From the NCBI RefSeq assembly GCF_006345805.1, contig NC_043003.1:58590001-58654000 (forward strand): 64,000 bases of DNA, given 5' to 3'. Below are positions 1 to 64,000 of this stretch, piece after piece. The first letter of the stretch is position 1. Each line of letters starts with the position of its first letter. Source of the stretch: Octopus sinensis (taxonomy: Eukaryota). The position numbers and the translations under genes were made by a program. The notes beneath the pieces were generated by a model. That model did not search any database and had not been told where the DNA came from. It saw only the letters and a program-made list of their open reading frames with translations.

Positions 1-972
1 AGCGGCAGACGAAATGCTACTAAGAATTTTGGTCGCCGTGCTAACGATTCTGCCAGCTCGCCGCTTTCTTTAAATTTAATAATGAGCGCATAGATGTCTC
101 TGTAATTAAGAAGCTTGCTTTGCAACCATGTGGTTTCAGGTTCAGTCCCACTGCACGTCAACTTGGACAAGTGTCTTCTACTATAGCTCCGAGTTGATTA
201 ATGCCTTATGAGTGAAATTGGTAGACAGAAACTGTGTGGAAGCCTGTTGTATATGTATCTTTGTGTTTATACTTGCCACACACACACATACACATAAACA
301 CACACTGCTTGACAACCGGTACTGGTTTGTTTACGTACCTGTAGATCAGTAGTAAACGAAAAGCATCCAGTAGTAGCGATGGAACTGCTAAATCTGGATC
401 TCTGCATTTTTTTACTGTGCTCTTTAGCACTATACGTCTATACGAAATGTTTTCTCAAGGCTATGGAAATAAAAATAAAATGAGACCGATTGAATGAAAA
501 ATGGTTTTAAAAAAATAAGAATTAGGGGTTGATTCGTTCGACTAAAACCCTTCAAGGCAGTGCCACCAGCATGGGCGCAGTCCAATGACCGAAATAAGTA
601 AAATATAATATATAAAACATACTCGATTAAGTTTTGACCTGGAATCATAAGAGAAAAAGTATCAACGACGCTGAAGAGCGTAGGCTTGAAAAGTAAAAGA
701 CTTTCTCACCTTCCCCAGCGTTAAACTAATACACCTGTTTGTTGTTTATACACCTGTCTTCGTTTTTTTTTGTTTTTCTGTAAATTTCTACATCGATGCT
801 TGGGCCTTCGAATAAGATTCGCCCTGGGACCAAATATGTACAACAATATCACAAGACGCCCTCCACCCCCACAACAGCAAAAAGGTAGTATTTAGATTTA
901 AGCAATAATGGAATATGAACTCAAAATGTAAAAGAATATATGTGTGTGTGTGTGTGTGTGGTGTGTGTGTGT

Positions 973-1137
973 AGGTGCAGGTGTGGCAGTGTGGTAAGAA
1001 GTTTGCTTCTCAACCACATGGTTCCGGGTTCAGTCCCACTGCGTGGCACCTTCGACAAGTGTCTTCTACTATAATTGTACCGATCAAGGCCTTGTGAGTT
1101 GTTTTGGCAGATGAAAACTGAAAGAAGCTCGTCAAGA

Positions 1138-1168
<31 letters not shown>

Positions 1169-1400
1169 GTGTGGCGGGGGCGAGGTCGTTTGTTTGTCCG
1201 CAAGCACTGCTTGACAACTGGTTTTGGCGTATTTACGTCCCCGTAATTAACAGTTCGGGAAAAGAAACAGATAGGATAATTACCAGGCTTTAAATTCTTT
1301 TTTTAAGAATAAGTACAGGGGTTCATTTGTTCAACCCAAATTCTTCAAGGCGGTGCACCAGCATGGCCGCGGTCTAATAACAAAAACAAGTAAATAATGA
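973..1400 (+). mobile_element. SINE family A (tRNA-like head, central microsatellite, AAAAGAGT-type tail)
   Basis: Head resembles GGCGCAGGAGTGGCTGTGTGGTAAG...GGTTCAGTCCC with A/B-box-like motifs; body ends CCAGCATGGCCGC; a decayed copy lies at about 98-345. Confidence 0.85.
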
Positions 1401-1584
1401 AAAATATATTGCAAAGCGATTAAATCAACCTGATTTAATCTCTAGTATTTACTAAAACCTTCGAAGGAGCCACTACGTTATCATTCAACCTGCAAAAAAG
1501 TTGGCCCTATGCCAAAATATCGGTTTCAAATTTTGGCACAGGGCCAGCAATTGATGAAAGGCAAAAAAAAAAATCAGCCTCAGT

Positions 1585-1872
1585 GGCGCAGGAGTGGCTG
1601 TGTGATAAGTAGCTTGCTTACCAACCACATGGTTCCGGCTTCAGTCCCACTGCGTGGCACCTTGGGCAAGTGTCTTCTACTGTAGCCTCGGTCCGACCAA
1701 AGCCTTGTGAGTGGATTTGGTAGACGAAACTGAAAGCAGCCCGTCGTATATATGTATATATATATATGTGTGTGTGTGTATCTGCGTTTGTCACCCCCGC
1801 CCAACATGGTCAATTTGCTCGACTAAAGGCGGTGCTCCAGCCGAAGTCAAATGACTGAAACAAGTAAAAGAG
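1585..1872 (+). mobile_element. SINE family A (internal deletion)
   Basis: Same head and tail as the other copies. Confidence 0.85.
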
Positions 1873-2149
1873 TATAATTTGAACTCATAAAGTAAAGACG
1901 TACGAAATGTCACTAAGCATTTCAGCTAACGATTCTGCCAGCTCGCTGTTTAAGTATTCCTTGAAAATATTGGTTTCAAGTTTTGGTACGAAGCCAATAA
2001 TTTCGTGGCAGGAGGCAACCCATTACATCGACCCCCTGTAATCAACTGGTACTTGTTTTATTAATCTCGAAAGGAAGAAAGGCAAAGTCTACCAAATGGA
2101 ATTTGAACGTAAAGACAGACGACATGCTGCTAAGCATTTCGCCATGCAT

Positions 2150-2528
2150 TCTCTCTCTTTTACTCGTTTACTTGTTTCAGTCATTTGACTGTGGCCATGC
2201 TGGAGCTCCGCCTTTAGTCGAGCAATTCAACCTCAGGACTTATTCTTTCTAAGCCTAGTACTTATTCTATCGGTAAGTTACGGGAACGTAAACGCACCAG
2301 CATCGGTTGTCAAGCGATGCTGGGGTGACAAACACAGACACACATACATATAAATATACATATATACGACGGGTTTCTTTCAGTTTCCGTCTACCAAATC
2401 CACTCACAAGGCTTTGGTCGGCTCGAGGCTATACTAGAAGACACTTGCCAAAGGTGCCACGCAGTGGGACTGAATCCGGAACCATGTGGTTCGTAAGCAA
2501 ACTACTTACCACACAGCCACTCCTACGC
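2150..2528 (-). mobile_element. SINE family A
   Basis: Reverse-complement match to the family consensus. Confidence 0.85.
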
Positions 2529-2559
2529 TGCCAACTCGCTGCCTTAATATTGCTTTAAA

Positions 2560-3170
2560 ATATTCTTTTCTACTCCAGGCACAAGGGAGGGAGCCAGTCG
2601 ATTAGATCGACCCCAATACGTAAGATGAAAAGCAAAGTCGACCTCAGCGGAATTTGAACTCAGAACGTAGCGGCAGACGAAATACCTATTTCAGAGCGGA
2701 CAAACAAGGACAGACACACGGATTAAGTCGATTGCATCGACCCCAGTGCGTAACTGGTACTTATTTAATCGACCCCGAAAGGATGAAAGTCAAAGTCGAC
2801 CTCGGTGGAATTTGAACTCAGAACGTAACGGCAGACGAAATACCGCTAAGCATTTCGCCCGGTGTGCTAACGTTTCTACCAGCTCGCCGCCTTTTACTGC
2901 TAGATTATCAAAAAAGGAGATATAACCTGTCTCAATCGTCCAAAAGCAGGAGAGGCAATTAACGAAAACCTTAGCGGTATTTCGTCTGCCGCTACGTTCT
3001 GAGTTCAAATTCTGCCGAGGTCGACTTTGCCTTTCATCATTTCGGGGTCGATAAATTAAGTACCAGTTACGCACTGGGGTCGATATAATCGACTTAATCT
3101 GTCTGTCTGTCCGTGTTTGTCTCCTCTGTATTTAGCCCCTTGTGGGTAGTAAAGAAATAGGTATTTCGTC
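2560..3170. mobile_element. Head-to-head SINE family B copies (- strand to about 2892, + strand from about 2953)
   Basis: Shared motif GTTCTGAGTTCAAATTC.GCCGAGGTCGACTTTGCCTTTCATC; further copies at about 1-68, 5683-5880, 26230-26445, 29280-29712 and 38740-38930. Confidence 0.8.
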
Positions 3171-3222
3171 TGAAAGAAGCCCATCGTGTGTGTATGTGTA
3201 TGTATGTGTATGTATGTGTGTG

Positions 3223-3279
<57 letters not shown>

Positions 3280-3576
3280 ATCTGTATGTATGTATGTATG
3301 CATATATGTACGTATGTATATATATATATGTACGCATTTGTGTGCCTGTGTTTGTCCTGCCCCCCTCCGCCATCATCGCTTGACAACCGATGTTGGTGTA
3401 TTTACGTCCTTGCAAATTAGCGGTTCGGCAAAGTGACCGATAGAGTAAGTACCAGGCTTTAAAAAATAAGCACTTTCGTTAATTCATTCGACTAAAAATT
3501 CTTCAAGCCGGTGCCCCAGCATGGCCGCAGTTTAACGACTGAAACGGGAAAAAGGTAAAAGCGGCAGAGATTTAAC

Positions 3577-3865
3577 TGGGCCTCCGTCGGTTACGACGAC
3601 GAGAGTTCCACTTGATCCGATCAACGAAACAACCTACTTGTGAAATTAATTTGCAAGTGGCTGAGTACACCACAGACACGTATACCCTTAACGTAGTTCT
3701 CAGGGAGATTCAGCGTGACAAGGCTGGTCCTTTGAATTACAGGTACAACTCATTTTTGCCAGCAGAGTGGACTGGAGCAACGTGAAATAAAGTGTCTTGC
3801 TCAAGGATACAACGCGTCGCCAGGAATTGAACTCACGACTTTACGATCGTAAACCGAGTACTGTA
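3577..3865 (-). mobile_element. SINE family D (tRNA-like head, CTTGAGCAAGACACTTTATTTCAC body)
   Basis: Related copies at about 16090-16335 (-) and 19760-20090 (+). Confidence 0.7.
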
Positions 3866-3899
3866 ACGGCGTAGAGATTTACGAAAACAATTTCGTTGG

Positions 3900-4299
3900 T
3901 TTTTTTGGGGTATTTTTGTTTTTTTATAGAATTCCAATAAACTTTATCACAATTTAATTACAAGAAAGCAAAGAAACAGAAAAATAACAAATAAAAAGGA
4001 GGGATTAAGCAGCAGAAGATGGGAGTGGTTATCAACGGGCCGCACACCCCAGAATAAATAGTGTGTTCAACTGCGTACTGCAGGTATGACTGTGGTGGCG
4101 TTACCGCGGAGAATGGCTAGCGAGACTCGCTGCAGCAACCACTCCACCTCGGAAAGGCGGGGTGGGGGCGCTTATTTCTCAGATTGACCGCCGTTATCCC
4201 GATTTTGCGGATGAAAACAGCAGTGTGGGGCCCGAGAACACCCGAGGTCTGAACAACGATCGACATAAAGTGATAGCAGCCGGTCAAATCCGTGTATTT
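3900..4299 (-). mobile_element. 3' end of a non-LTR retrotransposon with restriction-like endonuclease (CRE-like), frameshifted
   Basis: 4299-4067 translates KYTDLTGCYHFMSIVVQTSGVLGPHTAVFIRKIG / EVEWLLQRVSLAILRGNATTVIPAVRS*, followed by an A-rich tail near 3900-3930. Confidence 0.7.
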
Positions 4300-4315
4300 A
4301 TTTATTTCTCTAGTT

Positions 4316-5193
4316 CAAGGGTCATCAAACTACGGTCCCCGGGTCGGATCCGGCCCACGAGGTCAGTTCATCCGATTGCTGCCGTCGCCGCACGGTACCT
4401 TTTGGAGTTCATTTGCCTCTGGTATGGTATCAGTGTTTTGAACAATTTATGTCCGTGAGCAAACATTTTCAAAAATGAAGTAAGCACATCGAACGAGGTT
4501 GACTGATGAACATTCAAAAGCAATTCTCTTGACTGGATGCAGCAATATCAAAGCAAATATTGATGATATTTTAAAAGCTAAACAACAGTTTCACAAATCT
4601 CACTAACATTTTTTGCTGTTTAGTTTGTGAGATTCGGATATGTGTGCACTGGATGTGATATAACAATAACTCTGAGCACCTTTTCAAACTCCACCTGTCT
4701 AATACCCGTGGATGTATTTACAAAGTCAGAAAACAGCACAGTTCCCACGCTGAGAGTTGCTGAAGTATGGAACAAACTGCCGGCATCAGTTGTTAGTTGT
4801 CGGAGCCTTGCATCCTTCAAAACTTCCATGCTTTCTGAGATTCGCCAACACTACACCTGATTTTCTCCCCTCCATACACACGCGAGCATGTATCTGACTC
4901 ATACATTGTTCGCTTTCCAGGCATTTGTACATTACTGCATATGCTTTATACGCACTTTTGACAAGTTGTGGTGCACCTGAGCACTGTATGCAATAATTTC
5001 ATTATTATTATTATTATAACTATCTTATTGCTTACGTTGCCTTCTTTGATAACTTTTTGGTAAATAAATATTTTATTTATTTATTTTTTGTGTGTGTATT
5101 CGCTGTATTATATTGACCAAAATGCTTATGCGGCCCGCACCCGTCAATCTCTCAATTATCTGGCCCGCAGTGAAAAACTTTAGTGACACCCTG
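4316..5193 (+). mobile_element. Internally deleted hAT (Charlie/SPIN/Buster-like) DNA transposon
   Basis: Ends CAAGGGTCATCAAACT ... TTTAGTGACACCCTG; 8-bp TSD CTCTAGTT (4308-4315) / CTCTAATT (5194-5201); transposase C-terminal remnant at 4412-4606 (EQTFSKMK..RTRLTDEH..QFHKSH*). Confidence 0.85.
4665..5015 (+). mobile_element. 5'-truncated CR1/L2-group LINE 3' end nested in the hAT element
   Basis: Translates NTRGCIYKVRK / RVAEVWNKLPASVVSCRSLASFK; ends in an (ATT)n tail. Confidence 0.8.
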
Positions 5194-6006
5194 CTCTAAT
5201 TTAAAAGTAATGAATGTAAGGGAGATAATTCCTTTGCTACATGCTCTCATTTTGTTTCTCAAGCTTCTTTAATAAAGTAAGTCGTATTTCGTAACTAATT
5301 AGTTACTTAATAAAACAAGGAAAGTAATTAAATAAACTTATATTGATTTTTTTAAATAGGTTTCTTGATATAATATTCGGAGCATTGAGGAAAGTAGAGA
5401 ATGTTTACGTAAAAATAAATTTGAACCGCTATGAGAAGTTGCCTCCCTTAGATTAGATAAAAAAATTGTAAATATGCTCCTTCATTTATCAGTTTGATTA
5501 GACTCTGGTCTTTTCGAAATCATTGTTGCTTTATATCAATCTAACAATGGATATTAAGCAATATTGTTAATTATTTATTATGTCATAAAATACATCAGTA
5601 GTCATAAGAAAAATTAACTTTAAAACACCTCTCAAAAATCTTATTTTTTGGCCGCATGCTTAATATTTTTTTTAACCTCTAAGGCGACAAGTTGAGAAAA
5701 TCGTTAGCATGTGAGCAAAATGCTTAGAGGCATTTCGTCCGTCTTCATGTTCTGAGTTCGAATTCTGCCGAGGTCGATATTGCCTTTCATCCTTTCAGGG
5801 TCAATAAAAACACTGGGGTCGATGTAATCGACTTAATCCCTCACACAAGATTGTTGGCCTTGTGCCAAAATGTGAAAACAAATATTTTTTATACAATCAG
5901 TGATTTAACCATATTTTGTGTCATTTACGCTTTAAATCCAGGTTCACTGTGCATCTATGAATTTCCAAGATCTTTATTTTCCTTCATTTTGTCATAAATT
6001 TATTAG

Positions 6007-6378
6007 GCGCAGGAGTGGCTGTGTGGTAAGTAGCTTGTTTACCAACCACATGGTTCCGGGTTCAGTTCCACTGTGTGACACCTTGGGCAAGTGTCTACTT
6101 CTATAACCTCAAAGCGACCAAACCCTTTTGAGTGGATTTGGCTGACGGAAACTGAAAGAGGCCCGTCGTGTGTGTATATGTATGTTTGTCGCCCCACCAT
6201 CGCTTGACAACTGATGCTGGTGTGTTTACGTCCCCGTAACTTAGCGGCAAAAGAGACTGATCGAATAAGTATAAGTCTTACAAAGAATAAGTCCTGGGTT
6301 CGATTTGTTCGACTAAAGGCGGTGCTCCAGCATGGACGCTGTCAAATGACTGAAACAAGTAAAATAGTAAAAGAGTAT
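6007..6378 (+). mobile_element. SINE family A
   Basis: Full-length match. Confidence 0.85.
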
Positions 6379-6584
6379 ATTTCCTAAACAGAAAAAAAAT
6401 CTCTTTGGTTAACTCTTATTTTTTACATATAAAAAAATGTAAATATATATTATTGGAGTCAGAGAGAGAAGGACAGATTCCATAACCTATTGGTTCTCAC
6501 TTGCCCGACCACTGAACTACGAGAACGTAAACAAGCCATCACCGATTGTCAAGTAGTGGTGGTGGATCAGACACAAATACAAAG

Positions 6585-6850
6585 GAGAATGCGAGAGGAG
6601 GAGAAGGGAGGAGGGGCAGGAGGAGGAGGAGGAGAAGGGGAGGTGGTGGAGAGTGTGGGAGGAGGGGAGGTGGGTGGTGTGGTGAGGAAGAGGAGGAGGC
6701 GGTGGAGGATGGGGAGGATGTGGAGAACGAGGGGAGGAGGGGAAGAAGAAGGGGAGGAGGAGGAATAGGGGTATAGGAGGAGGGGGGAAGGAGGGGAAGG
6801 AGGAGAGGGAAGAGGGAGGATGAGGGGAAGGAGGGGAGAGAGGAGGAGGA
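6585..6850. repeat. Purine-rich (GGA/GAG)n low-complexity tract
   Basis: Direct reading. Confidence 0.9.
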
Positions 6851-7155
6851 CTTATTCCCACAGAGCAACAAAAAAAACATACATGCCACTATAATACTAA
6901 TAAGGAATTATCGCAGATAACGAGTAGCAAACTATTTCGAAAACTAGTTGTGATTTGAAGAATAAAAATGTGTTGCTTCTGTGATTTGACAAGGATGAGT
7001 TTTCTAACATATTGAGGATGTGGTACAAAAGGCTGACGAGACTGTCATACTGATGAGACTGTGTCATTCACATATGCTTTTTGTTGAGCATCAAAATTAT
7101 GTCGATCGTGTCTGGATTTCAGATTCTTTTGATTTGACAAGATCGATACGAATAG

Positions 7156-7556
7156 TCTTTATATATAAAAGAGAGGTTGTGTGCTGTTTGTCTCCTACGA
7201 TTTAGATTCCTAACTACTCCCACATTTTGCGGTGCAGTTTAACCAAAACCGGGTATCTTATAGTCGTGATTCATATTGAGTCCTTCTGGGTATTAGCGCG
7301 CGTCTACGATGAGTCTACGATTTAAAAAAAAAATTACCATCAATTTTTCCCATTTTTAATGCATTTTTGGCATATATAAGGGAAGTAACTCTCTAAAAAT
7401 TTTTATTAAATCTCAGAACGTAAAAAGCTACAGTAACACCCGCCCCCCCCCTTTGTGGTTAGCTATATTGAGATGGCTATTATACTTTACATCTCTAAAA
7501 ATGCTTATATAGTAATTTCCCTTACAAACCCGAGCAACGCCGGGCGATACTGCTAG
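7156..7556 (+). mobile_element. Non-autonomous Helitron
   Basis: 5' TCTTTATATATAAAA; 3' GC-rich hairpin CCCGAGCAACGCCGGG followed by CTAG|T; no TSD. Confidence 0.7.
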
Positions 7557-7579
7557 TTTCATATATAATTTTCATTATA

Positions 7580-7968
7580 GGCGTAGGAGTGGCTGTGTGG
7601 TAAGTAGCTTGCTTACCAATCACATGGTTCCGGGTTCAGTTCCACTGCGTGGCACCTTGGGTAAGTGTCTTTCTACAATAGCCTTGGGCCGACCAAAGCC
7701 TTATGAGTGGATTTGGTAGACGGAAACTGAATGAAGCCCATCTTATATATGTATATATATGTGTGTGTGCGTGTGTGTGTGTGTGCGCCCAACATCGCTT
7801 GACAACCGATGCTGGTGTGTTTACGTCCCCGTTACTTAACAGTTCGGCAAAGAGACCGAAAGAATAAGTACTAGGCTTCCAAAGAATAAGTCCTGAGGTC
7901 GATTTCCTCGACTGAAGGCGGTGCTCCAGCATGGACGCAGTCAAATGACTGAAACAACTAAAAGAGTA
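7580..7968 (+). mobile_element. SINE family A
   Basis: Full-length match. Confidence 0.85.
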
Positions 7969-10900
7969 AAGTGTAGTATTGGTCAATGAATTCCTTAGGG
8001 CCTTTAACGTATTTCATGAAGATTAGAAAGTACAGTGATTTATTGGGCTCTAAGCGTTTATGTTGTAGATGCTTGTGAGTGCATTCTGTAGCATAGTTAG
8101 GCGGGAACCTGGGGCAATCCTACCTGGGCGGCACCTTTTAGGTCTGCTGTATAAGCCAGTATAGGAGCGGAGACGTCAAACCCGAGGACTGCTCCGAGTG
8201 GCAAACACTCTTGCTACGCCACTGAGTGCAACGATTTTGTCAGTCCCTAAAGATTGTTGTTTTGTTTAATTACAAGTCGTCCCTGATCAAGCAGACCTGT
8301 AATCTAAAGTCACTAATTTAGTACCCTTGACCATCCTGTATTTGGTTGGGTTTTTTTTTTTTGGGGGGGGTCAGATACAATATATCTATGACTACATTAT
8401 CCAACAAGTACTTTAGTCTAAACCTGTAGGGAGAGATCTGTTGAAAATTTGGCTGTTATTTCTAGCATATTGAGCGATTACGTAGACGACAATCTCATTG
8501 ACTCGCGGGTTAGCGGTTACAGTATTGGGCTCATGGCCGGAAGATTGTGGTTTCAATTCCTGGACTGGGTGAATCGTTGTTTTCATGAGCAAAAAATTTC
8601 ATTTCTAGTTCACTCAGCTGACAAAAACGAGTAATTCTGCCACGGTCGAATGAGAAAAATACACACACCACAGAATCCAGGAAACCGGATTTTATGAGCC
8701 GAGGCCTTAGGAGGGCCCTTTGAGATATTTTTTTCTTTGTACGTTGTGGCTATTTCCTGTACTTGAGAAGACATGCCAAGCTAAGTAAAATCACTGTCAT
8801 TCATACATACAGGCTTATCCTTTACAGGTACCGGTGCCTCGTAAAATGCCTTCGTACCGTTGGTACGTAAAAGGCACCTAGCACACTCTGTAAAGTGGTT
8901 GGCGTTTGGAAGGGCATCCAGCTGTAGAAATCATGCCACAACAGACAATTGGAGTCTGGCCAGCTCCCAGGCTGGTCAGCTCTTGTCAAACCGTCCGACC
9001 CATGCCAGCATGGAAAACGGACGTTAAATGGTGGTGGTGGTGAGTGTAATATTCGATCAGAAATACAGTACATTTTGGTATTGAAACATTTTAATTCTAT
9101 TCACATTAAAGAGGTCTTATATGAATATAAATCTACCTGACGACATGACTGGTATTTTATGTAATCAATCCAGAGAAAACGAAAAATAGAAATAAAGTTC
9201 ATCTCTTCTCAAAATAAGATGTGTTTTTTTCCCCCTTTCTGTTAGACATTCCATATTGCTAACAAACAGGAGTTATTTCCCTTTAGTCGTTTCTGATTTT
9301 AAGGAAGGTAACTGTCTAAAATATTTACATTTTCTTTTGCGATATCCTTTTAATAAAGTCCGCTTTCAAAAAAAATGTGTATTTGTTAATGAATGAGATG
9401 TGTGTGTGTGTTGACATAATGTCCTACCAACTTCAAATATATTTCTTTAATGTAGGTTTTAACTCGTACTACATTCATCACCATCATCATCATCGTCGTC
9501 GTCATCATTCTTTACCGTCCATTTTCCATGTTGGACGGTTTGACCAGAGTTGGCTAGCAGGATAACTGCACCAGGTTCCAATATTACAGTATTTCGGGAC
9601 AGTCATTTTTTTTTTTTTTTTTTGCCAAATAAACACACACACACTATATTTTCATTCTTCACTTGTTTATTACTGCTGTTCTTTTTCTAACTCATGCCCA
9701 GACAATGGATATGGATTAGAATAAGAACAGTAATAAAAGAGTGAAGGACGAATATATAGTGCGTGTGTTTATTTGGCAAAAAAAAAATGACCATCCCGAA
9801 ATACAACAGTGTATGTGTGCGTGCGTGCGTGCGCGCGTGTACACATACACACACAGCGAACGTTAAACAATGATGATGATGAATATATACAAAAATCTTC
9901 CACACAGTCTCATCTACCAAATTCACTCACAATGCTTTGGTTGACCCAGGGCTTACAATAGAAGACACTTGCCCACAGGGTGCTGTGCTCTGGAACTGAA
10001 CTTGAAACCAAATGGTTGCAAAGCAAGTTTCTTAACCACGAGCACATCACGATAATCATTTTCTGTCTCACTTTCTTCTGAAATTCCTTATCTTGATGAA
10101 CTTTTTTTGCTATTCTAATAACTCTTCTACATCACAATATGTAGTCAGTGGTATTGGTCTTCTTATGGATTGTCTTAAAATGTTAGATTTATTCAGTTTT
10201 TGTAAAATCTTTCTTTGTGTAGGCTCAGGCGGTTAAGAAGCTTATTTCCTGTCCACATGGTTACCGGTTCATTCCCACTTAGGTCTCTCCTACTGTTGCC
10301 TCAGATCAACCAAAGCAATGTGAGTGAATTTAGTAGATGGAAACTGAAAGAAGCCTGTCATATATGTGTGTGTGTGCATGTATGTACATGTGCTTGTGTG
10401 TATGTGTTTGTGTGTATGTGTGTGAGTGTATGTGTGTGCGTGTGTCTTGTCATTGCATAATGGTTGTGAATGAGTGTCACTGTCATACAAGCAGAGTCAT
10501 TCATTTCCAGTATTTTGCGCAAACAGATGAGGGTTGACAATAGGAAGGGTATCAGACCATAGAAAATCTGTGTCAAGTAAGCCTGTCTGACCCCTTACAG
10601 CATAGAAAGGAGAATATTAAAACGATGATGGTGGTGGTGGTGGTGATGATGATGATGACGATGACGATGACGACGATGATGATGATGATCCATTCAGGTT
10701 TGAGTGTCACTGCACCTATTTAATCATTTATTTTCTTAGCATTTTCATTTTCACTTTCATTTCTTTTCCTTATTATTATCACATTTAAATTTACATTTTC
10801 TTTTATACAAAGTTTAAAGAATTTCTTTATGCTGAAAGTGAACAAAAACTCTGGATATGGATTTTTTTTTAAATCCTTCTTGTTCACCATAACAAGATAA

Positions 10901-11317
10901 TGCTTGTTCACTTCTGAATAATGCTAAAATGATTTGATCCAGTTAACTTGCCTATGTTGTGTTCAATGCAGTTAGGAAGTTATCAAAAACAAGATTTTCC
11001 ATACCTGTCATAAAATGTCAATTTTGTACTGATTCACCCAGATCTTGCTCTGTTCACCTCAGTAACCAACATATGGTTGATATAATACCTTCAAGTCACT
11101 CTTTCATTCCTTCAACCACGAAATATAAACAATATTCAAACATATGTCTCAATCATATTTACCACTAACTCTTTGTAAACGAATACAGTGCTGTGATAGA
11201 TTGAAAGACATTTAATTATAAACATCTGTTTTAATAGCTGATGTCAGCAGTTTGTAATGTTTTTTTTTAAACAAATGAAACCCACAGCTGCTAGTCCTAA
11301 CCTACAAAATTTCAAAG

Positions 11318-11894
11318 CTACAAATGGGTGCTGAAAAGTTTCTTCTCTTTAAAGTTATTGCAAAAGTCCTAACTGGAGACCCAAGCTTCCAAGTTCTTTT
11401 ACAGGGCTTAAAAAAACTGCAGTATATGTGAGAATCTGAGAGGGGAACATCAATTATATAAAATCCGTTCTGTCTGTCTGTCTGTTTGTCTGTGTCTTCT
11501 AGGATCTCAAGCATTCTCCATCCGATTGCACTCAAATTTGATATGTAGATACTGACGGTATCAGGGCGTGTATAAGTCTTGAAAAAAATTACAAAAATCG
11601 ATTCCAGGTGAGAATGCGATCAATAAAGCTGTGGGAACGTGCATTTGTAAAATCGTTTTTGTTTTTCTGGTATCTCAAATATACGTTAAATCAGTGTTTC
11701 TCAAAGGGGAGGCCTATGGGATGATTGGACAAGTTGTTTTGAGAAAATTTGGTTTAAATGTTTGACAACTCAGCACCGTCCATTGAACGTGGGGTGGGGG
11801 GTCTTTTGCTCACGTTGAATAAAATCATATTTAACTGATCCTCCTGCATTTTCTTTATCCCAAAGCCAAGAACTTTTCAGCACACGCCCTTGTA
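11318..11894. mobile_element. Degenerate mariner-like MITE containing a Helitron/Helentron-type 5' fragment with (GTCT)n at about 11450-11640
   Basis: Inverted ends GGGTGCTGAAAAGTT / AACTTTTCAGCAC; a related shorter copy lies at about 35468-35670. Confidence 0.5.
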
Positions 11895-11941
11895 GTAACA
11901 ACAGAACGTTTACTTGTGGGGGTAAGTCAATACTGAGAGTA

Positions 11942-12333
11942 TACTCTTTTACTTGTTTCAGTCATTTGACTGCGACCATGCTGGAGCACTGCCTTTTTTA
12001 GTCAAGCAAATCGCCCCCAGGACTTATTCTTTGTAACCCTACTACTTATTCTATCAGTCTCTTTTGCCAAACCGCTAAGTTATGGGGACGTAAGCACACC
12101 AGCATTGGTTGTCAAGCAATGTTGGAGGGACGAACACAGACACACAAACATATACACATATATATACATATATATGAAGGGCTTCTTTCAGTTTCCATCT
12201 ACCAAATCCACTCACAAGGCATTGGTCAGCCCGAGGCTATAATAGAAGACACCCAAGGTGCCATGCAGTGGGACTGAACCCAGAACCATGTGGTTAGTAA
12301 GCAAGCTGCTTAACACATAGCCACTCCTGCGCC
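11942..12333 (-). mobile_element. SINE family A
   Basis: Full-length reverse match. Confidence 0.85.
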
Positions 12334-13451
12334 TAGTCAAATTTCTCATAAATTTGATGTTGACTGGGACTTCAAGTTTTAAGTGATGGCTTATTTAACC
12401 ATAAATGTATACATCATCATCATCATCATTCAACATGTTTTATGGACAGATTCCTTGCTAGTCATCTCACGTGACATGCAATGGCACAAGGCACTTACAC
12501 TAAGACACCAGAATACATATGATACCTGTCCAAACAAGAGGCCAGTCTTTTAATACACAGTATGTTATGGATGTAAACCTAAGATTGATAAGATGTTATT
12601 TCTTAGATTAATTCAAAAACTTTGCATCAATGTTACACTAAATACCTCCATTTATTTTTCTTCTTTCTTCTCCTTGCTCTAGAAGAGATGATGTTCTGAA
12701 AGACTAATTTGGTATTTATTTATTCTCAAGTTGCCCTTTCTTTTACTTGTTCCAGTCACTGGACTGCAGCCATGCTGGAGCACTACCTTGAAGGGTTTTA
12801 GGAAGAGCATCCAGTTGTAGAAACTATGCCAAATCAGACTGGAGTCAGGTGCAGCTCCTCAGCTTGCCAGCTCTGGTCAAACTGTCCAACTCATGCCAGC
12901 ATGGACAACAGACGTTAAATGATGATGATGAGAAATAAATCTCCAGTGCTTATTTTTTAAAGCCTGGTGCTTATTCTATCTGTCTCATTCGTTAAACTGC
13001 TTACAAGGACATAAACAAACCAACACCAGTTATCAAGCAGCAGTGAAACAGACACACACACGTGGCAATACAAATTGTCTACTTGTTTTCCTGTGATTAA
13101 TCAAATGATGGAGACTTCTCTGATGAGACACCAAAGAGGGTCGAAAATCAACTGAGGGTGTTCCTCACTTTCTTAATCTACAGAGAAACAGTTAAATTTG
13201 TCATATTTGTATGTCAGCAAAAACAAGTGACATCATTAAATTTAGAACCAATCAGAAGTTGAGCCTTTACCGTAAAAACCTATATATACAAAGCAATCGT
13301 AACTCTCACCAACAAAACCAGTGACAACGAATCCTCTTTCATGCACTACAACAGAAATTATAAAACCCCTTTTTTCTGTTTGTCTTCACTTCAATATGGC
13401 TGTTCCACATGAACAGACATAACTGCATTACTGAACATTCAATCATGCATG

Positions 13452-13833
13452 ACTCTCTTTTACTTGTTTCAGTCATTTGACTGTGGCCGTGCTGGAGGAC
13501 CGCCTTTAGTTGAGCAAATCAACCCCAGGACTTATTCTTTGGAAGCCTAGTACTTATTCTATCAGTCTCTTTTGCCGAACTGCTAAGTAACGGGGATGTA
13601 AACACACCACCATCGGTTATTAATTGATGTTGGGGGGACAAACATATACATACACATACATATATATATGCATATATACGACGGGCTTCTTTCAGCTTCC
13701 ATCTACCAAATCCACTCACAAGGCTTTGGTCAGCCCGAGGCTATAGTAGAAGATACTTGCCATAAGTGCCACGCAGTGGGAACGAACCCAGAACCATGTG
13801 GTTGGTAAGCAAGCTACTTACCACACAGCCACT
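13452..13833 (-). mobile_element. SINE family A
   Basis: Full-length reverse match. Confidence 0.85.
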
Positions 13834-14251
13834 ACTAACCAGTTAACAATACAACCTGCATCCGATATATTGCAAAGAGGGGAGCAGAACAGCCATGTTG
13901 AAGTGGTGACAAACATTACTTGCCAGTACAGTTACCGCTTTCATCTCTTACAGAGGTTCTATAACTAGCTGCTTTGCTTTTCTTTCTCTTCTTGTTTTTC
14001 TTACTCTTTTAAAAACTTTATTATATCTAATTGTTAATATAACTCAATATTACTGAACATTCAAACATGCAATACTGTTATGAAAATCATCAAACATTTG
14101 ATCTTTTATTACTATCTATCTCTGTGAAACTCATTGAATATTGGAATTTGTATGAGTATTTGAGCTTTTAAGCATGCTTTTCTGAATTTTTCTTCATAAC
14201 TTTAACCTCTGCCAAAACCATTTTTTAATTTTTTTTTTATTTACCACTGAT

Positions 14252-14762
14252 AGGCACAGGAGTGGCTGTGTGGTATGTAGATTGCTTACCAACCACATGA
14301 TTCTGGGTTCAGTCCCACTATGTGGCACCTTGGGTAAGTGTCTTCTACTATAGCCTTGGGCCGACCAAAGCCTTGTGAGTGGATCTGGTAGACGGAAACT
14401 GAAAGAAGCCCATTGTATATATAGAGGATGAAATCGGCAATGGCTTCATAACTACTGTCTCGGCTATAACCTTGGAGCCCTTGTAATCCGTTACAGCACT
14501 TACCTAGCGTACCTAATCATTTAGATCACCTGTGAACTAAACCCTCATATTTTGTGTGTGCGTATTTATTTTCCCCAACATCGCTTGACAACCGATGCTG
14601 GTGTGTTTACGTCCCTGTAACTTAGCAGTTCAGCAATAGATACCAATAGAATAAGTACTAAGCTTACAAAGAATAAGTCCTGGGGTCAATTTGCTTGACT
14701 AAAGGCAGTGCTCAAGCATGGCCACAGTCAAAATGACTGAAACAAATAAAAGAATAAAAGAA
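14252..14762 (+). mobile_element. SINE family A with a ~125 bp insert in its central microsatellite
   Basis: Head and tail intact; unrelated sequence at about 14424-14550. Confidence 0.8.
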
Positions 14763-15077
14763 TTGATAAACAAAAACTTGTCAAAACTGGTTTGGTATTT
14801 TAATAACCTGATACACAATTTTAAAACAACCACGTTTTAATAATCAGGTGCATTTTCAACCTCCAAGACGAACCTTGCCTATATTCTTTCCTGTGCGGGA
14901 ATACACTTCTTTTCTCCATACATACATATATATATATATACATATATTATATTAAATTAGAGATAAAACCACTATTAGGCAAATCATACAATGAAAAACT
15001 TAAGCCAATACATAAGATTAATTAATTTATATTATTTTAAATATATATCAAAATTATTAAAAGAAGATAATTAGTAT

Positions 15078-15145
15078 AACACTACAATCGTTTCATGGCT
15101 GTCCAATTCGTAAAATTCGAGTTACAGTCATTCTTCAGGTGATTG
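15078..15145 (-). ncRNA. Type I hammerhead ribozyme motif (Penelope-type, slightly decayed)
   Basis: Minus strand CAC-CTGAAGA-ATGACTGT...ACAGCCAT-GAAA-CGATTG-TA-GTG: stem II 7 of 8 bp, near-palindromic stem III, GUA site; lies between (TA)n tracts. Confidence 0.6.
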
Positions 15146-16823
15146 AAATATTTAACTTATCGAGGTTTAATCAATGAACTATATATACATATATATAATT
15201 TGGCATCTTTGTGTTAAACTACATAAAACTATCAGAATACCTCATCTATTGTAAAAATAAATTTGTATCTCTGATCAACCCTCATTGAGCAAATTGATGA
15301 TGCACGGTTTCAATCTCGACCATTCCTTCATTTTTGTTTTTAGTTACAGTATAACTGTAACTCCATTATCTGATGTAGTATTTTTTTCTGAAAAGAAATG
15401 AAGGATGTGAATTGAGGGAGATTTGGCTGTTGTTTCTAAAAGCTCAATGGTATGGGAAGAAGTAGTAGTTAGATCTCAGAATACTAGGTAAAACAGCAGA
15501 AATGATAAAAGACCAAGAGTAATTGTGACACACACTACAAATGACTAATGACTAATGATTGAATGGGAAAATAAACACTAAAACAATGATGATGATGATG
15601 ATGGTGAGTTGGTCTTTAATGGCATTTCATTTCCAAGCATAAAAGTGTAGCATATTTGAATTTCATTACAAAATTTATAATTGGACATCTCATTAACATG
15701 GTTACAAAGGATAGAATGGTTTGGCCGAGTCATCGGGACCCTGAATGAAATGACTTGTGGTATTTAGTTATATAATCCTTAACATTTTTATTTTGAATCA
15801 GGTTGGCTTTCCCTTTAATCTTTAGTAGTGGTGGTGGAATTAAAATAGGTACCAGTAAAATACTAGGGTCCATATTATCAACTATACCCAACCCAAAATT
15901 TGAAGCTGTGTGCCTGTGTAAAAATCAATATGGACATACATCGGTGCTTTAACTCGTTAAAATTTAATCTAGCCATATCTGTCTTATGTTCAAACTGACC
16001 AGATCTGGCCTTTCTCACCTACCCTACAATGTCATTCTAAAAATAAACAAGTCTTGCAACTCAAGATAGAGGTCCTTTCCGAGTTATATAAACTCAAAGG
16101 GGACCAATTTCCCAGTTTCCATGGCGCATATATTTCTATACTTGCCCCCACCCCCACCCCACCCCGCCCTGGATGGGGCACCAGTCTGTCACAAGATACT
16201 CATTTTTACCAGCTGAGTGGACTGGAGTAATGGGAAATGAAGTGTCTTGCTCAAGAACACAACACATCACCCGGTCTAGGAATCGAAACCACAATCTTAC
16301 CATCATAAGTCCAACACCCTGACCACTAATTCATGCAACTACAAGAAAATGCATGATTAATTCAAAACAATATGAATAAAGAAGTGTTACATTTGACAAA
16401 ATAATCTAAATGCTAGAGTTAAGGATAAACTGAATAACATGTAGGGGTGAAATATTTTTCAAGACCACATTCACTAAATCAGGTGATAAAAGGGAGCCTG
16501 CATGTAGCTGCTCAACCTGCTAGAAAATGCAGCCAATTTTCCCTTAAATCACACTCAACTAACATAAAAAAAGGAATGACACGATTGACGTGGTAGTTCT
16601 AAATATACAGGTCTGTATATTTAGGGTTGGTTGCAACTGGAGCACCTTCCATCAAAGGTTTGCTAAATCAGGATTGACAAGGAGCTTAACAATATGGTGA
16701 TATGACATTATGGGAAAATTTATGTAACCAATCAGAGCATGGAAAAAAAATGGATTGAACTAGATTGGAAGGGATGAGGTATTTGTATTAAAAAGAAAAA
16801 GAAATCCCAGAACTTTGAACAAT

Positions 16824-17225
16824 AGGCACAGGCATGGCTGTGAGGTTAAGAAGCTTGCTACCAACTATGTGGTTTTGGGTTCTGTCCCACTGCACAGCAC
16901 ACTAGGCTTCTACTATAAACCTAAGCTGAATAATGTCTTGAGAGGGAATTTGACAGATGGATACTGGATGGAAGCCTGTCGTATATGGGGTGGGGGTGCA
17001 TGCAACTATGTTTGGTCCCACACCGCCACTCGACAACCAGTGTTTGTTTGTTTACATCCCCGTAACTTAGCTGTTTGGTAAAAGAGACAAATAGAATAAG
17101 TCCCAGACTCTATAAACAAAAATTTATAAACTGGGGTTAATTTGTTTGACTAAACCCTTCGAGGCGGTGCCCCAGCATGGCCACAGTTCAATGACTAAAA
17201 CAAGGTAAAAAAGAAATGATAAAAG
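16824..17225 (+). mobile_element. SINE family A (older, diverged)
   Basis: Diverged head and tail. Confidence 0.75.
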
Positions 17226-17468
17226 ATGTGCCTCAAGAATGATTCTGAATGAAAAACTACTTTAATAAGATTATAATTTGGGGGACTATTAACAACTATC
17301 TTTAGAAATAACATTTTCGTCTTTTTTTTTTAGTTTTTTTTTTTTCTTACAATAATTGAAGCTACATGAGATGGCAAATTAGCAGAGTTAATAGATAAGC
17401 CCATTTAATTAATACATGAATGAAGTGTCTTTTTGGTTGTTCCTTTCTTTCAAAGAGTAAATCATTAA

Positions 17469-18253
17469 CCCTTTAGGTACCTGCCTGAGACCATTCCTGA
17501 ATCTATGATAACAAAATTCTCATTCAAAAGAAAATGATTTAAATTAAAAGCTTCCATCAAAATTCCATGCTACTTAACATTCCAAACAACAGCTTAATAA
17601 TGACAAAAATATTGGGTTGTCCAGAAAGTTCGTGCCGATTTATAGTAGTTTACCTTTCGACTTATTTTAGAACATGATTGAATCCATAAAATAGGATTTG
17701 ACTACACCTCCATTTAGAGCACAGTTTAAGCTATCTTTTTGTGGAAGAAGGTTTATGTTCCTATAACCTGTGTTAATTCTGTAACCATTTAAAATGGAAG
17801 ATAAGAAAGTTCATTTTCGGCACTTTATGCTTTGGGAACCAGGCAAAAATTGCTGCAGCTCGGCTGGGATGTGTTACCCCACCCTCCATATTCACCAGAT
17901 ATCGCTCCTTTGGATTTCCACTAATTCAGGTCTCTGCAGAATAGTCTTAATGGTAAAAATTTCAATTCCTTGGATGACGTAAAAAGATACCTTGATGAAT
18001 TCTTTGCCATGAAACCACCTCAATTCTGGGAAGAAGGTATTTTCAAGTTAAAGGAAAGATGGAGATGCATTGTGCAACAAAATGGTTCATATTTGGTTGA
18101 TTAAAAATGTAATGGCAAGTATTTACTGAGATTTTTTCTTTCCTTTAAAAATCGGCACAAACTTTCCAGACAACCCAATACTTTACTAAATTATTTTCAA
18201 AATTAATTGAAACAAAGACAGGGTATTTCAACAGAAATATGGCAATAAAAGGG
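17469..18253. mobile_element. piggyBac-type MITE (host of the mariner insertion)
   Basis: TTAA|CCCTTT ... AAAGGG|TTAC; the right-end sequence resembles the left end of the element at 62665. Confidence 0.65.
17612..18178 (+). mobile_element. Internally deleted mariner element (N-terminus resembles the mellifera subfamily)
   Basis: TA-flanked ~30 bp TIRs TTGGGTTGTCCAGAAAGTTCGTGCCGATTT / AAATCGGCACAAACTTTCCAGACAACCCAA; MEDKKVHFRHFMLWE joined to LGWDVLPHPPYSPDIAP...WRCIVQQNGSYLVD*. Confidence 0.9.
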
Positions 18254-19236
18254 TTACGATGACTCCCACAGTAAAGTCTGTCTAAATTAGGGCTTCGTCC
18301 TTGATGGTAATCAAATTAACAATGCTGTCCGTTGAACCATCTAATCATTCTACTAGCTTTGCTAATTTTTGTACAGCAAGTTCTCCTCTAAATGAATATA
18401 AAAGCAAAATGAATCAAACCAGACTTCAGTCTTTTGTTTTTCTTCCAGATGAGAAATGATTTGGTATTTTTGAAAGTGGTGCCCTATTTTGTTCCAATAT
18501 GGAATTTGGTACTCATTTATCCTCAGTCCAGAAGCAAACAAATTCAGCTCTTCCCTTTGAAAATAATTTGAAATAGTTCCAATGGTTCCAGTGAACCAGA
18601 GATAGTTGTTTCATTAACCCATATATACCCCTGGATGCATTTTCACAACGCAAAACCTGCTCCTACTTGTGTTGGACGTGAACATGCCAGGAAGCATCTC
18701 ACTGAACATACGAAATGTTCAGTAGGTAGTCGACACCCATAGCTAACAGTTGCATATTGTCCTTCTCTTCCAGATTGTGAAAGCTTACCATAACGTTTAA
18801 TCTAAATACAGTGAGACTTTTTATGGGCATATATGGGTTACGGTTACATTTTGATTCAATGCATGCTGCTGCTGTGAAGCTTAAATATTTTCCACGTGGA
18901 AAAGAGGACCAGACATTCACCAACAATTAGTTGGTTCCTAAACCTCTGATGATGTAACCTGAATAAATTAGTCATAATAAAGTTTGTATGTTGAGACACA
19001 CCACACCTGTTAATCCATTTACTTCACTCATTTCAAGTGAGAAGGCTAGCTAATATGATACAGTCCCAGGGTTGCTGAACTAAATATGTATCAGATAGTC
19101 TTTTATCATCTTGCCTCTTCTACTCCTGAGGGGATGGGTCATATCCCATCAGGGTAAATATATCCCTGTGGAGACAGGAATAAACTTTGATCTTCTCACA
19201 CAATGTACAATGGTTAACAAATACTAAGTAAAGGTA

Positions 19237-19430
19237 TCATCATCATCATTGTTCAACCGTGGTCGAGACAATGGAATTCACCATGCTACGCCAGACTTCA
19301 CGGTCCATCATGGCATTACGGAGGTCCTGTTGCTGGATGCCTGTATCCCTGGAGATTACATCAGGGTAGGAGAGTGTGCACCCTCTGTATTGCGAGTAGA
19401 TGGCTTCCAGAGGAGAAGAGTAGAAATTAC
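19237..19430 (-). mobile_element. RTE-group LINE 3' fragment
   Basis: Translates VISTLLLWKPS / LSYPDVISRDTGIQQQDLRNAMMDREVWR; (TGA)n tail. Confidence 0.7.
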
Positions 19431-20749
19431 TTGATGGTATGGGTCCCAGTGGTTAGCATGCAAGGCTCAAAATCATAAGATTGTTGTTTCAGTTCCTGGA
19501 GGAGGTGGTGCTGTGTCCTTAAGTAAAGAACTTCCTTTTCCATTGCTCCAGTCTGCTCACCTGTAAATGAGTACCAACAATAGCTGGAAGATCCCCTTGT
19601 AACAGACTGGTGTCCCTTCCAGTGAACGCCTTCAACAGCAAGAGTAACACTGACCCAACAACACTTACTTTCTGCCGCAGGAAGTCTATCATGACAGCCC
19701 AAGTCATACTGTCAGCCACAACTTGATGAATACTCAAGCACTAGTCACAGTCATGTGAAGGAGCATGACCCAGTAGGTAGAGTGTCAGGCTCATAATCAT
19801 GAGGTAGTGAGTTCAATACTTGAACCAGGCTGTATGTTGTATTCTTGAGCAAGACGCTTTATTTCACATTGCTCCAGTTCACTCGACCGTAGAAATGAGT
19901 TGTGATGTCACTGGTGCCTAGCTGTATAGACTTTTGCTTTTCCCTACGATAACATCAGTGGCATGGAGAGACGAGGCTGGTAAGCATGGGTGACTGCTGA
20001 TTTTCCATAAACAACCTTTCCCGGACTTGTGCTTCGGAGGGGAACATTCTAGGTGCAGTCCCATGGTCATTTATGACCAAAGGGGTTTTTACTCTAGTTA
20101 TAATCATATTTAGTGTCCAACATAAGAATGTTGTGTTGTATTGAGACATCGTTGTTCCCTGATACTTAGTTGGATTCTTACAACCTTTGTATTCTATAAA
20201 GAAGGTCCTTGTTGCAATCTAAGCTGCAGCTTTGTGGGTGTTTTAACAATCTGTTATGTCCAACTATGAGCTGAAAAAGGGATCCTTGCCTTCTACTCCA
20301 ATAGATGTGATAACACTTAAACTCCACGGGATAGGTATTTTCTAGTTTCGTTATGACAGTGTGTTGATGAGAACAGAAGCATTCAGAAGAAAGGTTTGCA
20401 GTGAGTTTCAGTCAGTTGGAAGCTAAGTGCATGGCAAATGAGGAAGTTTTCACAACAGATGTGCTGCCAACAGAGGATGTCCTTGCTGGAGGAATGGTAG
20501 AGTGGAAGATTCCAAGAAGTTGTGACACTCTGGGCAAAGAATCAAAAGACTCTACAGTAGTTTTGTGAAGCAAAGGAGCACAAAGAATACAAAGGCATTG
20601 TTTGATTTTTTAAAATCTCAATGGCAGTGCTAAAGCTCAAAAAACCTTCCGGTGGTGTTGGTAGAGGATGTGTTCTAAGTTTACTTGGCAGAGTTCTTTA
20701 CCAGTGGAGCACAGCTGTGTGTAAACAACATGATTTTCATGGAAGATGA

Positions 20750-23206
20750 CTAGAAGGATATTTTTGGTAAGTGAGTACGCTGGTGCTTATTTAAAGTAGC
20801 TTTAAACCAGAATCTTTTAGTACAGATATCGCAACGGCGTGGTTTCTCTCCTGTGTGAAAACGTCTATGAGAAGTTAAAATTATATTCGCAGAGAATGTT
20901 TTAGCACAGATATCACACTGATATGGCTTATCTCCAGTGTGAAGACGCTTGTGAAGTGTTAAATATTCATTTCGAGAGAAATTCCTACCACACATGTCAC
21001 AGTGGTATGGTTTCTCACCTGTGAAAATACATTTGTGAACTATTAAATATCTCTTCAGTGCAAATACTTTACCACAGATATCACACTGATGCAGTTTCTC
21101 ACCAGCATAAATATTCTTATGAGAAGTTAAATTTTCATTTACAGTGAGTTCTTTACCAAAGATATTAGACTGGTAGAGTTTCTCACCAGTATCAATATGT
21201 TTATTGTAAGCTAAATCTCCACTCTGATACAATTCTTTGCCATAGCTATCATAGTGATATTGTTTTTCACCTGCATGAATACTTTGGTGATTGGTTAGAA
21301 GCTTGTTTTCAGAAAATGTTTTACCACAGGTATCATACTCGTTTGGGTTCCACTCTGAATGAACACGTTTATGAGATGACAAACTTCCACTTATCAAGAA
21401 TTTTTTACCACAGATATCACAGTGGTATGGTTTCTCGCCTGTGTGAGTACGCTTATGAATAGTTAAGACCAAATTCTGCGTGAAAGTTTTACCACAAGTA
21501 CTGCAACGGTGTGATTTGTCATTCTTGCGAATACATTTGTGATAATTTAATTCAGAATTCTCTGAGAATGTTTTCCCACATTTATCACAATGATATGCTT
21601 CCTCTCCATTATGAATACGTTTGTGATGTGTCAAATATTCCTTCCGAGAGAATGTCTTAGAACAGACATCACAGCGGTATGGCTTCACACCAGTATGAAT
21701 GTGTTTGTGCCGAACTAAATATCTCTTTCTGGCAAATAATTTATTACAGATGTCACACTGGTGCGCTTTCTCTGTGTGGATAAGTTTATGCGAAGTTAAA
21801 TTTTCACTAACACTGAATTTCTTAAAACAGACATCACACTGGTAAGGTTTCTCAACAGTGTGAATACGTCTGTGACGAGACAAATCTCCACTTACCGCAA
21901 ACCTTTTACCACAGATATCACACTGGTATGGTTTCTCCCCCGTGTGAATATTTCGGTGATTACTTAAATGCCCACTCTGAGAGAATGTTTTATTACAGAT
22001 ATCACACTGATACGGTTTTTCGTTTGAATGAATACGCTTATGACAAGATAAATTTCCAGTTGTTGAGAATGTTTTACCGCATACATCGCAATGGTATGGT
22101 TTACTACCTGTGTGTATACGTTTATGACAAGATAGATTTGCACTTCCAGAGAATCTTTTACCACAGATATCACATTCATATGGTTTTTCTCCTGTATGAG
22201 TACGTACATGACGTTTCAAGTAATCATTCCGAGAAAATGTTTTGCTACAGATAGCACAGTGGTATGGTTTTTCTCCCGTGTGAATCAGCTTATGGTAAGT
22301 TAAATATCCATTTTGAGAAAATGCTTTACCACAGACATCACAGTGGTACGGTTTCTCATCCATGTGAATACGTTTATGGATGGTTAATATTTTGCTTTTA
22401 GAAAACGTTTTCCCACAGACATCACAATCATGGAGTTTTTCATCAACATGAAGGCGTTTATGGACAGTCAATGTTCTATTTGTAGTAAACGTCTTACCAC
22501 AGATATCACAAAGGTATGGCTTGTCATCAGTATGAATACGTTTATGAGCAGTTAATTTTCTAAGTACTTTGAAGGCCTTGCCGCAAACATCACAATGATA
22601 AGGTTTCTCATCTGAATGAATACGTTTATGAGAAGATAAAGTTCCAATTGTTGAGAATATTTTACCACAGGTATCACATTGAAATGGTTTTTCTGCAATG
22701 TGAGTATGTTTGTGACTAGTTAAATTAGCTATGTTTGAAAATGTTTTGTCACAGATATCACAGCGGTATACTTTCTCGTTTGTATGTGTACATTTATGAC
22801 GAGCTAATTTTGAATTCTTAGAGAATATTTTACCACATATATCACATTGGCATGGTTTTTCTTTTAAGTGTGTATATTCGTGACGAGATAAGTTATTTTT
22901 CTGTGAGAAGGTCTTAGTACAGATACTACACTGATATGGTTTATCCCCTGTGTGAGTGAGTTTATGACGAGTCAATTTTGAACGGACTGTAAACACTTTA
23001 CCACAGATATCACAGTGATATGTTTTTTTATCTGTGTGGATATATTTGTGATTAGTCAAACTTTCTATATCAGAGAATATAAGTAAACATACATCACAGG
23101 TGTAGAATTTCTTTGTGATATTTAATTGCATTTCATGGGATAAATCTTTACTCTCTGTTTTTATTTCAGTAGAAGGAACAAGATTTTCACGCAATGTCTC
23201 CTCCAT
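20750..23206 (-). CDS. Tandem C2H2 zinc-finger protein, 818 aa (paralog 1); 28 finger units, about 23 intact; no recognisable KRAB/SCAN/ZAD/BTB domain
   Basis: Uninterrupted ORF of repeated C-x2-C-x12-H-x3-H units with TGEKPY-type linkers after a ~35 aa leader (MEETLR...EIKTE). Units 19 and 22-25 have lost zinc ligands. Confidence 0.95.
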   Translation of the reverse strand: MEETLRENLVPSTEIKTESKDLSHEMQLNITKKFYTCDVCLLIFSDIESLTNHKYIHTDKKTYHCDICGKVFTVRSKLTRHKLTHTGDKPYQCSICTKTFSQKNNLSRHEYTHLKEKPCQCDICGKIFSKNSKLARHKCTHTNEKVYRCDICDKTFSNIANLTSHKHTHIAEKPFQCDTCGKIFSTIGTLSSHKRIHSDEKPYHCDVCGKAFKVLRKLTAHKRIHTDDKPYLCDICGKTFTTNRTLTVHKRLHVDEKLHDCDVCGKTFSKSKILTIHKRIHMDEKPYHCDVCGKAFSQNGYLTYHKLIHTGEKPYHCAICSKTFSRNDYLKRHVRTHTGEKPYECDICGKRFSGSANLSCHKRIHTGSKPYHCDVCGKTFSTTGNLSCHKRIHSNEKPYQCDICNKTFSQSGHLSNHRNIHTGEKPYQCDICGKRFAVSGDLSRHRRIHTVEKPYQCDVCFKKFSVSENLTSHKLIHTEKAHQCDICNKLFARKRYLVRHKHIHTGVKPYRCDVCSKTFSRKEYLTHHKRIHNGEEAYHCDKCGKTFSENSELNYHKCIRKNDKSHRCSTCGKTFTQNLVLTIHKRTHTGEKPYHCDICGKKFLISGSLSSHKRVHSEWNPNEYDTCGKTFSENKLLTNHQSIHAGEKQYHYDSYGKELYQSGDLAYNKHIDTGEKLYQSNIFGKELTVNENLTSHKNIYAGEKLHQCDICGKVFALKRYLIVHKCIFTGEKPYHCDMCGRNFSRNEYLTLHKRLHTGDKPYQCDICAKTFSANIILTSHRRFHTGEKPRRCDICTKRFWFKATLNKHQRTHLPKISF

Positions 23207-23365
23207 ACTGTTGTTAGTTGTTCGTTAAATACAAATATAATTCCTTTATAATTTCATAAATTACTTCAAGGTTATTATATAACTGAAGTTGTAGATCTTG
23301 ACAATGTCATTGCTCAGTTCTTCGTATTCTTCATTGATTCCTTCATGTATCTTTGGTGAGAAATT
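23207..23365 (-). other. 5'UTR part of the coding exon of paralog 1, after a putative splice acceptor
   Basis: Minus strand reads TTTTGTTTTATTGCTTCAG|AATTTCTCACCAA; aligns with 47787-47928 of paralog 2. Confidence 0.7.
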
Positions 23366-26300
23366 CTGAAGCAATAAAACAAAATAATATAAACTTTAAG
23401 GGACAAAGAAACAGGTTATTGAAAAAAATAGACTGGACAAGAGAAATTGAAGATTGAACCAGCAAGAAAATATTTATAGAGGAAGACAGGTACAAACATG
23501 GCTGGGAAATTAAGAAGCTTGCTTTCCAACCACATGGTTTTGGGTTCAGTCCCCCTACATGGTACCTAGGGTAAGTATCTTCTTCTATAGCCCAGGGCCA
23601 ACTAAAACCTTATAAGTGGATGTAACAGAGAGAAATTTCTTAAGTACACAGTTATACTTGCGCCTATGATTTATGAGAAGGGTGGGGTGGCAATGTAGGT
23701 TCTTGTAGAGGATCTGCATTACTATTCACCTCAAGCAGGGGAGGGGAAGAAAAATAGAAAATGGAACGTAGGTGCTGCAAGAGAAAGCTGATGGTGATAA
23801 GGTGCTTAGGTGGTCACACAAGGCACAAAGATGATGTGTGGCAAAACATTTTCAAACATAGCTAATTTAACTAGTAACAAACAAGAGAAGGAGCAATTAT
23901 CTCTCAGATGTAGATATTATTTTCAGGACAATGGGACCAACAACTTGGTGAATATGCTGTTTTGACTGCCACCTTTTCATTACATCAAACCTGTTAACAA
24001 TTTGCATCCTTCTTGAATGTTGGCTCTAAACATAGTTAAACAGACAAAAGAGCTGATAAACTTGCTCAAGTGTAGGCTGGTATGTCATGTATACAATACA
24101 TCATGAAGACACGATTCAGATAGAATGCTCACTGAAAACAATGATAAGGCAAGTCACAACTGATCATAGTGGTGTTCAACTACAACTTACTGAACCAGAG
24201 GCATAGCTAGAGTGTGTGCCATCCAGGAAAGCACTTGTGGTTGCACCTGGGCCCTCAAGCTCATACAGGCTTGTACAGTGGACCCAAAAGTACCACCCCA
24301 ATGAAAGCATCACTCAACCCTCACTATACCACTGTTCTGAACATGTGACAAACACAATGACATGTGCTGCAACTGCTGTCTAACATTTCATTTACTGATG
24401 AATAACAGGAGGTAAGATACCCCCCACCTCTGCCCACCAGAACCATTCCCTTGCCTCCCCCACCCCCACCAGTTCCTAACCATGTCATTCCTCTCTCTTG
24501 CCCTTCCTGCCGACAACTGTATCATCTGCTGCTCCCACCCCACTTCTTTTCTGCATCCCTCCAATTTCGCCACCAATTCATAGCTCCTTACTCATCCACC
24601 CCGTCTAACCTACCAATTCTCACAGTCTGCCTCCCCATTCCCTCATTCTTCTTCCAATACAATCTTCCAAACCAATTCTTCCACTCACTTTGTGCCTTGT
24701 GTGGCCACCTAGGCCCCTTATCACCATTAGCTTTCTCTTGCAGCACCTACTGTTCATTTTCCATTTCTCTTCCCATCCCCTTAACAATGCAGATCCTCTA
24801 CAAGAACCAACACTGCCACCCTACCCTCCTCATAACTTAATCCTCTCATTCTTTAGCATGAAGCTGATCCACCACCACCACCACCTGGGTTTGTAATTCT
24901 GCAAGCTGCATGGTGACCTCAATAGTGCAGATGACATAAAAAAAAACCACTCAGCACACACTGTGAAGGGGTTGACATCAGGAAGGGTATTCAGTCTTAG
25001 AAACCATGCCAAACCATGGAGCACAATGCAGTCCTTGGACACATTGGATCCTGTCAACCCATCTAACCCATGCCAGCATGGAACATGGACATTAAATGAA
25101 GATGATGATGATGATGGTGATGATGTACATATTCCACTCAGTTTCAAGAAATAAAAATACATTTTCTTCAACAATGTGGTTAGAAACATTAATAAAATGT
25201 CTTCTGAGATGATCTTCAACTTTTAGAATAGACAGATGAGATAATATAAGGAAGAATTACAGAACAATCAGTAATCCTGCTGTGAGGAATTCAATTACAG
25301 TTCTCTCTCCTCTCATGTCATTTTTTTTTACAATATCCTCAATGACCATGTTCAGTTTATACAGTAGTGTTCAATGACCAATATTCAGTATCCACAGGAC
25401 ATTCAATGATCACAGTCTGTAAGCACAATGTGGTCTGTATGCTTACAATATGCTGATCAGCCACATTATGGTCAATATCCAGTACCACTGGACTGGCTCC
25501 TGTGCAGGTGGCATATAAAAAACACCATTTGAGCGTGCCTGTTGCCAGTACCGCCTGACTGGTCCTCGTGCCAGTGGCATGTAAAAGCACCCACTACACT
25601 CTCGGAGTGGTTGGCGTTAGGATGGGCACCCAGCTAGCCATCTGGTTTGCCAGTCTTCAGTCAAATCATCCAACCCATGCTAGCATGGAAAGCGGATGTT
25701 AAACGATGATGATGATGATCTATAATGTACTCACTGTTAACAAAATGTTGAATGACCAGAGGGTGTATTCTCTACCCCAGTATGATCAATGAACACAGAC
25801 CACAGAGTAGTCAAGGACCTAAATATCTGAAGGAAAAACTTAATTGTTAAACATCTAATAAAACTATACAGTAGTCTAACTCCATCTCACTGACAATCTA
25901 TTGATCTGGAAATTCCTGTTCCTTACTTAGACACTGATTACAAAGAACTGACAGGATGGTAATGAAATATTTTGGTAAGGCATAAAACCCCACAGTAACT
26001 GTGACAGTATTACATGTTGCACCATCCGTGTCAAAAGTGTTAAGCATATCCTGTGACTCAGCTCCAAACAACACTGACAATACTCCAGAATACAGATATA
26101 AATAGTATCCTAACAACACCGATCTTCCAACTCAGTCCAGACAAACATAAAACCACACACATTAAAAATAGCAACAACCTCAATGATGCCAATATTCCAA
26201 AAACTGTGCTGGGATGCATAGCTCCAATAATCTTTTCTATTCTACGCACAAGGCCTGAAATTTTTGGAGAGGGAGCCAGCCGATTAAATCAACTCCAGTA

Positions 26301-27000
26301 CGCAACTGGTACTCGATTTATTGACCCTGAAAGGATGAAAGGCAAAGTCAACCTCAGCAGAATTTGAACTCAGAACGTAAAGACAGATGAAATTCCGCTA
26401 AGCATTTTGCCCAATGTGCTAACATTTCTCCCAGCTTGCTGCTTTGCATACCACAAATAATAAAGTGAAGACATGCAAGAGGTGCATTAAAAACAAGTTC
26501 AACTTCCTACCTCCATTGTCCATAGAAAACAACAAGGCAGAAGAGAAAGTACATGTCCTAACTACAACACACAACCAACCTGTGAATGTCAGAATGGTTT
26601 TCAACAAGACGGGAATATGGCATATTTAGAGATACAGATCTGTGGATCACAAGTTGTCAAGTTAACTACTTATGTCAAAGGTCTTATTAAATAAGATTAG
26701 CTACACAGCAACAATTCCTGCACCTACCAAATTGGTGCCAAGCTTTCAGCAGTGACATAGATATAATGTGGGCCACCCAAGACAGCCCTTGTGTTTTCCA
26801 CTCCTCCTTATCTCCAACCTCTATAAAGGCTTATAAAAGTGCCGCCCCTATAAAAGAAATGCCCAGGGGCAGATCTCCCACTGAGCTACTGGCTTTCAGC
26901 ATTCTTTAAAAGGATTATTACTACTACCTTCCTACCTGCCGTTCCTTAATCAAAACATCTCCATAAGTAGTAATGCTGCAGACAAAACCATAGTAAAAAA

Positions 27001-27610
27001 CGCAGGAGTGGCTGTGTGGTAAGTAGCTTGCTTACCAATCACATGGTTCCGGGTTCAGTCCCACTGCGTGGAACCTTGGGCAAATGTCTTCCACTATAGC
27101 CTTGGGCCAACCAAAGCCTTGTGAGTGGATTTGGTAGATGGAAACTGAAAGAATCCCGTTGTATATATCATCATCATCATCGTTTAACGTCCGTTTTCCG
27201 CGCTAGCACAGGTTGGACGGTTCGACCGGAGTCTGGGAAGCCAGCGCTGCACCAGGCTCCAGTCTGATCTGGCAGTGTTTCTACAGCTGGATGCCCTTCC
27301 TAACGCTAACCATTCCGCGAGTGTAGTGGGTGCTTTTTACGTGCCACCTGCACAGGTGCCAGGGGGGGGGGGTCTGGCATCGGCCACGATTGGTTGGTGC
27401 TTGTGTCTGTGTTTGTCCTGCCAACATCGCTTGACAACTGATGCTGGTGTTTTTACGTCCCCGTAATTTAGCAGTTCGGCAAAAGTGACCGATAGAATAA
27501 GTACTAGGCTTACAAAGAATAAGTCCCGGGGTCAATTTGCTCGACTAAAGGCGGTGCTCCAGCATGGCCACAGTCAAATGACTTAAACAAGTAAAAGAGT
27601 AAAGAGTAAA
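27001..27610 (+). mobile_element. SINE family A with an antisense family C SINE in its central microsatellite
   Basis: Family C segment at about 27168-27395 beginning (CAT)n CGTTTAACGTCCG. Confidence 0.85.
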
Positions 27611-27874
27611 CCTTCTCAAATTCTTATTCGTCAACCTAAAAAAACTATCAGATCATGTTAACAAAGAAATTGTTATGCTGTTGCTCAAATTGCTAGAAAT
27701 TGTACCAAAATTTCCCTCAAAACTCACCCAACTTTCTTTAAAAAAGGGATGATACATTGAATTAAGTAGTAGTCGATACACTATTCATGAAAACACGATG
27801 GGAGAGTCATGGCAGGTAAGATTTTGTTGATTGGTCTAATGGATGGCCAAGGATTGAACAGTTTTGTCAGATCA

Positions 27875-28145
27875 CAAAGAAAGAGAGCAGGGAGAAGGAA
27901 GAAAAAGAGGAAGAGAGAGGAAGGAAGGAAGAGAAAGGGAAGGAAGATAGAGAGAAGGAAGAAAAGAGCGAGGGGTTGGAAAGAAAGAAGGAAGATAGGA
28001 AGAGGGGAAAGAAGGGAAGGAAGGAAGGAAGGAAAGATGAGGGGTAGGAAAGAAAGAAGGGAGGAAGAGAGGATAAGAAGGAAGACAGAGAGAGAGGGGG
28101 GGAACGAAAGGAAGAAGGAAGAGAAAGAGAGAAAGAAAGAGAGAA
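27875..28145. repeat. Purine-rich (GAAG/GA)n tract
   Basis: Direct reading. Confidence 0.9.
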
Positions 28146-28149
28146 TGTC

Positions 28150-28690
28150 TTCCACTAAATTAAAACAGTTCCCACCTCCAGTGCTTACCAGATTCTTTAA
28201 TCTTTCTCCCTAGAGACAGTAACAGGTGTAAATAATTACCTAACTTCTTAAATCTTTTATATGTCTTCTCAATAGCTGCTAAAACAGTTCTCATGGAGCC
28301 ACATGTAACAGACATTTCCTCTCCTATGTAAGACATGCTGTTGCTCTTCACATTACCAAATCCTTCAAATCTGTTTGGCGTCAGAGCCTCAGAAGTTGTC
28401 TGCTTAAGATCTCTAATTATCTCTCAACTCTTTACATCAGAAGTTTCCTGTCGAACAGTTATACTGTAGTATGTTGTTGGAGCTCTTTCTAAAGCTACAT
28501 TCCATCAAAACTAATAGAGAGCTCAAATTTGTTGTCCAAACAATAATGACATACAACTGGTTGCTTCTGATCAAACAGTCCTTCCTACACAGACGATATC
28601 ACCCTTCATGCTTTGATCTTCTACACGCAAGTGTCATTCGCAGGCTATCAGCACAAACCAGACTTGTACTGTGGCTCCATGTAATAAAAT
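28150..28690 (+). mobile_element. Highly decayed LINE reverse-transcriptase remnant
   Basis: PVLTRFFNLS and AVALHITKSFKSVW resemble LINE RT motifs (xxLDxxKAFDxVW). Confidence 0.4.
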
Positions 28691-28709
28691 CATAAAAGTA
28701 TCCTCCTCC

Positions 28710-29000
28710 CAAGGAAGGAAGGATAGAGAAAAAGAGAAAAGGATGAAAGAAAGGATAGAGAAAAGGAAAGGATGAAAGAGAGAAAGAAAGGATAGAGAAA
28801 AAGAGAAAAGAAAGGCTTAAAGAGAGAGAGTGAAAGAAAAAAGAAAGAAAGGATAGAGAAAAAGAGAAAAGAAAGCCTAAAAGTGAGAGTGAAAGAAAGA
28901 AAGGATAGAGAAAAAGAGAAAATGATAAAAGAAAAAAGAACGAAAAAAGAAAGAGTGAGAGAGAAAGATAGAATGAGAACAAAAAAAGAAAAGAAATGAA
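28710..29000. repeat. Purine-rich minisatellite with unit AAGGATAGAGAAAAAGAGAAAA
   Basis: The unit recurs about five times with variable spacers. Confidence 0.85.
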
Positions 29001-29774
29001 AAGGCTTTTTTTTTGTTTTGTTTTGTTTTTGTGGTTGTTTTTTTTTGGGGGGGGGGGGTCAAACGTGCTTAATTTCATTCTGATCTCTCGTTTTCAGTCA
29101 GCGGAATATACTGTTACATCTACAAATAATTGTCTCTGCGTTTAGGGTGAGATCAAATTGTAATATGCAACGTCTTCAGCTAATGGTTTCACTCGTCACT
29201 TTGAACAGGTGCACCATTCTCTCTAATTAAGAAAACCGTTGGCAGTGTTAGTTTTGACTACAAGAGTACATTACAAATAATTATAAGGCCGGCAATTCGG
29301 GGGGAGGGGGAGATATTAATCAATTTAACTGACCCCAGCACTTGACCGGTTACTTTACATACCCAAGAGAGATCTACTTCAGAGGGATGAAAGTAAATTT
29401 TATCTAATAATAATCCTTTCTACAATAGGCACAGGACTTGAAATTTTGAGGGGATAATGTAAAGGATAACGTAAAGACGGACGAAATGCTGATAACGATT
29501 TTACTAGTTCGTCGCCCCGCGTTTACAAGGCGTGCAATTTCGCAGGAGGGAGTGAGTCAATTACATTAACCCACTACTGTCAAGTAGTGGAGTAGTGGGT
29601 TGATGAAAAGCAAAATCGACTCTGCGAGATTAGAACTCAGAACGTAAAGACGGACGAAATGCTGCCAAGCATTTTGCCGGACGTGCTAACGATTGTACCA
29701 CCTCGCCGCTTTAGTTTACGTAGTAGTAATAATAATAATGATTAACGTTAATAAAATATTTAAAATACATATTC

Positions 29775-29960
29775 TCACGTAACATTCGCTCAATTGATAG
29801 ACATGTGACAGTGGCGTCGTTGGTTACAAGTCTCTAATGGGCCAATCATTCGTTCACTACATTTCTGACGTCGTACGAATCAATGTCTGCAACTCGGTGC
29901 AGAACAAATATCGCAGGAAACTTTATTCGACGAGCCACGTTTTTCTTTTTCTCGTCTATG
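29775..29960. promoter_or_regulatory. CpG-rich non-repeat patch with CCAAT box and CRE-like site; possible alternative promoter of paralog 1
   Basis: GGCCAATCA at about 29840; TGACGTCG at about 29866; minus-strand donor-like TAC|GTGAGA at 29778. Confidence 0.35.
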
Positions 29961-30510
29961 CTTAACATCTAGTGAACGGTATACGATATATAAATGATTT
30001 ACGGTGGCCTTTATATAGTTTTTGTCATTTGCAACTCGAGGTTAACACTTGCCCAATATGCCGCGCACTGGAAATCCCCCCTTGAACCATATGGATCGAA
30101 AGCAAACTGTTGTTTACATAATTAAGAAGGTAAATAGCTATAAGGGAAGATGGATCGGCTACATATATTATTGATGTTACAAAAAGAAAACAGAAAACAA
30201 AAGAAATCATAGAAATAAGTTGTTTTTTTTAAATAACTTTTTTTTGGCAATTTGATAATTACGATTTTTTTCTTTTCTTTTTTTTTTCTTTTTCAGAACA
30301 GAAATATAAAAAAGGTGCAAGATAAAATAAAATGCAGAAAGCAGGTTATTAATGAACACTGGATGTAAATATCATTAGAAGAATTTCTTCGAAAATATCT
30401 TTGATTAATAAAAAATAACAACACAAATAGCTATTTCATACAATTATGCATATTTTTTATCCATCGCACATAAAATTGTTTATCAGTAGAGACATATTAG
30501 AAGAACTTAC

Positions 30511-30854
30511 TGTTTTCTTATATATTTCTTCATCATTTGGTGCAGTCAGATGTAGAAATGTGAGAACATTATTAACAGACAACACAAAACATTAACTGAT
30601 AGCAGAGAACAAACTAAGTCATTTACGTAAAACAATGGCAAAAATAGCAAATGAGCAAACTAGTGGCGGTCTGCACGAGCAATTATGATACTCTGGGAAA
30701 AATTATTTCGCTCAATCGGATGGAGAGATTCCTCAAAAATATTAGATTTCTTTTCTCCAAACAGCAAAGAACTTAAAACCAACACAAAGACATTAGTGAT
30801 ACATTTCATTATAGACATAACTAATCCACCAAACCGGCAGCCATTGTTTCGTAG
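30511..30854 (-). other. Putative non-coding 5'UTR exon of paralog 1 (conserved block, copy 1)
   Basis: Minus strand begins CAG|CTACGAAA and ends TGAAGAAATATATAAGAAAACA|GTAAGT; homologous to 43077-43244 and 58906-59094. Confidence 0.6.
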
Positions 30855-31841
30855 CTGATTACTGAATGCAAAAATGCAGAGTATGTGGGAAAAATAATAA
30901 ATTATCATTTGTATTACTGATAAAACTAATATTAATAAAATTTACTTGACATACTTTCATAATAATTTATCATAGAAACAGATGGTAAAATCTATACAGT
31001 ATGCAAATTGGAATCGCTTTGATAAAATGGCAGAGTTAGGGGGCTGCTTCTTTTTTTTTTCTTTTTTTTTCAAATATAAGCTTTCGTGACGTTTGGAGGG
31101 GTCATCAACATTCGTATACTCCATATCTGATGGCGACAGTGACTTGAGATGTCCACGTACTGGGTTTTGAAAGCCTATATTTTAACAATCCAGGTGGCTA
31201 TACTAGTTTCTCATAACCGCATCTAGAAAGCTTTTAGTGTTTTACATAATACATCCTAATTACATACACATATGTATATATATATATATATTTCATTCTT
31301 TTTATTTATCTTATTTCACTAAGTATAGTGTTTTTTTTTACAATGCCTTGCTAGCTTCCTTTGCACTTCCCTACACCTTCCTCTCACCTACAATTTGCTT
31401 ACTCCTGTACCTTCTTGTACCTTCACTATCCCATATCACGACCATCCTACATGTGCACACCTCTATACACCCCACGAAACCACCTACACCCCACATTATT
31501 ACACACACACCTTCCTGCACGGACACCCCCCTATGCATGCACTCACCACATCGCCTCCTCTCCTCTTCCTAACTCCTCCTCATAGAACCGCTTTCTCTCC
31601 TGGCCTCTAATTTCGTTCTTTTTCTCTTTTCCACCACCTTTCCTCTTGTTCTTTTCCCCCTTTTTACTTTCTTTTCCTTTCACCTGGTGAAGAACTAGCA
31701 TCCTAAACGTCAAAGGCTATAGCTCTTCCTTTTAAGCATTATACTAATTACACCTTTGTTAAAATTCAATTGGTCTTTACCTTCTTCATCCATCTATCCA
31801 TGCATGCATGCATACATGCATGCATACATACATACATACAT

Positions 31842-31878
<37 letters not shown>

Positions 31879-32293
31879 TACATACATAGATAGAAAATAC
31901 CCATCAAAATGTTGTTGATGTTGAAATTCCAATGAAGGAGTCTTGGATCTAGGTTAGAAACCGGTTCTTTCTCTATTGGCAAGAAATCTTGGAATAAACT
32001 GAATAATGACATACATACATGATAGTTGTGCACTCTTGACCAAGGAAGACCATCACTGACCATTAAGAACTTTGTGCACTTCACACTTATGTCTTTGCTG
32101 GTAGCTAATGAGCTCAGCACTTGATAAAACATACATATCTGCAGTTATTGTAGACTAAGCTTCCTCCATTCTCTACTCTGGCTTGCTTAAATTCTGTATG
32201 AAAATAGTTTTTTTTTTAATGCATACATGCATATACATATATGCGTATATACATACATACATACAAATATGCACACGCACACATATATATATA

Positions 32294-33892
32294 CAGTTGC
32301 GGCCAAAATGTTCAGAATGGCATTGTTTTCGCCAGAAAAGTAGGTATAAGTTTTTATCAAAGTTGTTTTATATTCTATAATTTTCACAGACAATAAATAC
32401 GATATTAATTATTATGGTCTGAGATTTTGGTGTAATTTGAGTGCATAATACAAAAGTTATAGATGATTTAGTGATTTACTGCAAAACCCATGGCGGCCAA
32501 AATGATCAGAACGGTTGCTTTTACTCCGTGTTTTGGTATATTTAACTGGCGAACTCTAATGTTTTGAATTTGTTTATGCGATGGTTGGTTTACTAAACAT
32601 TAGTAAGAATATCTGCAGTGTACTTTGTTAATATAATGCCACTTACTCCGTTACCAATTCGTCAGCAGATTATTAAGCTTCGAAAGAAGGATAATTTAAG
32701 TATTGGGTCTATTGCAAAGATTGTTAACAAGTCAAAAAGTGTTGTTCACGATATTCTTAAGGTCTTCGATGATTGTGGTTCGTGTGAAGCATGAAAGTCT
32801 ACAGGTAGGCCAAGAAAAACGACCAAGAGAGAAGATCGTGCTATGGTAAAGTTGGTTAAAAAGGACAGATTTAAAACTGCTGCTGCTGTTTCTCGGGAAA
32901 TGAGCATTGTACTGAAGAAAACGTTATCTCGAAAAACTGTGTCTCATCGTTTAGTTGAACATAACCTACAAGCAAGAGCACCTGCAGTGAAGCCACTGAT
33001 CAGCTCCAACCGAACATGTGTTGTGGTCTCAAGAAAAATGGCAAACGTTGCATTTCAGTGATGAATCTAAGTTTATGTTATTTGGCTCAGATGGGAAAAG
33101 GTACGTTCGTTGAAAAGTAGGTGAAAAATTGTCGCCTAAATGCCTTAAGACTAGTGTTAAATTTGGTAGAGGAAGTGTCATGGGATGGGGGATGATATCT
33201 GGAGATGGTGTGGGCTCTTTGGTGCGATTACACGGAAAGGTAAATGCAGGAGTTTATAAACAACTTGTAAAAGATCATGTCTTGCCTGTGCTGAGAAATT
33301 CAACTAAGCGACCACTCATATTCATGCAGGACAATGCCCCATGTCACAAGGCTAAGGTGGTCATGAACTTCTCAAGGCTGAAAAGGTTATTATTATGGAT
33401 TGGCCTGCTCAAAGCCCAGATTTCAATCCTATTGAAAATGTGTGGAATATTCTAGGAGAACGTTCGAAAGCCAGAAATCCTAAAACAACCGAGCAATTAT
33501 GGAATGCCCTTCAGGAAGAATGGAATAAGATCACCTAGCAAGAAATTGAAAATTTAATTTCCTCATGCAGTCAAAGATGTCAAAGTGTGATTGAAGCTAA
33601 AGGGCTTCACACTAAATATTAAATAATTCCAGTATTCTCTGACATTTTTGATTATTTTGTTATTTTTTCAACCGTTCTGATCCTTTTGGCCGTCATGAGT
33701 TTTGCAGTAAATCACTAAATCATCCATAACTTTTGTATTATCCTCTCAAATTACACCAAAATCTCAGACAATAACAATTAATATCGTATTTATTGTCTGT
33801 GAAAATTATAGAACATAAAACAACTTTGATAAAAACTTATATCTACTTTTCTGGCGAAAACAATGCCGTTCTGAACATTTTGGCCGCAACTG
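32294..33892 (+). mobile_element. Full-length (~1.6 kb) Tc1-family transposon with long IR/DR-type TIRs
   Basis: TA|CAGTTGCGGCCAAAATGTTCAGAA ... TTCTGAACATTTTGGCCGCAACTG|TA; ~220 bp inverted repeats with an inner repeat GCGGCCAAAATGATCAGAA. Confidence 0.95.
32636..33622 (+). pseudogene. Inactivated Tc1 DDE transposase
   Basis: Motifs GRPRKT, FSDESKF, FMQDNAPCH, SPDFNPIENVW, GLHTKY*; several stops and frameshifts. Confidence 0.9.
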
Positions 33893-33955
33893 TATACACA
33901 CACATATATATATATACACACACACATATATATACATACATATACATATATATAC

Positions 33956-33993
<38 letters not shown>

Positions 33994-34199
33994 TGGTTGT
34001 ATACTGTTAACATAACGGGACAGTCCCGTAAAGGGAATTACACCACCGCTATTTAGCCCTAGGAAGCATCGACACTTCCTGTCGGCTTTAACATATTTCC
34101 TGTGTCCTTATATATATATATGACCTGTCGTTTTTTTGTGTCGTCTCCTTGTGTTCTTGTCTACTTAGTAATTTATATTTTATGTTAAATTGCATATAT

Positions 34200-34343
34200 A
34201 TATAAAGGGCATTCCTACACATAAATAATGCCTCATGCTATGAGGGACTCTATAAGTCAAAACTACCATAATGAATATGGTAGTCTTGACTTATAGAGTC
34301 CCTCATAGCATGAGATAGTTACATGTAGTAATGCCCTTTATAT
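34200..34343. repeat. Near-perfect palindrome (hairpin MITE-like)
   Basis: Core 34232-34314 has 39-bp arms with one G-U-compatible or mismatched position around a 5-nt loop; outer arms ATATAAAGGGCATT / AATGCCCTTTATAT. Confidence 0.85.
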
Positions 34344-35709
34344 GAATAAATATATTTAAAGGGAATAATTATGAATTTTTCCCTTGTGAGGTTTTTGATG
34401 CTGACTACTAGATAAATTCTTATCCCATTTTTAAATTTTATGTGTGTGTGTGTGTGTGCATGTATACATATATTATAATATGTCTTTGATAGAAGTTGAC
34501 ACATGACTGAATAAGACAACTTCTTAGTATCAAGTCTGTGGTTGTTGTTTTTTTATACTAGATGTAACTCAGGATATTTAATTTCTTTTTCTAGTGTTAT
34601 ATAATAAATAAAGGTTTATTAAAATATCACAAATAATAATAGGAACTTAATTTTTTTTTGAGTGGGTAAAGTGTTGCACAGCACTGAACCCACTTTTTAG
34701 TGCAAACAGCTATACAACTGTTAGCATAACAAAAGATGAGACAACAGAAACTAAATGCACTTTGGATTTTTTTATACAAGTTTACCTTCTCCTGAAAAGA
34801 AGGTCTACTGAGAATTAGGAGTTGTTAACATACTAGTTAATCCGTAGCTAGGACCTTGACAGGTGCTTCTACCAAAGGTCAGAGTAGACATATGAACAAA
34901 TAATAGCTAATAGGTGATTCCATGCACATTAAAACCTTGAAACTTGAACCAGAGCTCCACTACTGGATGCCGTTTAAAGTCATACTCAGGACATACAATA
35001 TATACATGCATGCATACATACATTTATAAATACATACAAGCATGTATGCATGCATACACACATTTAAACATGTATTGGCTTCTGTCTATGCAAAATCAGA
35101 TAGACAGAAACAGTATGGTACCCTGTCAGGAATTCAAAGTCCATTTGTCATACTGTCATGCTGATTCTAGTTGAGATTTAAATACTAATTAAACTTAAAT
35201 GTTGAAGTGAATCGAACGGCTTTTGTGTGTTTCTTAAATGGCTTACAAACACCTTCCATGCTGCAATTGTTTTCGTTTCAGCACATGATCTCAGATCAAA
35301 TCACTTGCTATGCAAGTACATCTCCGTAAATACTAATTGTTCTATATTTAATCTGTCTATAAATATCCGTTGAACGTAAATAATGTTAAATACTCATTGT
35401 TTCACACACTAATTGAATGTGTTGGTTGGTCAGTTGTGCATTTTTTACAGGAGAGCCCATCATATATATAAAGGGGTGCTGAAAAGTTCCTTGCTTTAAA
35501 GGTATTGAGAAAGGCGTTGTTGGAGGTCCAACCTTCTGAGTTCTTTTACAAAGTTTGGGAAAGCTGAAGGACTGCTGCAAAAAGTGAATCTGAGAAAGGA
35601 ATATGTTGAATAAAATCATAATTAACTGATCCTCCTGGATTTTCTTTTATCCAAAACCAGGAACATTTCATATATATGTATATATATGTGTGTTTGTGTG
35701 TGTGTGTGT

Positions 35710-35920
35710 ATTCTTTTACTTGTTTCAGTCATTTTACCATAGCCATACTGGAGCACCGCCTTTAGTTAAACAAATCAACCCCAGAACTTATTCTTTGTAA
35801 GCCTAGTACTTATTTTATCAGTCTCTTTTGCCGAACTACTAAGTGACAGGGATGTAAGCAAACCAGCATCGGTTGTCAAACAATGGTTGGGAGAGATACA
35901 CACACACCACACACACACAC

Positions 35921-35953
<33 letters not shown>

Positions 35954-36108
35954 TATGACAGACTTCTTTCAGTTTCCCTCTACCAAAACCACTCACAAGG
36001 CTTTGGCCAACCTGAGGTTATAATTGAAAACTCTTACCTGATGTGGCACTGAACCCGGAACCATGTGGTTGATAAGCAAGCTACTTACCACACAGCCACT
36101 CCTGCGCC
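35710..36108 (-). mobile_element. SINE family A
   Basis: Full-length reverse match. Confidence 0.85.
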
Positions 36109-36150
36109 TGCGTATATATATATAGAGATATAGATATAGATATAAATATT

Positions 36151-36201
<51 letters not shown>

Positions 36202-36964
36202 CCACACATATATATATATATACATGCATACACATACACACAGAAATATTTATATAACGGTATAGGAATATATATGCATATACACGTATATGTATAAACA
36301 AACATATATGCATGTACGTTTTCTAATAAATATTCATGTATATGTGTGTGTGCATAAAGTGGTTGGTATTAGGAAGGGCATCCAGCCATAGAAACCATGC
36401 CAAAACAGACAAAACAGCACTCAGGCAGCTCTCCAGCTGGTCAGCTCCTCACAAACCCTCCAACCCAGCATGGAGAACAGATGACATCATCATCATCATC
36501 ATCATCACCATGGTGATGGTGGTGAAAGACTCGTAATAGTCAAATTACCAGTTTGTTTCATACTGGAGGTGGAGAACCATCTCCAGCAATCATCAGAAAT
36601 GGCTGAAAGGAACAGCATAGCATAGGTTCTGTCATCAGAGGACTGACAGTTTCATATCTAACTTGTGACTCTTAGGGCTATTGTGCCAAGAAATCACCCA
36701 GATCAAAGCCTTGGAAAAATATTTTGGAGTTATGTCCCTTGGATTTGGACCAAAATGAGCCACCTTGACTTCAAAAATATTTGTTGAGTGGGGTTGGAGA
36801 TGGGATAAGGGCAGGATGAAGTAGAGGTGCAAGGGGAAATGAGGAAAGTGGGGAGGGTTAATTTTAAAATCATGTGTGATGATGTACATGAATGTGTGTG
36901 TGTGTATTAGCTGGCGCTGTTAGTATTGTTAATGGTGTTGTTATATATATATATATATATATAT

Positions 36965-37200
36965 ACCGGAGTAAGCACATAAATGTGAAACAAGGTGGAA
37001 AAAAAGAGTACTCAAATACCAGAGGTAGAGTAACATGCTTCATTTAAAAGCAGCAGAAATATAACAAATATAACAGCAGAAATATAACAGAGTTTCACAT
37101 TATTTCTGTTCTATTTTAACAAAACTGTCTGACGAACGGGAACATGAAACTCTGAGTAACAGCTTTTGTTATATTTCAGCTGCTTTTAAATAAAGCACAT
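36965..37200. mobile_element. Penelope-like terminal repeat remnant in inverted configuration, within (TA)n, carrying a hammerhead motif
   Basis: Inverted arms TTTAAAAGCAGCAGAAATATAACAAA / TTTGTTATATTTCAGCTGCTTTTAAA; hammerhead core at 37125-37162. Confidence 0.55.
37125..37162 (+). ncRNA. Minimal type I hammerhead ribozyme motif
   Basis: CTGT-CTGACGA-ACGGGAACAT-GAAA-CTCTGAG-TA-ACAG: stem I CTGT/ACAG, core CUGANGA and GAAA, palindromic stem III, GUA cleavage triplet; one mismatch in stem II. Confidence 0.65.
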
Positions 37201-37539
37201 ATATATATATATATTAAAAAAAAGGAGGCAGTCAGAATTTTGGATAATTTTTTATTAGCGCTTTCATCTGTAAACTTAATATCTATTATTATTGGAGCAA
37301 CAGAATACATGCCAACAAGTCTGGAGCAAAGTCTGGAACTGAATATAGGTTCTTGGGGAGAGAAAACAACTTCTTAATTCATACACTACAAATGATCCCA
37401 ATATCTGGAGGAGGGGGAGGGGGAAGAGGAGAGGAGGAGGAGGGGCCGACAATGACGACGACTTATTTCCATAGAGCAAAAGAAACATACATGCCATGCC
37501 ACTATAATAGTAAGACATTGTCTCAGAAGAGGTGTTTGA

Positions 37540-37934
37540 CACCTCACAGATGTATTTAAATGGGAGAAAAATTATTTCAATGTGCTTTGTAAGGTAAATC
37601 ATTCAATTCAAATATATATTTTGGACCCTTTTATGTAATTACATCAGAGACAAATCACACATTTGCAATATCTGTGTGCAAAATGGCAGCAAGCTGACAA
37701 AATTGTTTGCATACTGGACAAAATGCTTAGCAGCATTTTACTCTTTTACTTGTTTCAGTCATTTGACTGCAGCCATGCTGGAGCACCACCTTTAGTCGAG
37801 CAAATCGCCCCCAGGACTTATTCTTTGGAAGTCTAGTACTTATTCTATCAGTCTCTTTTGCTTAACCGCTAAGTTACGGGGACGTAAATACACCAGCATT
37901 GGTTGTCAAGAGATTTGGGGGGGACAAACATATG

Positions 37935-37966
<32 letters not shown>

Positions 37967-38395
37967 CGACAGGCTTCTTTCAGTTTCCATCTACCGAATC
38001 CACTCACAAGGCTTTGATCGGTCCGAGGCTATAGTAGAAAACACTTGCCCAAGGTCCTATGCAGTGGGACTGAACCCAGAACCATGTGGTTGGTAAGCAA
38101 GCTACTTACCACACAGCCACTCCTGTGCCTATTTTATTCATTTTTATGTCTTGAGTACAAATTCCACTGAGGTTAAATAAGTACTAGGTAAACTCTGGAA
38201 TCGAATTATCCCTTTCACCCAAAATTACTGGTTTCATGCCAAAATTTGAAATCAATATCTCTGTGCAAAATCTTGCACATAATTCATTGTTATCTATCCA
38301 TAAATGTATTCCACACAGGTGATAAATTATACCAATGCAATATCTATGCTAAAATATTCTCTCAGAATTGGGATTTAACTAATTATCAAAGTAAG
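37540..38395 (+). pseudogene. Decayed C2H2 zinc-finger relic split by nested SINEs
   Basis: Fragments read GEKLFQCAL*GKSF, DKSHICNIC and HTGDKLYQCNIYAKIFSQNWDLTNY. A 17-bp near-identical duplication AATATCT(G/C)TGTGCAAAA at 37667-37683 and 38254-38270 flanks the inserted SINEs. Confidence 0.7.
37740..38130 (-). mobile_element. SINE family A nested in a family B SINE (37684-38253)
   Basis: Full-length reverse match, flanked by the family B head and tail. Confidence 0.85.
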
Positions 38396-39680
38396 AACCT
38401 CCACTATAAGGGCCTGTTCTTGTTGGGTGCCTCAATGACCTTTGAGAGCTAAGCTTCTAGTAGTGCCTCCCCTGGTTGGACAGGTCAAAGGATAGAGGCC
38501 AGACTAATCTGGACCACCTCTTTCTAGAACTAAAAATGGGTTTATGTAAGGCCAATACCCTTACCTAGTAAAAAGCAAAATTACAGAAGTGTTAACAACA
38601 ATTCAAAACCAACAAAACCTGTGAGAGGAAAAGCTAGTCCTGAGTCATGAAGTGAAGAAAAGTCACCAATGGTCTATGCTTCATCGATAATGAAGGGCCC
38701 AACATTAAAAACATCGAAGTAAGAATATGGTAGAGTAATAATGGTTTCAAATTCTAACACAAAGCTAGCAATGTCCAGGAAGAGGTTAAGACAAGTACAT
38801 CAACTCCAGTACTTAACTGGAACTTATTCTACTGACTGTGAAAGGATGAAAGGCAAAGTCGACCTTGGCAGAATTTGAACTCAGAACATGAAAGTGGATG
38901 AAATGCCACTAAGAATTTTGCCCAGCACAAGGCTTGAAATTTTGGGGTGGGAGCAAGTCAATTATATCAATCCTTGTATGTAAATGATACGTATTTCATT
39001 GACCAAATCCGCTCACAAGGCTTTGGACAGCCCGAGGCTATAGTAGAAGACACTTGCCCAAGGTGTAATGCAGTGGGACTGAACCCAGAACCATGTAGTT
39101 GGGAAGCAAGCTTCTTACCACACAGCCACATCTGCACCTATAAGTAGAATAATTTTTTAACATGGCGCCAACATGGATGCATTTTATGTGGCACCTGCAT
39201 GGATGCTTTTTACATGACACCAGCATGGGCACTCTCTATGTGGCACCAGCACAGGTGCTTTGTATGTGGCACTGGCACAGTGATTTTAACGTGGAACAGG
39301 CACAGGTGATTTTTATGTGTCTTTATTCTGAAAACCAGGAATGGATCTAAAACTTTTAAAACTTATTCAACTCTTTGATAAAGAAAGAAGAATTATATCA
39401 ATACAGGCCATTGCTATTATGCAAAAGTGTCGCAAGTCTAAAATGTTGCTTTATCAGGAAACGAAAAAATAGTTTCACCATTCCATAGCAAACTTGTTGT
39501 ACTACACTTTGACAATTTTTGATATCTTGGCATCTAAAGCAGTTGGAGATACAATAGTTTGACCAAGAGAACCAGCTATTGTAAGCAAAAATATATATTC
39601 AGAAAAACACATTTGGCCAAATTTGGATATACATAATATTTAACATAATAGCAAGGAAACTGTTTTATCTTCTCGTTACT

Positions 39681-40102
39681 GTGGTGGAGAGCTTGCTAGG
39701 GGTACTAGGTCTGTGGGTAGACCGCTCTTACGTTACAAGGATGTTTGCAAAAGGGACATGAAGGCCTGCAACATCAATATTAGCGGTTGGGAGGCAGTTG
39801 CCGGCAACCGTGGAGACTGGCGACGTACCGTAAGAGAGGGAATACAAAGGAGTGACAGAGAGAGAGAGGAGAAATGGAAAGACAAGAAAAGACGTCAACA
39901 AGAAACTATGGCATTACAACCAGCCAGGAACAGTCTTCACTACATTTGCGGTACCTACCAGAGGGAGTGTTTGTCCAGGATAGGACTACACAGCCACAGC
40001 AGGAAATGTATCAGGACATGAAATGTAAAAGCCGGACTAGACTACTTTATGCGCAACTCCATTGTCTCCCGAGACAAAAAGGATGCCGACCAACCAACCA
40101 AC
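39681..40102 (+). mobile_element. RTE-group LINE 3' fragment with C-terminal zinc finger
   Basis: GELARGTRSVGRPLLRYKDVCKRDMK...W...ICGTYQRECLSRIGLHSHSRKC; (CCAA)n tail. Confidence 0.85.
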
Positions 40103-40859
40103 TGTGGTGGGGAGGGGTATACAAATTTACCAAGATATTTCTGTGGAGGTTCATTGGTGGGAGTGGAAAGAAGTGTACAGATATATTTTTATGGAGTAGA
40201 AGTTGTTATTCTTGAAGTCGAGTGTGGGAGATAATACAAAAATTGAAACTTTGGTAAGAAAAATTATTTTCCAGAGATTTGGCTGTTATTTCTAGCATGA
40301 TGAGAGACCACATTGATGCCTCCCACATTTCGTCTGCTGGTTCAACAGTACCCATGCATGCACAAATGAGTGGACAGGTTATAAAACATCTGGAAGGTTG
40401 GTATGGAGTTGAGATGAAGTGGGAGTGGGCATTCCAAAAGCTGGAAAAAAGAGTTGGGGGTGGGATTTAAAAGAATCGAAATTTAGAGAAAACAAAACAA
40501 TTTTCTCCAGATATGGCTGTGATTAAGAAGTTCGCTTTGCAAACACGTGGTTTTGGGTTCAGTCCCACAGTACGGCACCTTGGGCGAGTGTCTTCTATTA
40601 TAGTCCTGGGCTGACTAATGCCTTGTGAATGAATATGGTAGGCGGAAAGGGAGTGGAAGCCCATCATGCATGCGTTTGTGTGTTTGTTTATTCGACACAG
40701 TTTGATAACCGGTGCTGGTTTGTTTACATCCCCACAATGAAACAGTTCGTCAAGAGAAACCGATAGAATAGTTTGTTTTTTAATGTACTTTCAATGCAGT
40801 TCCCCAGTATGGCCGCTGTGCAATAGCTGAAACAAGTAATTGATAAAAAAAAAATTGTA

Positions 40860-41830
40860 TTGGCATAACTACAGAAGTGTACTTCCCCGACTTTGTTGCC
40901 TCATAACTTCCAGAAAAGAGAATACTTTTTAACGAAATTTTTAACAAATACCGCTTAGATGCTGTGGATTTATAGTATATAGGGGTTTATGGGAAATAAT
41001 TTTTCTGAGAGGGAGGGGAGAGGAGTTTCGGAAAATTCACACGATCCGACTTTTTTCTATTATAACTTTCAGAAAATGGGTATCTTTTTTTGCAAAATAA
41101 AAATCATAATTTTTCAATTTTTTTCTAAAGCAAATAAATGTATTAATGGGGAGAAAAATATTGAAAAGCATCAACACATTCGAGAGCGAGAAGGGTTGCC
41201 TTAGGATGTGCTAGAAACAACAGCAAATCTCCCTTAGATCACTCAGATTTCCCTCTGAAAATATTAATTTTTTTTAATGGTTTTTTTTTTTTTTACCGAA
41301 AAGGCTTCTTCTATGGTTTTGAAGTGCAAAAAAATTGGCTAAAATCGGTCCTGAGTGGAATGATGAAGTGCGGGGGCGGGGTACAAAAACTTTCAAAACT
41401 TTTTTCATCATAAGATGCCCCCACCCCATCATTTCGAAGGCTGTGGTTAAACAAGAAATGGGGAAAATCCCCGTCAAAACGGAGTTGTTCCAACTTATTT
41501 GGTCTTCTTGATCCGAAACTCTGTTTTTTCAAAACTCTTCTCACAAAAGAAATTTTCCCCACAAATTTCCTTATAATCGTAATCTATGCCGTTTGAAAAG
41601 TAATTGTATAAAATTTCATTAAAAGGTATCCATTTCCCTAAAAGTTACGAGGAGGAAAATTTGGATCGTGTGAATTTTCCGAAACTCCTCTCCCTACCCC
41701 CTCGGAACAATTCTTTCTCATAAATCCCTATATACTCTGAATTCATAGCATCTAAAGTGTATTTGCTGAAAATTTCGTTAAAAGGTATCCATTTTTCTGG
41801 AAGTTATGAGGCAAGAAAGTGTTATGCCAT
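40860..41830. mobile_element. Foldback-type non-autonomous element with ~200 bp inverted arms
   Basis: About 40890-41095 is the reverse complement of about 41615-41820 (e.g. GAGAGGAGTTTCGGAAAATTCACACGATCC / GGATCGTGTGAATTTTCCGAAACTCCTCTC). Confidence 0.75.
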
Positions 41831-42199
41831 TGTATCCCAAACCCTCATACATAGAATTTAAGAACTTAAAACAAAACAGTAATTCGGAAAAAATGAAAAG
41901 CAAATTTGAAAAGCTGTTCTGGGAGAGCAAAATCGTCATATTAGTTGTTGAAAACAAAGATGCGAAGAAATTTTTAAAAACAAAAAAACTAGGGGTGCAT
42001 AGAGGATGTGTTCGACAGGTCCACCAAAACTGTATTAGTTTAATTACCTTACAATTAATTACTTTATTGCTTTCAATTAAATGCAGTTTTCCCTGTAACT
42101 TTTTTCTACTCGAAACTGTGACTACAGGTTTTTGTAGGGTTTTTTTCACTATAGCAACATCGCCCAAAAGATCCTTTAACTTAAACAACACAACAATAT

Positions 42200-42820
42200 A
42201 AAAATAAACAACAAAAGCGAAATTCCAAACAATCCGACACGAAACAATTTAGGAACGAACAACGAAATTCTAAGCAACCCGACACCATCACTCTCCCCCA
42301 GATCAACACCGCCACCGTCGCCACTACCGTCACAACCATCACCATCGTTACTATCGTCCTCGCCGCCACTACTACAACCACCTCCGCCGCCGCCGTTACA
42401 ACAACCACTACAAGTACTACAACTACCGCCACTACTATTATTACCACCTCAAAATATCTCTGGTGACAAACATACTGACCGCAACACACCACCAATAAAA
42501 GAAAAAAGATCTTCCGCGGCTGCCGAAATAGTTTGATCCCAGTAAAAATTTGACAGAGCAATATTGGCACATTAATATTTTTTTTTTAAATCGCAATAAA
42601 TAAATAAATGAATGAATAAAAGCATATATAAAGTCGCGCAATATTTCGCAAAATTTTAAAAATCACAATCGGAAAAAAATTTCGTACAACTAACCGATAG
42701 GGATTATATTTGCATATGCAATTAACCGGTCGATTTTTTATAATCATTTCATGTTAATTTTTCATTTTTTTTTTTTGTCTCGAAAAGTAATTATCCAGTA
42801 TGCAATTAAGCGGAATCAAC
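42200..42820. promoter_or_regulatory. CpG-enriched candidate promoter region between the divergent ZNF genes
   Basis: Degenerate CCG/CCA/ACT triplet tract with many CpGs; octamer ATTTGCAT at 42708-42715 overlapping the palindrome TTGCATATGCAA; about 350 bp upstream of conserved block copy 2. Confidence 0.4.
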
Positions 42821-43076
42821 TACATTATCCAAAAATACCAGCGAAAAAAAAATTATAACTATCATAAAAAAACAAGAGCCTATAGCTAAGATATGATTTA
42901 TAATAATTTATCCCAGGAACATCTAGTTCCTACATAGTCTAAAAACTATTCCTGTTCGTGTTGCTGCCTATTGATTTTTTTTTTTACCATCTTATATTTC
43001 GTAATTTAAAAAAAAAATGTAATTAAAATTTTGTTTTCACACATTGTGTTATATTATTTCTGTTGAAATATTTCAG

Positions 43077-43244
43077 CTACGAAAGTAAAGCTGTTAGTTT
43101 GGTCAATTACTTATGTTGGATATTCAGTCTGTTAATGTCTTTCAGTAAGATAATAACTAGATCTGTGCTGTCTGTTAATGTCCTCATATTCTACATCTGT
43201 CACACCTACTTTACACATTAAATAGTGAAGAAACATAGAAAACA
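43077..43244 (+). other. Putative non-coding 5'UTR exon of paralog 2 (conserved block, copy 2)
   Basis: ATATTTCAG|CTACGAAAG ... GTGAAGAAACATAGAAAACA|GTAAGT. Confidence 0.6.
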
Positions 43245-44507
43245 GTAAGTTCTATAAATATATATCTCTACTCATTACCAACCTTAAGTGTATTGTGTTG
43301 TATTTAATTAATATAAACCTATTTAATTAACTATTTGTGCCGATTTTCTTTACGTTCACATTCTTCGAATAACTTATAAATCTGTGTTATTTAATAAGTT
43401 TCTTTCTGGCTTTTTGATTTTATTCTACTTCTTTATATGTCTGTTCCGAAATAATATTATGATTATTACGTTTAAATATTTGTTGACGTTTCAAATAAAG
43501 GAGAAAATATAAAATAGTTTTTTTTTTTCTTTTCACTTTGTTATTCCTCTAATATTTTAATTTCCTAGTTGTCTTTAATACTAGTGACCAAGCTGTCTTC
43601 CTTCGTGGGTATTACCTTTTTTTCTTAATTATACAAAACACGGTTATCTTTATTGTGTAGTACCAGATTAGCCCTGATCAAATTGGCGATGACCATCTCA
43701 TCTTTTATTCTGACAGTATATCTAGGACTAAATTATTTATAGTGTCATATTTTTTTTTTTTAATGTGACGTGATTTGGTTGCTATTTTTAGCAGGCTGCA
43801 CGATCAAGCGTTGGCTTGAACACTTGGTTAAATTATTTACTTCAGTGAGTATCTTGTCATTCATGTATACGATATTTCTTCGATTAAGTACATAGAAACA
43901 GGTGGACAAAATACTTAGAGCCAATATGGAATATGCCAACACTGCTGGATCCCCAATCTCTACAGAAGAAACCATAACAAAATACATAAAACTCGCGAGA
44001 CTATGAGGTCGCGCGACATGCTAGAAATCACAACTAAATATCTCTCAACTCACAGCATCTTTAAAAATGTATGTATATTGGACAATACAGTTCAAGATAG
44101 ATTTTTAAAAAAAAACGAGGTGGTTGCAACCAGAATGCCTTTCTGATTGATCATAGATCTGCTCAACCAAGGGCAAAGAACACATAACTGAGCACTTTGG
44201 ATCATCATAGACGAACTACTCAACAAAGGTGCTCAAAATGAAAAGCCCACCCGCAAGTGTGAATTACATTCTTTGTTTCTGAAACGATCTTCCACCCTCT
44301 CAATCCCTGCCACTACATGCACAAGCACCCAAGGATGCTGTTATAACACCATCCTCAAGATGCTCTCTCCCTCTCAGTTCAGATGAACTGCAAAATTGTA
44401 TAACAAAAAGTTGCTGAACTATATGCAGCCAGAACTCAAGAAGGTCTTACAAAGAAACTAAAATGAGTTCAGAGAAAAAATGACTTTACTGTAAGATAGA
44501 TATAAGT

Positions 44508-45188
44508 CTGTGATTCTCAACTGGGATCTATATGGCTCCTGAGGGTCCATGCAACAAAATAGTAAATTGGGGATCCACAATAGTATTTTAAGGACTCTTG
44601 AAAAATTTTTGCTTTAGATTGTTGCCTGGGCCGCTGACTGGCTCCCGTGCCGGTGGCCTGTAAAAAGCACCATTCGAGCATTATCATTGCCAGCGTCACC
44701 TTACTGGCACATGAAAAACAATATTTGAGCGTGGTCTTTGCCAGACTGGCTCCCATGCAGGTGGCACGTAAAAAACACCTTTTGAGCGTCGCCAGTACTG
44801 CCTGACTGGCCCTCGTGCCGGTGGCATGTAAAAGCACCCACTACACTTTTGGAGTGGTTGGCGTTAGGAAGGGCATCCAGCTGTAGAAACTTTGCCAGAT
44901 CAGATTAGAGCCTGAAACAGCCTTCTGGCTCACCAGTCCTCAGTCAAACCGTCCAACCCATATCAGCATGGAAAATGGACGTTAAACGATGATGATGTAT
45001 GTGTTGGTTTCTTTCTCTAACATTTTACGTAGTTCAACCTACACTAGTTAATGTATGAACAACAAAATAGGAATTTTGAAGGAAGTTTCTATAAAACTAG
45101 TTTTTAAACATCGAATGGCTGTGGGGATCCACCAGGGTAAAATAGTAATCAAAGGGACCCATAGATAAAAAATGGTTGAGAACCCCTG
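44508..45188. mobile_element. hAT-type MITE with an inserted family C SINE (about 44630-44997)
   Basis: Ends CTGTGATTCTCAAC ... GGTTGAGAACCCCTG; TSD poorly preserved. Confidence 0.55.
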
Positions 45189-45239
45189 GTCTAGGCAATC
45201 ACAAGAACCACTGAGGGAATCATGGCTAAAAATCTGTAA

Positions 45240-45670
45240 GTACTTATTCTGTCCACTGAGGCAAACTGGAACAAATTCTTCTACTTACACATAGTGTACT
45301 TCGAAAAGAGTGATAAGAGTAGTAATGAAGCTCCACAAGAAATAAAGTTCACTCTCCTGTTGGAGACAGCATCTTCTTTGATATCAGTGCAGTTTTTTAC
45401 AAATTGATGTACTTGCACTGTTCTTATTTATCATCTATCTGGATTACATCCATCACACTTTGACAGGATTAAAGAACTCAGCTTCACTTGAACAAGATTC
45501 ATCTCCCCTTATCACTCGTCTCTACAATAACAGATGCAGATTATGGTAATGATATTGCTCTCTTTGCAGACATCTTCTTTGAAGCTACCACTCTTCTACA
45601 TAACCTTGCAAAAATGGCTGAATATGTTGGTCCATATCTCAATGCCTCAAAGATTGAATATATCTGCTAG
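45240..45670 (+). mobile_element. Decayed LINE reverse-transcriptase fragment (RTE-like)
   Basis: ITDADYGNDIALFA (degenerate YADD region) ... VGPYLNASKIEY. Confidence 0.6.
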
Positions 45671-46299
45671 AATCAAGGTGCAAGTGTGGCTGTTTGGATG
45701 AAGATTGCTTCCCAACCACATTGTTTCAGGCTTAGTGCCACTGTTTGGCTCCTTGGACAAGTGTCTTCTACAATAGCGCTGAGCCAACTAAAGCCTTGTG
45801 AGTGGATTTGGTTAACGGAAACTGAAAGAAGCTCATCATATATCTGGGTGGTTGTATGTATGTATGTGTGTGTGTGTGTCTGTGTCTGTGTATTACTGTC
45901 TCCTTCCTTTGACATCACATAATAATTGTAAGCAAATGCCACCATGATTTCCAATCTTCCATGTAAACATATTCGTCAAGGGGAAACAGGTGAGGGTTGG
46001 AGACAGGAAAGGCATCCAGCTGTAGAAAATCCACCTCAACTAATTCTGTCTGACCCCTCGCAAGCATGGTACAGTAGATGTTAAAACATTACCATGATGA
46101 TGATGAACCAAGAGAGCTAAATAATCACAATCACAAAAAATCCATTAAAATCTATAAACATTGCATCTATGGGAAAGGGCGTAGAAATTGTTCTCTTTCA
46201 GATGATAAAAAGGATTTTTTTGTTTTATTACTTTTTTTGTCTGGATATCATTGGTATCTAGTGATCCTCTGCTGTGCCACTATAGATCCTTAGTGTCTC

Positions 46300-46428
46300 C
46301 AACCACACGGTTCTAGGCACATTCCCACTGCATGTCACCTTGGGCAAGTGTCTTCTACTATAGCCTCGGGCTGACCAAAGCCTTGTGAGTGGATTTGGTA
46401 GATGGAAACTGAAACAAGCCCTTCATAG

Positions 46429-46472
<44 letters not shown>

Positions 46473-46705
46473 GTATGTGTGGGTATATGTTTGTGTGTCT
46501 GTGTTTGTCCCCCAACATTGCTTGACAACCGATGGTGGTGTGTTTATGCCCCCGTAACTTAGCGGTTCAGCAAAAGAGACCAATAGAATAAATACTAGGC
46601 TTCCAAAGAATAAGTCCTGGGTTCGATTTGCTTGACTAAAGGCAGTGCTCCAGCATGGCTGCAGTCAAATGACTGAAACAAATAATAGTAAAAGTAAAGT
46701 AAAGC
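46300..46705 (+). mobile_element. SINE family A (5'-truncated)
   Basis: Body and tail match. Confidence 0.85.
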
Positions 46706-46886
46706 AAGTAAATAACCTAAAGGCAAGACTTGATGTCATTTAAACTCATTTATTACAAGTTGTTCTCTTAATTCGTCTTCGGTCAATTCACCTGTGGTGA
46801 GTGAGTTTGTGACACTGCAGTTTGTGACACTGCCAGGTCAATTCATTGCTAATATTCAAATCAGAATTTTCTTAAATGTTGCTTAA

Positions 46887-47103
46887 CCCTTTAGCATTCA
46901 GATTTTTTAGTCAAAAGTAGTACTAATTTATTCTTTATTCACATTGTTTTAAATTAATAATATATTATCTTGTGGTTTTGAGATTTTGATGATGTGATCG
47001 TATATTTTTATAATGACATTGTAGGGTAGGTGTGAGAGGCCAGATCTGACTGGTTTGAACATAAAACAGGTAGAATGTTTGGGCCAGTTTAAATCCTAAT
47101 GGG
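46887..47103. mobile_element. TTAA-specific (piggyBac-type) MITE
   Basis: TTAA|CCCTTTAGCATT ... AATCCTAATGGG|TTAA; related copies at about 15950-16420 and 50252-50879. Confidence 0.7.
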
Positions 47104-47786
47104 TTAAACAAGGTATTGAACTGATGTTGAGGAATACAAATTTTCTAGTGATATCAAGATGTGAAAAAGTGACAAAAATTAAAATGTAATATCTAAAACA
47201 TACAGTTGAAAGAACTAAAAAGCATAATCTTTATTTTCATAAAATTTCTATTTTGTTTTTATCCTGTTTCATTCCTTTATTTTATTGACCACAGTAAAAA
47301 TGACATGTATAGAATATAGATGGTTATATAAACTGAAAATTAGATTTACCTAAACTTATACATCCATTGTATGGTTAGGCTTCCTGGCTTTTACCTAGGT
47401 TGGTGTTCAATTCTTGGCATGGGAATGCATTATTTACAGGCACAGGTGTGACATCACATAATAAAAGGAATCTTTTAACAATTATCAAACCTGCCATATT
47501 CATCTCCAAAATGAAGATGAGTAATCCTTGTGGCAGTCTTGATAGTTGTTAAGAGATTCCTCATTACATGAAACCATTGGTAGCCTTGTTAACACATACA
47601 CACACATATTCCAGGAGGTGACAAATTCAAAGAAGCTATGTCCATAACATTGTACCTTTTCTCTGTATTTTATCACCTGTTTACTGTTTTAAGATGTAAT
47701 ATTTCTAGTCAAGTCTCCTCTCCACAACAACCTTTTTTATTACTGTTTTATTACTCCTTATATCTTATACTGTTTTACTATTTCAG

Positions 47787-47928
47787 AGAATTTGTCACCA
47801 ATGATATATTAATGAAGACTGACATTATCAGCAAGACCATGTGACATTGATTACATAACCTTGAAGTAATTTATGTATTTATAAAAGAAAGGAATTACAT
47901 TTGCAGTTAATGAACCACAGGCAACAAT
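47787..47928 (+). other. 5'UTR part of the coding exon of paralog 2, after a putative splice acceptor
   Basis: TGTTTTACTATTTCAG(AG)|AATTTGTCACCAA; shares the identical 21-mer ATAACCTTGAAGTAATTTATG with paralog 1. Confidence 0.7.
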
Positions 47929-49635
47929 ATGGAGGAGACATTGAGGAGTGAGGGTCAGGCTCACGTTGAAATAAAATCTGAGAATAAAGATATATCTCAT
48001 GAGACAAAGTTAGATGTAGCAAAACAGTTCTACACCTGTGATGTGTGTTTACTAATATTCTCTGATGTTGAAAGTTTGACTACTCACAAACTTACCCACA
48101 CAGATAAAAAGACACATCACTGTGATATCTGTGCCAAAGTATTCTCCGACAGTTCAAAATTAACTCGTCATAAATGTACTCACACAAGAGTGAAGCCATA
48201 TTGCTGCGATGTCTGCGGCAAAACATTCTCTCGCAACGATAATCTGACACGTCATAAATATATACACTCAGGCAAAAAACCGAGCCGCTGTGAAGTCTGT
48301 GGTAAAACATTTTACACAATTGAAAATTTGACTGCTCATAAACGTATTCATACTGAGGAGAAGCCATACTCTTGTAATATCTGTGGTGAGAAGTTTCGTG
48401 AAAGTAAAGTATTAAGTTCTCATAAACGTATTCATATAGATGAGAAACCGTACCACTGTGATGTGTGTGGTAAAAAGTTCTCTCAAAATGGCTATTTAAA
48501 TTATCATAAACTCATTCACACGGGAGAGAAACCATACCACTGTGCTATCTGTAGCAAAGCATTTTCTCGGAATGATTATTTAAAGCGTCACCTACGTATT
48601 CATACTGGGATAAAGCCATATGAATGTGATATCTGTGGTAAAAGATTCTCCGGAAGTGGACATCTGACATGTCATAAACGTACACACACAGGTAAGAAAC
48701 CATACCAATGTGATGTCTGTGGTAAATCGTTCTCAGCCAGTGGAAATTTATCTTGTCATAAGCGCATTCATTCAGAGGAGAAGCCATACAAATGTGATGT
48801 CTGTGATAAATCATTCTCTCAAAGTGGACATTTAAGTAATCACCGAAATATTCACACAGGAGAGAGACCATACCAGTGTGATGTCTGTGGGAAAACCTTC
48901 TCAGTAAGTGGAGATTTGTCTCGTCATAAACGCATTCACAGTGGTATAAAACCTTACCAATGTGATATCTGTGGTCGAGCATTTTACGAAATGAAATCAT
49001 TAATTAGCCATAAATATAATCATATGGATGAGAAACCGTTCAGCTGTGATATCTGTTTTAAAACTTTCTCTCAGAATACTTATTTGAAACGTCACAAGCG
49101 CATTCACACAGCTGTAAAAACTCGTGATTCTGGCATGTCCAATAAAGAGCTCGCTGCAAGTGAAAATCTAACTTCTCGTGATTATATTTTCACTAGTGAG
49201 AAATTGCACCAGTGTGATATCTGTGGTAAAATATTTTCACAAAAGAGATATTTAGTTAGTCACAGAGATATTCATACATGTGATAAACCATATCATTGTA
49301 ATGTATGTGGTAAATCATTCTCTCAGAACGAGTATTTGACTCTTCACCAACGCATACACATAGAAAGGCCATATCCATGTGAAACTTGTGGTAAAACATT
49401 TTCTACAACTAAAATTCTAACCCGTCATAAACGTATCCATACTGGAGAAAAACCATACCATTGTGATATATGTAGTAAGTCATTCTCTCGAAACGAATAT
49501 TTGACACTTCACAAACGTATTCACACAGGAGAAAAACCATATTCTTGTGATATTTGTGGTAAAGCATTCTCTGCAAAAAAAATCTTAACACGTCATAAAA
49601 TGTATTCACACAACAGAGAAACCATGCTATTGTGA
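47929..49635 (+). CDS. Tandem C2H2 zinc-finger protein, 568 aa (paralog 2); 19 finger units, 18 intact
   Basis: Uninterrupted C2H2 array. The leader (MEETLR...EIKSE...FYTCDVCLLIFSD) and central fingers are clearly homologous to paralog 1. Confidence 0.95.
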   Translation: MEETLRSEGQAHVEIKSENKDISHETKLDVAKQFYTCDVCLLIFSDVESLTTHKLTHTDKKTHHCDICAKVFSDSSKLTRHKCTHTRVKPYCCDVCGKTFSRNDNLTRHKYIHSGKKPSRCEVCGKTFYTIENLTAHKRIHTEEKPYSCNICGEKFRESKVLSSHKRIHIDEKPYHCDVCGKKFSQNGYLNYHKLIHTGEKPYHCAICSKAFSRNDYLKRHLRIHTGIKPYECDICGKRFSGSGHLTCHKRTHTGKKPYQCDVCGKSFSASGNLSCHKRIHSEEKPYKCDVCDKSFSQSGHLSNHRNIHTGERPYQCDVCGKTFSVSGDLSRHKRIHSGIKPYQCDICGRAFYEMKSLISHKYNHMDEKPFSCDICFKTFSQNTYLKRHKRIHTAVKTRDSGMSNKELAASENLTSRDYIFTSEKLHQCDICGKIFSQKRYLVSHRDIHTCDKPYHCNVCGKSFSQNEYLTLHQRIHIERPYPCETCGKTFSTTKILTRHKRIHTGEKPYHCDICSKSFSRNEYLTLHKRIHTGEKPYSCDICGKAFSAKKILTRHKMYSHNRETMLL

Positions 49636-50251
49636 TATCTGCAGTAAACAATCCTCATATAAAAACTACTTAAAATATTTATCAGTATTTACACACTGGA
49701 GTAACCATAGTGTGTGTTAAATATTGGAGGTGGATCAAATATCTTTTGTAACATAATACTTGTCATTTTTGCAGTACATTGAGGCTGTAATTGTCATCCC
49801 CGCTGAAGTACAATGATATAGTAATCATGTTGTTAACCAAATAAGGTAAATTATGTAGCAAGCTTTAGTTAAGTGTATGTAAAAGTGATCTCGTCTTACT
49901 GTAAGGAGAACCTACTGATCTAATTATTAAATGAGTGTAGCATAACTAAATTTAGCTTTTCCTACCTCACATCCGGTTTGGTTTAGTACCACCCCTTAGA
50001 TTTGGACATGGAGGCATTTGAGAAAGCTCAGTCTGCTGCATACATTTAGATAAAGCCAACAATTGTCTTTTTATGACAATTATTAATAAAAAATGTTCTT
50101 GATCATCAAGCAAGTGGATGGGCAAAAAACTAACACCTTAAATATGTCGCTTTACGTCTTTCACTAAACAAAGCCTCTAACCTCAAAACTCCCTGTGCTG
50201 CATAGACAAGGAACATTGCCCACAAGTCTTGTAAGTTTTTATCAACTTTAA

Positions 50252-50879
50252 CCCTCTAGCAATTAAATTGTTCGTATTCAGCCAAAATATTTTTCCTGTT
50301 TTATATTCAAACTGGCCAGAACAAGCCTCTCACAACTGCCCTCCAGTGTTAGTCTAAAAATATAGTCATAATCAAAATCTCAAGACTACAAGATAATGCA
50401 GGATAAATTCTATACAATTTGAATAAATAAGCATTACATCATCATCATCATCGTTTAACGTCTGTTTTCCGCGCTAGCATGGGTTGGACGGTTCGACCGG
50501 GGTCTGGGAAGCCAGGGGCTGCACCAGGCTCCAGTCTGATCTGGCAGTGTTTCTACAGTTGGATGCCCTTCCTAAAGCCAACCACTCCGCGAGTGTAGTG
50601 GGTGCTTTTTACGTGCCACCTGCACAGGTGCCAGGCGAGTCTGGCATCAGCCACGATCAGTTGGTGCTTTTAACGTGCCACCGGCACGGAAGCCAGCCAA
50701 GGCGGCGCTGGCATCGGCCACGTTCGGATGGTGCTTTTTATGTGCCACCGGCACAGAAGCCAGTCGAGGTGGCGCTGGCATCGGCCACGTTCGGATGGTG
50801 CTTTTTATGTGCCACCGGCACAGAAGCCAATTGAGGCGGTGCTGGCATCAGCCACTAGAATAATCTGAATACTAAGGGG
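50252..50879. mobile_element. TTAA-specific MITE interrupted by a family C SINE
   Basis: TTAA|CCCTCTAGCA ... TACTAAGGGG|TTAA; internal sequence is the reverse complement of 46887-47103. Confidence 0.65.
50437..50856 (-). mobile_element. SINE family C / RTE 3' end with internal ~55-60 bp tandem repeat and (GAT)n tail
   Basis: (CAT)n CGTTTAACGTC...GGATGCCCTTCCTAA..CCAACCACTCC then repeats of GTGCCACCGGCAC...GGCCACGTTCGGATGGTGCTTTTTA; other copies at about 8825-9040, 24880-25125, 25480-25718, 44630-44997, 51280-51610, 53740-54120, 57077-57330 and 61060-61260. Confidence 0.8.
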
Positions 50880-51626
50880 TTAACACTACCTCGGGTTATT
50901 TTCTATAAAAAAAACAGTAAATACCTTGGTACATTACTCAACCGTGAAACTCTCTCATCTTGCAAACTGTGATAGAGTCATCTGGCCCCTTGCAGACTCT
51001 TCCAGTCTGCTGTTCCTCAAACTAGCTGGCTCTGTTAGCAACAGACACACATGCTGTTAAAAGTCCTACATTTCCTGTCACCAGCTTTAGTTTCCAACTT
51101 TGTATTGCATGTTCTTAACTAGACATTATACTCTATCTCTGGTTTCACTTACCCAACATGTGAAAATCTCTTATCACATCAACCCAACAAAGTGACTAGT
51201 CCTAACTCTTTCCCTTCCATCAATCATAAGCAGCACATTCAATTTACATCCAACCTTTCCAAACACTTCAACCTCTCTCTCATCATCATCATCATCGTTT
51301 AACGTCCGCTTTTCATGCTAGCATGGGTTGGACGATTTGATTGAGGACTGGTGAACCAGATGGCTGCACCAGGCTCCAATCTGATCTGGCAGAGTTTCTA
51401 CAGCTGGATACCCTTCCTAATGCCAACCACTCCTAGAGTGTAGTGGGTGCTTTTACATTCCACTCGCACGAGGGCCACTCAGGTGGTACTGGCAACAGTT
51501 ACACTCAAAAGGTGTTTTTTACACGCCACCTGCATAGGAGCCAGTCCAGCGGCACTGGCAACAAACTCGCTGGAATGTTTTTTCACATGCCACTGGCACA
51601 AGTGCCTGTGTCCCATCACCCTAAGG

Positions 51627-52153
51627 AAGTGTTTCTCAACCTTTTTACCCTTGCGTAACCCTTTAAAAAAATGACACGTCTCAAGGAACCCTCCACAAAA
51701 AATATTATATACCTTATCTTTCTCATTTTTTTCATTGTAGTTCATGTGGTAAATATATATATAAAATTAGAAAAAAAACACCTTTTATCAATTCAAAATG
51801 AACAATTAAATTACACCATCTAGAAAATTACATATAATAGAAATATTAAAATAACAATAAAATACCAATGATTAAGTAAATTGCAAAAAAATAATAAAAA
51901 CATATATAATTATATACCAATTATATAAATATATATCAACTATATATATATATATATATATGGTTGTTATATTTTTGGGGTAACATAATAGGTTAGATGG
52001 GATGATGTCTATATTACAACAACCAATATGGTGTGTGTATAGTAATATTACAATCATGAAATTAGCATAGCTTATTTCACTCTTTCCCAGGGAACCCCTA
52101 GGAACCTTTTGCAGAACCCTAGGGTTCCAGGGAACCCCGGTTGAGAAATGCTG
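51627..52153. mobile_element. hAT-type MITE
   Basis: AAGTGTTTCTCAACC ... GGTTGAGAAATGCTG; 8-bp TSD CCCTAAGG / CCTTAAGT. Confidence 0.7.
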
Positions 52154-52269
52154 CCTTAAGTAGTTAATTTCTTTAATTCTGCTTACTAACTTATTGCTCT
52201 TGTTCTTTTTCACTATTTGAAAGACAGTACTTGAATCGGCAATCGACACTTCCTTCTTAAAGACCTCCA

Positions 52270-52740
52270 AACACAGTTTCTGTAGATTCAGAAGAACTGG
52301 ACACTTGCTTTTCCATATTATTCACCACTTTGCTCCTGAAAACTCTAATGGAAGCAAAGTTGGAGCAAATTTTTCAATCATGTTTGGTATAAGAACCTCC
52401 TATTTAAGTTACCCATCTATGCTTTCCATCTGTCTTTCATTTCTTAGATTCATGTCAGACCATTTGCAACAAGTACCAACAAACTATCTGAGTCACACTC
52501 TATAAACTCTGGTGTACCACAAGGATCGATTCTATCACCCACACATTTCATTTTGTATATTTTGTTATTAACCTGTTTACTGCCACATCTAGAAACACAC
52601 TTCCATGCAGATGATTCTACCCTTCATTTGTCCTTAAGCTTCTTTAAACAGGCAAAATCCATATCTCATACCTCACACAAGACCTGCACTGCCTCCATAA
52701 ACAGAACTCTTTAAAAATCCCTTAACTATGAAAGCTGTAG
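52270..52740 (+). mobile_element. Decayed CR1/Jockey-group reverse-transcriptase fragment
   Basis: INSGVPQGSILSPTHFILYI and HFHADDSTLH. Confidence 0.7.
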
Positions 52741-54242
52741 TCTCTTTCAAATGCAAAGTGACACTAACACAAACCTGTAATATTTTATCATTCCTGACTC
52801 TTTAAAGCAATTTGTTATATCATGATTGAGAAAATATTTGATAGAAATAGCCATAATAAGTTTCATAAATGTAATTTTTTTCTATTATGAAATATTTCTG
52901 TAGAAGCATTCATCAAATAGTTTAAAATTTTTCCATCTCAAAATAACAGAATTTGAAGGTTATTTCACTAAATTTTCTTCCTGCATTTCCACAACATTGT
53001 ATTTAAGCTTAATATAAACTGCTATTTGTCATTATAACCATGGACTATATCAAATCTTACCATAAATGATATACGTTATGGGACAACTTGTAATTACATT
53101 TTACATAATTGTATGAACCACTCTGTTAAATTATTGCAGTTTATAAAGGTGTGGTTGCTTCATCCAAAATACATCATTTCAGGGGTAGGGGGTAATGAAT
53201 TTACAACAAATTATTAGCAAACGCCTATTTTCATCAGTAATAAATATTTGTATCTTGAAAATTGCTTTCTTTGTGTTAAAACTTGTCCTAACTCTTGTCT
53301 CATGAAATATTGTCTGTAAAAAATTTTAAAAGCTAAAAAGGAATAGACCAAGAACAATATGTAAAATATATATAAAAGAATAAATAAAACTTATGAAAAT
53401 ACTTGTAAATGAATGTATCAATCTTTGCTTCACTTTTAAAATGGTAATTTTCATTTATTCTTTAAATTTTGTCTTTATAAAAGATGTCAGCTGCACTTTT
53501 TCTGTTGTTTACATCTGAATGAAACAGAATTTGCTTTTGGTGGCACAGATCTTTTATTTTTAGATGTTCTCAGGGACTCACCAGCCCTCAGATTTATTGT
53601 GACACCAGGCAATCAATAAACAGTTGTTAGATAACTCTGCCTTTATACTTCATTTGCCTTTTATCAGCCCCTGTTGGCAAAAACTTCCCTCAATATCTTA
53701 TCTTTTATCATTAGTATTGAGTGTGTGTGTATATTTTGAGACACCAGGAAGACATGGGATGAAGTGGTGAAGCATAATCTTCAAATGTTGGGTCTCACAG
53801 AGGCAATGACAAATGACCGTGACCTTTGGTGATTTGGTGTGCTTGAAAAGACCTGTCAAGCCAAGTGAAATCGTAATTGTGGCCGGAGCCAGTGACGCAT
53901 AACAGCTCCCATGCTGATGACATATAAAAGCATCCATGCTGGTCACAAATAAAAGGCACCCACCACACTCTCAGAGTGGTTGGCATTAGGAAGGGCGTCC
54001 AACCATAGAAACCAAGCCAAAATTAGACAGGAACCTAGTGCAGCTCTCTGGCTTACCAGTTCCAGTCAAACCAATTAACCCATGCCTGCATGGAAAGCAG
54101 CCACTAACTGATGATGATGACAGCTTTGGTCCCATTATTACTTCTATATTATATTTCATATTTTGTGTGCATGTGTATCAGCTTACAGCTCTAAGCCAAA
54201 GAAGTTGATTACATAATTATTTTTTTCTTACTCATTCAATAT

Positions 54243-54622
54243 TCTTTTACTTGTTTCAGTCATTTGACTGCAGCCATGCTGGAGCACCACCTTTAGTCAG
54301 GCAAATCGACCCCAGGACTTATTCTTTGGAAGCCTATTACTTATTCTATCAGTCTTTTTTGCCGAACTGCTAAGTTACGGGGGACATAAACACACCAGCA
54401 TCAGTTGTCAAGCGATGTTGGGGGGATAAACACAGACACACATACATATATACGATACGACAGGCTTCTTTCAGTTTCTGCCTACCAAATCCACTCACAA
54501 GACTTTGGTCGGCCAGAGGGGCTATAACAGAAGACACTTGCCCAAGGCACCACGCAGTGGGAATGAACCTAGAACCATGTGGTTAGTAAGCAAGCTACTT
54601 ACCACACAGCCACTCCTGTGCC
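54243..54622 (-). mobile_element. SINE family A
   Basis: Full-length reverse match. Confidence 0.85.
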
Positions 54623-54779
54623 TGTTAATAATATGCTTTGTATTTGCCTTAAGCCTTATTCTAAAGCATGTTTGTATACTGGTCATTAATATCACTTTAA
54701 TTAAGTGAAATCATATTCCACTAGGTGTACCCATTGCAAAGTATGAACTCACAAGAGGTGCAGTGAGATAGTAGGAAGA

Positions 54780-55520
54780 TTAACAGAGAAAGTAGTGTTT
54801 GTATGTGGAAGATGTATGAGAGCCATAAAGAACACAGATACATGGGGAATTGATTTCCTCCAATGTCCTGGTGGCTCTCAGCAAGTTGTAGGTAATTTTT
54901 GCTAACTAGGTAACCTAATAAACAGTGGAGGAGGTTGTACGAAAGGTGTTAAATGCTAGAATAAGAATAGGATGGAGAAAGTTCAGAGAGCATTTACCTT
55001 TGGTGACAACCAAAGGTCTCTCTTTCCAAGTGCAGGGAAGATTGTATGGTGCATGTGTATGGGCTGCTATACTGCATAGTAGTGAAACATGGGCCCTGAA
55101 TGTGGAGGACATGTAAATGCTGGAGCAAAACAAAGCTGGTATGCTCCAAGATCTGCAACAGAGCATTGATGTACTGAGAGAGAAGTTAGGTATATGAGGA
55201 ATTAGATGCAATGTGCAAGAGAGGAAACTGCACTGATATGGTCATGTGAAGCAGATGGGTGAGGACAGTTTCATTTAGAGTGGTGGAAGAGGGAACCCCA
55301 GGAAGACAAGTATTGAAGGCCAGTCTCAAAACACTGTGGCTTATGAAGGAGATGAGAGAGGGCCAAGATACGTGGCACATTGCTGTACACACCACAACAG
55401 AACTGAGATCCTAAGATCAATGTGCCTCATAAAAAGCACTGGTGATGGTGCCACGTAAAAATCACCCAGTACACTCTGTAAAGTGGTTGGTATTAGGAAG
55501 AGCATCCAGACATACAAACC
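54780..55520 (+). mobile_element. Decayed RTE-group LINE whose 3' end matches SINE family C
   Basis: ARIRIGWRKFREHLPLVTTKGLSFQVQGRLYGACV...SETWAL followed by ACACTCTGTAAAGTGGTTGG..TTAGGAAG.GCATCCAG. Confidence 0.7.
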
Positions 55521-55904
55521 AATCCAAAACAAATGATAGTAGTATTAGTATGTTAGTGACCGGTTGTGGATGGTAGTAGTGATTGAATTCTTGAAACATC
55601 TCTTTTGAATGTTTTGTTTATAAAGTTTGCATAGGTGTTATTCTAAACAGCAATAGTGGTAAATTAGGAAGGAGGTGGTGGAGAGGAAGAAGAAAGAGAA
55701 GGGAGAATAAGAAGGAATGTAGGTAGTATGATAGTAGTAAGGTGTTAAATGGTCAAGTGACCTAAAATTGGCACGTTATGGATTATAGCAGTGACTGGGA
55801 TTGATTTTAATGAATTCTTGGGAATCTCTTGAGTGTATCATTTTTAACCCATGCTAGCATGGAAAACGGACGCTAAACGATGATGATGATGATGTGTATT
55901 TGTG

Positions 55905-56275
55905 TTATTCTAAGGCCATGGTGGATATGTCGTTTGTTGTAGACGCATTCAAAAGGGGTCTGTATTTTGTAATAAAAAGAGTTTCTTCACTAATTCGTTG
56001 GCTACAGGTTGTATCATCCCTGAATTGGTAGAGGGGGAAAATTCTGAAGCTTGGATTTTTGTTATTGTCACAAATGTCTACGTGTTGGCTGAATGCCGTT
56101 TTTCCATTTTGGGGCATTTTGATCTAGGATCTATGCAGAGCCATTCTTTTACGTAGACTGTTTTTTGTTTGGCCTATGTATTGCTCTTGACACCCAGAGC
56201 AGGTTAGTGTGTATATCAGGTTCTCCGAAGCACATGTTGTCCCTTTGACACATATCCCACAGTTGGGTCCCACAG
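55905..56275 (-). mobile_element. Penelope-like element GIY-YIG endonuclease remnant
   Basis: Translates TCASENLIYTLTCSGCQEQYIGQTKNSLRKRMALHRS*...FSQHVDIC...EETLFITKYRPLLN. Confidence 0.85.
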
Positions 56276-57661
56276 AATGAATTTAATCCTCCAAGCACAC
56301 ACCATCATTAAAAAAGTAAGAGACAACCCAAATCTATGAAAAGTCTCCTAACACAAGTCCGAATACGCTCAACAACAGCACAGAAGCCATCAGTAAAAAA
56401 AATGCGGAAGACCCAACGTGTTGGATAATTATTATGAATAAACCAACTGTAAATAAACATAAAGTTTGAATGTTCAAATTCTTCATTCTCCTTATCATCA
56501 ATATCATACTTTACACTCTAAGTTTCCAGGAAAAATCTGTAACATTGGATGGGAGTTAAAGGAAATTTACCATAAAACACACCGTCTGAAGGAACCAGCC
56601 TCGGCATTTTACATTGAGAAATTTGGTATCTGCCTGGATATTATGTCCCTCCCCTTACGTAGGCATATAGTTAGAAACATATAAACTACATGTACATATT
56701 GTGTGTATGTGTGTGTGGAGGGGTTAAAACTAACATGCAATTGTTAAAGATGATAAGTAAACTACCTGAGGGTCACAAAAGTAACAGACTGTTTTCTTAC
56801 AGGTGTCAGAAATATTCACTTGTATTAAAGCCAGGCTGAATCAATGAAATTATCTAGATTCACCTCTGTATAACCTGAGATGAGGATGAATCTAACTGAT
56901 TAAAAAAATAGATTTTAAATGCACAATCTAAGAACTTAGTTGTGTATCTCACACATATTTGCATTGTCTCAACTATTTGGATTTTTTTTAATGTAGAAGT
57001 CCTGGGTAATTATTCTCATCCTCTAGTTATTCTAATAAGTGATCAAGACTCTCAGGTCTTTTTCACTCAAGAACTGTCATCATCATTTAATGTTCATTTT
57101 CCATGCTGGCATAGGTTGGATGGTTTGACTGAGGTCTGGAGAGCCAGTAGCTGCAGCAGGCTCCAGTTTGATCTGGTAGTGTTTCTACAGCTGGATGCCC
57201 TTCCAAATGCTAACCACTCCGAGAGTGCAGCGGGTGCTTTTTATGTGCCGCTGGCACGGGAGCCAGTCAGGTGGGCTTGACATCGATCACATTCAGATAG
57301 TGCTTTTTACAAGCCACTGGCATGGGAACCAGTCATCAATATATATAGATAAAGTTTATGATTCACTGAGGTGGTTTCATAAGGCCAAAACATGCCTAGA
57401 GTTCTCTCAAAACATATCAATGATGACTTACTCCCTCCCACACACACACACCTTGTCCCATGCCCATCTTCAATTGTTAATTAACTTGAATCAATATAAA
57501 TTTCACATTTGTCTCCTGTACCTTTCTTTCCCAAATTAATGACCGTACTAATTCAATTTCCCCTTACTTTATTCATAATTTTAATGACTTATAAATTTTC
57601 ATAACAGCCATTTTGTTAGGACTATGATAATTTATTCCATATCAATGCAATGCATCAACAC

Positions 57662-58072
57662 TGGATCTTTTCGATTTGAACAGCAGTTTTTCTAGCAGTG
57701 TCATATGAAATTGTCACCCATAATTATGACCCTAGTATCGATCTATTGCATTTCAATTTGTTTTAGGGTTAGGGGTGGGGGTGGGGGGTATCTTTTTTAC
57801 TTCAGAAAGGTAAATAAACCCAACCTGTTTCTTAAACGAGGGACATATTCATACGGCACAGAATGTTTTCACCTCAATAGACGTCATTGATTGGTTGAAA
57901 TTGCAGAAATTGAAGAAAGAAAAAACAAATATCTTACAAACTATAGGATTTTCTCAATAAAGCCAAGAGAAAAAGATGTTTTATAAACACATTCTACCAT
58001 TATATGAAGTTAAAGATTTTTTAGTTACCTAGAAATTATGTTAAAAACTGTCGTTCAAACCGAAAAGATTCC
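57662..58072. mobile_element. Non-autonomous TIR element flanked by a 39-bp perfect direct repeat
   Basis: ~30 bp TIRs GGATCTTTTCGATTTGAACAGCAGTTTTT / AAAAACTGTCGTTCAAACCGAAAAGATTCC; flanks 57623-57661 and 58073-58111 are identical. Confidence 0.8.
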
Positions 58073-58207
58073 TATGATAATTTATTCCATATCAATGCAA
58101 TGCATCAACACCTTCCAATTTACCAAAACATCTATTATTTCTGTTACTTTGTGATGCCTCATAGATTTTTAACACCATTCGCTTTCATTACGTCTTTTAC
58201 ATATGAC

Positions 58208-58890
58208 AGTACCGGACCAAATATCCGGCAAACTTGGGACCGGAAGTCACCTGAATTTCTCGGTTTTCTGGAGACAGCTTAAATATGTATATATTTAAAA
58301 TATAATGTAAACTATGAAAAGTAAAAACGCCAAGAACTAATGTATTGAACAGATTCAAATTAATACATTTCTAAAACGGGGCCTGTTTGTTACCTGTAAA
58401 TCCACTTAAAATTCTTAAAATGTATAATACTGTACCATGTATACCGTAAAATGTTTATAAGATGAAATTTAAACGAAAATGAATAAAGAATATGATTTTA
58501 TTTAACGGATACAGGTGCAAATTTATACACTTCTAAAGCAGAGTATGTTTAATCCATATCAATGCACATTAAAACGTAGAACTAAACTATTTTTTACACC
58601 CTGTAGTCAAATTAAGCAACTTTAATTACTGTGTGTGTTTACTCATTACAAGGTGTATTATATTTCATGATATTTTAGCGATAGAGGCATAATATATCAC
58701 TGAGAGGAAATATTTATTCGCACTTAAGAGGTCATATAGGCAAAAGCCTATATGAGAGTTTCTCTCATCGTATCTATCGCTGTAAAGTTCATTCTAACAG
58801 TACATCCACGTTTAAGTAGGAATTAATGTTTCATGATATTGCACAGCACACCTGGATTTCTGGAAGCCAGATAAAAGGTTCATTATTGTA
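58208..58890. mobile_element. Degenerate pogo/Tigger-like MITE
   Basis: Left end CAGTACCGGACCAAATATCCGGCAAACTTGGGACCGG; right end GCCAGATAAAAGGTTCATTATTG|TA; AT-rich interior. Confidence 0.45.
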
Positions 58891-58905
58891 CTAATCAAGA
58901 GTCAG

Positions 58906-59094
58906 CTACGAAAATAAGGCTACTTGCTTTGATCGATTAGTTATGTGAATATTGAGGCCTAGTTATCACTTAGTTTGCCCTCTCTCCCGTCACTTTTTCT
59001 CTTTATGTCTTCTTCGATGTTTTGCATCACTTAAATATTTCCACATTTATTGCATCTAACTCCAAGAAATAGTGAAGAAATATATTAGAAAACA
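58906..59094 (+). other. Conserved block, copy 3; putative 5'UTR exon of a further paralog whose coding exon is not in the window
   Basis: GTCAG|CTACGAAAA ... GTGAAGAAATATATTAGAAAACA|GTAAGT. Confidence 0.55.
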
Positions 59095-61948
59095 GTAAGT
59101 TGTTCACATGCATATCTACTCTTCACCATCTCGATTGTTTTACGTATAATAAGAAAACTTTAAGATGCCTTTAAATCTATGAAATTGCTTTCCCTGTCAT
59201 TATTCACTATAGATATTTTACAAACAAATCGCAATCAGATAAATATATATAAATATTTTATTTAAAGAAATTCTTCTCTGAATATTATTTCATTCTGTTG
59301 TTTCATTTCATCTCTACTCAAACAAAATTATGATTATCAAAGTTCCAAAATGACAAAATATTTCAATATTGATTTTTCTTTTTGTCCACTGTTTTATTTA
59401 ATTTTATTTTAAAAAATCGTTTTGCAAAACATATTTTGCATAAGATTCAGTTTATGATTAATTAATATATCACGTATAATTATTTCTACTTTGTTATATT
59501 ATTATTCTTCATATAAAACGTAAATGGAACCCCTTAGTTTCTTTCTTACAGATGACAGTTGTGTTGTTTAACTAAATGAAGGGTAATACTCGAGACCTAT
59601 TGATAAAGTCAGTTACAGGTGCTTATAATTGAATTGTAGCACTGTCGATAATGTTAGAAAGAGTGGTTTTTATATTTTCGATAAGTCTCACTTTGAACTA
59701 TGAAAAAATAATCGTGATCTGTCCTATTTGTGAAAATCTGGCTCCTCTTTGGAGGTCTTGTCCCATGTACTTAACCCGAGTACTGATCAAACATGAGCTT
59801 TTTCCGCCAAGATGTAACCATGGAATTCTTCTACCGAAATCCTTAGCAAATGAGCTGACAAATTTACCACACTTTCCTCTTTTAATTCCTCGTGCCAGTG
59901 AGCAACACACACCACTTCCGCTCTCTCTTTCTCTCTCTCACGCATTTTATTTCATTCGCTGTTCGAATTAAAACAGGAACGTATGAGAGCTCATTGGTTA
60001 GGCGAGGTTGTAGCCGTTAAGGGTAACTGCGAATCTTCACTTTACGTTTTAACTCGGGGCGATAAAAGGGAGGGTTTTTTTTCTTTCTATATTTTCCTTA
60101 TTATTAATTGCATGTCTACTAATGCATAAATGTCATTACAATAATATTAAGGCAGAGGTAAAGCATACGCACATAACCCTAAACACCTGGTGTGCGTATT
60201 CTTTACCTTCGCCAAAATTACTACAGACACTTTTGGCACATGCAGAAAAGCCCAAAATGAATTGACACATCAAATACTGGTTTTGAAAATTTTCCGTTTT
60301 AGACTTTAAAGCCCAGGATCTCTCTCACTTTTCCTATATATTTAAAGGCATGACTGTGTGGTTAAGGAAGAAGTTCACTTTGGAATCAACTGGCTTCTGA
60401 TTCAATCCCACTACGCGACACCTTCGACAAGTGCCTTCTTTATCCTCGAGCCGATCTATGCCTTGTGAATCAATTTATAGACGGAGCTGAAAGAAGCCTA
60501 CCGTGCACGCGTGTGTGTGTGTGTAAATATATATATATAAAGGGTGGGGTGCCTTGTCATGACATCATGTGATGATTGTAAATGAGCCTCACTGTCATAC
60601 AAACAGTGATGTTTGTTTCGGGGTCTTCCATGAGAAACATCTTTGCGATATTACCATGTCAAGAAATAGGTGGATTAGCAACTTAGGACTTAGAAAATGT
60701 CTCAATGAATTGCGTTTGATCCAAGCAAGCGTAGAAGAGTGGATATTAAACACTATATATGTGTGTGTGTGTATGCAGCAGGCTTCCATGTAGTTTATGC
60801 CTATAGCAGAAACTTGTCCTAAGTGCTGTGCAGTTGGCATCTTCTATTACAGTCATGAGCTGAAAGGTCATTACGCTTGTGTGTGTGTGTTTCCTTGTGA
60901 TCGTCATACAAGCAGTGTCACAAATTTCCAGTCTTTCATGAAAAACGTTCAACTTTGAGTATATATATTACATTGCTTGGAAACAGGTATGGGTTGGTGA
61001 CAGGAAGGGCATCTGGCCATAGAAAGCTCAGTGAATTTCGTTAAGCTGATTATATATCATCACCATCATTTTATATTCATCTACCATCCTGGCAGGAGTT
61101 GGATGGTTTGATCAGATCTGACAAGTCTGAGGACTGCATTGTGCATCAGTATCTACTCTGGTATGGTTTCTACAGCTGGATGCCCTTCCTAAAGCCAACC
61201 ACATTACAGAGTGTATTGAGTACCTTTTTTCTATCATTTTCATGGCACAAGCATTATTGATGTTACCATGCAGTTTACCAGATTAAGATCTTCAACTGAG
61301 TGAGGTTACTATAGAGCAAGATGGCTTTTATGCTGGATGAGAAGTTAAAGTACAAAAGAAGGGGACAGAACTGAAAAGGTTTCTTGCTGTTGAGGATTTG
61401 CATGGCTACTTACTTTAAAGAAGAGTGGATAGGCTGGAGTCTGGAAAGACAGCTAAAATAGTTGTGATGAAGTGTCAGAGTAGACCTTGAAGATACAAGA
61501 AATTGAATAGAGATGAAGAGTGACAGAAAAACAGAGTGAGGGAGGGTTGAGGTTGCAAGAATGTACAGAGAGAGAGTGAGGAATGGTTGAACATACAGAA
61601 TTGGTGAGGGATGTTGAACAAGGGTTGAAGAGTGGTTGATGATAGATAGATGGGGTAAGAGTAGGTAATGGCTGTAGAGAATGGGTAGGGTTGAAAAGTT
61701 GGAATAATAAATGGTGGGTAGTCAGTGATACATGACACGGGGTGGAAAATAGAGCAGAATATATAATGACTAACAGTAAAAGATGGGTGAGGAGTAGCAG
61801 AATAGTTATAATACAATAAACAGGGGAAAGATGAAAATGCAATGACATGGATGGTCAAGTTGCATGAGAGAAGGGAGAGGTAGGTGTGATGCTGAGGGAG
61901 ATATGGTGGTTGAAAAGGAGATATAATTTGGTAGTGCAAAAAAGGGTG

Positions 61949-62607
61949 ATCATCATCATCATCAGCATCATCATTTAACGTCCGCTTTCCATGCTAGCAT
62001 GGGTTGGACAGTTCAACTGGGGTCTGGGGAGCCCGAAAGCTGCACCAGTCCAGTCAGATCTGGCAGTGTTTCTACAGCTGGATGCCCTTCCTAACGCCAA
62101 CCACTCCGAGAGTGTAGTGGGTGATTTTATGTGCCACCGACACAGGTGCCAGACGAGGCTGGCAGACGGCCACGCTCGGATGGTGTTTTTTTATGTGCCA
62201 CCGACACAGGTGCCAGATGAGGCTGGCAAACGGCCACGATCGGATGGTGTTTGTTACGTGCCCACAGCACGGAGGCCAGTCGATGCGGTACTGGCTACGG
62301 CCACGTTCGGATGGTTTTCTTGTGTGCCACGTGCCACCGGCACTGGTACCACAAAGATACAAATTCCATTGATGTTCATCTATTTTGATTTGTTTTGATT
62401 TTCACTTGCCTCAACAGGTCTTCACAAGTGTCACAAGAAGGAAGGTATGCACAGGTGGACTGACTACGTCCCAGGTAGGGGCTACAGGTTATGGCCTGAC
62501 TAGTCTTGCCGGGTCTTCGGATGGTGTTTTTATGTGCCACCGACACAGGTGCCAGATGAGGCTGGCGAACGGCCACGATCGGATGGTGTTTGTTACGTGC
62601 CCACCAA
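61949..62607 (-). mobile_element. Long SINE family C / RTE 3' end with duplicated tandem-repeat segment
   Basis: Same motifs as above; about 62190-62262 recurs at about 62530-62603. Confidence 0.8.
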
Positions 62608-62664
62608 TGTAAAATATAAGTAGGGAGGAACAACATTAAGAATTATGGATGGATGGTGAATTAA

Positions 62665-63731
62665 CCCTTTCGTTACTATATTTCTGACCAAATTACACCC
62701 CTTATGTGTTTCAATTAATTTCTAACGTAATCATAAATTTAGTCTGGTTTCATTAAACAACTATAACTTTTTTATTTATCGATATATTAATCTGATTTTT
62801 GGAAGATAATTTAATGAAATATTCTCAACCAATTCTATACTATAATTTTTGTCACAAAGTGACTGTAATTGCAGGTAGATACAGGTAAATTCCACAAAAT
62901 ATAAAATTATTAAAATTTTGTTCAAACATCGCTATAGAAAATGGGTTATTAGCTAATATTCAATTGGGTATACAACAAAATTTTACGATAGAATTTGTTA
63001 TTCTGGGTAACTTTCTGATACCCATAATAATATTTATGGCAAAATAGTCTTAATTTCATTTAAGGTTGTGGGAAACCACAAACTAAACTTTCTTTCGTTT
63101 TGTTTACATTTTAGCGTAACGGCTCGTTTCTGCCGTAATGATTTCAAATAGGCTCATTCGAAAAAGTAAATAGAAATAGTCTAAGGCTTTACCCTTCTGG
63201 GAAAGTCTGTGGCTTGGTCCAGTTTCTTCAGAAAAATCACCGAAAGAAACAGTTTTTAAATTTTCACTCCATTCAGGTGCCAATTCGTTTTCTTTATCGC
63301 TATCGGAGATCTCAGATTCACTGTTTTCACTTTCGGAAAATGAAACATCAGATTCATTATCAAATACCACATGCTTTTTTTTTTCAGTCATAGAGTTAGA
63401 TTTATGAAGGTCTTCAGTAGAAAATCCTTCGAATTCTGACTCGCTGCTTGATATAATGAAATTCGTATCCATTTTTTGTCAGAATTACAAATTTTGAAAA
63501 CACAATAGGAACAAATTTCGGAAAAAAATCTCCCAAAATTCACGGAATTAAAATTACACTTCGATTATTGTACAAAACTGTAGTTGAACTGTTTACGAAG
63601 TATAATACGTGTTTTCACGAATGTACTGAAGAGATTTGCTCTGATATTCTCATTTAAATATGAATAGGTAAATTTGGGCGGTTTGGTCTCATAAACCAAA
63701 ATTTTTTTTGGGCGGTTTGGTAACGAAAGGG
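62665..63731 (-). mobile_element. Internally deleted piggyBac transposon
   Basis: TTAA TSDs at 62661-62664 and 63732-63735; TIR CCCTTTCGTTAC; subterminal repeat TTTGGGCGGTTTGGT occurs twice. Confidence 0.9.
63104..63472 (-). pseudogene. Truncated piggyBac transposase N-terminus (122 aa ORF)
   Basis: Acidic Ser/Glu-rich N-terminus, then FSEETGP...ALDYFYLLF...IITAETSRYA; no catalytic DDD domain. Confidence 0.8.
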
Positions 63732-64000
63732 TTAAGTCGTTCTTGGAAATGAGAAAGATAACTGGTATCAGAAAATGGTGATGAATTATGCAATTATGAA
63801 GTTAATGAAGGAGTTAGTAATGGATGACAGAAGGCTTGAGGATGAAATTAGGTGAGGGATGCTGTTGTGTGTATGTGCATGTGCATATATATATATGCAC
63901 ACACACAATCACATTGTATTTCCAGAATTTCAGTTTTGTTATAATAGGTGGTTCTTCTTGAGCACTACATGTCACTTGTCATCCCTTCCATGAGGTTTAA

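What the first reader, a model, noticed from the sequence alone, without database searches (positions are those of the whole stretch)
30100..59520. A non-coding cassette duplicated with each ZNF gene; a third copy predicts a hidden paralog
Seen: three diverged copies (30854-30511 minus, 43077-43244 plus, 58906-59094 plus) start CAGCTACGAAA..GCT....TTTG.T..ATTA.TTATGT and end TGAAGAAA..AGAAAACA|GTAAGT, with weaker homology extending a few hundred bp on both sides. Copies 1 and 2 lie about 7 kb and 4.5 kb upstream of the two coding exons, each in the gene's own orientation. The ends are conserved while internal length varies (344, 168, 189 nt). Inference: this is a shared non-coding 5'UTR exon or promoter module defining the duplication unit of this ZNF subfamily. 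Copy 3 should then splice to another ZNF exon beyond position 64000, or be an orphan.
Basis: partly seen in the sequence, partly recalled or inferred. Interest (0 to 1): 0.75.

Follow-up and report, generated by a model that had tools for sequence, protein, structure and literature searches.

The report
Copied promoter-exon of octopus zinc-finger genes
In a likely octopus genome, a short non-coding block sits ahead of all nine genes of one zinc-finger subfamily and splices to the coding exon in both copies tested, including a gene predicted from the third copy; it is likely each gene's promoter and first exon, copied along with the gene, which is ordinary gene-family biology.

Summary
Observation confirmed, and the prediction holds. 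Copy 3 splices over a 6,724-nt GT..AG intron to a 678-aa, 19-finger gene just past the window (3 of 4 runs). Copy 2 splices 43244→47787. Copy 1 was not tested. A genome search finds exactly nine full copies, each 2.6–11.6 kb upstream of its own C2H2 exon on the same strand; these nine genes form a clade (99/98). It is not a dispersed repeat. The block is probably not one exon: homology starts abruptly at an invariant TACGAAA, CpG o/e peaks there (~1.0 against ~0.5 upstream and ~0.35 in the intron), and spliced contigs start 54–85 nt downstream, next to an initiator-like TTAGTT/TCAGTC. Best reading: core promoter plus a ~105–165-nt non-coding first exon, copied in whole-gene duplications (0.72). 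Start sites are inferred, not mapped. One oddity: TACGAAAR lies 31–32 nt before an initiator-like word in 9 of 13 copies, the TATA position. This scan earlier noted the same kind of cassette, with a CTCF-like motif, on other DNA of this genome. Interest 0.3.

The parts
30511..30854 (-). Copy 1 of the block: TACGAAA at 30853-30847, initiator-like A at 30822 and 30615, donor after 30511; carries a unique insertion of about 175 nt (about 30617-30791)
   Evidence: the insertion has no second match in the genome; splicing not tested with reads
20750..23365 (-). Gene 1 coding exon: predicted acceptor 23365, ATG 23206, stop 20752-20750; 818 aa, 23 fingers by regex
43077..43244 (+). Copy 2 of the block: TACGAAA at 43078, initiator-like TCAGTC with A at 43126, donor after 43244
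   Evidence: spliced contigs cover 43139-43244 (X15) and 43157-43244 (X11)
43245..47786 (+). Intron of gene 2 (4,542 nt, GT..AG); first 100-200 nt still alignable among paralogs
47787..49635 (+). Gene 2 coding exon: 142 nt of leader, ATG 47929, stop 49633-49635; 568 aa, 18 fingers by regex
52813..53506 (+). Paralogous block 3.2 kb after the gene 2 stop, likely the 3' end of the transcript (inferred); marks the 3' side of the duplicated unit
   Evidence: found after 8 of 9 clade genes and 2 relatives on C2; not found after gene 1
58906..59094 (+). Copy 3 of the block: TACGAAA at 58907, initiator-like A at 58939 and 58972, donor after 59094
   Evidence: X18 spliced contig starts at 58973
59095..64000 (+). 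Intron of gene 3; it runs on past the window to the acceptor at G000:C7:58655819 (window-equivalent 65819). ATG at C7:58655965, 678 aa, 19 fingers by regex

Best explanation
The block is spliced through its GTAAGT donor to a single zinc-finger coding exon (shown for copies 2 and 3) and is likely the core promoter plus a non-coding first exon of about 105-165 nt, copied with each gene when the subfamily expanded. Inferred steps: (1) a factor or the basal machinery reads the rigid TACGAAA..GCT..GATTAGTT module; (2) polymerase II starts at one of two initiator-like words inside the block, more likely the second (105-134 nt before the donor); (3) the 2.6-11.6 kb intron is removed (shown), giving a 260-300 nt leader with 6-11 upstream ATGs ahead of an ORF held wholly in exon 2; (4) whole genes, from promoter to 3' end, were duplicated in tandem, inverted and dispersed, and the introns then turned over until only the constrained ends stayed alignable.
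For: Splicing: joint L085 2494→9219, GT..AG, in X15, X18, X1 (3 of 4 runs, 2 of 3 studies); records joining 43244 to 47787 in X11 and X15, while contigs of the DNA-sized run X16 run straight across both splice sites. One-to-one link: a search with a remote copy gave 9 matches, all 9 upstream of their own C2H2 exon; 5 further loci found with copy 3 alone were all C2H2-linked. Co-duplication: the nine proteins form a clade (99/98); block and exon-2 DNA trees both split the nine from three relatives on C2 at 100/100; a paralogous 3' block follows 8 of 9. Non-coding: an in-frame stop lies 4-14 codons before each ATG inside exon 2; no shared ORF in exon 1. Promoter: CpG o/e pooled over 13 copies is 0.86-1.12 from -500 to +1250, 0.51-0.55 at -2000 to -3000 and 0.27-0.45 beyond +1750; higher than upstream in 13 of 13 and than the intron in 11 of 13; 11 of 13 reach 0.8 against 27% of 514 background windows (binomial p 2e-5, copies not fully independent). 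This matches the octopus class with unmethylated start site and methylated gene body (PMC9476566, passages). Homology begins abruptly at TACGAAA; 41% of motif columns are invariant against 14-19% in exon 1, the exon-2 leader and the intron start. No shared upstream exon was found in 8 kb upstream of 13 copies. Spliced contigs start 1 nt (X18, copy 3) and 13 nt (X15, copy 2) after the second initiator-like A.
Against: No start site was mapped: all runs are assembled contigs, which cannot show a start, and their RNA status is a guess or unrecorded. X15 and X1 contigs hold only 27 nt of exon 1 of copy 3 with no upstream record laid, so records are missing and the X18 tip may be a graph break. X11's record has 25 unaligned letters before 43157, and the bin 42916-43239 holds depth that the listed records do not explain (the DNA run has such excess too). 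Six of 13 copies have AG directly before the motif, several after a T-rich stretch. Upstream ATGs are not depleted (6-11 per leader). B3 and D1 have CpG-rich introns too. Within the nine, the DNA trees are unresolved. X13 showed no joint. Some relatives lack a detectable block (E2, B4, C0, H).
Confidence: 0.72

Rival explanations
1. The whole block is an internal (or alternative) 5'UTR exon that starts at CAG|CTACG and is spliced from a first exon further upstream; the conserved 5' motif is an acceptor or splicing signal, perhaps with a second donor at GAAA|GTAAGG.
For: AG directly before the motif in 6 of 13 copies, with T-rich upstream sequence in several; GT follows TACGAAA in 6 of 13; 25 unaligned 5' letters in X11's record and unexplained depth upstream of 43139.
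Against: No AG in 7 of 13; the three C2 copies have purine-rich upstream sequence; little upstream conservation; no shared upstream exon; CpG peak centred on the block; no listed contig joins an upstream exon to copy 2 or 3, though those tables were cut.
Confidence: 0.18
2. Only the donor matters; the 5' motif is a neutral left-over of common descent and starts of transcription are broad and unrelated to it.
For: Exon 1, the exon-2 leader and the first 150 coding bases are all 71-73% alike, so most of the block is no more conserved than the rest of the gene.
Against: A 7-base run with a CpG is invariant in 9 of 9 clade copies and 3 distant copies found by profile; the longest invariant run in the other segments is 3-4; fourfold sites are about 54% alike (about 25 sites per pair, noisy); the one badly broken relative that keeps a donor has lost the motif (one case).
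Confidence: 0.07
3. The block is an old dispersed repeat or small-RNA gene that happens to lie near zinc-finger genes.
For: Two of 11 distinct pattern matches have no C2H2 gene downstream in the DNA fetched (C7:54741352, C340:12530). The genome search skips common words, so it can miss copies.
Against: Those two match only the short pattern, score nothing with the profile, and equal the chance level (reversed-pattern controls 3 and 1). DNA searches returned only gene-linked full copies. No Rfam match on the block in 4 loci.
Confidence: 0.03

Closest known systems
Coleoid cephalopod C2H2 zinc-finger expansions (PMC9068888, passages; PMC12513265, abstract, outline and passages)
   Same: Clustered, lineage-expanded poly-C2H2 genes made by duplication; that paper notes duplicates 'may share regulatory elements'.
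   Different: PMC12513265's main text has 0 occurrences of exon, promoter, UTR or intron; it does not describe this first-exon or promoter module. Supplements were not read.
Zebrafish chromosome 4 'sharp promoter' znf genes (bioRxiv 10.1101/2021.08.09.455629, passages; PMC10547256, passages)
   Same: A subset of clustered C2H2 genes shares one core-promoter architecture, mixed among relatives with another; first exons alike across many paralogs.
   Different: Those have a canonical TATA box, CAGE-mapped starts and, for FZNFs, a coding FiNZ exon upstream. Here the -31 word is TACGAAAR, exon 1 is non-coding, no effector domain was found, and starts are not mapped.
TATA/initiator focused core promoter (PMC4581360, table 1 passage: TATAWAAR at -30/-31, Drosophila Inr TCAKTY)
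   Same: An A-rich word 31-32 nt before an initiator-like word (9 of 13 copies); 6 of 8 TATA letters match.
   Different: Positions 3-4 are CG, not TA; TTAGTT differs from TCAKTY at one letter; contig tips lie nearer the second initiator-like word.
Earlier notes of this scan on other C2H2 clusters of this genome (e1-10334538, e1-10334529; unchecked AI notes)
   Same: A non-coding, probably first exon copied with each gene and spliced to one coding exon.
   Different: Those carry a CTCF-like motif; my regex found none within -500..+600 of 13 copies, and a look-up by sequence found no look-alike.

Membership tests
Spliced non-coding 5' exon | Donor used, GT..AG intron removed | tested here: met
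   for copies 2 and 3; copy 1 not tested
Spliced non-coding 5' exon | Adds no codons to the main ORF | tested here: met
   in-frame stop shortly before each ATG within exon 2
First exon with Pol II core promoter | Capped 5' ends map in the block | not testable with these tools
   only contigs were available; tips at 58973 and 43139 are suggestive
First exon with Pol II core promoter | Local escape from CpG loss ahead of a CpG-poor gene body | tested here: met
   a sequence proxy, methylation itself not measured
First exon with Pol II core promoter | No conserved acceptor or upstream exon | tested here: inconclusive
   AG before the motif in 6 of 13; no shared upstream exon
Canonical TATA-box promoter | TATAWAAR sequence | tested here: not met
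   TACGAAAR in 12 of 13 (TACGAAAC in copy 1); CG at positions 3-4
Canonical TATA-box promoter | Word starts at -30/-31 of the start site | tested here: inconclusive
   31-32 nt to the first TTAGTT in 9 of 13, but the true start is unknown
Poly-C2H2 zinc-finger gene | Tandem C2H2 fingers with linkers | tested here: met
   PF00096 and PF13465 far above cut-off in all three proteins
KRAB-ZNF or FiNZ-ZNF gene | Upstream coding exon with an effector domain | tested here: not met
   exon 1 non-coding; no KRAB, BTB, SCAN or ZAD among the Pfam hits shown (best 25 of 26 shown for gene 2)
Dispersed repeat (SINE, MITE) | Many copies independent of genes | tested here: not met
   9 of 9 full copies gene-linked; search is of limited sensitivity
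Clustered-protocadherin-like shared exon system | Many first exons splice to one shared constant exon | tested here: not met
   each block has its own coding exon, one to one
Known RNA family (Rfam) | Covariance-model match | tested here: not met
   11 matches in 4 loci, all below gathering score and all outside the block

The most novel reading that the evidence does not exclude
This zinc-finger subfamily uses its own non-canonical core promoter: a CpG-containing TACGAAAR word in the TATA position, 31 nt before an initiator-like TTAGTT, read by a dedicated and possibly methylation-sensitive factor or TBP-family variant. That would switch on a dozen genes scattered over 80 Mb of one chromosome and onto a second as one unit, and would be a first family-specific core-promoter code in a cephalopod.
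Probability: 0.15. Interest if true: 0.65.

Novelty: new member of a known kind. Interest (0 to 1): 0.3.

Why it matters
It corrects and completes gene models (a non-coding first exon 2.6-11.6 kb upstream of an otherwise single-exon ORF), and shows that these cephalopod C2H2 genes were copied whole, with their promoter, not as retrocopies. It gives a matched set of about a dozen paralogous promoters in which to test whether duplicates keep or change their regulation, a question left open in PMC12513265, and names a candidate core-promoter motif in a group where my search found almost no core-promoter work (one paper, on an annelid).

Tried and rejected
No run was on record as RNA ('no RNA holder listed'); I relied on intron-skipping contigs. 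A profile search of the whole genome was not available, so genome-wide counts rest on DNA and pattern searches and are lower bounds. Pattern hits on copies used to design the patterns are circular; the independent hits were one gene-linked (C7:100261784) and two not. A 40-nt match on C14 lies outside the block and has no C2H2 ORF or profile hit in 30 kb: dropped. A microexon CTACGAAA|GT was considered and rejected as general, since GT is absent in 7 of 13. A peptide encoded by exon 1 was rejected (no shared ORF). CTCF-like motif: none by regex. Neighbouring C2H2 genes of another subfamily (A4-A6, J1-J3, I1) have no block within 8-13 kb upstream. Within-clade co-phylogeny was unresolved. Holes in contig cover upstream of copy 3 are not used as proof. 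Literature searches for this module or motif found nothing relevant in the listings; the first octopus genome paper could not be read, and no supplements were read, so an annotation of this exon there is not excluded.
Full report
Observation. The two ends align at E 1e-6 to 1e-14 between copies. The window holds two long C2H2 frames, 20750-23224 (minus) and 47914-49635 (plus). The window is G000:C7:58590001-58654000 in a 2.72-Gb genome.

The hidden paralog. A search with the start of the gene 2 protein found a 683-codon open frame at C7:58655950-58657998, same strand, just past the window. It encodes 678 aa with 19 fingers by regex and strong PF00096 and PF13465 hits. Contigs of 3 of 4 runs (X15, X18, X1; two of three studies) join the copy 3 donor (window 59094) to C7:58655819 across a 6,724-nt GT..AG intron; X13's contig starts at the acceptor and shows no joint. 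For copy 2, records of X11 and X15 join 43244 to 47787; for X1 only the exon-2 piece is listed, starting at letter 83 of its record; contigs of the DNA-sized run X16 run through both splice sites. These runs are RNA only by guess or unrecorded. Copy 1's junction 30511→23365 has the same donor and acceptor sequence but was not tested.

How far the block goes. A search with copy 3 gave five more loci on C7. Profiles built from the three window copies found paired 5' and 3' ends at nine places in the fetched DNA. A search with a remote copy returned exactly these nine. Each lies 2.6-11.6 kb upstream of its own C2H2 exon on the same strand. As a rough yardstick, about 1,800 C2H2 genes (165 = 9% in PMC9068888, another octopus) times 12 kb is about 0.4% of both strands. 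The nine proteins form a clade (99/98; first 260 aa, 22 rows). More distant copies lie before three genes on C2, one gene at C7:100.27 Mb (5' motif only) and a broken gene at C7:29.98 Mb (donor kept, TACGAAA lost); one relative keeps a donor-like end only, and four relatives (E2, B4, C0, H) and seven more distant genes show none. Two pattern searches gave 8 matches each against 3 and 1 for the reversed controls; of 11 distinct matches 9 are gene-linked, 8 of them already known to me. A paralogous block of up to 650 nt follows the stop of 8 of the 9 genes by 0.9-3.2 kb (window 52813-53506 for gene 2; none found for gene 1). The duplicated unit is therefore the whole gene. DNA trees of the block and of exon 2 both separate the nine from the C2 three at 100/100 and are unresolved inside.

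Anatomy. Exon 1 cannot add codons, because each ORF has an in-frame stop shortly before its ATG inside exon 2. Conservation across nine copies is absent 150-300 nt upstream, weak in the 150 nt before the motif, highest in the 40 nt from TACGAAA (41% invariant columns, run of 7), and 14-19% in exon 1, the exon-2 leader and the intron start. TACGAAA is followed by GCT and, 31-32 nt on, by a TTAGTT in 9 of 13 copies; a second TTAGTT or TCAGTC lies 105-134 nt before the donor in 9 of 9 clade copies, with variable spacing to the first. Copy 1's extra length is a unique insertion between the two. A weaker shared element lies 50-180 nt upstream in D1, D2 and faintly C1 and copy 1, and 700-800 nt upstream of copy 3.

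Promoter or internal exon. CpG o/e pooled over 13 copies rises from about 0.5 at 2-3 kb upstream to 0.86-1.12 from -500 to +1250 and falls to 0.27-0.45 beyond +1750. It beats the upstream window in 13 of 13 copies and the intron window in 11 of 13. PMC9476566 (passages) reports a large class of octopus genes with methylated bodies and unmethylated start sites; CpG loss through methylation is textbook knowledge, recalled. No shared upstream exon turned up in 8 kb above 13 copies; the shared pieces there were the 3' block of the previous gene or looked like repeats. Spliced contigs start at 58973 (X18), one base after the second initiator-like A, and at 43139 (X15), 13 bases after it. Against this: contigs cannot show a start; X15 and X1 hold only 27 nt of copy 3's exon with nothing laid upstream, so records are missing; X11 has 25 unaligned letters before 43157; and 6 of 13 copies have AG just before the motif. 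I put promoter plus first exon at 0.72 and internal exon at 0.18.

Mechanism. Shown: the donor is used and the intron removed (copies 2 and 3); the ORF is in one exon; block and gene are linked one to one. Inferred: initiation inside the block, a role for TACGAAA, an unmethylated promoter, and damping of translation by 6-11 upstream ATGs per leader (about 5 would be expected by composition, my estimate).

Comparison. TACGAAAR matches 6 of 8 letters of TATAWAAR and sits at the canonical -31 from the first TTAGTT (PMC4581360, table 1 passage), but fails the TATA sequence test at the two central letters. The closest described case is the zebrafish chromosome 4 znf subset with a shared sharp TATA promoter (bioRxiv 10.1101/2021.08.09.455629 and PMC10547256, passages). 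The paper on cephalopod C2H2 expansions does not mention exons or promoters in its main text. Listings of five searches showed no description of this module; supplements and the first octopus genome paper were not seen. Earlier notes of this scan describe the same kind of copied first exon with a CTCF-like motif on other pieces of this genome; no look-alike of this sequence was on file and I found no CTCF-like word here.

Verdict. A real, correctly predicted feature: the shared front end of a C2H2 subfamily, most likely promoter plus non-coding first exon. Whole-gene duplication with the promoter is ordinary; the invariant CpG word at the TATA position is the one lead worth an experiment. Interest 0.3; new member of a known kind.

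Noticed in passing
window 52813-53506 (+) and paralogous places on C7 and C2: A block of up to 650 nt, 60-67% alike among paralogs and holding AATAAA words, 0.9-3.2 kb after the stop of 8 of 9 clade genes; likely the 3'UTR end.
   Followed up: partly
exon-2 leader of the nine genes (e.g. about 100 nt before ATG 23206, minus strand): An upstream ORF of 11-12 codons (MTLSR-like) is intact in 6 of 9 paralogs with only whole-codon length changes and broken in 3, including genes 2 and 3. Weak hint of a conserved uORF.
   Followed up: partly
G000:C7:100261784-100262200 (L097): A distant copy keeps TACGAAA and the +31 TTAGTT, but a repeat flanked by a 16-nt direct duplication sits about 110 nt downstream; a 538-codon C2H2 frame follows 6.8 kb later.
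   Followed up: partly
G000:C7:29980503-29987682 (minus): A broken relative (stops, frameshifts, repeat insertion) keeps the donor half of the block but has lost TACGAAA.
   Followed up: partly
window 30854 to 43077: Genes 1 and 2 are head to head, with their blocks 12.2 kb apart; a 228-nt inverted pair at 95% (32290-32517 and 33669-33896) and a 200-nt inverted pair at 82% (40890-41088 and 41621-41820) lie between them.
   Followed up: no
G000:C7:58696522-58728249 (L014-L017): Three C2H2 genes of another subfamily follow gene 3; they lack this block, and one (58708278-58710289) is split over two frames.
   Followed up: partly
window 63104-63478 (+): An acidic 124-aa frame resembling the start of a piggyBac-type transposase (recalled likeness, not tested) inside the gene 3 intron; high depth of foreign contigs nearby.
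   Followed up: no
window 39644-40021 (+): A 125-aa frame resembling the tail of a LINE (RTE-type) ORF (recalled likeness); a 393-nt copy at 96% lies 1.1-1.5 kb upstream of the block at C7:52.326 Mb.
   Followed up: no
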